From Caecitellus pseudoparvulus (taxonomy: Eukaryota; Protista; Bigyra: Bicosoecida): a stretch of 64,000 bases of DNA. This document shows positions 1-64,000 of this stretch, piece by piece. The translations under genes were made by a program, and so were the position numbers. Location of the stretch: NCBI GenBank assembly GCA_965644315.1, contig CBFFRQ010000019.1, forward strand, positions 372,001 through 436,000. The letters run 5' to 3'. How positions within the stretch are numbered: position 1 is the stretch's first letter; every line of letters begins with the position of its first letter. The notes beneath the pieces are model-generated. The model saw only the letters and a program-made list of their open reading frames with translations, searched no databases and was not told where the DNA came from.

Positions 1-2
1 TA

Positions 3-320
3 AGAAAAATAGAGGGTGTTTTAATTACACCAGGACAACCGCCAATATATACGATTGAAGGTATAGATAATACAGGATACACAAGAAACCAGCTTTTATT
101 AATAGAAGAACCAGAAGAGGAACCAGAAGAAGACGAAGATAATAAACGATACGAAGTAGAGAAGATAACAGGAGAGAAAAAGATTAAGAATAAGAAATAT
201 TATCGTATAAAATGGAAGGGATACAAACAACAAACATACGAACCAGCCCAGACCATAAATTCACAAATACCAGAATTAGTAAAAAATTATAAAAAATATA
301 AAAACTCTAAGAAAAAATAA
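3..320 (+). CDS. C-terminal part of a retroviral-type (rve) integrase with chromodomain (5' end outside the window; not in the ORF track)
   Basis: Own translation of frame 3: RKIEGVLITPGQPPIYTIEGIDNTGYTRNQLLL...YEVEKITGEKKIKNKKYYRIKWKGYKQQTYEPAQTINSQIPELVKNY...stop at 318-320. YEVEKI...Y.IKWKGY...TYEP is a chromodomain, and the preceding PGQPP.Y...YTRNQL segment resembles the C-terminal region of Polinton/mavirus-type integrases. The catalytic DDE core is not visible. Confidence 0.75.
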   Translation, partial: RKIEGVLITPGQPPIYTIEGIDNTGYTRNQLLLIEEPEEEPEEDEDNKRYEVEKITGEKKIKNKKYYRIKWKGYKQQTYEPAQTINSQIPELVKNYKKYKNSKKK

Positions 321-351
321 TTCTTTAAAAATATTTTCTAAAGCATGATAT

Positions 352-813
352 ATGGATTTTATAAAACCAACTCAAAAATATATAAATAGTCTTAATAAAT
401 CAAGAGATGAAGGATTTAATAAAGAACGCCAAGTTTTAAAAAGACTTAATAAAATAACCAAAAATAAATTTTATAAAACAACAGATTTTTTTAATCATTT
501 TGACTTTATAACAAAAGACGGAAAATATAATATAGAATTAAAAAGCAGAAACAACACATATAACAAATACCCAACAACCATAATAAATATAGAGAAGATA
601 AGATATATAAAAGCCGCTAAATTAGAACATCCTAAAAAACGTTTTTATTTCTTATTTAATTTCTGCGATGGTTTATACTACATTAAATATAAATCAAAAG
701 TATTTGATAAATTCAATATTAAAAATATATGTAGGCATGATAGAGATATTGTAAAACTTCATTTAGAAATACCCATTTCAAAACTAAAACCAATAGAAAA
801 GATTAAAATATAA
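352..813 (+). CDS. PD-(D/E)xK-superfamily nuclease-like protein
   Basis: E...HFDF...IELKSR motif arrangement; 153 aa, basic; TCTA motif upstream. Confidence 0.65.
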   Translation: MDFIKPTQKYINSLNKSRDEGFNKERQVLKRLNKITKNKFYKTTDFFNHFDFITKDGKYNIELKSRNNTYNKYPTTIINIEKIRYIKAAKLEHPKKRFYFLFNFCDGLYYIKYKSKVFDKFNIKNICRHDRDIVKLHLEIPISKLKPIEKIKI

Positions 814-847
814 ATATATTTTAATAATGTTTATTAAAATATATTTA
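811..847. terminator. Perfect 17-bp AT-rich hairpin between convergent genes (giant-virus-type polyadenylation hairpin)
   Basis: TAAATATATTTTAATAA-TGT-TTATTAAAATATATTTA, starting at the stop codon of the nuclease gene. Confidence 0.75.
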
Positions 848-945
848 AAATTAGTTTTATTTTTGTCTCTTATTTTTTGTTTTTTACTTTTTTATTTAAC
901 ACCTTAAGAGCGTCTTAATAAAAACCCTATATTTTTAAGTCGTTT

Positions 946-1509
946 TTAGAACTTATTTGATAATTTAAAAGTAGCTTTTATAACGTTGTATAATTCATCA
1001 TAAGAAGAAAAGATATTTAATAAATCTTGACCGCAGCTGCTTATTAATTCTAATCTGTTAGATTCAACTTTTTTTAATTCATCAGCGGGGATATTTTGCG
1101 TGATTTTTCTAAATAAATCATTAGAAGGGGTTAAGCATACGATTGCTTTATCTTCAACACCAAGAAATTTAGCCTCATCAATAGAAGAAACAACCAATAA
1201 TAATGAGTGGTCTTTTAAATCTTTTCTAAGTTTATTAACATATTCTTTAGCTTTTACTAAATAATTTACGTTAGAATTTACCGAGTTTTCACGTGGCACA
1301 CTTTCGCCAACATCAACTAAAAGAACTTTATTATTGCCTTTTAATTTTTCGCACATTCTACTTTTTCCAGTTTTAGAGCTCATCACAACAGCCCCAAATT
1401 TTACTGCTTTAAATTTTTTAGCTCTTCCATTTTTCCAACAATTATAAGAGCTTTTAACGCCTAACGATACTAAGGCGCCGCCTACCATTAATCCTGTTTC
1501 TAAATTCAT
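946..1509 (-). CDS. Hypothetical protein with an N-terminal hydrophobic segment and a degenerate P-loop (kinase-like)
   Basis: GAVVMSSKTGKS followed by LLVDV; TCTA motif upstream of the ATG. Confidence 0.5.
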   Translation of the reverse strand: MNLETGLMVGGALVSLGVKSSYNCWKNGRAKKFKAVKFGAVVMSSKTGKSRMCEKLKGNNKVLLVDVGESVPRENSVNSNVNYLVKAKEYVNKLRKDLKDHSLLLVVSSIDEAKFLGVEDKAIVCLTPSNDLFRKITQNIPADELKKVESNRLELISSCGQDLLNIFSSYDELYNVIKATFKLSNKF

Positions 1510-1572
1510 AATATATATTATACTAGAGATTTTTTATTTTTTTATTAATCGTCTTTAATAATTTATTTATCT

Positions 1573-2397
1573 TTATGATTTATATATAATATGAATTTTT
1601 TTATTTTTATTAATTTGATAAATTCCCCCGTATTCTTCATAATAGAATTTTTTAAAAATGTAGTTTAAAACGTCAATTTTATTCATAACAAATAAACAAT
1701 TTTTATTATTATTCATGAATTTATATATATCTAAATATATAGTTGTCCCGTCAGTATATTTTATTTTCTTATTTTTTCCTTTGAAAGTGTATGCGTATTC
1801 AGTATTACAAGAATTAAAATAAGGAGGGTCAAAATAATATAATATTTTCTTATTTTTATATTTTTTTTTAGTTTGTTTTAAAAAATCGTTAAGTTCTAAA
1901 TTAGAAAATTCACATTTTGAAAACATTTTAATATAATCGTCTTTCTTTTTTAGGAAATTATTTATTTTTGTTTCAAATTTATCAATTCCACAAATACCAA
2001 GACATTTAGAAGATATTAATTTTAATAAATAATTTTCATATTTTATTTTATTTTCTTTTTGTTTTAAATATTGAGTTAATTTTTTATCGTTCGTTTCTTT
2101 ATTTAATTCTAATTCATTATATAATTTATTTTTATAATCAATAATAAAATTTAATGTTCCGTCAAAGTCGTTTTTTAAATCATTATAAAATTTAATTATT
2201 TGTGGGTCAATATCATTAATTAAAAATTTAATATTATTATTATCTTTATGTTTTAAAAAATAATATCTACTAAATCCAAAAATACCAGCACAAGGTTCAG
2301 CTATATAATCAAAATCAGAATTTTCAACAAAATCATTTAAATATTTCTTTGTTTCTAGATATTTATTTCCATTATAATTAAAAATAAATCTATCCAT
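1573..2397 (-). CDS. D12-class N6-adenine DNA methyltransferase (Dam-like)
   Basis: FNYNGNK, EPCAG, INDID and catalytic YFDPPY motifs in D12-family order. Confidence 0.9.
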   Translation of the reverse strand: MDRFIFNYNGNKYLETKKYLNDFVENSDFDYIAEPCAGIFGFSRYYFLKHKDNNNIKFLINDIDPQIIKFYNDLKNDFDGTLNFIIDYKNKLYNELELNKETNDKKLTQYLKQKENKIKYENYLLKLISSKCLGICGIDKFETKINNFLKKKDDYIKMFSKCEFSNLELNDFLKQTKKKYKNKKILYYFDPPYFNSCNTEYAYTFKGKNKKIKYTDGTTIYLDIYKFMNNNKNCLFVMNKIDVLNYIFKKFYYEEYGGIYQINKNKKIHIIYKS

Positions 2398-2406
2398 ATT
2401 AAATAC

Positions 2407-2703
2407 CTAGACAAAAAAATATTTAAAATTTTTAAAAAACATTTCATTATATGTTTTAACGGCATCTTTTAAATTATCATCATCACCCCATAATAAAAAG
2501 AATGATAAATAACCCGGTCTTTTAGGGTCATACGTTAATAAATCTTTTTCGTGTCTTTTTCTGTAATTTTTACGTTTTCTTTTATCTTTATGGTCTATAT
2601 ATGTTTCTCCTCCATTATATCCAAAATGTGCTTTAGTTCCATCATTAAATATAGCGACGAAACGTTTATTTTTTCTATTACTTTTTTTAATATCAATAAT
2701 CAT
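2407..2703 (-). CDS. Small basic NCLDV-type protein (DUF5754-like)
   Basis: KKSNRKNKRF...HFG...YIDHKD...Y.KRH...PGYLS..LLW pattern; paralog at 20538-20813. Confidence 0.75.
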   Translation of the reverse strand: MIIDIKKSNRKNKRFVAIFNDGTKAHFGYNGGETYIDHKDKRKRKNYRKRHEKDLLTYDPKRPGYLSFFLLWGDDDNLKDAVKTYNEMFFKNFKYFFV

Positions 2704-2721
2704 TATAAAAACATATATAAT

Positions 2722-4620
2722 TTAATTTGATATTCTATCCATTTTATATGTTATTTCAACGTCAATATTTTCATTTATATTGCTTTTCACTGCCACATTC
2801 CACGTAGGAAAATTACCCGCTGAAGATACCGTCATAACCTTAGATAATGTAATTTGTCCGTAGTTTTTAGCTGCTTCAGCTTCCATAAATATTCGCCCGA
2901 TTGTGTTATCCTCACCTGAAGCAGAATTAGGAACGGTCATTCTACCAAATACAACGGCTGTTGTTTGTCCTGGTCCGTCTATTACTAAATTAAAAGTAGC
3001 ACTTAAAATATATGTTCCTGTTTGGTATGATTCAACGGGAATTGTAGCATCCATAGTAAATGTTTTCCAAGTGTTAGCGGTGAAAACATCATTAAGAGCT
3101 ATTTTATAACTTTGAAAATTTGCTGTTCTTGCTAATAATTGCCCGTAATTTATGGCGTGATATTGTGTTGTTCCATCCTTTAACCATTCAATATTCCTAT
3201 TACCCATATCTAATTTAACGCTTGTTTTAATTTCTGTATTAGAAACTGAGAAACGCTGAACCTCACCGCCTCCATTATTACAAAAGAAGGCGTGTTCTGA
3301 ACTTGAACCACCGGACATATTAACATATCTTGTTTCGTTATTTAATTGTTCTATCCAATATGAAACCAAAGAACCATCAGGACGAATTAACGTTAATTTA
3401 TCAGCTTGAATCTCTCCGACATCTTCAATATTATTACCGTTTAAATTAATATTATTGTTAAAACTGCTACCACCCGCCACACTATCAACATAGGCTTTAT
3501 TTGCTCCATCTGTCCCTATTGTAGGAGTTGCCACATTTTCGATTTTATTATTATTCATATCTAATAAAGCTTCTATGCTTGTAATTCCTGAAAATGTTTT
3601 ATTTCCTGCTACACTTTGATTTCCTGTAAGTTTGACGCAGGTATTAATTAAATCATCAACATATTTTTTATTGGTTAAGCAATCATCATTATTAGCGGTG
3701 TCAGTTTGGAAAATACGGCAACTAGGACTTAAATAAATAGCCCCTGTGTTATAAAAATATGTTAGTTGTTTATTTGGGTCGTTTCCAATTCTAAATTGAG
3801 CGGTTGAGGCGTTTTTAGCTGATAAAGTTAAAATTTTATTATTATCGTCTTGATTTAATAAAACTTCAGTCCCTCCAAATCCTAAATTTCCGTTAATATT
3901 TAATTCATTATCGCTATTATATGTTAAATCCATTGTTGATGAACCATTATCAAAAATTAAAGAAGGGTTAGAGGCTTTATCAAGGGTGACCGTTTCATAT
4001 GTTGGATTAGTAGGGGGTATTGGTGCTGGAGTGCCTTGTGTCGAGTTACCGAGTATCACAAATAAACGATTTGAATTAGTGGGCGGGTCTTCTAATAATA
4101 CCTCTTGAGCGGTTGAAGTTTTACAATTAGCATGTTTAAATTTAAATGTTGTATTAAAATTTGCGTTATTTTTAGCCGATAAATAAATATATTTTGTATT
4201 CGCTGGAAATTGTAGGGCGTCCCCTATGACTTGAATATCGATTAAATGATCGGTGTTTAAAATATCCGCTTCATTACTAGATGAAATATAATTTTCGTCT
4301 TTATCGTAATAATCCAACCTGACATTTAAATTTAATTGTTCGTTTTCTGTTGTTTCAATTTCGCAATAATAATTTAAATTTAATCGTGAATATGTCCCAA
4401 TATCGTCAGGAGCTTTTAAAACATCTTTTAAAGGTTGAGAAAAAAACATAGCTTTATAAGCAGTGTTAGCGTTGATAGTATCTTGAGTTCCAAAAGCAGT
4501 CCCCGCAGTTGAAAAAAAATTAATAGCTTCTTTTAATCTTGCCACATTTGATGTTGTTTGTGGTTCATTATATACTATTAATTTATTCATTTCGTATTGA
4601 TTCTTAACATTATTAAACAT
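2722..4620 (-). CDS. Putative virion fibre/adhesin A
   Basis: Trimeric-fibre neck-like motifs LTNKKYVD, ENVATPTIGTDGANKAYVD and HAINYGQL, plus LTGNQSVAGNKTF; directly downstream of the MCP. Confidence 0.7.
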   Translation of the reverse strand: MFNNVKNQYEMNKLIVYNEPQTTSNVARLKEAINFFSTAGTAFGTQDTINANTAYKAMFFSQPLKDVLKAPDDIGTYSRLNLNYYCEIETTENEQLNLNVRLDYYDKDENYISSSNEADILNTDHLIDIQVIGDALQFPANTKYIYLSAKNNANFNTTFKFKHANCKTSTAQEVLLEDPPTNSNRLFVILGNSTQGTPAPIPPTNPTYETVTLDKASNPSLIFDNGSSTMDLTYNSDNELNINGNLGFGGTEVLLNQDDNNKILTLSAKNASTAQFRIGNDPNKQLTYFYNTGAIYLSPSCRIFQTDTANNDDCLTNKKYVDDLINTCVKLTGNQSVAGNKTFSGITSIEALLDMNNNKIENVATPTIGTDGANKAYVDSVAGGSSFNNNINLNGNNIEDVGEIQADKLTLIRPDGSLVSYWIEQLNNETRYVNMSGGSSSEHAFFCNNGGGEVQRFSVSNTEIKTSVKLDMGNRNIEWLKDGTTQYHAINYGQLLARTANFQSYKIALNDVFTANTWKTFTMDATIPVESYQTGTYILSATFNLVIDGPGQTTAVVFGRMTVPNSASGEDNTIGRIFMEAEAAKNYGQITLSKVMTVSSAGNFPTWNVAVKSNINENIDVEITYKMDRISN

Positions 4621-4686
4621 ATTATTAATATAACATATATTATTTTTTTTATTATTTAATATTTCTTAAACAATAAATTAAATTAT

Positions 4687-6510
4687 TTAATTTAATAAAT
4701 TTTGAAGGTTATTTTTTTTACGTCTTCCACCTGTAGTTTTTCCGCCTCCTGTATTTACACCAAGCCCTAATTTATCTAATACGTCGGCTGCTACTTTTCC
4801 TTCCATACCTACATCACGTAAAGCACTTTTACCAAGTTTAGATGCTGCTTTATATGCGTCATGATTTACAATGGATTTTAAACCAGAATTTAATTTTTTC
4901 CAGAAATTAGAACCGCCAATATAACGAGTAAGGCTCATAGTGTCGCCGCTTACAGGTGCTTCAATAACGTCAGCTTCAGAAAGGGGAGCAGTACTGACAG
5001 CACTAGTGCCATTTTCACTCACGAAAAAGCCACTATTAACAGCCATTGTATATAAAATAGGGTTATTAGCAGTTAAACCACTATTATTCACACAATTGAC
5101 ATCAAACTGCATTGTATAATTACCACCAACACCACTAGAAGTGCCAGCAGGTAAAGCAAAATCAACACCAGGACGGAGGATTAAGAAAGAACCAGATAAA
5201 CCAATTTTACCGTTGCCATTTTGACCAGTCCAGGCTTGCCCTAAATATTCGTTATAATCAACATCTAATCCGTTATTTTGTGAAATGTGGAATAATTGCT
5301 GGGTAGTCATTGAAGATAAAATACCGGATACATTATTAAAATTTAATCTAATATCTTTTACAGGTAAATAATAATCGCCAACATCATTATTGCCAGTTAA
5401 TGAAGGTTTAGCATAAATGACAAGCAGATCGGGGATTTGAGAAAGTGTGATAGTTTGAGAACGTAAATTAACACTTGCTCCAGGTGCTACAGTTGTTGAG
5501 CTTGTTGAAATGTAGCGGGGATACTCCATATAAGGCACAACGCTTCTTTTAGGTAAAGGTAAAGACAGAGAAGGAGAACGGAAAACACAATTTACGACGG
5601 CATTTTGAAAGGGGTTTTGACCGTTTAAGCTTACGGGAGAATAAGAGAAATTCCAATCGTCTAATTCAATATGATTTGTGGTATATCTTAGCATTCTTGA
5701 AACATCACCCACATTAAACATTAATTTAATGTTATTCAGCCCATACAAACCTACATTATCCTCTTGACTTTCATTGAAAATAAAGGGTGATAAAATTAAA
5801 TTCTCGGTGACTGTTAATTTAAAATATACGGTTTGACTAAAAGAGGTGGCGTTTCCTGCCTGAATTTGCCATTGATAATCTGCGGCTGTTGCTGGTTCTC
5901 CGTTTTCTTTAACCCATTCAAAACCTTGAAAAGCACCATTTGGCACGTTATCATTATTTAAAGCTTCTTGATATCCTTTTAATACACTGTTGGAAAGTGT
6001 GCGGCTGTCATTATATGAGACGTATTTATCAAGCATAGAAGGCGTGGTTCTGCTTTTATGATTTCTTTTAGAAGCTGACATTTTTAATATTTCATAAATT
6101 ACATCTTGAGAATTCACGGAAACTGTGGAATTATTAATGGTGGCTGTGGTTGTGCTCATACAAGATTGAAAGGGATAAGCAGCAGGGGCGATTGAATCAC
6201 CGGGGGTGAAAACTGGCTGTCCGTTTAAATCGGGGTTTTGAACTGTTCCTGGGAATGCTTCTGGGTTACCGCTTTTAGATGTAATTGTAGCGGTAATTTT
6301 ACCCATAATCTCAACACTTACGGGCATATTTCTATCCATAAACATATTTTGGCTTGGTGCTGTAATATTAAAAGATACTGAAGAACTGGAAGCGGTGGCA
6401 GCTTGAAAAGGTGTATTGCTGATGCTTACTGCTCCTTCATTTACGGCATATCTTGGTTGTGGTTGAACGATTCTAGCGTCCATAACTTTAATTTTTTCAA
6501 TACTAGACAT
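4687..6510 (-). CDS. Virophage major capsid protein A (double jelly-roll)
   Basis: 607 aa. DARIVQ..PRYAV..GA, FNI.APS.N.FMDR, YPF.S...T.TATIN, PYMEYPRY, SQTITLSQIPD and the C-terminal RYIGG/SNFW..L amphipathic tail parallel the Sputnik/YSLV MCP layout. Confidence 0.93.
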   Translation of the reverse strand: MSSIEKIKVMDARIVQPQPRYAVNEGAVSISNTPFQAATASSSSVSFNITAPSQNMFMDRNMPVSVEIMGKITATITSKSGNPEAFPGTVQNPDLNGQPVFTPGDSIAPAAYPFQSCMSTTTATINNSTVSVNSQDVIYEILKMSASKRNHKSRTTPSMLDKYVSYNDSRTLSNSVLKGYQEALNNDNVPNGAFQGFEWVKENGEPATAADYQWQIQAGNATSFSQTVYFKLTVTENLILSPFIFNESQEDNVGLYGLNNIKLMFNVGDVSRMLRYTTNHIELDDWNFSYSPVSLNGQNPFQNAVVNCVFRSPSLSLPLPKRSVVPYMEYPRYISTSSTTVAPGASVNLRSQTITLSQIPDLLVIYAKPSLTGNNDVGDYYLPVKDIRLNFNNVSGILSSMTTQQLFHISQNNGLDVDYNEYLGQAWTGQNGNGKIGLSGSFLILRPGVDFALPAGTSSGVGGNYTMQFDVNCVNNSGLTANNPILYTMAVNSGFFVSENGTSAVSTAPLSEADVIEAPVSGDTMSLTRYIGGSNFWKKLNSGLKSIVNHDAYKAASKLGKSALRDVGMEGKVAADVLDKLGLGVNTGGGKTTGGRRKKNNLQNLLN

Positions 6511-6604
6511 ATAATATAATTTAGAAAATATTTTTAAAAATAAACCCTTATATTTTTTTTTAAAAAATCACGCATTTTGTAAAAAAAAACTAAACTAGAT
6601 ATTT

Positions 6605-7741
6605 TTAATATTTAGGTTGAAATAAAAATTTCATAGATACATTAGATAAATTAGATAATTTAAGAGGCACAAGTTCCCCCGTTAATCTATATTTCCAGTA
6701 AATATTAACGTTAATATTTCTTATAGGTTGTTTAGAATTTGTAAGAGATACGAAACGATATTCAGCACCCGGGATATATGATATATAATCCTTATAGTCG
6801 TAGGCATCGTCTAGAGTTAAACTAATATCAGTAATGATAGGTTCAAAATTAGAAATTGAAGAAACGGCATTAGCATTGTTAGAATTACCAAATTTCACGG
6901 GCTGGCTTACACCTTCACTTATAATAGGTAATAATGAAGAAGTAAAAACAATAGAAGATATAGGGCTCCAATATGTGCCAAGGCTTACGGCTTCTTGTTC
7001 TATTTTAATATAATCTACGCTGTTTAATGTGATAGAGTTTAAACCCTGATAATTACGGGGGATAATTCTATATTGTTTAGTTTCGTCTAAATCGTTGTAT
7101 TCATGCGGATAATGTGATAATAAATTATATAAATTAGAATTAAAAAAGAACGAAAAACCGCCGTCATTATCTGCGGGATAATAAATATCAAATTTTTTAT
7201 TTGCGTTATTATATACTATAAAAGGGCTTATTAAATCTGTAAATGCTGGATAATCAACTTTTATTAATGCGTTTAATTGAGCTATTGAATATGTTATGGC
7301 TTCATTTACTAATTTTATAAAATGGTCGTATGTGTGGCAGTAATAATATTCTTGAGATGCGTTTTGTCCTTCTGTTTCAAAATTTGAAGGTGCTGATAAG
7401 CTTGAATCGTTGCTTTCCCATATTACGGGTTGCGTGTATTCGTATTCATTGCCGCCTATATGATTATATTTAACTGTTATTTTATATACGGTTTTATTTG
7501 GGTTTGTTTGTCCTTCTTCAATTACTGGTATAAATAAAGGTAAATCATTAATACCGTTCATAGTAAAACGAATAATAGACATTTTATATTTTGAGGCATC
7601 ATTAATTAAGGGTACGTCTCGTGTTTCGGAAAAACTGGCTATTGGGTCGTTAATCTTACCTTGGCTCGTGCTTCTTCCGTTGATAATATCAATATTATAA
7701 TAAATATTTTTATCTTCTTGATACATTGTAGAATTTAACAT
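6605..7741 (-). CDS. Virophage minor capsid (penton) protein A
   Basis: NIYYNIDIIN, F.ETR..P.I, Y.MSIIRF, LP.FIP, WSPISSIVFTSSLLPI, IITD, Y.P.AEYR motifs; adjacent to the MCP. Confidence 0.9.
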   Translation of the reverse strand: MLNSTMYQEDKNIYYNIDIINGRSTSQGKINDPIASFSETRDVPLINDASKYKMSIIRFTMNGINDLPLFIPVIEEGQTNPNKTVYKITVKYNHIGGNEYEYTQPVIWESNDSSLSAPSNFETEGQNASQEYYYCHTYDHFIKLVNEAITYSIAQLNALIKVDYPAFTDLISPFIVYNNANKKFDIYYPADNDGGFSFFFNSNLYNLLSHYPHEYNDLDETKQYRIIPRNYQGLNSITLNSVDYIKIEQEAVSLGTYWSPISSIVFTSSLLPIISEGVSQPVKFGNSNNANAVSSISNFEPIITDISLTLDDAYDYKDYISYIPGAEYRFVSLTNSKQPIRNINVNIYWKYRLTGELVPLKLSNLSNVSMKFLFQPKY

Positions 7742-7774
7742 TATTAATATATTAGATAAAATATTTTAATAAAG

Positions 7775-8359
7775 TTATTTTTTTAATAAATCATGAGTAA
7801 ATTTGGTGACTACGTCGTCAAAGTCTTTTAAATTCTTATCTTTTAATGATTTCATTAATTTTTTATAATCTTCTAAAGATAATTTATATAAAAGTAATCT
7901 TGCCGCTGTATGTCTACCACATGTTCCTATGCCTTCTCCTTTTTTTTGGAATTGGTATCTATTATATTCTAAACCATACCCCGCCTGGTCTATCATTCTT
8001 AATAATCGGGGTTCGTCTTGTCCTGTTTGTCTTTCTACTTCTTCGTCTGCGTTTAAATTTTCAGTTGCTGTGTCTGGTGGGTGTCCGTAAGGGTCGAAAT
8101 GCTCTATAATATTTCCTTTTTTAATTAATCCTACCCAATGCCCCACATTAGGGTCAGACGTTAGATATAATAAAATACAACGCCCCTTTTTATCGAAAAT
8201 TTCGTCAATATGTCTATAATTATATAATTTATCATAACTTATAATATTTGTATCATCATTAAATAAATATTCTAAATCACTATTTGATAAATAATAACGT
8301 TTAAGCTGTTCTCTTAATTCTTCGTTATGTTCTGGGTCAGATTTTTTAGATTTTTTCAT
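7775..8359 (-). CDS. Virophage maturation cysteine protease A (adenain/Ulp1-like)
   Basis: GHW...HFDPYG...FQ...TCGRH catalytic His/Asp/Gln/Cys pattern. Confidence 0.92.
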   Translation of the reverse strand: MKKSKKSDPEHNEELREQLKRYYLSNSDLEYLFNDDTNIISYDKLYNYRHIDEIFDKKGRCILLYLTSDPNVGHWVGLIKKGNIIEHFDPYGHPPDTATENLNADEEVERQTGQDEPRLLRMIDQAGYGLEYNRYQFQKKGEGIGTCGRHTAARLLLYKLSLEDYKKLMKSLKDKNLKDFDDVVTKFTHDLLKK

Positions 8360-8398
8360 TATAATATATTATATTATAAAAATATCATATATTATTTT

Positions 8399-9187
8399 TT
8401 AGTCTTCGTCTTGATGTAAAAGATAAGCATAATTTGAAGATAATATATAGTTGGGATAATTTGTAAAAACCGCACACCATCTCCCTAATTTACGTAGTTT
8501 TTTTATTTCGTCTTTATCACATCCTCCATAATTTCTTAACAAATACCCTAATTGATGAGGTGAAGAAGATTGAGGAAAAATAACAATATGAGTTGATTCA
8601 TTTAAAATTAATCGTGTTTTTTTGTAGTTTGTTAGGTTATGAGCAATATAAATCATAGATATTCCCTGATGACGCCCCATAATACATATATCATCAATGA
8701 TTTTTAATATTTTGTCTAAAACGTTTTTTTCTAAAGTTTCAAAATCATCAAAAATATATAGTCCCTCTGTGTCTTCGTTGTTAATATCAAAGTCTTCTAT
8801 AAAATCTTCAATATCTACACGGTGGATAAAATCTAATTCGTCTAATGTTTCGTCTTGTGTTAATTTAGATATTAGATAAATAGGCAGGTCGGGGTTTAAT
8901 CTATGATAATTATTAGATATAATTTTGGCTGTGTAGCTTTTACCTGAACCCGCAGCACCTGGCACATAAAAAATATCACGTTTTCCCTTCTTAGTAGCAG
9001 GGAGAATATTAAAAATTAAATCGTCAGGTAGTTTTATGCTTTTATGTCCGGTGTTTTTATCGGTTAAACATAAGAATTTATTAAAATCTTTATGGTTTTC
9101 ATCACCTTTAACAATGGCAACGGGTGTGTAATCCTTCTTTAATTTATGTTTTATATTTTTATAATCAAGTAATTCAAAACTAGGCAT
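8399..9187 (-). CDS. FtsK/HerA-family genome packaging ATPase A
   Basis: Walker A GAAGSGKS, Walker B YIFDD, arginine-finger motif MGRH, TRLILNE. Confidence 0.92.
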   Translation of the reverse strand: MPSFELLDYKNIKHKLKKDYTPVAIVKGDENHKDFNKFLCLTDKNTGHKSIKLPDDLIFNILPATKKGKRDIFYVPGAAGSGKSYTAKIISNNYHRLNPDLPIYLISKLTQDETLDELDFIHRVDIEDFIEDFDINNEDTEGLYIFDDFETLEKNVLDKILKIIDDICIMGRHQGISMIYIAHNLTNYKKTRLILNESTHIVIFPQSSSPHQLGYLLRNYGGCDKDEIKKLRKLGRWCAVFTNYPNYILSSNYAYLLHQDED

Positions 9188-9202
9188 TATTAAGATTTAG
9201 AA

Positions 9203-9296
9203 AAAAAGATTTACAAAAACTTAAAAAAACTATATATCATGTTGTAATTTCTAGATATTTTATTATAAGTTTTTTAATGTTTTTGTAAATCTTTTT
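9203..9296 (-). terminator. Long imperfect inverted repeat between the 617-aa gene and the ATPase gene
   Basis: AAAAAGATTTACAAAAACTTAAAAAAACT (9203-9231) pairs with AGTTTTTTAATGTTTTTGTAAATCTTTTT (9268-9296); a counterpart is conserved at 27225-27316. Confidence 0.65.
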
Positions 9297-11148
9297 ATTT
9301 CCATAAACGCCTTTTACCTTTAAAAATTTGTTCTATTTGTTTAAACATTGGTCCGGAACCTTTTAAAAAATTAGTTGTGAATTTTGCGGGATTCATTCCT
9401 TGCCCTGTTAAATTAGTTCTTGTTGATGCTGTGTCTGTGTCTCCTTCTGATAAGGCATCCTCAGGGAAGTATTTCAAATATTCGTCTTCGTAATCTTCGT
9501 ATTTTTTTTTTGCTTTATTTAATCTTTTTAATATATCTAAACGTTTGGTTTTTGCTTCTTGGTCCTGTATTTCTGTTGGAACCGCTCCATATTCGCTGAT
9601 ATGTGGTAATAATTCATTACGATATATATCGTCATAAACTGTCGCTAATCTTTCAAGCTCTTCTGATGTTGGTAATTTTTTAGCTTCTTGAACTGGTGCC
9701 GCTTGTCCTGGTGGTGGTGGCTTAAATTCTGGCATTCCTCCATCTTCCGCTTGTTTTGGTTCTTTTGCTTCTCCTGTTGGTTTTCCAGCAGGACCTTTGG
9801 TAGGAAATATCGGTTTTCTATCACCTCTATTAGGTGTTGGTTTTTTAGCACCTTCGGTTGGTGCTGTTTTATTTGGTTTTGCTATTGGTGGTGCTTCTGC
9901 TCCCAATTCTTGAAGTTTATTCGTGATTTCTTCTAATGCTTTTAGTAATCCTTCTCGTTTATCTCTTGACATCTTATAGCGCATCTCTTTTCCTTTATTC
10001 TCAAATTTATTAATATGTTTTTGTAGTTCTTGATTTTCTTTCTTAAATTGTTTTAATAATTTCTTTATTTCTTTTTGTCTTTCTTCCTCCTTCTTTCTTT
10101 CTGCTTCCCTTTCTTCTTCTCTCATATCTTCAAAATCTTTTAATCCTCTTTCTTCTCCTCTATCTTTTAAGCTTGGGTTCTTTTTCTTTTTCTTGTCAGC
10201 TTCAAAATATTCTTTTATTTCATCATAAGCACTTTTATTGATAACGTCTTTTAATGATTTATAACCACGTTTTAAAATATCGTCAATTCTTTTCAATTCT
10301 GGATTAAAGATTTTATTTTTAGGTGCCATAATAATATTTTTAAATTGTTCGTTAAATGCCTGTTTTCTGGTATCTGGTGATGTTCCATAACTATTAATAA
10401 GGGCTTGTAAAGTTAAATAAATTTTAAAAATAACCTCGTAATAATCAACACGCTCTAAATAATCCAAATACAAATCGCCTCTTTTCCTTTCTTGTTTTCC
10501 GTCTCGTTTTTCAAGATAGGTTCCGAAAATATCACGCCCTAAATACAATTCATCTATATTAGTTAAATAATTATCTAAATGTGCCTCTGTAATTTGTGCG
10601 TATCTTTCTAATGTTTGTTTATCTAAATCTAAGCCGTATTGCTTCAAATTCCCTAATGCCTGTTTTGCGTCTTTATTCATTGATGAAATATAAGATAATG
10701 AAAAATCAGCACTTGTTAAAGAACTAAAAAATAACTCTAAAGAGGTTGAAACGGTATCTGGTATCTCTTGTGCTGTTTGTTGTTGTCTTTGTTGTGCTGG
10801 TAATCCTGCACTTAATTGCTCTAATTGTAAAGCCCTATTTTTAAGCTGGTTCATTATTAAATTATGCCCTTCTCTTGTTTGTGCCCCTCCAGCCGCTTGC
10901 GTCCGGTCGTGCCTGATTAAATCTTCAATTTGTTTCATTTGTGATAAATTAGAAGTATTAAAAGAATGAGAAGACATACGATTAAAACTACCTGTTGGAT
11001 TTGGCTTGGGTTGGTTTTGATATTGCCCCCTTAATGAATAATTAATATAGTTTTGAGTATTTTTTAACCCTTCCATAACTTGGCGTCGCATACGTTCCGC
11101 CTGTTCGTCATGAAACATATTAAATTTATTTTCTGTCATTATATACAT
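9295..11148 (-). CDS. Conserved virophage protein (probable core/structural), N-terminal half shared with element B
   Basis: Shares SLELFFS, LERYAQITE.HLDNYL and YLDYLERV.YYEVIFKIYL with 27315-29207; Pro/Lys/Glu-rich C-terminus with GQG and GSG motifs. Confidence 0.75.
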   Translation of the reverse strand: MYIMTENKFNMFHDEQAERMRRQVMEGLKNTQNYINYSLRGQYQNQPKPNPTGSFNRMSSHSFNTSNLSQMKQIEDLIRHDRTQAAGGAQTREGHNLIMNQLKNRALQLEQLSAGLPAQQRQQQTAQEIPDTVSTSLELFFSSLTSADFSLSYISSMNKDAKQALGNLKQYGLDLDKQTLERYAQITEAHLDNYLTNIDELYLGRDIFGTYLEKRDGKQERKRGDLYLDYLERVDYYEVIFKIYLTLQALINSYGTSPDTRKQAFNEQFKNIIMAPKNKIFNPELKRIDDILKRGYKSLKDVINKSAYDEIKEYFEADKKKKKNPSLKDRGEERGLKDFEDMREEEREAERKKEEERQKEIKKLLKQFKKENQELQKHINKFENKGKEMRYKMSRDKREGLLKALEEITNKLQELGAEAPPIAKPNKTAPTEGAKKPTPNRGDRKPIFPTKGPAGKPTGEAKEPKQAEDGGMPEFKPPPPGQAAPVQEAKKLPTSEELERLATVYDDIYRNELLPHISEYGAVPTEIQDQEAKTKRLDILKRLNKAKKKYEDYEDEYLKYFPEDALSEGDTDTASTRTNLTGQGMNPAKFTTNFLKGSGPMFKQIEQIFKGKRRLWK

Positions 11149-11219
11149 ATATAAAATAAATTATATAAATGATATAATATTTTTTAACATTATATTATTT
11201 AGATATTTATAATAAATAT

Positions 11220-11831
11220 TTAATCCATTAATTTATTTTCTTTGATATATTTTGAGGCTTGACCTAATGTAAAGCCATATTTTTTCATTAATTCTTTTAT
11301 TAATTGTCCTCGTTTCTTTTGTTTTGCTGATGGTTGGCGTTTTTTCTTTTTTTGTGCTTTCCCGTATCCTACCGCTTCTAAACCTGCTTTAATTTTATCA
11401 CCATATGGCAGCACGGGTGAAATTGTTTTAATAACTTTTCCTGCGGGTTTCCATACTGCGTTAAAACCCCGCTTGAAACCATCCCAGAAGCTTTCCCCGC
11501 CTTCTAAATGCTTAAAATGTTTTTGTAATTCCCGGGCATATTCTTCGCCTAGTTTAGCACCTCCAGCAGCTCCACCATTTAAAAAATCTCCTTGAACTCT
11601 ACCTCCTCGTTTCTTGGGTGGTTTTTCAAGACTTCTATTGGTTCCTAATAAACCGTCTAAACGTTTATAATTAATATTATCAAATGTTTTTTCTTTGTTT
11701 TTTAAATCGCCGTAATAAGTCTGACCTCCTACCGTTCTTTCACAACATCCCGCCCCGCTTTGATTTTCTAACGTTCTATTTTGTTCGAGTTTTAATAATA
11801 ATTCTCTGACTTCGTTATTATTCATTGACAT
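11220..11831 (-). CDS. Small basic core protein with GG motifs and an amphipathic helix
   Basis: Repeated GG sites; GG.SFW..FK.GF..VWKPAGKVIK amphipathic segment; C-terminal LGQASKYIKEN; ortholog at 29271-29912. Confidence 0.75.
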   Translation of the reverse strand: MSMNNNEVRELLLKLEQNRTLENQSGAGCCERTVGGQTYYGDLKNKEKTFDNINYKRLDGLLGTNRSLEKPPKKRGGRVQGDFLNGGAAGGAKLGEEYARELQKHFKHLEGGESFWDGFKRGFNAVWKPAGKVIKTISPVLPYGDKIKAGLEAVGYGKAQKKKKRQPSAKQKKRGQLIKELMKKYGFTLGQASKYIKENKLMD

Positions 11832-13834
11832 TATATAGATTTAGAAAATTTATTTAATATCTTAAATAATATATTTTGTAAATCTTGTAAGTTTTCTTCC
11901 ATATTATCAGGATGTTTTAATATTGCTTTTATACTTAATAAAATATTTTTTTCATTTTTTAAATATTCATTAACAGAATAAATATTGGATAATCTATATA
12001 TAAAACTTTCTATAACATTTATTATTTTTTCATTATTTGAATATTCAGTTTTAGATATTTTCATAACATTTAATAACGCCTCAATATCATTAATAACACT
12101 ATATATAATACCGGCTTGACCGTTAAAAAAATTTGTTAGTTCTTTTAATCTTCTTAATGCTCTTTTTTTGGTTTCTTTATTTTTTGTATATGTGAAAGTA
12201 TGTTTTAATTTTGAATATTCACGCTTTAGAGCTTTGAAATATTGACCCTTTATTTTATATGTTCTTATTTGGTCGTTTAAATTATCTTTCACATTAACCA
12301 TAAAATTATTTATTCTTTTATTTGTTTTATCGTCTCGTAATTCATAGATTATAGAAAAATCAATAAATTTATTTCTTGTAAATCCTACAACGTCTAATTT
12401 AAATAATCCATCACTTTTAAAAGCATCTAATAAACTAATATATTTATTTTTTGATAATTCTTTATAACCGTCTAATATTTCTTCTGGAGTCCATCTTAAA
12501 ATATGATATCTTAATTTATTTTTTATAATATCTAATTCGTCCGGTGTTGGTTTTGCTTTAATGAGTTTTAATAATTCTTGTTTTTCATGTTTTGATAAAA
12601 AATATAATTTATCTTTTATATCTTTCTTAATTTGTTTTTGGTTATATCCTATTAATCTATTATTTTTATAATATATATCATTGTTTAAAATTTTAAATTC
12701 TGGAAATTCTCCTATTTTAATATCTCCTAAATATATATTTTTTGTATTCAATATATTTAATATTTTGTCTTGAAATTTATTTTCTAAATCCTCTAAGTTT
12801 TTAACCTTTATAACCTCGTATAAATCAAAATCTGAAGGATATAAAGTAGCCTTAATAGCTGATGAGCCCATAACCTCAACATTTTTATAATTGAATGATA
12901 ATAATTTTATTATTTCGTTTGTTTCTATTCCATAATTTATAGGTTTCTTTTTTGTTAATATATTAGCTTCTGCCCCTGCTCCTGTAAGTTTATTCCACCA
13001 AGCCCCCAGCCTTGTTGTCATTTTAGCAAAGGGTGATAAATAAGACGCTTTCTTCTCTAATTCATTATAAATCTCTTTAATATCCTGAAAAACGAATTCT
13101 TTATTTCTTTGGTTATCAAGGTTATTGGCTGTTAAAACTGACATAATAAAATTTTGACAATTATTATTAAAGGCGTCATAATCAAAAAATAATTTATCCC
13201 CCATAAATTCTCTTGTTTTATTCACCATTTGATTTAATGTTAAACCTCCTTTATAATTTTCAACCGTTGTTGCTTCGCTTAATTCTGTATATGATTTCTT
13301 ATAATTAAATGATATATTAACCTCTGCTAATTTTTCTAAAATCACGTATCGCCCATCAATGGATAAAACCAAAGCCAAGTGAAAAAATTTATCAAATCCG
13401 TGCTGTTCCATTAATTGTTTAAAATATCCAAATGATAACGTATCTAAAATACTAACTAACGTTTTATTTACTGGTGTTCTAATAATTGTTATATTATTAA
13501 TTATTTTATCTCCTACTTCTTCTAATGTTCGTCTGCTTTCATTTGTTAAACGTGTTCTATAATCAAAAGGCTTTGTTATTGTATCTTCTATTTTTTGAAC
13601 TGGTTTAAATGTATCTTTTACCTTATTATAACCTTTCTTTAAAAATGAAAATGTTGAATTTGCTTTGCTTCTGAAAAAATCTTTTATTCCTGCTCCTGTT
13701 TGTATATCATGTTTTAGAACTGTTATAATATCTTTTTTTTTAAAATTTGAGGGTGGATATTTTCCATATTGATATTTAAAAAATTCTTTTAATTCTTGTT
13801 TTTTAAATTTATTCAAGTTCATATTAAATAACAT
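11831..13834 (-). CDS. Multidomain protein: HeH-like N-terminus, permuted papain-like peptidase, Pol-beta-type nucleotidyltransferase
   Basis: FHLAL...LEK...YDAFNNNCQNF (His before Cys); VMGSSAIKATLYPSDFDLYE (hGS...DxD) with later KLD; domains separated by TGAG motifs. Confidence 0.7.
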   Translation of the reverse strand: MLFNMNLNKFKKQELKEFFKYQYGKYPPSNFKKKDIITVLKHDIQTGAGIKDFFRSKANSTFSFLKKGYNKVKDTFKPVQKIEDTITKPFDYRTRLTNESRRTLEEVGDKIINNITIIRTPVNKTLVSILDTLSFGYFKQLMEQHGFDKFFHLALVLSIDGRYVILEKLAEVNISFNYKKSYTELSEATTVENYKGGLTLNQMVNKTREFMGDKLFFDYDAFNNNCQNFIMSVLTANNLDNQRNKEFVFQDIKEIYNELEKKASYLSPFAKMTTRLGAWWNKLTGAGAEANILTKKKPINYGIETNEIIKLLSFNYKNVEVMGSSAIKATLYPSDFDLYEVIKVKNLEDLENKFQDKILNILNTKNIYLGDIKIGEFPEFKILNNDIYYKNNRLIGYNQKQIKKDIKDKLYFLSKHEKQELLKLIKAKPTPDELDIIKNKLRYHILRWTPEEILDGYKELSKNKYISLLDAFKSDGLFKLDVVGFTRNKFIDFSIIYELRDDKTNKRINNFMVNVKDNLNDQIRTYKIKGQYFKALKREYSKLKHTFTYTKNKETKKRALRRLKELTNFFNGQAGIIYSVINDIEALLNVMKISKTEYSNNEKIINVIESFIYRLSNIYSVNEYLKNEKNILLSIKAILKHPDNMEENLQDLQNILFKILNKFSKSI

Positions 13835-13866
13835 TATAAAAAATCTTTTATTAGATTCTTTATAAT
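13833..13866 (-). terminator. 14-bp hairpin immediately downstream of the PolB stop codon
   Basis: ATTATAAAAAATCT-TTTATT-AGATTCTTTATAAT; the single mismatch becomes a G:U pair in the minus-strand transcript. Confidence 0.55.
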
Positions 13867-13870
13867 ATTT

Positions 13871-15823
13871 TTAGATTATTTTATTTACATTTACTATATT
13901 GATTTTATCTTTTTCATATTCTATTTTTAATCCTCCTAATTCGTTATTCCTTAATTTATCTTTGCCTAATCCTTGAATTTCATTAATAATTATATTTTTA
14001 TCGGTTATAAATCCATCTGTGTGTATTCTATATATTTTATTTGTATCTTTTATATATTTTTCAATTATTGAAGATATTAAAACCCGCCCTTTAGCTGTAA
14101 GAAAACAACTCAAGCGGCTTAAATCTGTATTAAATGGATTATCTGGGCTGTAATTCACAATATAATTTTTATTATCATTAGAAGGATGAATAAAATTAAT
14201 ATTGTTTATACTTTGATTATATGTTTTTAATGATGTTATTTTAAAATTCTTAGAACATAACAAACCCCATAAACGATTTAATAACATTTTAGGGATTTTA
14301 TTTGTTTTATATTTTTGTTTTAATGTTATCATCTTTTTAACGTAATCTTTAAAAACCATTGAACCATTAACCCGGCTTTTAGAATCATAGAATAAAAAAT
14401 TATATCTTCCATCTTGGATTAATTCAATATTATAATTGAGTTCTTTTGCTCTGGTTAATTCGTAGCTAGTGTAAAAATTAGATTGTTTCACATTAAATAA
14501 GGCATCGTCAATTTTTCCTGTTATTTTTGCTCTATAAATTCCAAATCTATAAAATTTTGGAGTTTCTGTTAATTTTTCAAATTTACCTGTTTTAGTTGGC
14601 ATTAAAAAATGTTGATGTTGTAGAATATATGGATATTGACTGTTAATATCATAACATCTAACATTTTTATATTTTCCTTTCTTACAATGGATTAAACCAC
14701 CACTAAAACATTTATTTAAAAAATGGATTTCTAATGGATTTTCTAAAGGTTCAATATTTAATTTTTGAGAAATATAATAACATTCATTTTTAATAAAATC
14801 TGAGATTGATTTGAATTTTAATATATCAACATCTTTTTTAATTTCGTTAATATCATTCTTATATTTTTCATATTCTGATTTAATATCATTCTTTGTGTTG
14901 GATTGGTAAAAATGAAAATGTTTTTTATAGATGTCTTTATAAAAAGTTATCTTATCGGTCTTTTCTTCTGTGATTCCATCATAATAAATAATGAAATCTA
15001 AATTTTCCTGATATATGATAATTTTTAAATCTGATTTATGTTTTTTGATTCCTGATAATCCTTTTCTTTTATTATATTTATTTTTTAAATGTCCGTCTTT
15101 GTATTGTAAATTAACTGTTTGTGGGTTTGACTTGGTTGATAAAATAGGATTCTCAAAACCATAAACATTAATGTTAATATTTAGTTTATCTTCTATTTTT
15201 GAAATGTCCTTTAATGGCACTTTGTCTTTTCTATCTAAATTTAAAAAATTCTTTAAACGTCCCGCAGTTGTAAAAGGTTTCATCCTGTCTTCTCCTATTA
15301 CTCGTCTTATAGATAAATATAAACAATCGTTATATTCACTGTTTGCTCCTGCTTCTGTTTGTTCTGGTTCTATATGTGGTCTTGTTGTAATACATACACC
15401 ATAAACATATTTAATATTAGGTGCGTTATATTGATTAAAAAAATCTTTAATTTTGATTCTTTGTCCTGGATTCTTAAAACCATTTGAAATATTACGCCAT
15501 CCAATAGAAAATAAAACGCTTATATTATAATCTAAGTTTCTATATTGTGCCAATTTTGATAATACATTTAAATAATTTTGAGTTGTTTTTATTGTTGTCC
15601 CTTTTAATTGCTCTCTTACTGTTTGAGAATAATATTTTAAATCCTCAGGGTTATCGATTGTATCATCAAAATTTAAATAATCGCTTTCGTCATTATCAGA
15701 AACTCCAAATAAAGTAATTTTTAAATCTCCATCTTTATATTTTTTTGTTTTCTGGTCTAATGTCTTAAATGTTAAAGCTGCTTTTTGTTCGTTTCTTGTG
15801 AATGTTGGTTTCTCTTGAGCCAT
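13871..15823 (-). CDS. Family B DNA polymerase, short protein-primed type
   Basis: FSGG, motif A YDINSQYP, motif B KMLLNRLWG, motif C HTDGF. The N-terminal NDCLY...GH segment resembles the OTU-like domain of Polinton pPolBs. No clear exonuclease motifs. Confidence 0.85.
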   Translation of the reverse strand: MAQEKPTFTRNEQKAALTFKTLDQKTKKYKDGDLKITLFGVSDNDESDYLNFDDTIDNPEDLKYYSQTVREQLKGTTIKTTQNYLNVLSKLAQYRNLDYNISVLFSIGWRNISNGFKNPGQRIKIKDFFNQYNAPNIKYVYGVCITTRPHIEPEQTEAGANSEYNDCLYLSIRRVIGEDRMKPFTTAGRLKNFLNLDRKDKVPLKDISKIEDKLNININVYGFENPILSTKSNPQTVNLQYKDGHLKNKYNKRKGLSGIKKHKSDLKIIIYQENLDFIIYYDGITEEKTDKITFYKDIYKKHFHFYQSNTKNDIKSEYEKYKNDINEIKKDVDILKFKSISDFIKNECYYISQKLNIEPLENPLEIHFLNKCFSGGLIHCKKGKYKNVRCYDINSQYPYILQHQHFLMPTKTGKFEKLTETPKFYRFGIYRAKITGKIDDALFNVKQSNFYTSYELTRAKELNYNIELIQDGRYNFLFYDSKSRVNGSMVFKDYVKKMITLKQKYKTNKIPKMLLNRLWGLLCSKNFKITSLKTYNQSINNINFIHPSNDNKNYIVNYSPDNPFNTDLSRLSCFLTAKGRVLISSIIEKYIKDTNKIYRIHTDGFITDKNIIINEIQGLGKDKLRNNELGGLKIEYEKDKINIVNVNKII

Positions 15824-15836
15824 TATATATATTATA

Positions 15837-15869
15837 CTAGATAAAATATTTTTTCTTTAAACATATTTT
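15837..15869 (-). promoter_or_regulatory. 33-bp conserved upstream element, copy 1 (PolB)
   Basis: CTAGATAAAATATTTTTTCTTTAAACATATTTT, identical at 16679-16711 and 18761-18793; reads ...TTTAAAGAAAAAATATTTTATCTAG on the coding strand, 9-13 nt before the ATG. Confidence 0.8.
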
Positions 15870-15883
15870 ATTTAGATATTTTC

Positions 15884-16669
15884 TTAAATTATAAAATCAT
15901 CTCTTGAAATATTATTAAATAGTCCTAATCTTTCAGCATTATCAGGATGATAAACAACGCTTAAGAATTCATCTAATACATTTTTATAATGTTTTTTGTG
16001 TTTTTCTTTATGTTGTTGAATTTGTTTATAATCATTTAATATTTTAGAAGACCATTTAAAATGTGGAAATATTGATATTAAATCATAAAAGAAACATTCT
16101 TTTTTTTCAATTGATGATATATCCCATTTTTTGCGTGGATACTTATATAACCATTCTATTTTAAAATTATCAGATAATGTTATTAATCCAAATTTCCATT
16201 TTATATTTTTACATTCATTAACCCAGCTAATATCAAAATTATCATTATATAATAATAAGCATTTGTCCCATTTATCATAATGAATAGAATTTATTATATT
16301 AGTATTTATAAAATTCTGAAATGATAAATATTCATAATTCCAGTATTTATCAGGGTATTTTTTAACGAATTCAAAATCCTCTTTATTTTTTATAAATTTT
16401 GATAATGTATAATATCGCCAGTCTTTGTCAGGGTATTTTTTAACGAATTCAAAATCCTCTTTATTTTTAATTTTTCTTGATAATGTGTAATAATTCCAGT
16501 CTTTATCAGGGTATTTTTTGACGAAATCCAAATCTAAATCTTTTAATCCAGAAACGAAATCATAATTCCATTTCTCGTTATGTGGGTCTTTTTTAATATC
16601 TTTCATATCATATTTTGTGTAAATAATTTCAAAATTTACAAAACTCCTGCTAAAATCAATGTAAGCCAT
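15884..16669 (-). CDS. Giant-virus-type YPDKxW repeat protein
   Basis: Repeats of FVKKYPDKDW.YYTLS..IKNKEDFE followed by degenerate copies; C-terminal YHPD motif. Confidence 0.7.
   Translation of the reverse strand: MAYIDFSRSFVNFEIIYTKYDMKDIKKDPHNEKWNYDFVSGLKDLDLDFVKKYPDKDWNYYTLSRKIKNKEDFEFVKKYPDKDWRYYTLSKFIKNKEDFEFVKKYPDKYWNYEYLSFQNFINTNIINSIHYDKWDKCLLLYNDNFDISWVNECKNIKWKFGLITLSDNFKIEWLYKYPRKKWDISSIEKKECFFYDLISIFPHFKWSSKILNDYKQIQQHKEKHKKHYKNVLDEFLSVVYHPDNAERLGLFNNISRDDFII
16322..16530. repeat. 78-bp tandem coding repeat (about 2.7 copies)
   Basis: CCAGT...TCAGGGTATTTTTT.ACGAA anchors at 16340, 16418 and 16496 (spacing 78 bp, 26 aa). Confidence 0.9.
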
Positions 16670-16678
16670 TATATATAC

Positions 16679-16711
16679 CTAGATAAAATATTTTTTCTTT
16701 AAACATATTTT
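16679..16711 (-). promoter_or_regulatory. 33-bp conserved upstream element, copy 2 (repeat protein); partial extra copy at 16726-16743
   Basis: Exact match to copy 1. Confidence 0.8.
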
Positions 16712-16743
16712 ATTTTTTAAAAATCCTAGATAAAATATTTTTT

Positions 16744-16983
16744 TTAATTTTCAAAAGCTTTCATTATCTTTAAGTGTTTATGCTTTAATCCTCGGCAGTG
16801 TTTAGGGTAATTGTAAAATTTAACGTCTTTTTCGCATATATCACACCTTATAACCCGGTTCATTTGCTTTAATATTTTATCTTTGTTTTTTTCATAATAT
16901 TTCTTATTATATTCTCTGACTTTTTCAGGCTCTTTAGATGGTGTTATTTTCTTTTCAGGTTTTAAAGAATTTTCAATATTCAT
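16744..16983 (-). CDS. Small C2H2 zinc-ribbon protein
   Basis: YYEKNKDKI basic helix then CDIC...YPKHCRGLKH; TCTA motif upstream. Confidence 0.75.
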   Translation of the reverse strand: MNIENSLKPEKKITPSKEPEKVREYNKKYYEKNKDKILKQMNRVIRCDICEKDVKFYNYPKHCRGLKHKHLKIMKAFEN

Positions 16984-17024
16984 TAATTGAATATAGAAAA
17001 TTATTTTTTTAAATATTAAAAATC

Positions 17025-18749
17025 TTATATTGAAATTTTAAATAAATCTTTTTGTTCTGAATTATTAGATATTTTATCTGCTGTCATACTACTTAAATTT
17101 TTATTTAATTTCTGGTGTTTATCTGATAAATTTATTATCTCTTCTTCTTCTTCTTCTTCTTCGTCGCTGTCTTCTTCTTCGCTGTCATCCTCAATTTTAT
17201 CTTCTTCTTTTTTTATAAGATTTAGTTTTAATGCTCTTAATTCATCCTTTAATTTTTTTAATTCTTGGGCTTGTTCTATACATATTTTTTTATATTTTAA
17301 AGCTTGAGATTTATAATTATTATCGTTTGGTTGTTGTTCTTCTTCTTCCTCTTGAAAATCTATTTCTTCTTCTTCGTCTTCTTCTTCGTCGTCTTCATAT
17401 TCTGATTTAAAATTCCATTTATAATTTTCTGATATTTTCTTTAATTCATCATATGAAATTTTATAAACGCTACAACCGTCTAATTTTTTATTATATTTCT
17501 TTATTCCCCAGTGTTCTAGTCTATCATAAAAAAAAACTGATGTTTTACGTGATTTAGTGTTTATAGTTTCTTTATATACTTTTTCATAATAATTAGCATA
17601 TTTAAAAAATAAATCTCGACATTTTATTTTTTCTATTCCTTTATTTTTGAATAAATATTTTTCTCTTATGAATGATATATAAGGGTCAAAAGATTTTAAA
17701 TGAGCTTTTATTTTTGAATCCGTTATTGGCATTCTAAGTGGTTGAAAATCTGAAATATCAACACTATTAAAAAAATTAAATAATGCTTTTGAAAAATTTT
17801 CATTATGAACATAATTATTGTGAATATTGTCCCAGTATTCGTTATTACCTAATAAGCTTGAGTCAATATCTAAAATAAAATATCTTCTGCCTTGGTCGTC
17901 TTTGATTGCGTAATATTCATTTGATAGAGAAATAAAATTTGAAACATTCTTAATATTTTCTAATGGGTTTTTATTTTTCTCTTCATAATTTAAATATGGA
18001 TTCGTGATATAATCTCTTAGTCTTGCTGCTGCTGCTGCTTTTTGTCCTCTTGTTGTTCCTCCGGTGAGTTCTTCAAAATATACGCATATTTTAGCCATTA
18101 ACTCCATATTAAATTTTTCAATTAGTGGTTGAGATGATGAATTAATAACATTCTTAAGCCCCAGCATATCTTCAATAAATCTAATTAAGGTAGATTTCCC
18201 GCAGCCTTCGGGTCCCTTTAAAACTATCATTGATGTATTTTTATTACCTTGAATCATATTAGCAATCCATTTTATTAAATAATTATAATTCTCGACGTTT
18301 CCATTTGATAAGACACGCAAAAAATAATTTTTTAATAAATAATCAACTTTCTCTTTTAATTCTGTTGATATTTCCTCATATGGTTCAGGTTTAAATTTAA
18401 GAGGTGGTAATAAATTAAACTCGTTTTCTTTTAATTCTTCGTGATGAAATTTAACAACTGCTTTTTTAAATCCAATATATGAATTTTTGAACCAATATTT
18501 TAAAGGCTTAGGGAACACCTGTAATTTTTTATTAAAAATTTTATCAGATATAAATTTATCATTAACTATGTATTTTTCAGCATCTTCACATTTAAAAATA
18601 GTTTTAGATATGTAATCTTTACATTTTAATAATAAATCCTCATCTTTTAAATTCTTATTACGTGCTTTTTTAACTATGTCTTCTATTGCTTCTTCTTCAT
18701 ACATTTTTATAAGTTTATCAATTGTGAATTTTGGTTGTTGAATATCCAT
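17025..18749 (-). CDS. SF3 (D5/NrS-1-like) helicase with acidic C-terminal tracts; true start probably 18749
   Basis: Walker A GPEGCGKST, Walker B VYFEE, ISLSN motif C, GRRY arginine finger. The ORF-track start at 18788 lies inside the promoter element. Confidence 0.88.
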   Translation of the reverse strand: MDIQQPKFTIDKLIKMYEEEAIEDIVKKARNKNLKDEDLLLKCKDYISKTIFKCEDAEKYIVNDKFISDKIFNKKLQVFPKPLKYWFKNSYIGFKKAVVKFHHEELKENEFNLLPPLKFKPEPYEEISTELKEKVDYLLKNYFLRVLSNGNVENYNYLIKWIANMIQGNKNTSMIVLKGPEGCGKSTLIRFIEDMLGLKNVINSSSQPLIEKFNMELMAKICVYFEELTGGTTRGQKAAAAARLRDYITNPYLNYEEKNKNPLENIKNVSNFISLSNEYYAIKDDQGRRYFILDIDSSLLGNNEYWDNIHNNYVHNENFSKALFNFFNSVDISDFQPLRMPITDSKIKAHLKSFDPYISFIREKYLFKNKGIEKIKCRDLFFKYANYYEKVYKETINTKSRKTSVFFYDRLEHWGIKKYNKKLDGCSVYKISYDELKKISENYKWNFKSEYEDDEEEDEEEEIDFQEEEEEQQPNDNNYKSQALKYKKICIEQAQELKKLKDELRALKLNLIKKEEDKIEDDSEEEDSDEEEEEEEEIINLSDKHQKLNKNLSSMTADKISNNSEQKDLFKISI

Positions 18750-18760
18750 TATATAATATA

Positions 18761-18793
18761 CTAGATAAAATATTTTTTCTTTAAACATATTTT
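18761..18793 (-). promoter_or_regulatory. 33-bp conserved upstream element, copy 3 (helicase)
   Basis: Exact match to copies 1 and 2. Confidence 0.8.
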
Positions 18794-18799
18794 TTTATT

Positions 18800-19415
18800 T
18801 AGATATTTTTTATTTTTAAAATTTTCTTAGATATTTTATCCTAGATATATTTTTATGATTTTCATATATGTAAATTTTAAAATGTGAGAGAATGTTTTTT
18901 ATTATATATTCGCACACACTCCACACACTATGTAGGATTTAGGGTTAAGGGATTAAGGGATAAGGGTTAGATTGGATTTAGGGTTATGTGATATATGAAT
19001 AAGTGATATTTTATGATGTTTTTTATTTTGGCTTTTCGTCTCCTTTGATTGTTTCTGGAATAGGTAGATTGGGTGGATGCTTGATTGCTTCAATTTTATT
19101 TTGATTGATTGTTGATGAAGTGTTAAGAAGAGTTTCAAAAAATATATATATATATATATTTATTATATTTTTTATATTATTTCTATTTATTGTAGTGATA
19201 ACCCTTAAGATAACCCTTATAAAATAGTAGTAAATAGTAGTATAAAAATGGTATCAAGGGTTTATAAGGGATTGTTTTTGTAGGGGTAGGGCTTAATAAG
19301 TGTTATAGATATAGTATAAATATATCTAAGAATGGTATTTATAGATTTTATCTAAGAAAACTATTTATAAATATATCTGTTTTTAGTCGCAAACTGCGGC
19401 AGCAGTTGAGACACA
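18800..19415. repeat. Non-coding terminal region of element A (candidate right TIR/origin) with telomere-like GGG repeats
   Basis: No credible ORF; TTTAGGG/TTAAGGG/ATAAGGG runs and TTGATTGATTG motifs that recur in the terminal region of element B. The partner TIR is not in the window. Confidence 0.5.
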
Positions 19416-19819
19416 CCGCACATACATACATTATGTATGTATTGTCCCCCATTCTTTTCTCTATATTTTCTAGCGTATTCCCTAACTGATTCTTTGTTTT
19501 TCATTCTGTAAGTTCTACAATAGTTTATATGCATTTGTTTTTGTTCCTTTCGTGTTCTTGTTGGTATAATTTTATTTACACATTCGGTATTTTCAATATA
19601 GTATCGCTCCCTTGCGTGTAATTCCTCTTTACTTTCACACGGAAAATTTTCAATTAAAATAATATCAAAATCGTCATAATCAACCAATTGTCTTGATGAG
19701 CAATTTTTTTTCGTTTTGTGTTGTGATTTTCTTTTGGATAGTCGCTGAGTAGTTGAACCAATATAAGTTAAACCACCACCAACAAGTTTATAAATTTTAC
19801 CATCTTTGTAATTTACCAT
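19361..19819 (-). pseudogene. GIY-YIG endonuclease, apparently truncated at its C-terminal zinc ribbon
   Basis: GKIYKL...YIGST...RKSQH...IENFPCESKEEL..RERYYIE...VNK. It ends CMCG and then runs into unrelated sequence instead of the usual His-containing ribbon half. Likely start is MVNYKDG at 19819. Confidence 0.75.
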
Positions 19820-20449
19820 TTTATTAATTATATCTATTTTCTTCTTTTTAAGTCTTTTTTTCATTTTCATTTTATGACGTCATCATCCGCTCACGACCTC
19901 CAGCCCACCGCGTGGGGCATCCTATGAGTTTTTTCTACGGTCTATATATACAAGCCCCCCACACACGCGAGAGCCGCGGAGGGCGGCACGACGGACAGCC
20001 GAAAGCGTCTCGCCCTGAGAGGCGTATTTCACCGTCGTTGGCGAGTCTGACGAAAAGTTAAGATTCCGAGAGTTTAGGGTTCTCTCGCACGTGTTTCGGA
20101 CACAAAGAGCCACCGAGAAAAAAATTCGGTGACTCGTTCGGAGCATCCTCAAAACGGAGGAGCAACGCATCACAAAGAATCGCTGATGCAATATGCTGTG
20201 ACGTCCCCTAAGATTCGCCCTAAACAAAAAACTGGTGGGTTAGCCCACGGTTTCAGCCCAATAAAAACTTACCGAAAACGTAAGGGCTGTTTTTTGTTTG
20301 AGGTTTTTCAAATTCCGCACGAGTCACAAAAAATAAAATGAAGCCCACATCAAGCCCTACAATTTCCGCATATTTTCAAATTCCGCATTGACTCGGAACA
20401 CATAAAAAAATCAAATTTGAACTTTTTTTACATACTTCAAAAAATATTT

Positions 20450-20479
20450 TAAGACAATAAAAAAATTTTTTTTGTCTTA
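20450..20479 (-). terminator. Hairpin downstream of the DUF5754-like gene B
   Basis: TAAGACAATAAAAAAA / TTTTTTTTGTCTTA near-perfect inverted repeat. Confidence 0.5.
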
Positions 20480-20537
20480 GAGAATTTTAAATTTTTTCCT
20501 CCAAAATTTTTTTTTCACAAGGCTTTTAGATTGAAAC

Positions 20538-20813
20538 CTAATTGAAGAACCTTTTATTATATGCATCTAAAGCATCCTTTAAATTGTCTTTTTCACCCCA
20601 TAACAAGAAAAAACTTAGGTATCCTGCTCGTTTAGGGTCTCGTGTTCCAAGGTCGCTAACGTGTCGTTTATGATAGTTTAGCCTTTTCTTTTTGTCTTTG
20701 TGGTCTATATATGTGTTTCCTCCTGCTTGTCCGAAATGTGTTTTAGTTCCATCATCAAATATAGCCGTAAATCTTTTATTCTTCCGTGTGCTGGGTATAA
20801 TATCTATAATCAT
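20538..20813 (-). CDS. DUF5754-like small basic protein B
   Basis: Clear ortholog of 2407-2703. Confidence 0.75.
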   Translation of the reverse strand: MIIDIIPSTRKNKRFTAIFDDGTKTHFGQAGGNTYIDHKDKKKRLNYHKRHVSDLGTRDPKRAGYLSFFLLWGEKDNLKDALDAYNKRFFN

Positions 20814-20830
20814 ATATTATATATTACATT

Positions 20831-22735
20831 TTAATTGCTGATTCTATCCATTTTATAAGTTATTTCAACGTCAATATTTTCATTTATATCACTTTTAACC
20901 GCCACATTCCACGTAGGAAAGTTGCCAGATGCTGAAACTGTCATAACCTTACTTAATGTAATTTGTCCGTAGTTTTTTGATGCCTCGGCCTCCATAAATA
21001 TACGCCCTATAGTTGTATCAATACCTGATGCAGAAGCAGGGGTAGTTAATCTACCAAATACAACGGCTGTTGTTTGTCCCGGGCCATCTATTACTAAATT
21101 AATAGTAGCACTTAAAATATATGTTCCTGTTTGGTATGATTCAACAGGGATAACAGTATCCATTACGAACGTTTTCCAAGTATTAGCGGTGAAAACATCA
21201 TTAAGAGCTATTTTATAACTTTGAAAATTTGCTGTTCTTGCTAATAATTGCCCGTAGTTTGTTGCGTGATATTGTGTTGTAGCATCTTTTAACCATTCAA
21301 TATTTCTATTGCCCATATCTAATTTAACATTTGTTTTAAGTTCTGAGTTAGTAACGGCGAAACGCTGAACCGCCCCCCCTGAATTATTACAATAAAAGGC
21401 GTGTTCGGAACTGCTCCCTCCGCTCATATTAACGTATCTTGTTTCGTTGCTTAATTGTTCTATCCAATATGAAACCAAAGAACCATCAGGGCGAATTAAC
21501 GTTAATTTATCGGCTTGAATCTCTCCTACATCTTCAATATTATTACCATTCAAATTTATATTATTTGTAAAGTTGCTCCCACCTGCGACACTATCAACAT
21601 AGGCTTTATTTGCTCCGTCAGTTCCTATTGTAGGTGTTGCCACATTTTCAATTTTATTATTATTCATATTTAATAGAGCTTCTATACTTGTGATTCCTGA
21701 AAATGTCTTATTTCCTGCTACGGTTTGATTTCCTGTAAGTTGAACGCAGGTATTAATTAAATCATCGACATAAGCTTTATTGGTTAAACAATCATCATTA
21801 TTGGCGGTGTCAGTTTGAAAAATACGACAACTAGGGGACAAATAAATAGCCCCTGTATTATAAAAATATGTTAGTTGTTTGTTTGGGTCGTTTCCGATTC
21901 TAAATTGTGCGGTTGTTGGGTTCTTAGATGATAAAGTTAAAATTTTATTATTATTATCTTGATTTAATAAAACCTCAGTTCCACCAAATAATAAATTTCC
22001 GTTAATATTTAATTCATCGTCGCCGTTATATGTTAAATCCATAGTTGTAGAGCCATTATTAAAAGTTAATGAAGGGTTAGAGGCTTTATTTAATGTTACC
22101 GTTTCATATGTTGGATTAGTTGGGGGTATGGGCGCAGGATTTCCAGCGTTACTATTACCCAATAACACATATAATTTATTATCACTCGTTTTTAATAATC
22201 CTCCTTGTGGTTCTTGTTCTTGCGTGGTTGCTACTTTTAAAGAAGCGTGTTTAAAACTTACGGTAATATTTGAAGTTCCGTTATTTTGCGCTCCAATATA
22301 TACATATCGTGCATTTGCTGGATAATCTAGACCGTCACCGTTAGCTTGAATATCGATTTTATTATCTTCATTTACAAGATTAAAAGGGAAACCAGAAGAA
22401 ATATAAGTATTATCCTTATCATAATAATCAACACGAATATTTAAATTTAATTCTTCCTCTTCTACTGTTTCCAATTCAACATAATAATTTAAATACATTC
22501 TATAATATGTCCCTTTGTTTGCTGGTAATAATAAAGCGTCTTGTATTGGTTGCGTTAAAAATAAGGTTTTATAAGTTGCATTGTTTGTTAATGTGTCAGT
22601 TGTTCCAAATGTTATGCCTGATGTGCTGATATAATTAAAAGCCTCTTGAAGTCGTGCTATGCTGTTATTTTGTGTTGGTTCATTATAAACCCCAGCATTC
22701 GCCATTTCGTAACGGTTATTAATTGCGTTAAACAT
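20831..22735 (-). CDS. Putative virion fibre/adhesin B
   Basis: Ortholog of 2722-4620 with the same neck-like motifs. Confidence 0.7.
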   Translation of the reverse strand: MFNAINNRYEMANAGVYNEPTQNNSIARLQEAFNYISTSGITFGTTDTLTNNATYKTLFLTQPIQDALLLPANKGTYYRMYLNYYVELETVEEEELNLNIRVDYYDKDNTYISSGFPFNLVNEDNKIDIQANGDGLDYPANARYVYIGAQNNGTSNITVSFKHASLKVATTQEQEPQGGLLKTSDNKLYVLLGNSNAGNPAPIPPTNPTYETVTLNKASNPSLTFNNGSTTMDLTYNGDDELNINGNLLFGGTEVLLNQDNNNKILTLSSKNPTTAQFRIGNDPNKQLTYFYNTGAIYLSPSCRIFQTDTANNDDCLTNKAYVDDLINTCVQLTGNQTVAGNKTFSGITSIEALLNMNNNKIENVATPTIGTDGANKAYVDSVAGGSNFTNNINLNGNNIEDVGEIQADKLTLIRPDGSLVSYWIEQLSNETRYVNMSGGSSSEHAFYCNNSGGAVQRFAVTNSELKTNVKLDMGNRNIEWLKDATTQYHATNYGQLLARTANFQSYKIALNDVFTANTWKTFVMDTVIPVESYQTGTYILSATINLVIDGPGQTTAVVFGRLTTPASASGIDTTIGRIFMEAEASKNYGQITLSKVMTVSASGNFPTWNVAVKSDINENIDVEITYKMDRISN

Positions 22736-22811
22736 ATCTATATAATTAACATATATTTTTTATTATTCAGTTAATACAAAATAATAAAATACTTTTTTAT
22801 AATTTAATTTT

Positions 22812-24584
22812 TTAAAGTAAGTTTTTTAAATAGTTTGAATTTTTACGCCGTCCTCCTGTGGTTATTCCTCCTCCTGCTGCTCCTCCTGTATTCTTACCAT
22901 ATCCTAAAACTTCAACAACATCGGCTGCCCTTTTGGCTCGGTCATCTCCTGAGGCTCTAGCAAGGCTTTTTCCTAATTTCGCCATTTCTTTCGTTACTGG
23001 AGATGAAGCAATTTTTTTTAATGTGCTGTTAAGTTTGCTCCAAAAATTAGACCCCCCAACATAACGTTTTAAGCTCATTGTGTCGCCTTGGACTGGTGCT
23101 TCTATAACTTCGCTTTCTGTTAATGGTGCGGTAGTAATTGCACTCTGTCCGCCTTTAGTTACAAAGAAGCCACTATTTACAGCAACTAAATATAAAATGG
23201 GGCTTGTTACTGCTTCCGCCTGTTGGTTTTTTACTTCGACATCAAATTGAAGCGTGTAATTTCCGCCCACACCTGACGCAGCGCCATTGTTTAGAGCGAA
23301 ATCGACCCCTGGGCGAACGACAAGGAAACCGCCAACTAGGGGAACTTCTACAGCTGTTCCATTACCGCTCCACGCTGTGCCGTCGTATGTGTTATAATCC
23401 ATATCTAAGCCGTTACGTTGTGACATATGGAATAATTGCTCTTTAGTCATACTGGACATAATACCGCTTACATTATCAAACTGCATACTAATTGATTGAA
23501 TAGGGAGATGATAATCACCGACTTTATTATCTGTAATGTTTGGTTTTACATAAATCAGCATTAAATCAGGAATTTGCGAAAGTGTCACAGTTTGACTTTT
23601 TAATTTTGCGGTTGCTCCTGCTCCAATTGTTACGCCTGTATTATTGCTCACAAAACGGGGGAATTCCATATATGGGACGATGTTCTGTTCAGGTAAAGGA
23701 ATAGATAAACTAGGAGTTCTAAAAACGCAATTAATACGAGGGTCAATAAATGGGTTACTTCCTGTAAATCTAACGGTTGAAATTTCTAAATCATCAGGAT
23801 TATAACAACGTAGAAGGCGTGAAGGGTCGCCGACATTTGCTTGAATACGAACATTATTAATGCCAAAAAGTCCGCAGGAGTCTTCCTCTGATTCATTCCA
23901 AATAAAGGGACTAACCATTAAATTTTCGGTGACGTCTAATTCAAAATATAAAACTTGCGTTCCGTTAGCGCCTTTAGCTGCGTCCCATACTGGTTGAGTG
24001 CCTAGGGGGTTACCATTTGCATCAACCCATTTAAACCCTGTAAATGCTCCGTTGGGTTGGTTATCATTTGAGAGGGCTGAACCGTAGCCATTTAATACGC
24101 TTGCTGGTTGGGTTTTACCATCATCATATTTTAAAAATTTATCAAGCATTACAGGGGTTGTTTTGCTTTTATGGTTATGTTTTGTTGCGGTGATTCTTTC
24201 CATTTCATATAAAATATCCCTTACGTTGCTTGTGGTGGTTGCATTATTAATAGTTGCGCTAAGTGTGGTAAATAGTGAATGTAAAGGATACGCACAAGAT
24301 GCTAAATGAACCCCATAATAAATCCCTATTACAGCTCCTGCGGCTCGTGCTACTGCTGTCGTTACCGTAAATTCGCCACGAATTTTGGTAGAAATTGGGA
24401 CTGGTCTATCCATAAATACGTTTTGATTTGGTGCGTTAATATTAAAAGCAAGAGCGGAAGAAGAGCTGTTATTAGCCTGAAATGAGGTATTTGAAACGCT
24501 TAAAGCTCCTTCATTTACTGCATATCGTGGGGTTGGTTGCACGATGCGAGCATCCATAATTTTAACTTTTTCTACTTGAGACAT
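22812..24584 (-). CDS. Virophage major capsid protein B
   Basis: Ortholog of MCP A (43 of the first 60 residues identical by hand count); RYVGG/SNFW maturation site. Confidence 0.93.
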   Translation of the reverse strand: MSQVEKVKIMDARIVQPTPRYAVNEGALSVSNTSFQANNSSSSALAFNINAPNQNVFMDRPVPISTKIRGEFTVTTAVARAAGAVIGIYYGVHLASCAYPLHSLFTTLSATINNATTTSNVRDILYEMERITATKHNHKSKTTPVMLDKFLKYDDGKTQPASVLNGYGSALSNDNQPNGAFTGFKWVDANGNPLGTQPVWDAAKGANGTQVLYFELDVTENLMVSPFIWNESEEDSCGLFGINNVRIQANVGDPSRLLRCYNPDDLEISTVRFTGSNPFIDPRINCVFRTPSLSIPLPEQNIVPYMEFPRFVSNNTGVTIGAGATAKLKSQTVTLSQIPDLMLIYVKPNITDNKVGDYHLPIQSISMQFDNVSGIMSSMTKEQLFHMSQRNGLDMDYNTYDGTAWSGNGTAVEVPLVGGFLVVRPGVDFALNNGAASGVGGNYTLQFDVEVKNQQAEAVTSPILYLVAVNSGFFVTKGGQSAITTAPLTESEVIEAPVQGDTMSLKRYVGGSNFWSKLNSTLKKIASSPVTKEMAKLGKSLARASGDDRAKRAADVVEVLGYGKNTGGAAGGGITTGGRRKNSNYLKNLL

Positions 24585-24635
24585 ATATATATAACTTTTA
24601 GAAAAAAAAAATATATATTATATATTAAAAAAAAT

Positions 24636-25754
24636 TTACTTTTTAGAAAATAATAATTTCATAGTTACATTTCCTAAATTACTTAATTTTATAGGTATTA
24701 GTTCCCCTGTTAATCTAGCTTTCCAAAATACATTTATATTTATGCTTCTTATAGTTTCTGAATTATTGGATAAGCTTATCCATCTTGGCGGACCTTGTGG
24801 AATGTAGCTTATAAATTGTTTATATTCGTATGCATCGTCAAGGGTTAGGGCTATATCTGTTATAATACTTTCATAATTACTGCTCGAATCTGTGGGGGTT
24901 GTTGTGTTACTGCTTCCAAAAGTTATAGGCTGGGCGACTCCTTCAGGAATAATTGGTAAAATTGAACTTGTAAAAACTAAAGAAGACACAGGCGACCAAT
25001 AAGAACCAAGGCTGATAGCCTCTTGCTCAACCTTTACATAATCTGTATTATCGCCCCCTATATCTAGCGTTACACTGTTTAACCCTGCGTTATTTCTTGG
25101 TAAAATTCTATATCTTTGGGCGTTGTTGCTGTCGTCTAAATCGTGAGGATAAAAGCCTATTAGGTTATATAAATTACTATTAAAATATATCTTTAATTTC
25201 AAGTCATCCAAAATATAAAAATCAAATTTCTTTTTTGAAGGTTCATAATTTAAAAATGATTTTTTTAAATCTGTAAATGTTGGGTCATCAATTTTAACCT
25301 GTGCGTTTATATCTGTTATAGCACTTGATAAAGCATTATTAATTAAGCTTACGAAATGTTCGTATGAATTACAATAATAATATTCATACTCCATTTTCTG
25401 CGTTGTGAATGGGTCATTTGGTGGGGTTTTGCTTGCGTCTTCAGGTTGCCATATTACGGCTTGTGTGCTTTCGTAAAGTGTTAAATTAGTGTGTAAATAA
25501 GCAATTTTGACAGAATAAACGGTTTTATTTGGGTTTGTTTGATTTGGTTCAATATGAGGAATAAATAAAGGTATATCTTGAACGCCATTCATAGTGAAAC
25601 GCATAACCGCCATTTTATATTTTGATATATCTCTTATTATCGGTTGGTCTCTTGTTTCGTTAAATGTTGCTCTAGGGTCATTTACTATCCCTTGGCTTGT
25701 TGTGCGACCGTTGATAATATCAATATTATAATAAATATTCTCTTCTTGATTCAT
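24636..25754 (-). CDS. Virophage penton protein B
   Basis: Ortholog of 6605-7741. Confidence 0.9.
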   Translation of the reverse strand: MNQEENIYYNIDIINGRTTSQGIVNDPRATFNETRDQPIIRDISKYKMAVMRFTMNGVQDIPLFIPHIEPNQTNPNKTVYSVKIAYLHTNLTLYESTQAVIWQPEDASKTPPNDPFTTQKMEYEYYYCNSYEHFVSLINNALSSAITDINAQVKIDDPTFTDLKKSFLNYEPSKKKFDFYILDDLKLKIYFNSNLYNLIGFYPHDLDDSNNAQRYRILPRNNAGLNSVTLDIGGDNTDYVKVEQEAISLGSYWSPVSSLVFTSSILPIIPEGVAQPITFGSSNTTTPTDSSSNYESIITDIALTLDDAYEYKQFISYIPQGPPRWISLSNNSETIRSININVFWKARLTGELIPIKLSNLGNVTMKLLFSKK

Positions 25755-25772
25755 ATATATAATAGTAATATT

Positions 25773-26357
25773 TTAATTTTTAATTTTAGTTATTAAATCG
25801 TGCGTTAATTTCGTGACTATATCGTCATAATCTTTCAAATATTTATTTTTTAATTCATTCAATAATTTAGAATATTTCTTTAATGGTAATTTATGAAATA
25901 TTAGCCGTGAGGCGGTGTGCCTTCCACAAGTTCCTATATCATCGCCTAATTTTTGGAATTTTTTATTATTATATTCTAAATTATATCCTGCTTCTTGAAT
26001 CATCTTTAATAATTTTGGTTCGGTTTGTCCTACTTTTTCGGCTACGTCTGGAGGTGTTCCTAAATTTTGGATTGATGAATCAGGGGGGAAGCCGTAAGGG
26101 TCAAAATATTCAATTGTATTATTTCGTTTTATTATGCATACCCAATGCCCCACTGTTTCGCTTTGTGTAAGATATAATAAAATACAACGCCCTAATTTAT
26201 CGAGTATTTCGTCAATATGTCTAAAATTATAAAGTTGATTATATGGGTATATGTTAGTATCAGGATTTAAAATATAATCTAAATCGTCATTACTTAAATA
26301 TTGAGCCTTTAAATATTCTCTAAATTCTTTATTTTTTTCTACATCTTCACCGTTCAT
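25773..26357 (-). CDS. Virophage maturation cysteine protease B
   Basis: GHW...YFDPYG...FQ...TCGRH. Confidence 0.92.
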   Translation of the reverse strand: MNGEDVEKNKEFREYLKAQYLSNDDLDYILNPDTNIYPYNQLYNFRHIDEILDKLGRCILLYLTQSETVGHWVCIIKRNNTIEYFDPYGFPPDSSIQNLGTPPDVAEKVGQTEPKLLKMIQEAGYNLEYNNKKFQKLGDDIGTCGRHTASRLIFHKLPLKKYSKLLNELKNKYLKDYDDIVTKLTHDLITKIKN

Positions 26358-26404
26358 TTTATATATATAATTATAAATATAAAATTAAATTTCAATTAAA
26401 ATTA

Positions 26405-27184
26405 TTAATCGGTATGGAGTAAATATGCACTGTTTGAAGATAATATAAAATTTGGATAAATACAAAAAACACAAGCCCACCTTCCCAATTTCTTTAATTG
26501 TTTTACTTGTTCTTTATCACAATTGCCATAATTTTGAAGTAAATATCCCAGTTGATGAGAGCTTGAGTTTTGAGGGAAAATTACAATATGTGTTGATTCA
26601 TTCAAAATTAAACGTGTTTTTTTATAGTTTGTTAAGTTGTGCGCTATATAGCAAAGGCTCATATTTTTATGACGCCCCATAATGCATATATCATCAATAA
26701 TTTTTAATACCTCGTTTAAAATTGGCTTTTCTAAAGTTTCAAAATCATCAAAAATATAAAAGCCTTCGTTATCTTCGTTGTTAATATCAAATGCTTGAAT
26801 AAAATCCTCAATATCGACCCTTGTTATAAAATCTAATTCATCCAGTGTTTCATCTTTCATAAGTTTTGAAATTAAATAAATTGGTAGTTCAGGATTTAAT
26901 CTATGATAATTATTTATTATTATTTTTGCTTGGTATGATTTACCAGAGCCAGAAGCACCAGCAATATAAAAAATATCACGTTTTCCTTTCTTTGTGTTGG
27001 GTAAAATATTATATATTAAATCCGCTGGTAAATCAATACGTTTTTTTCCGTGGTGTTTATCACTGAGACATAATAATTTATTAAAATTCTTGTTATTTTC
27101 ATCACCTTTAACTATTGCTACAGGATTAAAAGAACCCTTTTTAATTTTTGGGCTGTTATAGTCTAGCAATTCAAAGCCAACCAT
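26405..27184 (-). CDS. Packaging ATPase B
   Basis: GASGSGKS, YIFDD, MGRH. Confidence 0.92.
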   Translation of the reverse strand: MVGFELLDYNSPKIKKGSFNPVAIVKGDENNKNFNKLLCLSDKHHGKKRIDLPADLIYNILPNTKKGKRDIFYIAGASGSGKSYQAKIIINNYHRLNPELPIYLISKLMKDETLDELDFITRVDIEDFIQAFDINNEDNEGFYIFDDFETLEKPILNEVLKIIDDICIMGRHKNMSLCYIAHNLTNYKKTRLILNESTHIVIFPQNSSSHQLGYLLQNYGNCDKEQVKQLKKLGRWACVFCIYPNFILSSNSAYLLHTD

Positions 27185-27224
27185 TATATATTTATAGTTT
27201 ATATATTTTTTATAAATTTTTAAA

Positions 27225-27316
27225 AAAAAGATTTACAAAAAGTTAAAAAATGTTATTGTTTTAGTGTAGGCTTAGCGGTGGGTTAAATAGTTTTTCAACT
27301 TTTTGTAAAACTTTTT
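27225..27316 (-). terminator. Long inverted repeat orthologous to 9203-9296
   Basis: AAAAAGATTTACAAAAAGTTAAAAAA pairs with TTTTTCAACTTTTTGTAAAACTTTTT. Confidence 0.65.
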
Positions 27317-29207
27317 ATTTAAATATTCCAAGAGCTTTACCCATTGAATCTCCGACATCTTGCATCCAATTTATCAAACCTCCAGAACCAGCACCAACAA
27401 TAAATTTTTGTGTGAATTGTTCAGGGCTTAAATAGCGTCCTTGTCCAACTAGTGGGCGGTCGTCGTCGCTTTCTTCTCCTGTTCCATCTCGGAGCATACG
27501 TTGGACATCGTCAATAAGTTCCTGTGGGGGTGGTGTGTCATCATCCGAGATAGAATCAAAATAACCGAGTGACTCTTGTAATGCTGTTATTTCATCAATT
27601 AATTTTCTTCGTTGGACTCTTTCCGCTATTGATATATCTTCTCCTTTTTCTTTCATATGTTTGCTGAGTTTCTTTTGAAGTCCTTTTAATTTCTTTTCTT
27701 TTTCTTCATCTGTTAAATATTCCAATGGGTTTAATTTCGCATCTCGTATATCAATAGCTCTTTTTAATTCTCTAACCTGTTGTTGGAGTCCTTCACGCTC
27801 CTTTTTTTTACCCTTTCCTCTTGCTTTCTTTCCGTATCTTGTAATATGATTTAATAATCTTTCTCTTGCATCCTTCAATTGTTGCTCTAGTTGAACTATT
27901 TCAAACTCTACCCTATCTCTTTGAACGTCTTCAAGTTCGCCGACTTGTTCCGCCTCTGTGTCTGTTAGTTCTTGTGTTTCTCCGTCAATATCTTGTAAGA
28001 TTCTTTGCATATCATCAACCAACCTTAAGCTTGCTTGTTTTTCTGCATCTTTATTGTCTTCTAAAAATTTTAAGCCTTCTCTTAATCGTTTAATTCGTTG
28101 TTTTTGCTCAAATTGTTTTTCTTTATCTTGTTGTTTCTTTGCTCTTTGTTCTTCCTCTCTAATTGCTTTCTTTAAATCTGCTTTAAATTTTCTTAAATAT
28201 TCTTGAACGTCTCTTCTGTCCTTTAAGTTTGCTATATTATGCTGGGTTTCTTTTGTTATTCTTCCTGTAGTTCTCCCTTGGGTGCTTCGTCTCGTTGTTG
28301 CTTTCACATAATTTTCAATTTTTTTATATGCACTAACTGGCAGTAAATCTTTTAAATCATCTAATCCATTTTTAACCTCTTCATTAATTCGCTTCATATC
28401 TTCATTAAATAAATCATTCTTTTTGGCTTCTATAATTTGGTTAAAATCGCCGTCAAATTTTTGCTTTCTGTCTGATGGGTTCATATTATAGCTATTTATT
28501 AGGGATTGTAAAACTAAATATATTTTAAAAATAACTTCATAATAATTAACACGCTCCAAATAGTCTAAATATGTGGATGCTACTTTTTTATATACTACTG
28601 GTTCTCCTGTCCTTGATTGTTTTATATCCTTTCCGAATAAATCACGACCTATAAATAATTTCTCCATATTTCCTAAATAATTATCTAAATGTGTTTCTGT
28701 TATTTGGGCGTATCTTTCTAATGAACTTATTGATAATCCTAAACCATAAGCTTTTAAATTTCCTAACACCTGTTTTGCTTCTTTGGCGTTATTTGTTACT
28801 TCCTTTAAAGAAAAATCAACGTTGGAAAGCTCACTAAAAAATAATTCTAATGATGTTTTTACAGTTTCAGGCGTTTCTATATCATCACGTTTTGGAGGTG
28901 GAAGCCCTAAATTTAGCGTTTTTAGTTGTTCTGCTCGTCGTTTTAATTGCTCTCTTACTTTCGTATTATCACTAAGAACACCACCTCGCATATTTCCTAA
29001 TACCATATTATAATTTAATTGATTACTGTTTCCGCTGAAGCTATCAAGCCTATTAAATGAGCCCTGAGGTTGTGGTTTAGGTAATTTATATAAACCTTTT
29101 AAAAATCGTTCTTCATTTTTAGCGGTTTGTTTTAATCTATTTAATACGTTTCTTTTTGAATAATTCGCATATTTCAAATGAAATAAATCTCTTTCTTTAT
29201 TACTCAT
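27315..29207 (-). CDS. Conserved virophage protein B (coiled-coil C-terminal half)
   Basis: N-terminal half orthologous to 9295-11148; contains MRGG/VL, VGQG and VGAG motifs. Confidence 0.75.
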   Translation of the reverse strand: MSNKERDLFHLKYANYSKRNVLNRLKQTAKNEERFLKGLYKLPKPQPQGSFNRLDSFSGNSNQLNYNMVLGNMRGGVLSDNTKVREQLKRRAEQLKTLNLGLPPPKRDDIETPETVKTSLELFFSELSNVDFSLKEVTNNAKEAKQVLGNLKAYGLGLSISSLERYAQITETHLDNYLGNMEKLFIGRDLFGKDIKQSRTGEPVVYKKVASTYLDYLERVNYYEVIFKIYLVLQSLINSYNMNPSDRKQKFDGDFNQIIEAKKNDLFNEDMKRINEEVKNGLDDLKDLLPVSAYKKIENYVKATTRRSTQGRTTGRITKETQHNIANLKDRRDVQEYLRKFKADLKKAIREEEQRAKKQQDKEKQFEQKQRIKRLREGLKFLEDNKDAEKQASLRLVDDMQRILQDIDGETQELTDTEAEQVGELEDVQRDRVEFEIVQLEQQLKDARERLLNHITRYGKKARGKGKKKEREGLQQQVRELKRAIDIRDAKLNPLEYLTDEEKEKKLKGLQKKLSKHMKEKGEDISIAERVQRRKLIDEITALQESLGYFDSISDDDTPPPQELIDDVQRMLRDGTGEESDDDRPLVGQGRYLSPEQFTQKFIVGAGSGGLINWMQDVGDSMGKALGIFK

Positions 29208-29270
29208 ATATATTAAATAAGGATATTTTATTTTTATTGTTATATTAATTAATTAACGATAAAATAAAAT

Positions 29271-29912
29271 TTAATCTAATAAATGATTTTGTTTTATGTA
29301 TTTTGAAGCTTCCCCAAGGCTCATATTATGCTCTTTCATCAGTTGTGAAACTAATTTATTCCGTTTTTTTTGTTTTTCTGATAATTTTCTGGGTTTTTTA
29401 GCTTTTTTCATTTTGCCATATCCGACTGCCTCTAAACCTGCTTTAATATGTTGTCCATATGGAAGAGCTGGAGAAATGGCTTTTATTACCTTTCCTGCGG
29501 GCTTCCACACCATATCGAACCCTTTCTTAAAGTCTTTCCAAAAGCTACCACCTTTAATATGTCCGAGGTGCTTCTGTAATTCTTCCGCATATTTTTCGCC
29601 TAATTTCTGACCCCCTAAAAATTCACCCTGCTCACGGTCTGGAATTTTAGCCTTTTTAGCTCGTTTTCCTCCTACGGTTCTTTTTGTGCTTCCTAATAGA
29701 CCCTCGAGGCGTTTATCTGTATATGGTTCGGTGTTTAATTCGCCATAACTTCGTCCTCCGTAAGTGCGGTTATGTTGTGATGGTAAGTGAATAAGTTGCG
29801 GAAAATATACTGTATGACCTTTACCCCCTTCAACTGTTGAATTTTCAAGGGTTCGTGATTGTTCCATATTTAATAATAAATCCCTTAGTTCTTGGTTTTC
29901 TACTTGTGACAT
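29271..29912 (-). CDS. Small basic core protein B with amphipathic helix
   Basis: Ortholog of 11220-11831 (GGSFWKDFKKGFDMVWKPAGKVIK). Confidence 0.75.
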   Translation of the reverse strand: MSQVENQELRDLLLNMEQSRTLENSTVEGGKGHTVYFPQLIHLPSQHNRTYGGRSYGELNTEPYTDKRLEGLLGSTKRTVGGKRAKKAKIPDREQGEFLGGQKLGEKYAEELQKHLGHIKGGSFWKDFKKGFDMVWKPAGKVIKAISPALPYGQHIKAGLEAVGYGKMKKAKKPRKLSEKQKKRNKLVSQLMKEHNMSLGEASKYIKQNHLLD

Positions 29913-29941
29913 ATAATATATATAACTATATTTTTTTTTCC

Positions 29942-31923
29942 TTAGCGTAAAATAAATTCTTTAGTGTGAATATTTAAAATATTTTTTAAGATATCTTTTA
30001 ATTTATTTAGGTTTTGCTCCATTGTTTGAGGTTGTTTTAATATTGTTCTTATAGTTTGTAAAATATTATTTTCCTTTTTTAAATAGGAATTTACACTGTA
30101 TATATTAGATAACCTATAAATAAAACTTTCTATCGTATTTTTTATTTTATCGTTATTTGTTCTTGTTTCTAAATTTATTAACGTTAAAATAGCTACAATA
30201 TCATTTATTACACTGTATAATATGCCAACTTCACCATTAAAAAAATTTGTTAATTCTTGTAGTCGTTTTAATGTTTTTTCTTTTATTTTGTCGCTTTTAT
30301 TATATGTGTAAATATGTTTTAGTTTGGAGTATTCACGTTTTAAAGCCTTATAATATTCACCTTTCATTATATACGTTTTTATTTGGTCGTTTAGTGTGTC
30401 TTTAATATTTACTCTATAATTATTTATTCTTTTATTTTGCTTATCCCTTAATTCGTATATTATGGAAAAATCCATATATTTATTTCTTGTGAATCCTAAA
30501 GCGTCTATTTTTATTAATCCATCCGTTTTAAATGCTTGTTTTAGTGTGATTGTCTCGCCGTTTAATAGTGTTTTTTTTCCGTTTAATACTTCATCAGCAG
30601 TCCAACGCATAATATGAAATCTTAAAGCGTCTTTTATTTCTGCTAATTCTGCAGGTGTTGGATTTTCCTTAATTAATTTATATAATTTGGCTTTTTCTGT
30701 TTCGCTTAAAAATGATAACTTATTTTTTATATCTTCCTTTATTTGGCTTGGTTTGTATCCTATTAATTTATTATTTTTTTTATAAATATTGGGTAAAATT
30801 TCAAATGGTCTATATTCACCGATTTTTATATCATCATAAATTAAATATATATTTTGTGCTTTTATTAATTCTTTTATTTTATTTTGAAATTCTTTAACAA
30901 ATTTATTTAAATTATCAACTTTAACGACTTCATATAAATCAAAATCTGAGGGGTAAATAGTCGCTTTTATTGCAGACGAGCCCATAACCTCAACATTATT
31001 TATATTAAATGAAAGAGCTTTTATTATTTCTATTGTATCGATTCCGTAATTTTGAGGCTTTTTTTTTGTTAATACTGACCCAGCACCCGTTATTTTATTC
31101 CACCAAGCCCCAAGGCGTGTGGCTACCTTTGACACTGGCGATAAATAAGAAGCGTTTTTTTTAAATTATCGTAAATCTCGGATATATCCTGATATATAAA
31201 TTTTGTTGTTCTGTCACTGCTTAAATTATTAGCTTCTAAAATTGATAATATGAAATTTTGGCAATTATTACTAAATGCATCATAATCAAAATATTTTTTA
31301 TCGCCCATAAATTCCCTTGTTTTTTTTAACATTTGATTTAAATTTAAGCCTCCTTGATATTTTTCAACTGGTGTGCTTTCGCTGTGTTTATTTTGTTTTA
31401 CATTAAAAGACACGTTTATTTCTGCGTTTTTCTCAACCACTACATAACGCCCATTAATAGAACAAATTAAAGATAAATGAAAAAAATTATCAAATCCGTA
31501 ATTATGCATAAGTTCCTTAAAATAACCAAAAGAAAGCGTATTTAATATATTAATTAAAGTTTTTTGAACTGGTGTGCGAACTATCATAATATTAGTTATT
31601 GGTTTATCGCCTACTTCTTTTAATGTGCGTTTTGTTTCGTTCGTGTAATCTGTGCGGTAATTAAAAGGCTTTGTTATGTTATCTTCAATCCTATCTATTG
31701 GTTTAAATTTATCTTTTACTTTATTATAACCTTTCTTTAAAAATGAAAATGTTGAACTTGCACCTTTACGGAAAAAATCACCGATTCCTGAGCCGTGGAA
31801 GCTACTTAATATAATTTGTTTTAATTCTGCTTTTTTTATTTGTTTTGGTGGATATTCTCCATAAAGCTCTTTATATAATCCTTTTAATTCCGCTTTTGTT
31901 AAATTATACGCTTGAGCTTTCAT
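29942..31923 (-). CDS. HeH/peptidase/nucleotidyltransferase polyprotein B, split by a 1-nt frameshift at an A8 run (31155-31162)
   Basis: ORFs 31123-31923 and 29942-31135 together align end to end with 11831-13834; adding one A restores DNLKKNASYLSPVSKVATRLGAWW. Confidence 0.8.
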
Positions 31924-31977
31924 AATGTATATATATAATAGGTTGATAATTTATTTAAATAAAATATTTATTAATAC

Positions 31978-32181
31978 TTAATTTAAATTATTGTATTCTT
32001 TTAATAGTTCTACATATTCATTTATCTCGTGAGGTAAAAAATATATTGAAATTTGAGAATAAAAAAACGGACGGTTAATATCCATAAATCCACTAATGCT
32101 CTCATTAAATCGCTCTTTTAATGAAACAGTTTTTAAATATTGTTGATTGGTTTTTGAGATGAACTCCATATAATATCCCAT
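31978..32181 (-). CDS. Small hypothetical viral protein (67 aa)
   Basis: ATG preceded by ACTTAAAGATTTATTTAT on the coding strand; co-oriented with the module. Confidence 0.45.
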   Translation of the reverse strand: MGYYMEFISKTNQQYLKTVSLKERFNESISGFMDINRPFFYSQISIYFLPHEINEYVELLKEYNNLN

Positions 32182-32189
32182 ATAAATAA

Positions 32190-32840
32190 ATCTTTAAGTG
32201 GTTTTGTTTAAGTATAAAAATAATAAAAAAATAACAATTGAAGAGGCTTTTATTATATACTCTATTATTTATTTTATTGGTGATGCCTTTTAATATCTCA
32301 TTTGATGAAGCCTATTTTATTGATTGATTGACTGATTAATAAAATAATTAATTGACTGATTGAATAAATATATATTTTCCCTAGCACTTTTTATATCCCT
32401 AACTATTTTTATTTATTTTTTAAAAATTTATTGATTGAGCGAATGTATGAAGGTTTTATATGCTTTTAGAAGGTTATACTGTTTTAGGGTAAAAATAAGG
32501 GTTAAATCCCTAAAAAAAAAAAACTTTTTTTATTTTATTATTTCTGAAAGATATTATTTTTTTTTGGGGTAATTTTAAAATTTTAACCCTAAAAACTTTA
32601 ATTATTTATATTTTTATTATTAGGGACTAAATAAGGGATAAATCCCTAAAAAAGAAAAACTATTTTTATTTTATTATTTATAAAAAATATTATTTTTTTT
32701 TGGGGACTTTATATTATAATATTTTCTTACGAAAATCCTTTTAATTTCCCATATGAGAAATACCATAAAATATAATTTCGCAGAAATTAAATTACGTAGT
32801 AAAGGGAAGAATGAGAAATTAGCGGAGCGATTTTATTTCT
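32190..32840. repeat. Non-coding terminal region of element B with a ~78-bp imperfect direct repeat (about 32494-32570 and 32630-32706)
   Basis: ATAAGGGwTAAATCCCTAAAAAA...TTTTATTATTT...ATATTATTTTTTTTTGGGG occurs twice; TTGATTGATTG and TGATGAAG motifs. Confidence 0.7.
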
Positions 32841-32932
32841 CCTTCTTCTTGTTGTTTGCACTCGTTGCCGCCGCTTGTTCGTGGCAGTTGCAAGCTGTTC
32901 TGGCGGCAGGGCGCCCGCAGGAGGGCCCATTC

Positions 32933-33976
32933 ATGGACGCTGACATTGCTGCGGCTGCCCTGCGTGCCGCCCCCGGGCCGGGGCAGGCTGCCACCGCGAA
33001 CCCCGACATGCCCCAGTTGCCGGCCTGCCCGGCATGCGGCACGGCAGGTGGCAACGGGCGACAGTGCACCCCCCTCACAGAGCTGCTGCAGGCCAAGGCA
33101 GTGCATGCAGCACCGGCCTTGAGTGGCAGTGACAGTGATGTGGAGGGCGAGGGGGCGGTGGGCTCCGCTGCAATGCGACGGCGTGTGGCGAACCTGTGGC
33201 CGTCGCGCACGCTGAAGCTGTTGGGGCGAGTCACCCCCGACGCCGCCGCAGACGCCGCCCTCGTCTCCACGCTGGCGCTCACTGCTGCCGCCATCCCCTG
33301 CTCTGCAGAGGGCGCAGCTCTCCTGCGCCACCTGCCGCCTGCAGTGTGGGGCACCAGTGCGAGAAGGCAGCGGCAGGGTGCCTCCGCTGCCCTGGCGGCA
33401 CTGCACCTGTACTGGGCGGCGCTGTCCGCCCCCCAGCCTGACACGGCCACAGTGCGTGGGGCATGGGAGGCACTGACCAGCCGCATCGCTCCCATGGTGC
33501 AGGATGCAGAGCTGGCGGGCAGCCTGGACCAGTTACATGTGGCCGACCTGCCGCATGCACACCAAGCCCGCCTGGCACGGGGGCTGCTGTGCGGGCACGC
33601 CTGGGTATATGTGGGGTGGCAGCGCCTGCAGTCAGAAGTGGGTGCACCTGGGCTGCCCGCGCTGCATGCTGCCCTGGACGCAGGCACTGCCACCGTGGAG
33701 TCGGTGCTGGCGGCCTCCTCCGGACCGCACCAGGCAGTGACATCTCACGTTGCGGCGACAGTGCTGGTCCGGGCCCTGGGGCGTGCAGCAGGCCACGCTA
33801 CTGGCGTGCGTTGGAAGCTGGCGGCTGGCCTCGTGCCGCGAGGCGATCAGCTGCGCAAGGCGGACCACGAAGCCCTGGCACATGCCCAGCTCACGCCAGC
33901 ATACGGCTGCCTCGCACACGCTGTCCTGGCCGACCCCTTTGAAGCAGTGAAGAGGAGATCTGGGGGCGCAAAGTAG
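32933..33976 (+). CDS. Host hypothetical protein (Ala-rich)
   Basis: GC-rich ORF; the first ATG inside host-composition DNA is at 32933 (MDADIAAA). Confidence 0.55.
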   Translation: MDADIAAAALRAAPGPGQAATANPDMPQLPACPACGTAGGNGRQCTPLTELLQAKAVHAAPALSGSDSDVEGEGAVGSAAMRRRVANLWPSRTLKLLGRVTPDAAADAALVSTLALTAAAIPCSAEGAALLRHLPPAVWGTSARRQRQGASAALAALHLYWAALSAPQPDTATVRGAWEALTSRIAPMVQDAELAGSLDQLHVADLPHAHQARLARGLLCGHAWVYVGWQRLQSEVGAPGLPALHAALDAGTATVESVLAASSGPHQAVTSHVAATVLVRALGRAAGHATGVRWKLAAGLVPRGDQLRKADHEALAHAQLTPAYGCLAHAVLADPFEAVKRRSGGAK

Positions 33977-34101
33977 GTGCAGTAGATGGGCTATGTCAAA
34001 ATTAAATGACACCATCCTTCGTACTGCCTTTTAACGCCCTTCCGTGTGCGAGGGAGGCGTGTCCCGCCTGGCTGGGCCAAGGGGAGTCAATTTCCGCAGC
34101 C

Positions 34102-35000
34102 ATGCAGCTGCTGTCCCTGGCACAGCTGCAACGCTCCGCCCTGCACACAGGCATGGCGCTGTCACTGGTCACCGGACTGGCTCCCTCCCTGACGTGCTAT
34201 GAGATGCTGGCTGCTCAGAGCACGCTGCAGTACAAGCCCCAGCGATTCCTTGTGTTTCTTGCAGACAACATTGTTGGAGGCGCATTTGCACTGGCCATGG
34301 CGTCCTGGGAGCTCGGGGCCAACCGCGTCGTGAACGTGGCTGCAGCAGTGCTATATTTAGTTGCATATGCATGGGCTGCCGGGGGACATCGTGGCTGGCA
34401 TGTGCTGGGGTCAGCTGCAGCCTTGGCGCTTGCAGCTTCCGCCTGCTGCGCTGCCGTGCTGCACTGGCGCAGCAGCGATGATGCGACAGCCCTGCTTGGC
34501 AGTGTAAGCACGGCATCAGGCTCTGTACAGGCTCTCCTTCCACTGCTGCAGCTGGTGTGTGCATTGCCGCAACGCCTGCCCATGATTCCCGCAGGGGCAG
34601 GCATTCCACTCCTCGCATCCTTGCGCAGCCCACGATTCTTTCCAGCGGGGACGCACGCAGTATCCCCGTTCCATGGGTCTTCATGAGTGCAGTGTCAGGG
34701 TGTGTACCGCCTCTGGCATGCTGGCCGCGGGATCGCACATGCACCCAAGCTGTCGACTGGCGCTTCAAACGCAGTACTGCGTGGCTGGTCTGGTCGTGGC
34801 TGGCCCGGAACCCGTACACGGCCGTCTCCTGCCTGGCGTCTGCGGGGGCTGCATACACGCAGCTCGCCGTTGCATGGGGTCTCAGGTCCTCGCAAGAGCA
34901 AGGCAAGAAACCCGAGCCGGTGCCGGACTCACCACAAGTGCACGAAACGGCGGGAGCAGGGATACGGCGGCGACGGGCAAAGCTGCCGCCCAAGGAGTGA
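34102..35000 (+). CDS. SWEET/MtN3-family sugar transporter (spliced, about two short introns)
   Basis: Two MtN3-like repeats: LAPSLTCYEMLAAQST..Y.P..F and LLPLLQL/PTILSSGDARSIP.PW...W..W...NPY; about seven hydrophobic segments. Confidence 0.7.
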
Positions 35001-35002
35001 CC

Positions 35003-36422
35003 TCACTGCCTTCCCATGCAACACGTGGACGTCGAGGGAGCGGGGCTGGCCTGTGGTGGGGATGGGCCGGTGTGTGCTGGAGCTGTCAGGAACTGCGCCG
35101 GCTCCTCGTCCAAGCTGCCAGAGCCGTACAGCCAGTCGAGCTCCAGCAGCGCTTGCCCCGCTGTAGCCCTCTGTGCTGGGTCCCACCGCAGCATGCTACA
35201 ACTCAGTGCCGCAACGCAGCGCGGCACCCCCAGGCCAGCCAATACATCCAGCACTGTTTGCTGCGGGAGCGGGCTGGCCAGGGCAGGTGGACAGGCCGCG
35301 CGAAGGGCAGACAGGGTGGCGTGGCCACTGCCACTGATGCCCATGGCGGCCGTTTCTACTTCAGACGGCATGCCAAGCAATGCAAGGTGCTGCAGTAGTT
35401 GTTGGCCGTCGTCACGCATGGCGCAGAAGAGGGGGGCTCCCAGGAACACCTGCACGATGATGGAGGCGAGAGCCCACAAGTCCACTGCCGTGCTGTAGCT
35501 CGTGCTGCCCAGCAGGATCTCTGGCGCACGATACCACCTGGTGGTGATGAAGCACGTGTGATTGCTGGTGCCGTCCACATGCTTTGCACTGCCGAAGTCG
35601 GCAAGCTGCAGCATGAAGGGCACCGGGTGTGGCAGAGCTGCCGCGCCAGCACTCTCCTGCATGCGGCGCTCCAGGAGGATGTTGGGCGGCTTCAAGTCCC
35701 GGTGGGCGATGCCAAGACTGTGCAAATCATGCACTGCGTGCAGGAGCTGCAGGATCAGCGCGCGCCCGACACTGTGGCGAGTGGCCCTGCTCTCATCCGC
35801 GCCAGGCAGTCCAGTGAACGATGGCAGGGAGCCCAGCACCCAGTCCTCCAGCGTGCCGCTGGCACGGCGCATGACGACGTTCAAGTACAGCACAGGGGCC
35901 TCTTCGTGGCTGGTTCGCAGTGGGGCTGAGTCCTTCCACTGCCGGGAGGTGGCGGGGCGCTGCTGCGGCTGCACATGGGCCAGCTCGGCGGAAAGGAAGG
36001 CGTCCACAGCGACGGTTTGCCCAAACACCTTGGAGTCCTGCAGCGTTTGCAGCATTTCAATTTCGCGGCTCTTGTATGCTGACATGAGGCGCACTTCGCT
36101 GCCACGCTCAGCTCGGGCCTCCTGCAGGCGTGTGCCACTGTCAACCACCGCCATGCGCACTCCGGAGCCGTGCCCTATGGTGGAAGGTTGCACAGTGTGC
36201 ACCCTTGCACGACGACGGGACAGTCTGACTCGTTTCAGCACCAGGCCCTGGGGTGCGAGCGGGGATGGTTGAGCACGCGGCGGCGTTGCAGCAGGTGCAG
36301 GCAATGCTCACTGGCATGACACGGTGCTGGTCTTTGGCTTCGAACACAGTTCCAAACGTGCCCTTGCCTAACGCTTTTCCAACCGAGTACTGAGTTGACT
36401 GGGTTTGCTGCCTTGGCTCCAT
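35003..36422 (-). CDS. CMGC-group Ser/Thr protein kinase (GSK3/MAK-like), spliced
   Basis: Exon 1 LGKGTFGTVF; exon 2 VLKR, HRDLKPPNIL, LADFGSAK, TRWYRAPEILLG, DLW. Confidence 0.9.
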
Positions 36423-36905
36423 GTTGGTGGGGAGCTGCTGCTGTGTCTGGCCAAGCGAGAAACGCGCTGCGTTGCAACGTGGGTCTACCCACGATGTCGC
36501 GGCGTAGCCGGGAGTGGATGGGCAAAGAGGAGATGATGCATATCGGTGCTGTAGGAAGTGTACAATGTGTGGAGAATTCTTTTTATCTGGTGCGGTACAG
36601 TGAGCTCAGGACCAGAGCCGTCTCCGCCGTCGTGCAGGAGGAGAGGCGTGCGCGCACAGGAAGTGCACACTGTTGGCTTGCCCGAAGTTAGCAAAGCCCG
36701 CGCAAATCATCAAACACTGTCATTGCAGGCGAGAGGGATCTGTTAAGAGGGTATGCCGACGGAAAGCATCACTCACCAAGCTCCCAATGCAAGCGTGGTG
36801 CCCTCCATGAAGCTGCGGAATCTGGCGTGGAGTTTCATTGTGCCAGCGTTTCACGCAAGGTCTCGCGCCCTGCTACACTCTCCACCTTGCGATTGAGGCA
36901 GCGGC

Positions 36906-38306
36906 ATGAGCTCCTTTCCTCACATTTACACACGAACCTCCAGATCCGGACAAGGGCAGCGCCCTGGCCATGCTGCTCCACTCCACACTCCACTCCGGCG
37001 TGGCAGCAGCTTGCGGGGGGGTGGGTCCGGCTTGGCGTCTTTTTCTACTAGCCAAAGCAGGTGGGGTCGGGCTGGGGCCATGTCTCCGATAGCTCCCCGG
37101 TCTCCACGAGATACTTCTCCGCCTTCGTCTGCCCATGGGCTCGCCGTGGTGGGCGAACACATGGGGGGGCCGCCACAGAGCGGCAGCGCGAGCCGAGTCA
37201 TTGCGGAGCCTTGTCCCATATGCACCAAGCAACTGCCCAAACTCCGTGCACAGCTGCACCGAGAACGGTCTGCGCGCACCGATGCCCAGCAGAAAGGCGA
37301 AGCTGCCTCCAAGAAGTGTGCCGCCTTGGCCAGGAAGCTGACTGCGCTGCAGGCAGCGTTGAGTGAGAGTGAGCAGAGTCTGCGAGAGGCACGAGCTGCC
37401 CCAGAGCAAGCGGTGGACACGCCTTCCCTGAAAGCCGCCCAAGCAGCCGCCAGAGCCAGTGAAGCGCGCGCTGCCGCTGCCGAGGAGGCGCTGGCGGCTC
37501 AAACTGCTCGCACTGCCGCGGCAGAGACCCAGCTGAGAGCTGCGGAAGCGACGTTGGAGAGCAGCGTGCCGGCAGCACACGCAAGTGAGCAGGAGCAAAG
37601 GCTGAGCGAGCAAGTGCGTGCCTTGTCAGAGAAAGAGTCTGAGCAAGCCGCAGCCCTGGCCAAGTGCCAGGCTTCGCTGCGTGAGAGGGAGGCAGAGTTG
37701 AGCCGCGTGCAGGAGGACTTTGCTGCGTTTCGCAAGGGCATGCAGGAGTTTCGCGACGCAGCGAACTCGGCGGTGACCATGCACAAGGACATGGCACTTG
37801 CAGTGGCACAGGCGGCGACGGCAGCCAAGCAGGTGGCTGCCCGTGAGGCTCTGGTGTCCATGATGCGAGTGTGCGTGGTTGCGCCACAAGTGACGCTCAA
37901 GCTCACCCGCAGCAGCACGGTGCGGCATGGCGTGCGTGGCTCTGCCGCACCGGCACTCGCTGCCAGCGACACGCACATAGAGTCTGGGCAGTTCACTTCC
38001 CGTGCACCACTGGAAGAAGGCATGAAGAAGTTGAAGGATACAATTAGCCGGGAAGTCATGCCCAAGTTCACGACTGTGTACACGAAAGCCATGCAGGCCG
38101 CTGACGAGGTGCTTGCTGCGGCGGGGTTGGGGGAAGCCCTGCCCGGGCGTGGGACAGAGCACGCCTTCCAGGCCATGAGTGATGCCGAGGAGGCAGCGAA
38201 GATGTCCGAGCTGTGCGATCGCATGGCCACTGCTGTGGAGCGCATCGTCGCGCGTGAATTCGACGCGGAAGTGCGAGTGACTCGCACGGCGGCAGATGGC
38301 ATCTGA
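36906..38306 (+). CDS. Host coiled-coil hypothetical protein
   Basis: 466-aa ORF with CPIC followed by a long Ala/Glu/Gln heptad region. Confidence 0.65.
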   Translation: MSSFPHIYTRTSRSGQGQRPGHAAPLHTPLRRGSSLRGGGSGLASFSTSQSRWGRAGAMSPIAPRSPRDTSPPSSAHGLAVVGEHMGGPPQSGSASRVIAEPCPICTKQLPKLRAQLHRERSARTDAQQKGEAASKKCAALARKLTALQAALSESEQSLREARAAPEQAVDTPSLKAAQAAARASEARAAAAEEALAAQTARTAAAETQLRAAEATLESSVPAAHASEQEQRLSEQVRALSEKESEQAAALAKCQASLREREAELSRVQEDFAAFRKGMQEFRDAANSAVTMHKDMALAVAQAATAAKQVAAREALVSMMRVCVVAPQVTLKLTRSSTVRHGVRGSAAPALAASDTHIESGQFTSRAPLEEGMKKLKDTISREVMPKFTTVYTKAMQAADEVLAAAGLGEALPGRGTEHAFQAMSDAEEAAKMSELCDRMATAVERIVAREFDAEVRVTRTAADGI

Positions 38307-38441
38307 GCGCCGTGCAGCGTCCCACGAGCCCACGCAGGCAGGCGCACTGGCCTGTGGCAAGCACGTGGGTCCTTGCATTTGCAAACGTGTACACGGCCTT
38401 GCGCCCCCCGCCCCGTGTCGCGAGCTGCACACTACACGTGT

Positions 38442-41400
38442 TCAGGTAGCGGCCAGAATGGACACTGCATAGCCCCGGGAAGCGATGGCGCCGCGCTCAT
38501 GCTGCGCCATCTGCGGGGAGGTGACGGCTGCCACCTGCGCCTGCGTCGCTGCAGCCCGAATGCCCTCTGCGAACTGCTGGAAGTGTTCCGTGCTGGTGCC
38601 CAGCACCTCGTCACGCCGCAGCTGCACGTCGGCGGCAGTGTACTGACGCACGTAGCGAGAGGCTGCCAGGCGCCCACGGGCAGCGGGGGTCATGGGCGCA
38701 TCGATGGAGCCAATGGTGCTCACGATGGCATTGGTGACCTCCTGTCCCTGGGGCAGGTGCGTCAGCAGCCACTCAGACGTGCCGGCGTACGTGCCCAGCG
38801 TCGCTTCCAGGTGTGGGTCGCGGTAGGACGCGAAGGACAACTGCCGCGAGACGGCTGAGGGCGTGAGGAAGGCGCCGTACGCCCCGCCTTGCACGCGCAC
38901 GTTGTTCCACAAGTACGTCTTGCCAAGCCAAGAGGCGACGACGTCCACCCAGCCCGGCAGCGTCTTGCCCGGCCCCGCGAACTGCGGAATGTCCTGCACA
39001 CGCAGGGTCTGCACGGCGTAATTCACGCCAGTCGGCACACTGAGCAGGCGGGCAGAGAGGGGGCTGGCTGCCTTCATCCCCCACAGGTGCTCCGGGCTGC
39101 TGCTGGCCAGGGTGGCGGCGTGTGCGTCGGCTTCGCCGGCGGGCGGCAGGTGCCCCACGACGCCCAGAACACAGTCAGTGGCAGGGGCCATGGTGGCGGT
39201 GTCTGCCGTGACGACCCCCGTCACGTCCCCAGACGTCATGGCGTGGGTGCGCAGGGCTGCGAGGTCGCCCACCAGCTGCTGCATGGCGGCGTGGGGGGTA
39301 GGCGCGTCAATGTACGGACAGGGCACGCAGGGGGCCTCCGGCGCCAGCTGGATGCAGGGCACGTCGCTGCCCAGTCCCGGCACGGCTGTGCGCACGATGG
39401 GGGCAGTGCGTGCCTGTGGCTTGCCTGTCAGCGCGGCCAGGACGGCGCGCTGCCATGCCAGGGAGGTGACACCACCCCACACTTCCGCCAGCGCCGCTTC
39501 GTGGCTATTGGGCGCGTGCAGGAAACGCGAGGCGAAGGAGTGGCCTGCCTGCGGCACAGAGGACGTCTTTTCCGCGATGCTCTCGCGCAGCAGGTGCAGG
39601 ATGACGTCGGGGTTGTCCAGGGTGGAGTGCAACCCGACGTCCACGAGCAGGTCGCGCATGGTGCCGCACTGGGCAGCAAGCGCCTTGCCTCGCAGGTGCA
39701 GCGCGGCAACCACGGCGCCAGAGGAGTCCCCAGGAATGCTGCCGACATCTGTGCGCACAGAAATGCCGCCTGTGCTGGTGCCGATGCGGTTGGCCAGTTG
39801 CAGCTCCGAAGCGGCGCCGGTGAGAGCGGTGGGTGACAGGCCGCCCCCCGTCATGAGGGAAGTGAGGAGGGGGACGAGGGGCAACAAGTGCCCGGGGGCC
39901 TGGCGCAGATCGCACCACACTTCCGTGTGCGCGATGCCCGCTGTGGCCTGGTCGTGGCGCAGGAGGGAGCTGGCCCCACTGCCGCCGTGCAGGCCGCTAA
40001 CCTCCTGCGGCAAGTGCGGAGCGGTGGGGTCCAGGTCCTGCAGTCCCAGCACTGGGATGCGTGCGATGTCCTCAGGGCTGTCTGGCGTGCGCTGGCGTTC
40101 CTGCAGCGCCTTCTGCCGTTCAGCAGCTGCCTCTCGGGCGCCGTGCCCCAGAGACTCCAGCGCCGCTGCGGCCGCCTGGCTTTCCGCAGCCAGCTCAGCC
40201 GCCGGCAGACTGGTGCTGGGAGCCAAGTGCACGGCAGAGCAGTGCGTGTTGTCAAGCAACAGCTGCTGCACCAGCACCGTCAGCTCTGGGAAGCCTGCAG
40301 CCACCTGCTGCGGGTCGGAGCAGGCTGCCTTGAGTCGGGCCAGGGCGCTTTCCCACTGCAGCGCAGGCATGGGATCCTGCCCCGCGTTCCACTCCCCGAA
40401 TACGCCAAGGAACAGGGCCATGCCCTTGGCATAGCTGCCTCCAGTGGATGCGAACTCTCGAATGCGGAATTCGAGCGTGTTCAGGGCTGCAGCGACGCGT
40501 TCTGGCTCCAGCCCCTCCTGCACCACCCCGCTGAGAGTGGACCGCACAACGTGCTGCAACGCTGCCACGGCCGCCTGGGCGTCAGCGCTGGCTTCTGCCG
40601 TCTGCCCAGCTCGTGTCAGGCGGTGCAGGGGCATGTCCAGGGGCGGCGTCGGCAGGCCACTGGCGGCGAGGGTGTCGGAACTGACACCTTGCAGGCCCAC
40701 TGTGAACGTGCCCTGGACAAGGGATGGGTCGAAGCCGCCCCCCGTCACAGCGGTGCCCAGGCCGCTGTCCTGCAGTGCCTTGTACAGCACAGACGTGCGT
40801 TCGCCCAGCAGCAGCTCGCTGAGCAGCTGCAGACGCAGGGAATCGTACAAGGAAGTGACTGCGTGCCCTGTGTCGCTGTCCAGTGGCAGGGGCGCCCCAC
40901 GAGGCCTGTCGGGGCTGTCAGCTCCCCGCCGACCGCTGTCCAGCACCCAGGCAAGGCTGACGAGGCCATCGCTGTGGGCTGCACCCTCCTCGGCGGGGTA
41001 CTCTCCGAACGTGGCGGTGGGCTGTGGCAGGCGGCGCTGAGGGGCTGGTGGCGGCAGAGCTTCCGCTGGTTGAAACCCCTGGAACACAGCATGCAGCTTG
41101 GTCAGGCGTTCCGACTCTGGGTCGTCTCCGCAGAAGAACACCTTTGCGTTGCTGGGGTGGTACGCCGTCTTGTGGAAGGCCTGGAAGGCGTCCCAGGTCA
41201 GGGAGGGAATGGCGACCGGGTCGCCGCCGCTGTTGTGGGCGTACTCGGTGTCTGGGAACAGCGCCGCCTGCTGCGCGTAGTGCAGGCGTGCGTCAGGGGA
41301 CGAATACACGCCCTTCATCTCATTGTACACGACGCCGGTGAAGGCGGGCTGCGCGCTGGCGTCTGCCACGTCGAAGTGCCAGCCTTCCTGCGCCAGGGTG

Positions 41401-41998
41401 AAGGGGGTGAGTTTGGGCCGGAACACGGCGTCCAGGTACACATCCACGAGGTTGTTGAAGTCCTGAGTGTTCTGGGACGACACCGGGTACACCGTCCTGC
41501 AGCGGGGCGCGAGTGGGAGGGCGTGAGGGAGGCGGGGCTGGCCGGGCTGGAGGCAACGCACCTGTCTGGGTACGTCATCGCGTTCAGAAACGTGTACAGG
41601 GAGGATTTGAGGAGGTCCACGAAGGGCTCCTTGGAGGGGTATGCTTCGCTGCCACACAGGACGGAGTGCTCCATGATGTGGGCCACGCCGGCGCTGTCCG
41701 TGGCGGGGGTGCGGAAGCCCACCGCGAAGGCCTTGTGCCCGTCACCACGCAGGCTGAGCACCTGCGCACCGGTGGATTTGTGCCGGTACAGCCGTGCCAT
41801 CATGCCGTACTCCGGCACGAAGGTCTCTTGCTGCACTTCGAAGTGCTCAAGTGCGTCATGGGATGGGATGTGGATGGCCCCTTGGAAGTCTGCCGCAGAG
41901 GTGCCCACGAAACGAGGGCCAAGTGTTGCGGGCCTGCTCAATTTCCGCAGCAAAGCCCTGCCCCTTGCAGCCGCCATTCCGGCCCTAGACATGGCCAT
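38442..41998 (-). CDS. PITRM1: Presequence protease (M16C metallopeptidase, PreP/Cym1/PITRM1 family); intron 41497-41561
   Basis: GVAHIMEHSVLCGS..YP.KEPF, FLNAMTYPDR/TVYPVSSQN, GVVYNEMKGVYSSP, YHPSNA, VRVQGGAYG, SYRDP; Arg-rich N-terminal transit-like peptide. Confidence 0.93.
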
Positions 41999-42615
41999 GG
42001 CGGGTGTGCAAAGAAGGGCAGAGGGTAACACAACTACATGTGATGTTGTGGGGGGGAGGAGGCGTGTGGGCTTGAACGGTGCGGTGTGATTTGTTCGGTG
42101 GAGTCAGGTGCTGTGACAGGACGAGGAGGGGCCTCAAATTCCGCCCCCTCTCTCGAGCAGACCAGAAAACGCTGCAAACAGCGTAGTTTGTGCGTGCGCT
42201 GCTGCCCAGAACGATTGAGATGGGATGCATATGACAAACCCTTTCCACGCGCGAAGTTGGGGAAGGATCTGCTGCTTGGCGGCACCGTTGCAAGCAGAAA
42301 AGGTTGCAACCACGCCATGTGCAGCTCCGGGCTGAGCTCACTTCCACACAGAAGTGGGAGTGCAAAAAATTCCGCATCCCGTACTGGACGACTCGCTTCT
42401 CCTTCGATGCAGCGTACTCCTGGATGCCGTCCCAGGCTGAAGAGTGTGCAGTGGTCTTCTGCGCCTGCTGCATTGCTCCGCACAGCCATAACGCCGCAGG
42501 TGAGCTCACCGCGACGTACAGTCGCAAGCCCGCGCTGCCAGCCTACGACAGCGATGTCCCATATGTATGATTGCAAGGGCAAGCGTCTCCCGCCGTTGCA
42601 CTGTGCAGGGCCAGC

Positions 42616-44273
42616 ATGGCGGACGCCGGGAGCGCCGCGTCTGTGTCAGACCTTGATGCTGCACCCATGACGAGGAAACGCCAGCGCGAAGAGGACTCTG
42701 CCAGCGACAGCGGCGGCGACGCAGGCAGCGACGGCAGTTCCCAGGCATCAGAAGACGACGACGTTGTGGCATCGCAAGCCTTTCAAGTGGACACTGACTT
42801 CTCCAATGAGGAGCTGCAGGTGCGTGTGCGGAGCGGCTGGCACGGGCGTTGTGCTTCTCAGCAAAGCAGGAGCGTGTCTCGCACTCCACGCAGGTGCGCC
42901 GCACACGCCGTGGGGTGTATGAAGGGCGCAAGGCAGATGAAGACAGTGCAGCCATGGCCAACAAGCGTCGGCGAGGAGGCCCAAAGTGAGTCTGGGGGCT
43001 GGCGCAGGCGTGGTGGATTGCGGAAATTGAGCTGCTCTCCCCGGCACTTTGACCCAGCGCAGCACTGCAAACAAGCCACCGCTGCGACTCGCAGGAAGCG
43101 CGGAATATCGGCACGTGTTCCACGGTCATCCATGAGCCGCGCCCAGCTGAGGAAGTGCGTCCCGTCAGCCAAACCCCTCGTGCACGATGCGCTGGTGGTG
43201 TTTGACGTGGCGCAGGAGCCGGCGTGGAAGTACGACCTCCGCCGCGTGGTGGATGCGGGCACTGACTTCACAGAGGTGCGACACGTTGCCAGCCACATGC
43301 ACCTGCACCACGTGTGCCACCCTGGCCCCCCCTCTCCCCCCCTGCCTGCCTCAGTGGACCAGCTACAAGCTCAAGTCACAGACATTGTATTTCGACACGG
43401 CGTCCAAACGGTGCGTCTGCCCGCGCGCAAGCCCGTGTGCCAGGCACACGACCACGTCTCCACAATCCCAACGCTCAGGTTTGAGCTGTCGCGCAGTGGT
43501 GCGCACTGTGCGGCGGGGTTCGACCTGTACTGCCTCGCTGAGGTGCACTCTCCCCGCTCCACCACTGTGGCCCACATCCAAAGCCTTTCGGTGCGCAGCC
43601 CCCGCGCAGCCGCCGCCTGGACATGCCCTCACCCCCCCTCTTCCCCCGCGCACAGGTCCCCCTGCCCCCCCACGCCAAGACTCCCCGGTGGGGGGACCTT
43701 GACTGGGCGGAATTGCGGTGGCACTCTGCGGGGCTCAGCGTGCGGGGCGTGGCGCTGCCCATCCACAGCCTGCGCTTCCTGCACAACCACACCGCGGCAC
43801 ATGCACCCCACGCCTCCAGCCTGTCAGACCCGGATGCCCTCCAAGCCGCCAAGGCCTCCTTGGCGCACCTGCCGCACCGCGTGGCTGCCGAGGCACGGGC
43901 GTGGCTGCTGCAGCCACAATGCCTGCCAACGTACCCTCTGCTCGCAGATGCGGTCTCAGCGGGGGTGTTGTCCCTCGCACAGGCGGCACAGGCCCTGCCT
44001 TCCGAGGGGGGCGTCGTGGACCCGACCAAAGCACCAGCAGCGTTGGAGGCTGCCAGCCCATCCCACGCTCGGGGGGAGCTGCCGATCGTCATGCCTGCGC
44101 GACCCCGGGGTCGCGGACGAGGTCGCGGGCGAGGCCGTGGTCGCGGGCGTGGACGAGGTCGCGGACGAGGTCGCGGGCGTGGGCGGGGTCGCGGGCGGCA
44201 AGGGTTTGCCGTGTCCGGACTAGCAGCGGCCGCTGGCACACGGAAGGCCAGGCGCACTCTCTCCAGCGACTGA
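42616..44273 (+). CDS. Host hypothetical multi-exon protein with acidic N-terminus and C-terminal RG repeat
   Basis: ATG at 42616; several GTGCG/GTGAG...CAG introns; last exon is the 43623-44273 frame. Confidence 0.55.
44100..44198 (+). repeat. Degenerate 6-bp repeat encoding (RG)n
   Basis: CGGGGTCGCGGACGAGGTCGCGGGCGAGGC...; synonymous variation keeps Arg-Gly. Confidence 0.85.
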
Positions 44274-44351
44274 ATGCACTTGGCGGTGTTGTATGCAGGC
44301 GCTGTGCGAGGCATTTCCGGCTTTGAAAGGGTGGCGGGTGCAACGTCCACT

Positions 44352-47009
44352 TCACTCTGCATTGCTGCCTGGGGCCAACACTTTCTCCCGTTTCTGGTGC
44401 CAGAAATCCGACATGTGCTTGTCGAAGAGTGACATGGGCTCGCCATCCGTGCTGCTCCCCAGCACCAACCCAACCTCGTCGCATACATCCTGCAGCTCCC
44501 CCCAGTGCCCCTTCAACTTCATGCTGTCGACGATGTGGACGCCAAACTCTTGAAGTTGAAGCCGCAGGTCGTCAGGCGCTTCGCACTGCATGAGGATGCA
44601 TGGGCCGCCATCCTCGATGATGACCGCGTTTGACTGAGAAAAGGCTGCGAAACGCGCTTGCCACACCTCCATGTCTTGACTCTCAAGATGTGGCTGTGAC
44701 TTGGCCATCCTCGCGGCGACGATGAGGTCACCCATGGCACGTACTGCTTGCATGTGCCGAGCATGCAAGGCTTCCTTGGTAACACCCTTGAAGTGACGTA
44801 CCCCACACAAGGCTTCGAGTTGCTCCGTTGACGTGTAGTGTGCAACGCTTGCTTGCCCGCCACCTCTCAGATTGCCCTGCCTGGCGCACTTCACATTCAA
44901 GCGCACGATCCTAGCCGTCCAGACGCCGTCCTTTTCGCTGGGGAGCACTCCGACCAGGTCTCCGCCCCAGATGTCTGAGGGCTCAGCCGCCAGGAAGGCT
45001 CCCCCCTCCAGTGCAAGGAATTGCCTCAGGCTGGGGTGCGACTTTTGCAGCGAGGTGCGTGCTGCCCACGCACGGCCACTCCAGGTGTCCTCAGGGCCAC
45101 TGGTCTCACCGATCCCTCCAGGAGCTCCAGCACCCACCCCGGGTGGACCATGTGTCTCCCCCTGGGTTCCCTCCGGTCGGATAGGAGTCCCTGGCGTGGG
45201 CTCGCTGCCGCGAAGTGGTACCTCTGCCAGCTGTCCTGCCCGAGAGTCGCAATTGCTGGGCCCTACTCCCTCTCCACTCTGCACCAGCACTAAAGCATTG
45301 AACTCTGGAGTCCTTCCCAATGCCCGGGCAATGGGCAGTCGTGCCAGCTTCGCGAACATTGGGTGGCGCAGCCAAGCCAGCACGTTCCGGTGAACAGACT
45401 TGGTCATGTGCCTGCGGTACACGCCCAAGCAGCGCAGGGCAACATCGCACACGCTGTCTTCAAACCACCCTGCGCTGATGGCAGGGGCGACGAGGCTTGA
45501 ATGGGTCACTGGCGTGGGTGCGGAGGCGTAGTAGCCACGGTTCCTGTACTCCTCCGGCACAGGGTCGCGTTGGCCAGTGCGTGCCTCCAGCAGCTCCTTG
45601 AGCTCGTGCTTGGGCACCGTGAAGTTCTCTGGTCTAAAGTCTGACATTGAGACTCCTCTGAGCTTTTGCCTGTCCTCGGGCGAAAGCAGCTCAAGGAACG
45701 CGTCAAGGACCTGCTCCAGCTGGCCAGTTGGCTCACACGGAGCGTCAGGAACTTCAGGATTGTCGTGCTCAGGCCAAGGACTGGAGTGATCCCAAGAGCA
45801 CATCAAGTCTGTAGCATACAGAGCCAGGCTCCTGCACGAATGCCCGCACTGTTCCAAGATGTACTCGCAGGCAGCTTGTTCACAGTCTGACGAAGATGCG
45901 CGCCCTGCCCCCCACTCCCACAGAAGCAGGGCATCAAGCTTCTTGGCCATGACCAAGGCTGCGAGGGTGGGCAGTCTGCCTTGCTCCTGCTTGTAGATGT
46001 TAAAGGAGGGGTCTACTCTTCGGCACGCGTGCGCGAGGATGTACTTCTTCAGGGAGCCGATCGACCAAGAAGGACCGCCAAGGCGAATGTGCTCCAGCTT
46101 TTCAGGACAGCTCTTCATCTGTGCGATGGAGTGTGTATACTCGGGAGGGAATTGATACAACTGCCTCTTTGAATAGAACATGTGCTCTACCGGCAGGAAA
46201 CTGGAGCACATGAGGAGGCCCAATGCGGGACGGCTGCCTTTCTGCAGGCACAGCTGTTCACAGTTCCATTTCGAAGCACACTCTTCGGTAAAGTGACTGG
46301 CCTTGAAGAGGCATTCAACTTCGTCAACGAGGGCGATGACGGCAATGCCGGCTGCCTTGAGCAGAACGTTCACAATATCCTTGCGGTCAGATGTGTAGGC
46401 CTCCATCAGTGCTGCGTACAGCTCAGGAGTCAGTGCCTCTGGATCGCCAGCACCCGCACCATCATCTGAAGGCCACAAGTGCCGCAAGTGGACGCGGTGT
46501 ACCATGTATGTCGGCGTGTCCTTGGCGGTCTCGGCCAGGTATTCCAGCGCCTTTGCCACAGGCGCGTGCCGCCCAAGTCCACGCAGTTGCTGTGCAACTG
46601 AGCCGAGCAGCCACTCATCGAAGCCCCTTGTATCCGATGGATCGTGCTTTGACAGGTCGATCATGCAGCACAAAGTCAACTTGCCGTCCGGATTTGCCGC
46701 GCTTTGGCTCGCCGTCTCCTGAGCAAACGCGCGCAGCATGTGGGACTTCCCACTGCCCTTGGGGCCCGTTAGGAGGTATGCTTGTGGCAACGGAGAGTAG
46801 CCAAGCAACTCCCTTCGCATGAAACCGAGGGAGTATGCCAAGAGCCTCAAGTGGCTCAGGGGAACGAACACCTCATGCTCACTGAGGGCGAGATCTTGTA
46901 GCACGGAGTTGGCTGGCGATAGCACCCCTTCGTACTCTGGCAACGGCAGTCCAAACATGCACATCTTTTCACAGGGCCCCATCGTGTTTTCATCAGTTCG
47001 AGGCGGCAT
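44352..47009 (-). CDS. Intronless P-loop NTPase with a C-terminal restriction-endonuclease-like motif (Crinkler/RHS-effector-like architecture)
   Basis: YLLTGPKGSGKS, IALVDEVE; C-terminal EPSDIWGGDLVGV...IVRLNVK; less GC-rich than its neighbours. Confidence 0.6.
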   Translation of the reverse strand: MPPRTDENTMGPCEKMCMFGLPLPEYEGVLSPANSVLQDLALSEHEVFVPLSHLRLLAYSLGFMRRELLGYSPLPQAYLLTGPKGSGKSHMLRAFAQETASQSAANPDGKLTLCCMIDLSKHDPSDTRGFDEWLLGSVAQQLRGLGRHAPVAKALEYLAETAKDTPTYMVHRVHLRHLWPSDDGAGAGDPEALTPELYAALMEAYTSDRKDIVNVLLKAAGIAVIALVDEVECLFKASHFTEECASKWNCEQLCLQKGSRPALGLLMCSSFLPVEHMFYSKRQLYQFPPEYTHSIAQMKSCPEKLEHIRLGGPSWSIGSLKKYILAHACRRVDPSFNIYKQEQGRLPTLAALVMAKKLDALLLWEWGAGRASSSDCEQAACEYILEQCGHSCRSLALYATDLMCSWDHSSPWPEHDNPEVPDAPCEPTGQLEQVLDAFLELLSPEDRQKLRGVSMSDFRPENFTVPKHELKELLEARTGQRDPVPEEYRNRGYYASAPTPVTHSSLVAPAISAGWFEDSVCDVALRCLGVYRRHMTKSVHRNVLAWLRHPMFAKLARLPIARALGRTPEFNALVLVQSGEGVGPSNCDSRAGQLAEVPLRGSEPTPGTPIRPEGTQGETHGPPGVGAGAPGGIGETSGPEDTWSGRAWAARTSLQKSHPSLRQFLALEGGAFLAAEPSDIWGGDLVGVLPSEKDGVWTARIVRLNVKCARQGNLRGGGQASVAHYTSTEQLEALCGVRHFKGVTKEALHARHMQAVRAMGDLIVAARMAKSQPHLESQDMEVWQARFAAFSQSNAVIIEDGGPCILMQCEAPDDLRLQLQEFGVHIVDSMKLKGHWGELQDVCDEVGLVLGSSTDGEPMSLFDKHMSDFWHQKREKVLAPGSNAE

Positions 47010-47670
47010 CGCACTCGCTGTCTCCGCTGCGGCGTCTGTGAGTCACAAGGAGGCTGAACGTACACGTGCAAACGCAGTTCATGGCAGCCATGCCAAGCCG
47101 CCCAAACCACCTTATCGCAACGCAGAACGCACCGTCCATTGCAAGGCGAGAATGAACGGTATCGCCAGAGAAGGAGGAGCCCTTGTAGCGCTCTTGCAGT
47201 CCGGCAAGGCCGCTGAGTTTCGTGCGGAATTGGCAAACCTGCGTTTCAGACCCCAGAAGCTTGGAGCGCGCGCAGTCTTCACTCTCCCCACTGAAGTAGT
47301 GCACGGGAGCTGCGCACTGTGCGCAGTGTGCCCCTCGTGCATGGGTTGCCTGATGCTGGAGTGGGCTGGATTGTATCGCCGCCCTTCGTTTGCTTTGGCA
47401 CATCCAGGGGGGGTCTCCAACAAGGCGCCAGTCATGCATCACTTTCCGCTCTGGTGAGGACTCGACTGCTTGAAGGTACGGCACCAGGGCACTCTCCCTT
47501 CCTTCGGCGTTTTCCACTCGAGAGTGGCCACGCTCAAGTGGCTTGCACCTCCCCCTTTTTCCAGGGTCCAGGTCTGGCCTTTTCCGCAAAAACCACCCAC
47601 TTCCAACCACCTCATTATAGTGCTGCTCCCTTGCTGTTCAGCGTGCTACCTTGGCCTTGCACTTTGTGCC

Positions 47671-48255
47671 ATGGCAGCTGCTGCGCCGGACGCCTCCGCT
47701 GCTGAAGCGAAAGTCAATGCGGCTGCGCCGACGCCCGTTCCGCAGCAAGGGCGGATCCCACGGCCGCTGAAGCAGTGTCACTATATTTTAGAGAACAGGA
47801 AAAGACTGCGGAACAAAGCTGTGGCCTCTGCCGCCACTGGTGCGGCGGTGGGAGGCGCCCTCGGCCACAGCCTGGGTTCGGCTCTATTTCCGCAGGGTCG
47901 AGGCGCGTGGACTGCGCACGTGCCCAGCACGACGCCGAGTGCGTCAGAAGGCACGGCGGCGCGCAGTCGGTACGAACGCATGTTGGGCGGCATGTGGCGC
48001 CTCCCTGGCCTGCGCTGGGTGAGCGTTCGGCGCCCAGTGGCGGTGCTGGTGGGTGGCATTGGCCTCGGTCTCCTGGCTGGCTTGCGTGTGGGCTTGCCGG
48101 CGTCAGACTGGCAGTGGCTGCGGGACAACGCCAACCCGAGTCGAGCGGAAATGGACGCTGCTGAGCGCGTGGCGGCGGCGGAGTCCACACTGGTGGGGGG
48201 GGGGGCGTTGCGGCGCAGTGCAGGAGCAGTGGTGGCCTCCCAGCAGGACCGCTGA
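47671..48255 (+). CDS. Host small membrane protein, hypothetical
   Basis: Two Gly-rich hydrophobic segments; ATG in GCCATGG context. Confidence 0.55.
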   Translation: MAAAAPDASAAEAKVNAAAPTPVPQQGRIPRPLKQCHYILENRKRLRNKAVASAATGAAVGGALGHSLGSALFPQGRGAWTAHVPSTTPSASEGTAARSRYERMLGGMWRLPGLRWVSVRRPVAVLVGGIGLGLLAGLRVGLPASDWQWLRDNANPSRAEMDAAERVAAAESTLVGGGALRRSAGAVVASQQDR

Positions 48256-48589
48256 GGCCGTGCCTGGCACCTGCCAAGTATTATCAATTACCAACCATAC
48301 AGTGCCATGTGTAGGCTTGCCCTGCTTGGCATTGGCGTGTGCCGGTTAGAGTGGCAGCGTGTGGCCCGCCGTGGGAGAGCTCGGCCCTGGTACCCGTCCT
48401 TGGGGGGGCTGCGCACCCCCCCTCCAAAGGAAAAATTAAAACTCAAACTCCACATGCACTTCGTCGGGCAGCACGTGGCCCATGCGAGCATGCGAAGGCT
48501 GTGGGCGGCAGGGCAAGGTGCGCCAGTGTCGTGGCCTGGGTGCACAGGCCAGCCTTGGCAGCCTGCTGCGTTGAAGTGGCTCCAGCCAC

Positions 48590-50866
48590 GTGGCAGGTTT
48601 CGGAAACGCCGCACTACACTCACGGTTCTTCTTCCAGTGGGCCGACTACCTTCATCGCCTGCTCCTCAGGATGCAGTCGGCGGCAGGAAGCCTGGTGGGC
48701 GGACAGCAGATTCCGCACGCCACGCCTCCCGAAGCTATTGTGCTGCGAGTTGCACTGAGCCACAGCCGGCGCGCACGGGACAGTGAAACACGTGGTGATA
48801 TAGAACAGGTGCGTCGTGGTTGAGGGGGAGCCGGCTCGGTGCACGTGTCGTGGTGCCGCCGCCCGATTCTGTGTCGAAGCAGGGCTGGCAGCTTTAGCAG
48901 ACATGCGTGGACGCCCCCCCCCTCCCTCTGCCGACCACCACAGGCACGGGCCATGTACAGCAGTGCAGCGCAACTGCTGCGAGCTACAGCTGCTAGCCGG
49001 GCCTTGACCCCTGCTCAGGCCACGCAGGCCATTGCGTTGGCTGCTGCGTACGAACGGCAGGCAGAGAAGGGCCCTGCCCCACCCTCTGCACTTGCAGCTG
49101 TAGGACTGCCTCACACGGGCAGTGGTTCGGGGGTCCGTGCTGATCACAGTGCTGCCCCGGCCCCTGCGTCGCTGGCACAGCAGGGTGCCTTGGCCTCTGG
49201 GACAGAGGCGGTTGCGAAACGCTCTGCCGGCACCAGCCTCCTGCGGCCATCACCCGGGCTGCTGCGGGCGCAGGCAGCCCAAAGCGGCGCAGCTGGGCTG
49301 GAGAAAGTTGGATTTCGTGACGGCCCCGGGGCTGGGCAGCCCGCTGGCCTCTCGCCTTGCCTGAGCAGCGGCGCCGTGCTGCCCCCGGCACACCCTGCGC
49401 TGCTGCCGTTTTGGCTCTTTGCACGACTGCAGAGCGGTCTGCGCGGCGGCTGCATGCTGACGCCGCGGCTGTTCCTGCCCAAGGCACTCTTTTGTACAGG
49501 GCATGCCCGTGTGGCAAGCGTGCGGCAGCTGCGGCAGCTGCTGCAGCGGCTAACAGCCTCCCTGCGCCGCGCATCAAGTGCCCTGGATGTAACGTCACCC
49601 ACCACGCCAGGAGTGCTGCACGACGCGCTGTGCCAGCTGCTGGCTGACATTCGAAGCGCGAACACTGCATTTACGGGGAGAGTGCCACGTCTCCTGTCCC
49701 TGCTGCCCCGCAAGACGGCTGCCAGCGCGTTGCCAGGCGTTGGCCAGCTGACGGCGTCAGCATCACCTGCCGCGTCACACTGCACCGCCGCTGGCACGGC
49801 GCCGCCCACCTCGCCTGAGAAGGCCCCCACCCCTGCAGCATTCCAAGGTGTGCGCAGCAGCCCCCTGGGCCCGCCTGCTTCTGCCGGTGAGCGGGGCAGT
49901 GGTGGCGCAAGTGTTGCTTCGGGGCCCATGGTGCGCCCCCGCCCCCACCCGACTTCACCGGAACACACGCTGCTGGCGCCGGAGTTCCTGGTAATTTCCA
50001 CGCCCCATTGTGTGGGAGTGCCCCTGGGCAGCAGTGTCGTGGCGTCAGGCTTGGCTGGGCCCGCTGGCCCGCGGCGCGGTACTGTGGCGCCGCCGCGCCG
50101 GCCCAGCGCCCCAGCGCGGACGCCGCCGCCCAGGGGCATGGGCCCACCTGCCGCCACCCCGGCAGATGGCGTGACAGGCGCGCCAGGGAGTGACTCGCGG
50201 TCCAGCCCAAGCCCCGACACGCCCCCCCCCTCCGCGCCGTCCTCGGGCTGGTGGTCAGCCCTCAGCACAGGAGTCACGTCGGGCATCACCTCAGTGCTGG
50301 CAGGCATGGGGGCGGGGGGTGGTGGGCCAGCTGGCCCCAGCCCTGCGCCATCGGCGGCGCCCCCCTCCTCTGACGGCGCGCCTGACGCCAGGCAAGGCGC
50401 ACCCCCGCCCCTGCTGACACCTGAAGCTGGCGCCGCCCTGTCAAGTGACGTGCTGGCCCTGTGTGAGGCGGCTGACGCGCTGGGCGCGTGGACTGCCGTG
50501 GCCGTGTGGGCAGGCACACAGCAAGAGTGTGGGGAGTTTTCAGACGATGAGGAGGGCCCTGCGCTGGGGGGGGCGTGGCGTGCGCCAGCAGCCCCAGCGC
50601 AGGAGGCCAAAGCCGCGTTGCCGTTTCTGGCACGGGCTGCTCAGGGGCTGCAGGACGCCGGGCATGCCCACGCGGCAGTGCAGGCACTGGGCAGTGACAG
50701 GGCTGCCACGGCGCACGTGCTGAATCACTGCGCGCGCGGGCTGTGGCACACTGCCGCTGTGCCGGTGCTGGAGGCTGTGCGGACAGCGGTGCGCGCCCAT
50801 GCACGCGCAGCAGGCGCGGCGTTTGGGCAGCCTCCACGGCCACAGACGGGCTTCTTGTGGAGATGA
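48590..50866 (+). CDS. Host protein with a possible MIT-like N-terminal helical domain; intron 48809-48943; start uncertain
   Basis: Splice joins ...ETRGDIEQ/ARAMYSSAAQLL; P.HP.LLPFWL...GG.LTPRLFLPK resembles a motif of fungal MIT-domain proteins. Confidence 0.45.
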
Positions 50867-52008
50867 GAAGCCTCCTGTTGCGTGTGTGTGTGTAACGGGC
50901 TTTGTTCATAGGGCCGGCTGTGCACTGTGTGGCTGTGCGTGCGACGTGGGTGGGTGAAATTGTCCACGTTTTTGTCGCGGCGACGGCCGCTTGGCCCGAA
51001 GTGCTTCACGCACACCCTCCGTTGCAGCGGGCACCTCCGGCTGGGAAAGCCTGCTTTCGAGCTCCACAACTAGCTAGGATGAGCCTCCGGCGGGTTCGGC
51101 CGCGCGGCTGCCGCGGTGCGTGGCGCTGTGGCGTTGCTGGGCGCCATTTCTGGCGTGCTGATGTGGCGAGCGTTTTCACAAGCCTCGGGTTGGGTTCCGA
51201 CGGCTGATGAGGGGGGTCAAGGGGGCCATCCGCGCAGACGCACGCCCACATCAACGCCTGCCCTACCCAGTCCCGCACGCCCGACCAATTCACCATACCG
51301 AACACAACGCCACGAACCAGTGTCATGGCACGCCTGCCATTGCCTGTGCAGAGCAACCTGCCTGTTGCAGTCCAGCCTGCAACGCCAGCCGTCTGCTTGC
51401 CCTGCCCCTGCGCGTGCCTTCCCTACTAGGTCTCGTGAAACCTTACAGTAAGAAATTGCTGATTGACTACTGTAGGAGTTCAGGCTTATATCAGAAATGG
51501 CGAAATGAGGATTCTTGGGATATTTGAGTTGGGAACCCCACCAAAAACTGATCGATATGTACTTCATGCGGAATCAATCGCTTGCACTCGCCAGCCTGAT
51601 GCAGGTTTTGCTGTAGGTCGTAGTGATTGGCAAGTGAGAATTGCGGAAATCGGTTTGCAGGAATAAAATGATACTTCACTCAAATCCAACTCAGAGCATA
51701 CTAAAAGCTGCACAACTTATCCCAGTACTACGGACTTTAGTTTTGGCTTGGATTCTTTCCAGATGGCCGCCCATCCGGCTGGCGGGAGCCAGCATGGTTC
51801 CCAACCCCACTCAACAACCCCGAATGGCCAACAGGATGCCGTACAACGCGGAATCGTAAAACCCAGAGGAGTCCCAGTCCCAGATGACGTTGTACTGACC
51901 CTTTTCGCAGTGAGTTTTGGCGCTGGATCTTGCTGCTGTAGGTGTGGTACCCCACAAACCCGTTTCAAATGAAACGCCTAGATTGCCTCAAGCTGGCTGG
52001 AGAAGAAA

Positions 52009-53100
52009 ATGGACGAAGGTGGGTCCCTTGTCGATGCTCTTCCGCATAAAGCTGCAGAAAAGACCCAGTTTATCAAGTTCTTGGAGCGATTGATCAGCGC
52101 GGGAGCCGGAACCGTGGACGTCCCCGGTGGCGTTTCATGGCTGGTGCGGCCTGAGCATGCAGCTGCATACCTTGGCGTTCCAACAGAGGGAAACGTGGGC
52201 CCTGCAGGGCTGTACTGGTCTGCTGCACATGCCCAAGCAAAGTTGTCAGCTTTCTTGGCAGACCGCAAGAACGGGAAGTCTGTACAGAGGACTTTCCACA
52301 ACCTGCAATTGAAGGGCAGACTGCGACGGGGACTCAAGGAAGCCATCCAGGCCCTTGAGCTTCTTGCAGAGCATGCAGTGGAAAATCCAGCCGTGGCATT
52401 CCCAGAGGATCCAACTAAATGCCCTTCTGATCCAGCATTGCTCCCATTTTCAGCCTTGCTGCGGGTACATGTTCACAACCAGGAGGCTCACTCAGGTCCG
52501 TGCCTTGGCCCCACCCTGACTCCGGGAAGTGAAGAAGTTGCACGCTTCGCAGCAGCTTTCGGGTACATTCGTTACCATTCAGTGGTGCGCATGGCTGTTC
52601 GCGTGAACCCAAAGCTTGAGCGAAGCCGACGGAAGCGTCAGCGTACGTCCCCGGCCCTCGATCGACCACGGTCCAAATCGGTTCGAGGAGCTCAGACCCC
52701 AAGCCCGGGACAGGCGGGTACCCCTAGCAACATTGCTGATACGCTGGTTGATGAACTTACTGAGGCGGCATGTCAGATCGACCCCGCGGCAGTCCCCTTC
52801 TTGTCTGTCGAGACCGCTCTGTCTCTTGAGGAGCAAGACGCTGCAATCGCAGCAGTAGCACAAGCAACTGAGGCTTCAGCATCAAGACGCAATGCTGGAA
52901 ACCGCGGCAGTGACCCAAGCGGTCTGTTTCACAGCGCTGCAGTGCTTCGAAAGGCTGCCCAACAAGCAAAAGAGTGCTTCGATGTGTCAAGGGACTCTCA
53001 ACGCATGCACGACACTCTGAAGGAGGCTCTTGTCCAGCTCTTGGACAGGATGACGTCGATCGAGCAAGCAGTGACACGGATAGAGGCTCGTCTTGCATGA
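52009..53100 (+). CDS. Transposon accessory ORF, unknown function
   Basis: 363-aa intronless ORF inside the TIRs, convergent with the transposase; NLS-like RSRRKRQR and a C-terminal coiled coil. Confidence 0.7.
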   Translation: MDEGGSLVDALPHKAAEKTQFIKFLERLISAGAGTVDVPGGVSWLVRPEHAAAYLGVPTEGNVGPAGLYWSAAHAQAKLSAFLADRKNGKSVQRTFHNLQLKGRLRRGLKEAIQALELLAEHAVENPAVAFPEDPTKCPSDPALLPFSALLRVHVHNQEAHSGPCLGPTLTPGSEEVARFAAAFGYIRYHSVVRMAVRVNPKLERSRRKRQRTSPALDRPRSKSVRGAQTPSPGQAGTPSNIADTLVDELTEAACQIDPAAVPFLSVETALSLEEQDAAIAAVAQATEASASRRNAGNRGSDPSGLFHSAAVLRKAAQQAKECFDVSRDSQRMHDTLKEALVQLLDRMTSIEQAVTRIEARLA

Positions 53101-53269
53101 TCCAGGGGACACACCTTTCACTCCTTCCGTCCCGAGTGTAAAGTCATTGTATTTGTTGTGTATGGTGATCAGAGGAGGGAACAGGAGCGAGACACGGCTT
53201 TGCTGATCAATGCACGCTGCCGGGTGGGCCAGGGGGAAGACACCATTGAGAGGGGTGGTGTCCTCGAGC

Positions 53270-53770
53270 TCACTTCGGTAGGGCAGATCCCGCTGCCGTG
53301 GCTGTGCCTTGCGAAGCGCAGGAAAGTGTCAGCCGGTGAACGAGGTCGCCCCTCGTACCAATGCAAGACAACCCCGTTTCTTCACATCGTTGGCGAAGCT
53401 GGTCGATGGTCATCCGCGCTATCGAGTCCGGGTCCAGACAAGGGTCACCCTCAAGGAGAAGTCCAGACGCAAACTCCACGAGCGGGCTGTCCTCCAAACC
53501 AGATCCCGGACACTGCAACAGGCTAAGCTCCACTGGAGTGCAGTTCTTGTCCAATGCCAACCTCTCTGCGATCAGAGGGAGTGTGTTGTACAAGTGCGTC
53601 GCTGCTCCCGAGGAGTGCAGCTCTTGTTCCTCGGTTCCATCCTCGTGGTAGTAGTACACCTCCCACATTGCGGTGTAGGGGTGGACCAACACTGCGTAGC
53701 CTCGCTCGGGTTGTGACCCCCCGAGTACATGAGAGGTTCGTTTTGCCGAAGGACCATCCCGTGAAACCAC
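53270..53770 (-). CDS. SAP-domain ORF, possibly the spliced or frameshifted C-terminus of the transposase
   Basis: IARMTIDQLRQRCEETGLSCIGTRGDLVHRL fits the SAP consensus; overlaps the 3' end of the transposase ORF in another frame. Confidence 0.6.
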   Translation of the reverse strand: MVSRDGPSAKRTSHVLGGSQPERGYAVLVHPYTAMWEVYYYHEDGTEEQELHSSGAATHLYNTLPLIAERLALDKNCTPVELSLLQCPGSGLEDSPLVEFASGLLLEGDPCLDPDSIARMTIDQLRQRCEETGLSCIGTRGDLVHRLTLSCASQGTATAAGSALPK

Positions 53771-55479
53771 TTTCGCAGTCGTGGCATGACTTCCTGTTGT
53801 GCACTGCCTCGACTCCGTGTATGACGGGGTTGACCCGGCACAGCAGATGCTGTGCCGGGCTTCTTGCTCCTCTTCTTCAAGGATGACAAGCCCCCTTGGT
53901 CCAGGTCCTGCAGCACCTCGCGATCAAGTCCATGGAGCAGCGTCGTCATGGTTTGGATCTGCTCCCAAAGCTCTGACGAGGCCCCGCGAGGGGGCTGGGC
54001 TTCAACCTCAGGCGCAGATTCCCCTTGTGCATCACGCACAGCTTTGGCAACGGCCTGATAAGCCACCTTCATGGGTCGCTTGTTGCGCCGGACTTGCATC
54101 AGTCGGGGCAGGTCTTCAAATGTGCGATCTGCTGCCTCCCCTAATGCACGGTCGGCCTTTACAGTGAGATGGAGCAAGCTCAACGAGTGATTCTTTCGAA
54201 GCAGCCATGACTCGCTTCGGAGGCTGCGACGAGTGTAAAGCATCCGAAATGCAACAAGACCTGTGACCGCCTTGACCGTCAAGAGCAGAAGTGCCTTTTG
54301 GTCTGCGAGGAACGGCATCTGTGAGTGTCTTTCGCTCAACCTACCATTGAACGACTTGATGACGTTGTTGCAGTTCTCCACTACAAGCCTTGCGCTGCTT
54401 ATCATCTCCGTTCGCAGATCCAAGCTAAGCAGCATCCCAGACGCCATGCGCAGCCTCTCGAGCTCTTCGGCATCCTCCCACCCAGCCTCAATGTGCTGGG
54501 TGATCTTGTCGGCCCACTGTTTGAGGTGGGATGGCTTGTCTCCCGCTACAATGTGCTTGTTGGAGTGCCAGTACAATGCATCTCCTAGCAGCAGATCGCC
54601 TGGCTCCATGACTCCATGGCGGCGCAGGGTTCGCACCGCGTCTGACGCCGCCGCAACTTCAGACTGTGATCCAGGCCCCATCTCAAAAATAGCCAAGGGA
54701 ACTCCAGTGAGGTCTGTCACAAGCAGGAAGTCGTAACCTGGAATCTTGTGGTGGACGTTGTAGTGGGATTGGGGTCGGCCCGGCATCGCTTGCATCGGGA
54801 TGGTTACCCCATCCACTGCCCCGACAACACGGCCAAGTGCGCCGCCAAAAATCCCGTGAGACACGTCCCGCTGATCTTCGGGTATCTTGAGCATCAAATT
54901 TCTGGTGGCAACAGAGAGGACGAAGGGAATCACCTCCCGGAAGATCCCATGCATAGATCCTTCCGGCATCTTCGTAATGATCGCCAGAGCGGCAGGAGGG
55001 TGCCCACGGAGCTGGGAAATGCAAATGAAAATCCGTACAAAGGCTGAGTGCTGCTTGGTTTGCATGTTTTTGGCCTTTACGAGAGCTCTCTGGACTTCGT
55101 CAGAGAAGTGCCTGTACATCTCTGCGTTCATCCCCGTTAACCTCCAACAGTGCCTCGGGTTCTGCAGCGTCGCTTCAATAGACTGGCGAATGACAAGTGG
55201 CTTGATCCTACGAAGCCTACCTCTGCCTTTTGCTGCTCCGAACTTCGCTTCCCGCTGATCCCTGCGGGTGTAGCCTTCGGCTCGAAGCTGGCCTGCCAAG
55301 GCATGCACCGAGTGTACAAGCAACGACTGCCCTGTGACAAGTGAGGCCGCACCAAGGTTCATCATGTGGGCACTTGCTTCAAGAATTCCTTGAGCTATTC
55401 CGCGTGACGACCTTTCCGGGACAGCTGTGGCCGTTCGCAACGGGGCGCCGGATCGGTCTCGTTTCGTCGCCATCACCAC
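53572..55479 (-). CDS. DDE_Tnp_4 (IS5/Harbinger-type) transposase
   Basis: RLTGM N-terminal motif, HTH-like region, GAVDGVTIP, YNVHHK, LLGDALY, RLVVENCNNVIK catalytic D-D-E. Confidence 0.88.
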   Translation of the reverse strand: MVMATKRDRSGAPLRTATAVPERSSRGIAQGILEASAHMMNLGAASLVTGQSLLVHSVHALAGQLRAEGYTRRDQREAKFGAAKGRGRLRRIKPLVIRQSIEATLQNPRHCWRLTGMNAEMYRHFSDEVQRALVKAKNMQTKQHSAFVRIFICISQLRGHPPAALAIITKMPEGSMHGIFREVIPFVLSVATRNLMLKIPEDQRDVSHGIFGGALGRVVGAVDGVTIPMQAMPGRPQSHYNVHHKIPGYDFLLVTDLTGVPLAIFEMGPGSQSEVAAASDAVRTLRRHGVMEPGDLLLGDALYWHSNKHIVAGDKPSHLKQWADKITQHIEAGWEDAEELERLRMASGMLLSLDLRTEMISSARLVVENCNNVIKSFNGRLSERHSQMPFLADQKALLLLTVKAVTGLVAFRMLYTRRSLRSESWLLRKNHSLSLLHLTVKADRALGEAADRTFEDLPRLMQVRRNKRPMKVAYQAVAKAVRDAQGESAPEVEAQPPRGASSELWEQIQTMTTLLHGLDREVLQDLDQGGLSSLKKRSKKPGTASAVPGQPRHTRSRGSAQQEVMPRLRKWFHGMVLRQNEPLMYSGGHNPSEATQCWSTPTPQCGRCTTTTRMEPRNKSCTPREQRRTCTTHSL

Positions 55480-55967
55480 TGGGTGAGAATTCGGCTTGGA
55501 AGAGGAAACCGGGCGAACAAATGGCGGAAGTTATGAGAAAGCTTGAGGTTGGCCATGAATTGCGTGAAATTTTTGAGCCAGCGCTTATTCTGAAAGAGGT
55601 AGACGGCCTTGGGTGATTGGCCGTTTTCTTTCGGTGCCCGTAACGCCAACGGCCAACGGCACCATCAAACAAAAAACTCAAATTTGAAGTATTTGAATTT
55701 TGGCGAAGCCCCCCCGCCGGGTCTTGTTGCGCAAAACCTCCAAGAACGCAAAATTGCTCTAAGAATGTTGAGCATAGTGCTAGACCTTATATCAGTTTGT
55801 CCTACATTTGCCCTTATTGCAGGGTTTCACGAGACCTACCTACCCTACCGACAGCAGCGCGCTACAAGGCGGCCCCGCGCACACGTCACGCGCTCCCGCC
55901 CCTACACGCCCACCCCCGCACCGCCACGAGCAGAGGGCAGGCAGGGGGAGCTCTTCTGCGTCACAGC

Positions 55968-57560
55968 ATGGACCCCAGCTGGTCCCGCTTGCTCTTGCCG
56001 GCTGCAGTGCCGGCGCCACGCGCAGTGTTTGAAGGTGCTGCTGCAAGGCACGCCGCCGCTGCGCCAACCAAAAGCCAAAATGGCCAGGCGCCCGTGGCGG
56101 GCCACGGAGCGGGCGCAAACTTGCCACACGGCGCCATGACCATGCAATGTGGGTACTTGACACCCAACCTGCCTGACAGCAGCGGCCGTGCTGTGGGCTG
56201 GCCAGGTGACCACCTCGCAATGCCGCCGGCCAGTGCGCGAGGAGTTGGTCAGTGGTCAGCTTCCCGCGGCACGCACGACGCAACGCAGCCGCGGCATGGG
56301 CACACCATGGGAGGTCCTGGCAGGGGCCACCTTGTGGTGCCTGCTTCGGGGGGCGTGCCTGTTGCGCCAGCGCTCGGTGCGCCTCAGCGTGCTGCTGCTT
56401 CCACCGCTGCAGCAAGTCTGTCACTTGGACAGCCCGCAGGGGGGCAGCGCGCCACCACCACATCGGGCACCACCGGCGCGCCGGCGCAGGGTGGCAAGGC
56501 AGGCAAGCGCAGGGTGCTACAGCGTGGCAAGCACACCTTGCAGCCTTTGACGCAAGCGCAAGTGGACTCTGTCATCACGCCCGAGCTGCGGAGGCTGGCA
56601 GAGGGACTGTCCGTGTCAGGGCGTTCCCGCCTGCCCCTGCAGGCAGTGCAGCTGTTGCGGGCGTGGCTTTTGATGAATGATGCCTTCCCGTACCCTGATG
56701 GACTCAGCAAGCGGGCTCTGGCGGCGGCAACAGGTGCGTGCAGAGCTGCTGCCGGCGTTTTCTGACATGGCCTGACGTGCCACGCGTGCTGCATCTTGGC
56801 CACTCACACCATCACTCCCGCCCTCCGCACAGGCCTGCGCTCGGACCAAGTGACGACATGGTTTGCGAACCAACGCAAACGGCACTGGTTCCCCGACAAG
56901 CGCAAGCGGCTCATCCAGGGCGGCGCCAGGGGCAGTGACATGTCCACCGCGCCTTCGAAGGCGCCAGGCAGCAGCGCTGCAAATTCTCCTTCGCTGGCCG
57001 ACGAGGCGTGTGCAGCCGACGACGGCGCGCGGGACCGCTCCAATCGACGCCTGAATGTGGACAGGCGCCGATTTGGCACGCGTATTCGTGGGTTCCATAC
57101 AAAGGGCGGCTTCTCGCGCTATGATGTGCACAGCGAAGGAGGGGAGCGTGCGAAACGCCGGCGCAGCGGCAGGGCATACCTCGGCACTGCCGCCCAGCCC
57201 GCCTCAGAAGCCACCTGCTCGCCAACGCCCGACCAGGCGCACGGCATTGCCAAGGAGGGGCGGCGTGATCTCGCCATCGGCAGCCCTGCGCTGGTGTGGG
57301 GAGGGCAATGTCCGCATAGCCGTGACGTTCCGCCTCCAGAGCGAGCCCAACGCAGCGCGTCAGCGCTGTCCAGCGCCAGCGGCGTGTGGAGCGCATGTGG
57401 CTCAGGCTCAACGCCCACTTCATCCTCAACAAACCCCTCCCGATCTGGCGTGGGGCTTGGCTCCGCCCTTCAGTCGTCCACGTGGCACCTACAGGGCTGG
57501 CTACACACTTCCATGCCTCCGCAGCCGCCGCTGCTGCTGCCAGGCAGCACACAGCTGTGA
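55968..57560 (+). CDS. TALE-class homeodomain transcription factor; intron 56734-56832
   Basis: Splice gives LPLQAVQLLRAWLLMNDAFPYPDGLSKRALAAATG/LRSDQVTTWFANQRKRHW (PYP loop and WFxN helix 3). Confidence 0.88.
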
Positions 57561-58777
57561 GCTGGCTCGTGATTCATAATTCCGGCCTGTCTAGCAAGGA
57601 TAAGCAGGCCTTGGGCACCGCTGCCCGCGCCTGTGCACCTCAGCCTCGGCGCTTGCTGCCATGCCATTCACCTGGCCCGTGTAGCGGAAGACAGCCCGCA
57701 AACATCAGTTCGCCGTCGATGGCACTCTGCCCCGCGCCCAATGACCAAGTATTCCACCCACCCTCTCAACTTGTACCGTACTTCATTCCGCGGCCTTGGC
57801 TGCATGCGTTCATGCCCCTGGATGGGCGTGCTTGCAGCATGCGCCGGCGCGGTGCATGGGCGCTGCAGGGCTGCAGCACACCGCGCCGCGCCGGCGCACC
57901 TACCGCCCTGGCCGCCCCGCCCCGCAACGCACGGACTTGCCTTGCCAATGTACATACCGTGACCCTTCACCCCCGTGCATTGGCACGCGCTCTGTGTGAC
58001 TTGGCCAGCGCAAACCGCCTGTCCTGTCGACCAACGCAGCCACCGCGCTCAAACCCTTCGAGTTGCTTGTGAGCGCGGGCCGAGGGCGAGCAAGTGCTTC
58101 GCAGGTGCTGACCCGGACCAGAGACTGTGCATTCTCGCATCACGCTGCAGCACTGCGCCATGGGCAGTTGTGTCCAGCACTAGCATCCTCCACTGCCATG
58201 CGCTGCGTCGCTGCAGTTCCAAACCCAACGTTGCCACGCAGAGCGGCAAAAAACGGGCGGCATGCTGGGTGGCGTACCAGGGCCTGTCCACTGGCAGCAC
58301 CCTCGTGATCAGGGTCTCCAAGCACGTAGCTGGCTCATCAATCACAAGGCACTGCCTGCTGCAGCGCAAGGCGCGAGCAAGGCGGAGTTTGTGCAGCGTT
58401 GGAAAACAGTGCTGAAACGCCGTCTAGCACACTGCCTGCCGTCCACACACGCACACGCTGCAGGCGACGGCGCAGCCACATGTCAAGGTAAACTTGAAGA
58501 AAACATGGCACGGGCGTGTTCTGGAACAGTGGGGGGCGCGGCCAGGGCCGCTGCCTCGGCGGCAACGCTGGGCTTGATGAGCCTGGGTGCGGAGACGAGG
58601 CTTCTCTCTGCCCGACTTCGAAACTGCGCTGCAGCGCGGAGGATCGCAAGCAGCCGCTTGGGCGCCGAGTCAATGCAAAAGAGGCCTCTTCTTGGCTTGG
58701 TTGCTGCTTTCTCAGCCCTCTGCGCCCAGCCTCAGCTGCAGAAGTGGCAGAAAACTGGCGCGCCTTCGCGCACTGGC

Positions 58778-60625
58778 TCAGCGCGCAGCGGAGCCGGCAC
58801 CCGCAGAGGCCGGCGCGGCGGTGCCAGCAGCCTTGTTGGCGCTCATCTCCAGAGACAAGCGTGCGTACAGCTCCTCCTCGTCGCTGGAGACGTCCTCATC
58901 CTCCGCCACCGCCGTGGCTAGGAGGGCATCTTCAGCCTCGGGAAGGGGAAATCGAAGGATGGCCGCCACGCCGCCCAGCTCGCCCAGCTGCTGCCCTGAT
59001 GCATGCTGTGTGGAAAACACGTGCACCTTGCCCCCTGCCGCCTGCGTGTCCTCGGACAGGCGGATGTTTGCGGCGCGCTGCGCGAGATCAGCTGCTCGAA
59101 ACTGGTCGTCGGCGATGAGCAGCGTCTCCACAGCGCCGCGCTCAACGGAGTACGCGACAAATCGGTGGCCATACATGGCCCGTTCGGCATCTGTGTGCAG
59201 CAACTCGAAGAAACGCTTCAGCGCCATCACCTGTGCAGTCGGGAGCGCGTTTCTGTGCAACTGCTCTCGGGGTCGCTTGCGGCAATGACCAGATGGAATG
59301 CTCTCGCTGCGCCCGCTGCACAGACGTACCTGCGCCGCTGCCTTGGTGTCCTGCAGCAATTTCGCAACGGAGGGCTCAGCCAAGGCCTCGCTGAGGGCTT
59401 GCGTGCCGCCGCCACTCGTGTGCACTTGCAGGAACTTGCTCTTGTTGTGGAGCAGCGCTGCCAAGCCCTGGCGAGCGGCCTCTTCGAAAATGTACCTGCG
59501 AGGCGAGCAGCGAGGGGCGTGCGCCGCGGCGCAGGGACGCCAAGCCAGCACAGTACAGTGCCTGCAACTGTCACCCTGCCTGCGCAGTGGCTCACGCACG
59601 CATGCACTTCTTCCCGCACAAAGCCCGGCGACGCCAGCAGCACCGCCTTGACCTTGTCGAAGTCCACATGCTGCAGCAGCGCCGCGATGATGCTGTCCAT
59701 GAACTTCTTCTGCGCCTTGTCGTGGCCAGAGCCGCCTGAGCGCCGCTTGGGGATGTTCACCTGCACGCCGGGAAGGAGGGGGCAGCGGCAGGTGCAGTGC
59801 CGGACACGCCAGGGCCAGACCAGGGCGGCGGCACACCCACATCGATTTGGGCCCGCACGATGCTCAGCTCGCCCTTCAGCAGCACCAGCGTCGCACTTCC
59901 AGACGACAGCAGCAGGGCTGCCAAATCGGCAGAGCCAGCCAGCTGCGTAAGGGCGTGTGGCGGCGGGGTGAGCGTGGGCGAGGCACGGTGATGGCGCGTG
60001 GCGCAACGCACGTCTGTGGCGGCTTTCAGGCGCTCCTTGGACACAGCATCCCACGTCGCCTTCTCCACGGTGAACTTGCGGTCCACAGCCAGCTCGATGG
60101 AGTGGTACGAGCCCATCTGGCGTGGCGGCGGGCAGAGAGAGGCATCAGTGCGAGCGGATGGGGGGGGTGGACAGGGGGGCAGGGGGGGCTCACCGGCACG
60201 AAGCGGTTCTGGCTGACACACGGCCCCTTGACACGCAGACTGCCGCCCTCCACGTCGTAGTCCATGCCCTCCACCTGGCAAGAGGGGGGGGGGTCAAGGG
60301 GTGTGCGGCAGGGGGGGGGGTGCCACACCACCTGAAGCATACCTGGATGGACAGCGTGATGGCCTTGCGCTCAGTGCTGGTGGAGCCAGAAGAAGACTCC
60401 CGCGTGATCTGCGCTTCGAGGCGTGTGTGGGTGTGTGAGGGGGGGTGCGAGGGGTGGGCGAGGGGGGGGCACGAGGGGACGCACCTTGCGGAATGTGCCG
60501 CCTGTGATGGTGTCTCCCACAGAAATGAGGTTGTACGCGTGCCACAGGTCCTCGTCCTCCTCTGCCAGCAGAGTGATGCTGCCAGAGACTCCACCTCCAG
60601 TGAGGTGTTTCTTCAGCACGCGCAT
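58778..60625 (-). CDS. PELO: Pelota/Dom34 ribosome rescue factor (eRF1-like), many short introns
   Basis: EEDEDLWHAYNLI, MGSYHSIEL, WDAVSKERL, VNIPKRR, LLASPGFV, GAVETLLIAD, HVFSTQHASGQQL..LGGVAAILRFPLP spread across exons. Confidence 0.93.
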
Positions 60626-60865
60626 GGCGCTTGGGAAGGCTGCTGGCGAGAGGCGAGGCGGCGCCTGGTGTTGCTGCAGTGCAGTTTCCGCAGGCCAAGC
60701 GCACTGCGAGGTTCAGGGCTCTGAACGTGACCGCGACGGTTGCACAGAGCGGGGGTCGGCGAAGTGAAACACGGCGGGATGATGATCAAGCTGCATTGTG
60801 CAGTCATGGCTCACTTGCACACAGAACTCGTGCCGCTCGTCCATCGCCTCGCTCACTCTGCACCT

Positions 60866-63203
60866 TCACGCCCACGAAAACAGCTCCTCCGCACCCTCGT
60901 CCTCCCGGTCGGGCAGGCGGGCATACCTCTGCAACAACCCATACAACTTGCGCATGGCGGCCTTGGAGCGCCGCAGCTGCTCCTCCGCCCCCTCCAGCAA
61001 CGCGCCCCGCCCCGTGGCATACGCAGTCATGCGTTTGAGGGCGTTCTCCGTCTGTGACAGACGCTGGCGCAGGTGGGCTGCTTCCTCCACATTGGCCACG
61101 GCCACGGCTTCTGCTTCCCTTGCGCGCTCCTCAGCTGCCTGAGCAGCGGCCTGGGCCGCTTGCACGGACTGCTGCCCAGCTTGCTCTCGGCGCACGGCTG
61201 CAGCGTAGCGTTGCAGGAGCGTGCGCATTTGCTGCGCCGCTGCCCGCGAGAGGGCTGCAGGACTGAAGAGCTGTGGCACCTTCGCATCTTGCCCTGTGCG
61301 GCGCAGGTCGCGCATAAGTTGCAGGATGCCCGTTGGCGCGGGGTTTGCGTTGGGGTTTTCTGAGCCGGCGTTTCCTGCACCGCCCAACGCGGCCTGCACC
61401 CTTTCAGCCGGCACAGTGACGCTGGCCAGCGCATTGGTGCGCACATCCCCCGTGACAGTCGTGCCACGCACTCGGGACTTGGTCTTTTTCGGCTTGGCGC
61501 CGCCCCTTGCGGAGGAGGCGTGCTTGGCTGCTGCGCTGCCACGCCGTGCGGAGCGAGGCCTTCGCGCCGCAGTTGGTGACTTGCCGGCGCCCACTGCAGC
61601 GGGCGCTGCCGCTCGGCGTGAGCCGACACGTGCCTTCACGCGTTTCATCCGCGCAGTGTGGGAGGAAGCATCGGCAGCGCTGGGCGTGGGTGGAGGTGGG
61701 CCCAGCGCGCCGGGTGCTGCGGATTCCCGAGGCGGCGTGATGGCGTCTGGCGCAATGCGCAAGTACAGCTTCAGCAGGTCCCTGTACCCCACACCGCCGG
61801 CGTCCATGACTTGTTCCCGTTCAAGGCGTTTGATGCGGTCGAAACCCCGCCGCGCGCCCTGGTCTGCCGCCGCCTGCGTCGGGCTTGGGGAGAGCTTGTC
61901 CGCTGTGAAACGCGCGAAACGCAGCGCGTCTGCCCGCGAGAACCCCGCCAACTCCGCCTCCCCCTTCATGAGCGCCCGGGAAACGATGTCCCCCAGGTTT
62001 TGCGGCACAGTCCAGCTCTCAGGGCCCAGGTTCGCCTTCACGAACTCCCGAAAGGCTCGCCCGCTGGCGGTGACTTCCGCCTCGCCGCCCGTCAGCGTGT
62101 GATGCCCTGTGCGCTCCGCCAGCGCAGCCATACCGCGGGCATTCAGGACGCCCGAGTGAAATGCATCTCCCTGAGCGTGGATGGCCCGTGCAGCGGCCAG
62201 CGGGTACACCTCCGTCAGGGGCAGCAGAGAGGTTGCCGCCGCTTCAGCGTCCAGTGCGGCTGGATCGTCAGCTGACGTGCCCCGCCCCGCCGCCAGGCGA
62301 GCGATGGCGACTTTGGCAGCGGCAGCACCCGCATCCACCTGCCCTGCCCGCACCCCGCCCTCTCCCACCACGCCGAACCCCATCTCTCCAAACGCTGTCA
62401 GCACGTCCACGCCAGCCTGCAGAGCAGCTAACTCCGCTGGCTCGCTGGCCTCCTCTGAGCTGCCGTGGCGGCGGGGGGCGGCGGTGGGGCTGGCCACTCC
62501 CGCGTGCAAATTCCGCACTTGACTCCGCAGGTCCCCCACCGTGCGTTCCAGGAACCGGTTCTGCGCCGTCAACCCCGCTACCTGCCGCAGGAGGGAGGTG
62601 ACAGCGGCACCGGTGGGCCCACCCCCCGCATGGGCTGCGTCACCGTCTGCCGACTGCTCAAGGGAGTGCGTTGGGAGCTGCAGAGACCCCTCGGCGCCGC
62701 GTGTGGCGGACACATACGACCCCGAACCGGCGGGTGACTCGCGCAATGCCGCTGCGGTGATGGCTGACGCGTCCAGGGGCGCGCTGGCTGGGGACTGGTG
62801 GGCTGGTGAAGGGGGGATGAGACTGGCTGCCCACGCCTCATGTTGTGCTTGGGCTTGCTGATCTTGCCTGTGCCAGTCTGTGTGGGCGAAGGGGGGGGGG
62901 TGGCGAGGTGAGGCTTGCGCGGGCGTGTTCGATTTCCGCACCTTCGGCCATGGAGGCGGAGAGCGCGTCGCCCTGTGGCGCGTGCAGCATGCCCGCCTTG
63001 AACAGTGTGCTGTCTCGCAGGGCCTCTGTCATGGCGCGCCCGTCGCTCCTGCGCTCCGCTGCGGCGTGGGCCTGTGAGGCGGTCGCACGCGACGCGGCGT
63101 CACCCACGACACGCCGCGCAGGGCGTGAGGCGCCGCCTGGTGGCGACGAAAGGTCGCGCCGGGGGATGGTGCGCCCAATGGGCGAGCTGGGCATAGCTGC
63201 CAT
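60866..63203 (-). CDS. Host hypothetical protein with coiled coils; intron 62878-62941
   Basis: GTGCGG...CACAG intron joins MAAMPSS...SMAE to DWHRQDQQ... (691-aa frame). Confidence 0.55.
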
Positions 63204-64000
63204 GCGGCGTGTGGCACCAGTGCGTGTGTGTGTGGGGGGGGGGGGGGCACTGCTGGCTGGGCCGGTGTACCAGTGGTGTGGCGGCTGGAGGGTGGGGGTG
63301 CTGGTGCCAAGCTGGCACGTGCAGTGCCCGTTGGAGCCTAGCGAGGGGGTGGATTGTGCGCTGCAAGCATGGAAGGGGGGCGTCTGCGGCGGACGGGGAG
63401 GGGTTTGAGGGGGGGAGACGGAGCACCGGCCACTGCAGGCGAGCCCACACCAGCACAACGCACAATTAAATGCCCAGACAGCCCACGTCTACCTTCACTT
63501 TCGCACTTCACCATGGCCACGGCACACTTGCACAGGCCCGCACCACTGCCAAGCCATCAGCACCGTGCACGGTGGGCGTGAACCAGGCCCTGCATCGCTC
63601 GCCTGAACCACGCGCTGGCCAGTCCCCGGCACCTGTACCGGCTGTTCTCCACACATTGCACCACCTCGCCAGCATGAGCTACCGGTCGTGGCTGGAGCAG
63701 GGGCAGCAAGGCGTGCAAGTGCTGCAGGGTCAATTTCCGCCAGTCCACGCCAGTCCACGCCCTCCGCCTGCACCGCCCCTTCGCAGGTCTTCCTCTGGGG
63801 GGTGGGGCCAAGCACGAGTTCTGCCGTCTCACACCAGCTTCACTAGTGCCCCTGCAGTGCACGTTCCCATGGCGCAGCTGCGGACTGCAGGACCCGCAAC
63901 CGCCCACCCTGCCGCACCGCCCACGCCAGACTTCGCAGCAGCTGCCAATTCGAGTAAGTTTTTGACGCCTGGAATGAGGGATTTCCTCACCACTGTCCGC

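Follow-up and report, generated by a model that had tools for sequence, protein, structure and literature searches.

Gene content of the locus

We analyzed a window of 64,000 nucleotides from the genome assembly of Caecitellus pseudoparvulus (GCA_965644315.1, contig CBFFRQ010000019.1, positions 372,001 to 436,000). Positions 1-32,856 have a GC content of 21-31% as opposed to 64% in the host; counted per kb, the GC content is 22-40% as far as 33 kb and 55-72% beyond. The AT-rich part contains two minus-strand modules, A (2,407-13,834) and B (20,538-31,923), with the common gene order 667 aa, 203 aa, 617 aa, ATPase, protease, penton, major capsid protein (MCP), fibre and DUF5754. ATPase, maturation protease and penton were identified in both modules by PF21507, by motifs and by homology to virophage loci. 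Element A exceeds 18.8 kb and is cut by the window, 13 kb of B are visible and the whole insertion is longer than 32.9 kb; virophage genomes range from 15 to 45 kb.

Module A, on the minus strand, begins with a DUF5754 protein (2407..2703; PF19058, E 3e-15) and a likely fibre or spike protein (2722..4620; weak tail-fibre and head-decoration matches). These are followed by an MCP of 607 aa (4687..6510; PF21915, E 4e-59; PF22031, E 4e-42), the penton (6605..7741; PF21507, E 1e-21), a maturation cysteine protease (7775..8359; GHWV, HFD and CG motifs; 47-64% identical to the proteases adjoining the closest MCPs) and a packaging ATPase (8399..9187; Walker A and B motifs; 52-64% identical to the closest relatives). 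The two conserved genes upstream of the ATPase (617 and 203 aa, 9295..11831) have the same position in B and in the virophage loci L001, L087 and L119. The 667-aa protein (11831..13834) is predicted to be a fusion of a papain-like domain with an L544/Mg662-type nucleotidyltransferase. The model of its C-terminal domain (pLDDT 94) matches Megavirus Mg662/L544 with E 3e-11, and there is a profile match to 4amq; a literature search joining L544, nucleotidyl and mimivirus returned nothing. In the N-terminal domain, for which Pfam gave no firm match, a His and an Asn-Cys pair are invariant in 12 sequences.

Several further genes flank module A. To its left are a plus-strand PD-(D/E)XK endonuclease-like protein (352..813; PF24579, E 3e-6), which has homologues in 18 virophage loci, and two minus-strand genes. 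One of these encodes a 187-aa protein (946..1509) with 29% identity to proteins of L117-L119, which also stands at the end of the relative L119. The other (1573..2397) is a likely DNA adenine methyltransferase with DPPY and EPxxGxxG motifs; no methylase profile of Pfam matched. To the right lies a 650-aa family B DNA polymerase, which is likely protein-primed (13871..15823, minus strand; PHROG 11768, E 4e-9). It contains the motifs YDINSQYP, KxxLNxLWG and HTDG and is 34% identical (E 5e-52) to the polymerase of G001, an IMG/VR relative of 21,279 nt (locus L119). This locus was also the only one of 155 virophage loci with a polymerase match; since the flanks of the loci in this survey extend to at most 10 kb, absence elsewhere proves little. 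Next come, on the minus strand, a 261-aa protein with an internal repeat together with a 79-aa zinc-finger-like ORF (15884..16983) and an SF3 helicase (17025..18788; PF19263, E 2e-15; PHROG 1156), the start of which is likely at 18,749 as judged from motifs and promoter position. The polymerase and helicase that the sequence-only reading had assigned to A are thus borne out by these profile matches and motifs.

The same reading had seen an integrase-like tail tipped with a chromodomain. The plus-strand ORF at 3..320, assigned to element A, encodes the chromodomain-bearing C-terminus of an rve-type integrase (PF00385, E 2e-9); over 73 aa it is 33% identical (E 2e-9) to the rve integrase tail of G001, and it is 27% identical to that of L114. 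The ORF runs off the left edge, so that the window holds the tail and not the catalytic (DDE) core, which is present in the homologues. Homology thus supports the assignment of this tail to an rve integrase. A second integrase or a tyrosine recombinase was not found in the viral part of the window, and a PDB profile search bearing on the ancestry of polymerase and integrase gave no match.

Module B contains DUF5754 and fibre genes (20538..22735), an MCP of 590 aa (22812..24584; PF21915, E 1e-54; PF22031, E 2e-40), penton (PF21507), protease and ATPase (24636..27184), homologues of 630 and 213 aa of the 617- and 203-aa genes of A (27315..29912) and a homologue of the 667-aa fusion (29942..31923), all on the minus strand. 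A shift of one base in an A-run, which is either a sequencing error or a real break, divides this last gene into parts of 266 and 347 aa; every other long ORF is open. Within the window, B shows neither replication nor integration genes.

The stretch between the elements is non-coding from 18790 to 19360, where it resembles the right terminal region and possibly represents an end of A. It has 16 GC-containing 8-mers in common with positions 32,194-32,856, a number reached by none of 308 control windows (mean 5.2), which were mostly coding. The internal spacers showed no long alignable similarity to the right end, and the ends of element A were not found. A GIY-YIG endonuclease gene follows (19361..19870, minus strand; PF01541, E 3e-7) and then a non-coding spacer (19871..20537), the first 390 nt of which have 53% GC. 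These 390 nt fold better than their shuffles (z -3.5 and -2.9). A group I intron or other known RNA at 19.9-20.3 kb was rejected, as a search of positions 1-33,000 gave no Rfam match at E<=0.5.

Relationship of the two modules and their capsids

Between A and B the proteins are 54% (MCP), 56% (penton), 61% (protease), 76% (ATPase) and 78% (fibre) identical. Four-fold degenerate sites of the core genes are saturated, with 38-42% identity. This rules out a recent tandem duplication of a single virus and argues that A and B are two viruses. The silent sites of fibre and DUF5754 are 65-75% identical as compared to about 40% in the core genes, which shows an exchange between A and B types.

Both MCPs exceed the cut-offs of PF21915 and PF22031 by far and are virophage-type double jelly-roll proteins, not of the Polinton type. 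The structure model of the A capsid matches the folds of the Sputnik and mavirus capsids. In Foldseek structure alignments the MCPs are only 13-15% identical to mavirus, and phmmer found no match to the mavirus chains at E<=1, though it did find Sputnik. The capsids are thus not of the mavirus type, as had been proposed, and membership in Maviroviridae can be discarded. The label Sputnik-type did not hold: identity to Sputnik is 24% as against 36-37% to two core members of Burtonviroviridae, which also argues against Sputniviroviridae, and the label reflects a Pfam name only.

The earlier suggestion that the nearest family is that of YSLV5 agrees with scores, identities and trees obtained against Burtonviroviridae members other than YSLV5 itself. 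Scored against the two core members, the MCPs reached 352 and 354 bits (A) and 327 and 355 bits (B), with a family cut-off of 350 for the best blastp match that we assumed to be a bit score. In trees rooted on one Gulliviroviridae sequence, with four families missing, the MCPs of A and B nest with the core member L070 (support 85), and their ATPases form a clade (98) that is sister to the rest. The closest long relative (L001; 45-48% MCP identity) was assigned to Burtonviroviridae by BLAST; the cluster of G001 is labelled 'Unclassified'. We infer from these comparisons that A and B probably belong to a marine clade that lies at the margin of Burtonviroviridae. Relatives were found by alignments; when viral contigs were scanned with single proteins, MCP A and the polymerase, none was confirmed.

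Promoters

The motif TCTA is located 14-21 nt upstream of 12 of the 16 genes of A, with start codons chosen by the analyst; the mean in shuffled sequences was 0.77 and the maximum in 2000 shuffles was 5. On the side of B it precedes one of 11 genes. By eye, it also precedes 8 of 12 genes in G001. TCTA is the late motif of CroV and marks the sole EMALE type that is reactivated by CroV. This motif is the one feature that points to a predicted dependence of A on a giant virus.

Insertion into the host genome

In short-read contigs from X1 and X3, which are possibly the source samples, the right junction falls on position 32,856. The element end proposed earlier is therefore real as a boundary, with its position at 32,856 and not at 32,840. 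The left junction was found in X1 only, where the same 30-nt end occurs in inverted orientation. TGCAC flanks both sides; this 5-bp target site duplication (32857..32861, plus strand) follows from both junctions and the empty site in X1. In the junction contigs the element part is 30 letters long and the host part 34, which is one letter below the 31-letter rule of the search. An empty site was present in five short-read runs (X1, X3, X6, X9 and X7, the last with a contig of 10,235 nt). In X1 the depths are 88, 74 and 46 compared to 124 for the host. In X6 the same element end is joined to other GC-rich flanks.

The right terminal region (32194..32856, without strand) includes a terminal inverted repeat, for which direct evidence gives a minimum of 30 nt, depth gives 94 nt and the inferred maximum is about 660 nt. 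Neither a second copy of this region nor the left end of the insertion occurs within the window, which places A inside the insertion. The host flank is gene-dense and contains spliced PreP and PELO genes. Named matches to PreP and to the final exon of PELO are confined to short contigs filed as Symbiodinium sp. KB8 (PELO 99%), and the next matches to PreP follow at 52% and 35%. Both junctions and the empty site uphold the view that the virophage modules are contiguous with GC-rich, intron-bearing protist DNA; the insertion is genuine, chromosomal and strain-variable. Target duplication, inverted ends and an empty site, as in mavirus-style rve integration, are all present, with the left junction from a single run. 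For comparison, target duplications measure 3-5 bp in EMALEs and 5-6 bp for mavirus.

Comparison with known virophages

Burtonviroviridae ('aquatic virophages 2', PMC9952930) have similar MCPs of about 600 aa and already include a member in a marine flagellate genome; they differ in that A, B and their marine relatives form a branch of their own (the ATPase clade) with scores at the family cut-off. The relative G001 shares with A the rve integrase with chromodomain, the protein-primed polymerase and the gene order 667-203-617-ATPase-PRO-PEN-MCP-fibre-187aa. It differs in its MCP (37% identity), in the integrase, which is on the opposite side, and in having neither host DNA nor a match to the SF3 helicase of A. 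Mavirus and the Cafeteria EMALEs (Maviroviridae; Hackl 2021, Koslova 2024) have the same kit of rve integrase, polymerase and helicase, the order ATPase-PRO-PEN-MCP, short target duplications, strain-variable sites and the TCTA promoter, but a distant MCP; reactivation and protection have been shown there and are predicted here. The endogenous virophages of Halocafeteria seosinensis (bioRxiv 10.64898/2026.07.28.741278) also combine non-mavirus capsids with, in some subtypes, rve integrase and protein-primed polymerase, and they show tandem and nested copies and, in one subclade, CroV-late-like promoters; they are described as a clade that is specific to its host and has no relationship to other virophages. 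The provirophages of Bigelowiella natans (Blanc 2015, as cited in PMC6723459 and PMC6905037) are, according to these accounts, likewise endogenous, low in GC and bounded by inverted ends, and are placed with YSLV5 in clade Vp.cl15, but the host is an alga.

Two claims of novelty in the sequence-only reading do not stand. The pairing of rve integrase and polymerase in a non-mavirus virophage is already in print, in six virophages of distinct clades (Paez-Espino 2019), and the IMG/VR relative has the layout of A. A host link for the YSLV5 clade has been published as well: YSLV5 and the endogenous Bigelowiella virophage are in one clade (Paez-Espino 2019), and a Burtonviroviridae virophage is listed in a Caecitellus genome by Roux 2023 (PMC9952930), where the family of YSLV5 is without an isolate. 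The endogenous way of life is already known from other protists, and the gene combination is no surprise.

Interpretation of the insertion

We consider it probable that the locus is a strain-variable insertion of two related virophages from the edge of Burtonviroviridae, with A likely nested in B. An rve integrase likely brought the insertion about, and a co-infecting giant virus is predicted to activate it. The integrase would have cut in at the inverted ends in the manner of mavirus, and A would be copied by its own protein-primed polymerase and SF3 helicase. If, as we propose, the late transcription apparatus of a giant virus similar to CroV recognizes the TCTA promoters of A, capsids of A would be produced solely during infection. 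B, with its other promoters, may answer a different giant virus or be silent; its replication genes may lie to the left of the window or may have been lost. By analogy with Cafeteria, protection of the host population would likely be a side effect.

The arrangement of A relative to B allows other readings. A and B could form one stable composite of more than 33 kb, with two capsid modules and one set of polymerase, helicase and integrase, that moves as one unit and has a single pair of inverted ends. Genes for replication and integration are missing from B within the window, a single target duplication bounds the whole, and the likeness of fibre and DUF5754 speaks for exchange between the two types. 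In X7 the helicase-side spacer, the GIY-YIG gene and the B-side spacer apparently retain the same neighbours, with a depth close to single copy. This is compatible with a stable composite and equally with fresh nesting. Yet the relatives G001-G003 measure 19-21 kb, none of 154 loci compared by one best match per gene has two capsid genes, the promoter classes of A and B differ sharply, the stretch at 18.8-19.4 kb resembles a terminal region, and both nested and tandem arrangements of virophages have been described from Halocafeteria. We therefore regard the composite as improbable. About as improbable, or slightly more so, is a single mobile virophage with two divergent capsid modules and two promoter classes that share polymerase and integrase. 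If it were true, one insertion would answer two giant viruses and would amount to a stacked antiviral cassette with two targets in a widespread marine flagellate.

That the join between A and B is an assembly error, which merged endogenous virophages of different loci via shared repeats, appears very unlikely to us. No contig spans the join, so that the linkage rests on the assembly, and the region of 18.5-22.5 kb is multi-copy in all four mapped runs. Against this, mapping from 18,500 rightwards covered 30 of 30 bins in each of the four runs, no long near-identical repeat is common to A and B at the join, and the junction of B with the host is itself supported. The elements could also be decaying passengers that form no virions and provide no defence, a view favoured by the frameshifted gene of B and by its missing replication genes in the window. 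This seems rather unlikely, since the remaining long ORFs are open; and the polymorphic insertion, the perfect target duplication and the presence of the element end elsewhere in X6 point to recent movement.

The reading of two related virophages ties a marine clade, which is so far mostly metagenomic, to the genome of a protist in which recent integration has left direct signs. A cultured host would allow a test of inducible virophage defence beyond mavirus, in the family of YSLV5. The TCTA promoters predict that a giant virus similar to CroV would wake A and not B.

Integration site of the virophage pair

The endogenous virophage pair is real and well marked. The window is AT-rich in its first 32.9 kb, where the element parts have a GC content of 21–31% versus 64% in the host; the right end of the element lies at 32,856. 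Junctions were analyzed with short-read contigs from six sequencing runs, in a comparison that took in only positions above 18,500. In run X1 the element end was joined to the downstream host at a depth of 88, and the same 30-nt end, inverted, to the upstream host at a depth of 74; the empty site was also present at a depth of 46 (host depth 124). These junction contigs carry 30 element letters, one below the 31-letter threshold. Both flanks of the insertion carry TGCAC, a target duplication of 5 bp. X3 also contains the right junction. The empty site is present in X1, X3, X6 and X9, as well as in X7 on a 10,235-nt contig that enters the window at 32,857. Among the matches listed, X5 contained neither the filled nor the empty form. 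X1 and X3 may be source samples. Together, the junctions, the inverted left end, the target duplication and the empty site confirm the host integration proposed in the sequence-only reading. Furthermore, X6, a marine metagenome, has the same element end attached to other GC-rich flanks, and X7 has DNA with ~96% identity to the right virophage (element B) at another location.

An open frame of 372 codons (32,857–33,976) starts at the target site; it had no Pfam match. Because, by eye, the 27 upstream host letters at the empty site leave this frame open, a host exon may be split by the insertion. A second type of terminus, present in X1, X3 and X6, shares the 30 letters at 32,763–32,792 and then ends differently; it represents further virophage types in the same host.

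No contig in the runs compared crosses the join between B and the left virophage (element A). The window contains no second copy of the right end; therefore A lies within an insertion bounded by the end of B, if the assembly is right. In the region 18,790–19,360, next to the helicase, the number of short words in common with the right end exceeds that in each of 308 control windows, a hint that this region could be A's own end. EMALEs, the mavirus-like elements of Cafeteria, likewise start with a helicase (Hackl 2021 / Koslova 2024).

Two virophage modules

A and B have an identical order of minus-strand genes: a 667-aa gene, two uncharacterised genes, ATPase, protease, penton, major capsid protein (MCP), fibre and DUF5754. 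The MCP and penton of both pass Pfam virophage models. Protein identity between A and B is 54% for MCP, 56% for penton, 61% for protease, 76% for ATPase and 78% for fibre. Because the core genes have reached saturation at four-fold sites (38–42% identical) and fibre and DUF5754 are still 65–75% identical at theirs, we consider on sequence grounds that A and B are two different viruses, and that the fibre region was likely exchanged between A- and B-type viruses.

In the 667-aa protein, the last 387 aa are predicted to fold like the Megavirus nucleotidyltransferase Mg662/L544. Towards its N-terminus a His and an Asn-Cys pair are invariant, a pattern typical of permuted papain-like enzymes. This protein family is common, with 4,417 representatives at E ≤ 0.001, and it occurs at many virophage loci.

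AT-rich hairpins are paired across the modules, each before the ATPase gene (9,203–9,296 and 27,218–27,323), with arms of 29–33 nt that are 88–93% complementary. Possibly they mark transcript ends in the manner of giant viruses, like the hairpins described for Sputnik (PMC6723459). A non-coding island at 19,871–20,260 has 53% GC amid AT-rich viral DNA and folds better than shuffles; a search of Rfam found no match to it.

Relationship of the capsids

In structure alignments the predicted MCP model (pLDDT 84) was 24% identical to Sputnik, 13% to mavirus and 28% to Qinghai Lake virophage; metagenomic relatives reach 54%. Bit scores against two core members of the Burtonviroviridae, the YSLV5 family, were 352 and 354 for A and 327 and 355 for B (cut-off 350). 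A FastTree analysis that took in 145 MCPs, each no shorter than 480 aa, grouped A and B with the metagenomic loci L001, L087, L111, L119 and L152 (support 0.999). With IQ-TREE on a chosen subset, this clade had a support of 98 from 30 ATPases and of only 53 from 37 MCPs. The table of Roux 2023 (PMC9952930) lists L043, L070 and YSLV5 as core Burtonviroviridae, L001, L101, L110 and L153 as BLAST-assigned members, L107 as Gulliviroviridae and the cluster of G001 (an IMG/VR record of 21,279 nt carrying L119) as unclassified; most other loci looked up are absent from the table. Because of these identities, scores and trees, with L043 and L070 as the core members compared, we place the A/B capsids in a marine branch that lies within the YSLV5 family or next to it. 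The capsids had been described as Sputnik/YSLV-type and non-mavirus: the 13% identity to mavirus agrees with the latter, family scores and trees support the YSLV5 family as the nearest one, and the 24% identity speaks against a Sputnik type.

Replication and integration genes

Besides its capsid module, A encodes a DNA polymerase of family B, a helicase of the SF3 type, a probable methylase and a PD-(D/E)XK nuclease; no replication or integration genes of B were found within the window. The end of a chromodomain-bearing ORF of A (3–320; Pfam-type profile match) matches the C-terminus of the G001 rve integrase (E 2e-9), which has an rve core and a chromodomain. The gene order of A also occurs in G001, whose polymerase is 34% identical to A's. 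Such a polymerase is present in one of four related records and a PF00665 match in three (two of them near-identical); none of the four, G001 included, had a match to the helicase. Another locus, L114, has an rve integrase and a likely tyrosine recombinase, two genes whose 3' ends face each other (L114:1907–4037); an A-type polymerase was not found there. Because polymerase, helicase and recombinase content differ among related records, the kit is, judged by gene content, variable within the clade. The proofreading motif of the A polymerase (13,871–15,823) seems lost, because D-x-E is absent throughout. In its N-terminal part one Cys and one His are kept in L119; they may mark the protease-like domain of pPolB terminal proteins.

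The novelty claimed for this kit and host link did not hold, since precedents are reported. Paez-Espino 2019 (PMC6905037) describes rve-INT with PolB in six new virophages from distinct clades, and a clade 15 uniting YSLV5 with the Bigelowiella provirophage. Roux 2023 (PMC9952930) reports a Burtonviroviridae virophage inside a Caecitellus genome, and Bellas 2023 (PMC10120064) many protists with endogenous virophages. A Halocafeteria preprint (bioRxiv 10.64898/2026.07.28.741278) describes endogenous virophages that are not of the mavirus type, carry rve and pPolB, and occur in tandem and nested copies, some with CroV-like promoters. Wei 2026 treats pPolB, SF3 helicase and rve as a common gene set, and the Barth 2026 preprint reports group-wide reassortment of replication and capsid modules, with PolB accompanying DDE integrases. 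We found no publication tied to the A/B insertion; the Caecitellus and Halocafeteria elements were compared by description, not by sequence. The host link for the marine virophage branch is worth following.

Promoters

Of the 16 genes of A, 12 are preceded by TCTA at a distance of 14–21 nt, against a mean of 0.77 and a maximum of 5 in 2000 shuffles; on B's side this holds for 1 gene out of 11. These two promoter classes within one insertion also deserve to be followed up. TCTA is the late promoter of the giant virus CroV and is present in mavirus and type 4 EMALEs, whereas other types are without it; CroV reactivates only type 4 EMALEs, which inhibit CroV (Hackl 2021 / Koslova 2024). Because A's TCTA matches this promoter, we predict by analogy that A would be woken by a CroV-like virus.

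Host DNA

The host side has many genes, a high GC content and short introns, and this DNA is present in marine metagenomes. Both PELO, with 99% identity, and PreP, in a cluster at 90%, match proteins encoded on contigs of 2–3 kb that are deposited under the name Symbiodinium sp. KB8. In view of the usual features of dinoflagellate genomes, we infer that these matches come from a co-cultured flagellate rather than a dinoflagellate.

A lower-GC block (52,009–55,530, 56%) contains a DDE_Tnp_4 transposase (53,572–55,530, minus strand, E 8e-7) and a second ORF (52,009–53,100, plus strand); by its sequence it is likely a Harbinger/PIF-type DNA transposon. A slightly lower-GC block at 44,352–47,042 holds an intronless 885-aa ORF with a weak match to an AAA ATPase.

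Follow-up and report, generated by a model that had tools for sequence, protein, structure and literature searches.

The locus raises the question of how two virophage genomes, here called A and B, come to lie end to end in the DNA of one protist. Virophages are small viruses parasitic on giant viruses. The window is the whole 64,000-nucleotide stretch of Caecitellus pseudoparvulus DNA that was analysed. Its GC content per kilobase is 22-40% over positions 1 to ~32850 and 55-72% over the remainder, the latter belonging to a GC-rich eukaryotic host (~65% GC) with long unbroken genes. One host protease matched clusters labelled 'mostly eukaryote'. On the host side, a DDE transposase ORF (PF13359, 53572-55479) lies within a lower-GC stretch at 51-56 kb. 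Two virophage capsid modules occupy the AT-rich part in the same gene order and on the same strand, offset by ~18.1 kb, with 68-74% nucleotide and 52-78% amino-acid identity (53% for the major capsid proteins, MCPs); a pair of proteins of 617 and 630 aa gave no blastp match and aligned in part as DNA. The families PF21915, PF22031 and PF21507 scored above cut-off in both A and B, identifying a virophage MCP and penton in each. No curated Pfam model for a packaging ATPase or maturation protease passed in A or B; B's ATPase and protease genes match 25 and 54 of 80 virophage loci, A's copies are 76% and 61% identical to B's, and by this similarity both elements encode the two enzymes. Exact look-ups of nine window proteins returned none (0 of 9). 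Overall these results support A (1-19450) and B (19451 to ~32857) being separate, related virophages that abut. A ends inside the GIY-YIG gene of B, and we consider it likely that the rve integrase of A inserted A into an integrated B and that the remainder of B with its replication genes lies beyond the left end of A.

Virophage A (27% GC) has its left end upstream of the window and enters it with the C-terminal part of an rve integrase with a chromodomain (3..320, plus strand, PF00385), which is 85% identical over 93% to the 349-aa protein P0241 (PF00665 plus chromo). On the minus strand follow the MCP (4687-6510) and penton (6605-7741), both assigned by Pfam, and the protease (7775-8359) and packaging ATPase (8399-9187), both assigned by similarity to B's copies and through B to virophage loci; the three capsid and penton families fall in this 4687..9187 module. 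Further along the same strand are a protein-primed polymerase (pPolB, 13871..15823; PHROG 11768, E 4e-9), with PF03175 in 10 of 40 aligned relatives and a profile match to the DNA polymerase of PDB 1xhx at E 4.5e-6, and a D5/SF3-type primase-helicase (17025..18788; PF19263, TIGR01613). A has the rve integrase and pPolB by which EMALEs and Mavirus are recognised, and neither was found in B's visible part. The A polymerase and integrase tail matched none of the 80 virophage loci, which are partial, and the A capsid used alone as query matched no viral locus. Two smaller genes were also noted. A protein with a DPPY motif, which we take to be DNA methyltransferase-like and which has no family match, lies two genes from a PD-(D/E)xK nuclease of family PF24579 (1573-2397 and 352-813), and a 79-aa protein (16744-16983) has a C-x2-C...H-x5-H finger that by eye resembles the one ending many GIY-YIG homologues.

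To locate the end of A, we compared public contigs at the site from five of the 12 listed runs: X1, X3, X5, X7 and X11 (not X2, X4, X6, X8-X10 or X12). X1 and X3 sample the same organism, and either is possibly the source of the window itself; X5 comes from a marine metagenome and X11 from another organism, and the X7 contigs do not cover the junction. Contig depth is not copy number, and the display shows 13 of 15 loose ends and omits 83 pieces; contigs sharing just 30 letters seem to have been left unplaced, so alternative flanks of the A end are not displayed. The X1 contig covering 19369-19413 has a depth of 760; after it comes one of depth 296 (19384-19432), which crosses 19415|19416, the boundary given in the preliminary description. 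Two unlisted X1 contigs were back-calculated from the depth table, 19384-19424 (~500) and 19395-19432 (~417), with a residual of at most 0.2. Since the contigs at 296 and ~500 both cross 19415|19416, 796 units pass and none leaves there, as compared with 760 before the branch at 19414. None of the 13 loose ends shown lies at 19415. Instead, 300 units reach 19449-19450 and 51.5 go on into B, such that 83% of the depth leaves at 19449-19451. Depth after 19450 is 51.5 in X1, 39.5 in X3 (a drop from 445 across 19450), 3.95 in X5 and 0 in X11; for the high-depth X5 and X11 contigs the fall is seen after 19432 (variant letters are not placed beyond). The X11 contig, at depth 137, is a variant ending in TGTCCCCC, with the same five C and no B sequence attached. 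Contig depth and contig ends thus place the A|B junction at 19450..19451: a nesting junction exists, as was claimed, and its site is 35 bp from the one proposed. The A end is multi-copy, with several end variants at ~15 times the junction depth, which together with the integrase and pPolB speaks for a mobile A, and it is oriented towards B and linked to A's helicase side (contig joint 18786-18875). Two further contig joints, 20765-17623 and 17646-20841, rest on 24 letters and are likely spurious. One X3 contig joins the A terminal region to GC-rich sequence at 19317, either a truncated copy or a further insertion.

The gene interrupted at this junction is read from the minus strand. The ORF at 19361-19870 encodes a GIY-YIG protein (PF01541, E 3e-7) that ends ...HNVCMCGVSQLL...YK* without a His pair. 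From a likely start at 19816, 122 codons of B are kept (19451..19816), with the catalytic domain whole and the helical tail cut; the frame goes on for 29 codons into A, to a stop at 19361, and the 'GGQYIHNVCMCG' at the end of the protein is A's end read backwards. The tail after the catalytic C-x-N is 41 residues long, compared with a homologue median of 93, and is this short in 4 of 117 homologues (those scored among the best 120). Further evidence for an interrupted gene comes from X5, in the form of a 294-nt contig (record 20, depth 3.95) that differs from 19450-19679 at 2 of 230 positions. Its sequence left of position 19450 consists of 14 differing letters, 19451-19480 a second time, and 20 letters resembling the spacer. 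The period of this allele is 45 nt, in frame, repeating an EYARKYREKN unit instead of A, and it parts from the window sequence at the very base indicated by the depths. Record 20 is B's GIY-YIG gene running on without A, an empty site, on one low-depth contig made weak by its 30-letter short side. Both the short tail and this near-identical gene bear out the earlier statement that A's end cuts the GIY-YIG gene, and the uninterrupted B allele that had been anticipated elsewhere is found in this one marine metagenome contig. Within X1 and X3 an identical uninterrupted allele was not seen, the junction contigs not breaking at 19451; the GIY-YIG copies there are diverged, at ~87-89% (records 5, 6, 12 and 13).

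The right terminal non-coding region of A, likely a terminal inverted repeat, spans 18790..19450 and is multi-copy; the window contains no partner repeat. Its depth is ~2.2 times that of the helicase interior, which fits two ends per element with one end visible, depth not being copy number. The terminus is CCCCC-3' (19446..19450, plus strand), as indicated by X1 contigs ending at 19449 and 19450 and by the five C of the X11 contig. The empty X5 allele also has a C at 19450, so A ends at 19449 or 19450, and the last C may belong to the target. The AACTGC/GCAGTT hairpin described earlier is present at 19392..19407 (plus strand), 43 bp inside A's end; with a 6-bp stem it is unremarkable, stems of at least 6 occurring in 20% of shuffles. 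A 10-bp perfect palindrome at 19422..19442 (plus strand), 8 bp inside the end, was matched in 0.12% of 5000 shuffles, and 19371-19450 folds at z -4.0 as DNA. Other copies alter two right-arm letters of this palindrome (X1 and X11 both have loose ends at 19432), and 19425, the position expected for a compensating change, is where the back-calculated contigs of X1 branch. At most, this hints at covariation. Telomere-like TTAGGG/TAAGGG repeats lie at 18930-19000, inside the terminal region. An exact search with A-end motifs found none in viral contigs, and the one match in metagenome contigs (L006) is a chance match inside a bacterial gene.

In the favoured explanation, the genome of A would be linear and bounded by terminal inverted repeats that open with 5'-GGGGGAC, and is presumably copied by its own protein-primed polymerase. 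Short terminal runs suit protein priming. The rve integrase would have acted on a resident, already integrated B, probably with a short target duplication; the left end of A would then be an inverted copy beginning GGGGGACAAT, after a short duplication ATTCT(T) and the GIY-YIG tail repeats, and the left part of B, including its replication genes, would lie past it. The duplication CCGCA(C) expected earlier is unsupported. Target duplications of EMALEs are mostly 3-5 bp with no sequence preference, according to the available part of PMC8547959. We suggest that the site was not picked for its nuclease gene, and that in a genome of 65% GC, the AT-rich DNA of a resident virophage would simply offer a usable target at low cost. 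Together B and A (over 33 kb) are predicted to be too long to package, so B would be stuck unless A leaves.

What the window holds of B is its capsid module only. Beyond the GIY-YIG gene lies a GC-rich non-coding island (19880..20400) with several hairpins and folding z of -2.9 (plus) and -1.5 (minus); it has no Rfam match at E 1, an Rfam search over 18700-20600 returned nothing, and a variant without 19991-20097, part of the island, is present in X1. The minus strand of 20538..31923 encodes DUF5754, a fibre-like protein, the MCP (22812-24584), penton, protease, ATPase, proteins of 630 and 213 aa and a frameshifted homologue of A's 667-aa gene, in the order seen in A. The frameshift, at ~31120-31150, splits this homologue into 266 + 347 aa and reflects a mutation or an assembly slip; the other B genes are open. 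The right non-coding region (31924..32857) runs to the GC change point, with host DNA from near 32857, an approximate end. We found no recognisable terminus there, and neither A's end nor the GC island matched the region better than shuffled sequence did, except for one A/T-run alignment (score 43; highest of 60 shuffles, 41). None of eight queries covering A's integrase tail, polymerase, helicase and accessory genes matched in 19451-32900 by tblastn, and Pfam likewise gave nothing for replication or integration, in agreement with the earlier remark that B has no such genes in the window.

This gene content also suits a different history for a real junction, in which the left part of B is gone or was never present, through deletion or recombination, and B is a truncated or replication-less passenger. 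The lack of replication and integration genes and of a clear terminus in the window, together with the frameshifted gene, would fit, and truncated, fragmented endogenous virophages are reported in the accessible text of PMC8547959 and of the Halocafeteria preprint (bioRxiv 10.64898/2026.07.28.741278). However, the other B genes are open, and a recent event is suggested by the 99% identity between the GIY-YIG part and the empty allele. In such elements, genes for replication often lie near one genome end, here the unseen one. We regard a passenger B as unlikely.

A and B also differ in their promoters. TCTA precedes the start by 14-21 bases in 12 of 16 A genes compared with 1 of 10 B genes (Fisher p 0.004; the helicase and GIY-YIG genes were counted from chosen internal starts, and of B's frameshifted gene the second piece was excluded), and it is 3.3 times denser in A overall. 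In the part of PMC8547959 available, the late promoter of mavirus/CroV is TCTA, which characterises a single EMALE type. A and B thus likely answer to different helpers, being tuned to different giant viruses, and the TCTA box is the one hint that A depends on a giant virus. One could go further and propose that A-type virophages prefer resident AT-rich virophages with a different helper (B being without TCTA boxes) and immobilise these rivals, a competition by insertion between antiviral proviruses of one host; we rate this as a rather improbable extension. The box difference also argues against A and B forming a single composite element that has two capsid modules and contains the 18.8-19.45 kb region internally. 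The like gene order and strand, the ~18.1 kb offset and the 68-74% nucleotide identity would be compatible with such an element, but 83% of the depth leaves at 19449-19451, X11 has the A end with no B attached, and X5 has B's gene without the A end. A composite is very unlikely, and the view of A and B as separate elements is upheld.

A join made by misassembly between repeated elements must also be weighed. Multi-copy virophages are known to disturb assemblies, as stated in the available text of PMC8547959, and the junction contigs extend into A by 30 letters in X1 and 29 in X3, one or two short of the bridging bar of 31. Yet these contigs, starting at 19421 (X1, depth 51.5) and 19422 (X3, depth 39.5), cross the join without a differing letter and at the depth of the B side in two samples, and there is little chance that the join is an error.

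Is the choice of a nuclease gene meaningful? The GIY-YIG gene that was hit makes up ~3% of B's visible length, and homing-type nucleases have been discussed as weapons between related viruses in such literature as was partly available, which would favour a targeted attack, in which A-type elements disarm resident virophages by aiming at their nuclease genes. The preliminary description spoke of a nuclease knocked out and of inter-virophage conflict. Every invariant column of the catalytic domain is retained, however: Y9, Y18, G20, R29, H33, E70 and N81 (domain positions 7-85) all fall within the 122 residues kept. The predicted product has its catalytic domain and a tail that is shortened and replaced, and the knock-out is unsupported. 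Neither can one insertion show conflict. Furthermore, of 192 depth units with this type of end, ~140 lead into flanks that do not resemble the GIY-YIG gene, and no sequence-specific integration was found for Cafeteria virophages in the part of PMC8547959 at hand. No title or abstract opening in the literature searched describes a virophage insertion aimed at a rival's nuclease, in a search with subscription papers mostly outside it and supplements unopened. Targeted attack is highly improbable.

Finally, the preliminary description had A end in CA-3' at 19415 and split a zinc ribbon after CMCG. The plus strand at 19408-19419 does read GAGACACA|CCGC, as described, and a His-less CMCG is present in HNVCMCG. 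Among the best 120 of 1078 homologues, 49 have CxCG, followed by H..H in 48 of the 49; CMCG sits at the zinc-ribbon position of these homologues, and inferring a cut gene from the motif was reasonable. The other 71 homologues, including the four closest, have no CxCG. The family-like part stops at ...REKN (codon 19453-19451) rather than at HNVCMCG, and CMCG is A's own sequence rather than half of a ribbon missing its partner. Its presence inside A's end is likely a coincidence. An in-frame CxCG arises in 0.3% of 20,000 shuffles of A's 90 terminal bases, so that coincidence is the unlikely reading on this count, which counts against our preferred explanation. However, CMCG falls in an ATGT repeat, and the frame is shifted in other copies, which have an additional T after 19430. 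Given the branch at 19414, copies probably differ in the C of the proposed CA, and they continue to the C run. Vertebrate Maverick ends are of AG..CT types, not TG..CA, in the available part of PMC8097293, so CA ends would not be the rule for the rve integrase class; a literature search turned up no paper with the end bases of mavirus. With all depth crossing 19415|19416, variants alike up to the C run and the empty allele departing at 19450, an end at 19415 can be set aside as almost certainly wrong.

Insertion of A into B would be one more instance of a reported kind of nesting, and it gives no sign of a conflict directed at nucleases. The 2026 Halocafeteria preprint (bioRxiv 10.64898/2026.07.28.741278) already describes nesting of one virophage in another; its available text reports nine virophages inside other viral elements of Halocafeteria seosinensis, one harbouring another virophage. 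That host has 47% GC, compared with ~65% here, and its palindromes are 52 nt in subtype 5 and occur mostly with non-pPolB elements, whereas the palindrome here has 10-bp arms in a pPolB element. The available sections of the preprint leave the genes hit by virophage-in-virophage insertions unnamed, and the word 'nested' occurs 0 times in the part of the Tetraselmis preprint (10.1101/2025.10.09.676808) available. The present case is resolved to the base, with the empty allele seen in the sea. If the flanks of A-type elements prove enriched in other virophages, a host's protective stock of provirophages would erode itself, which bears on what limits provirophage number.

The EMALEs and mavirus of Cafeteria burkhardae resemble A and B in being AT-rich virophages in a GC-rich host, interrupted by later insertions, with repeats of 0.2-2.3 kb and a TCTA promoter box in one type and not others; in the same partial text (PMC8547959) the intruders reported are Ngaro retrotransposons, not virophages, and interruption by retrotransposons extends to cryptophyte elements (PMC12220804, likewise in part). 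The capsids here match Sputnik V20 (PDB 3j26) at E 7e-55, as compared with E 1e-10 for PDB 6g45, which we take to be the mavirus capsid. On its genes, A probably works like an EMALE, with integrase and pPolB, and is not one, its capsid being not closest to that of mavirus. The three capsid and penton families of Sputnik-type virophages are common to A and B, and 75 IMG/VR loci show 31-51% capsid identity. Sputnik itself has a tyrosine recombinase (PMC12220804, available part), whereas in the lineage of A, a Sputnik-type capsid occurs together with an rve/pPolB module and a G/C-run terminus. Like A, Polintons/Mavericks have pPolB, an rve integrase and terminal repeats with short repeated end motifs; in the accessible text of PMC8097293 these motifs are of (AG)3, (AGT)2 or (AC)3A types, in contrast to A, which has a G/C run and a virophage capsid.
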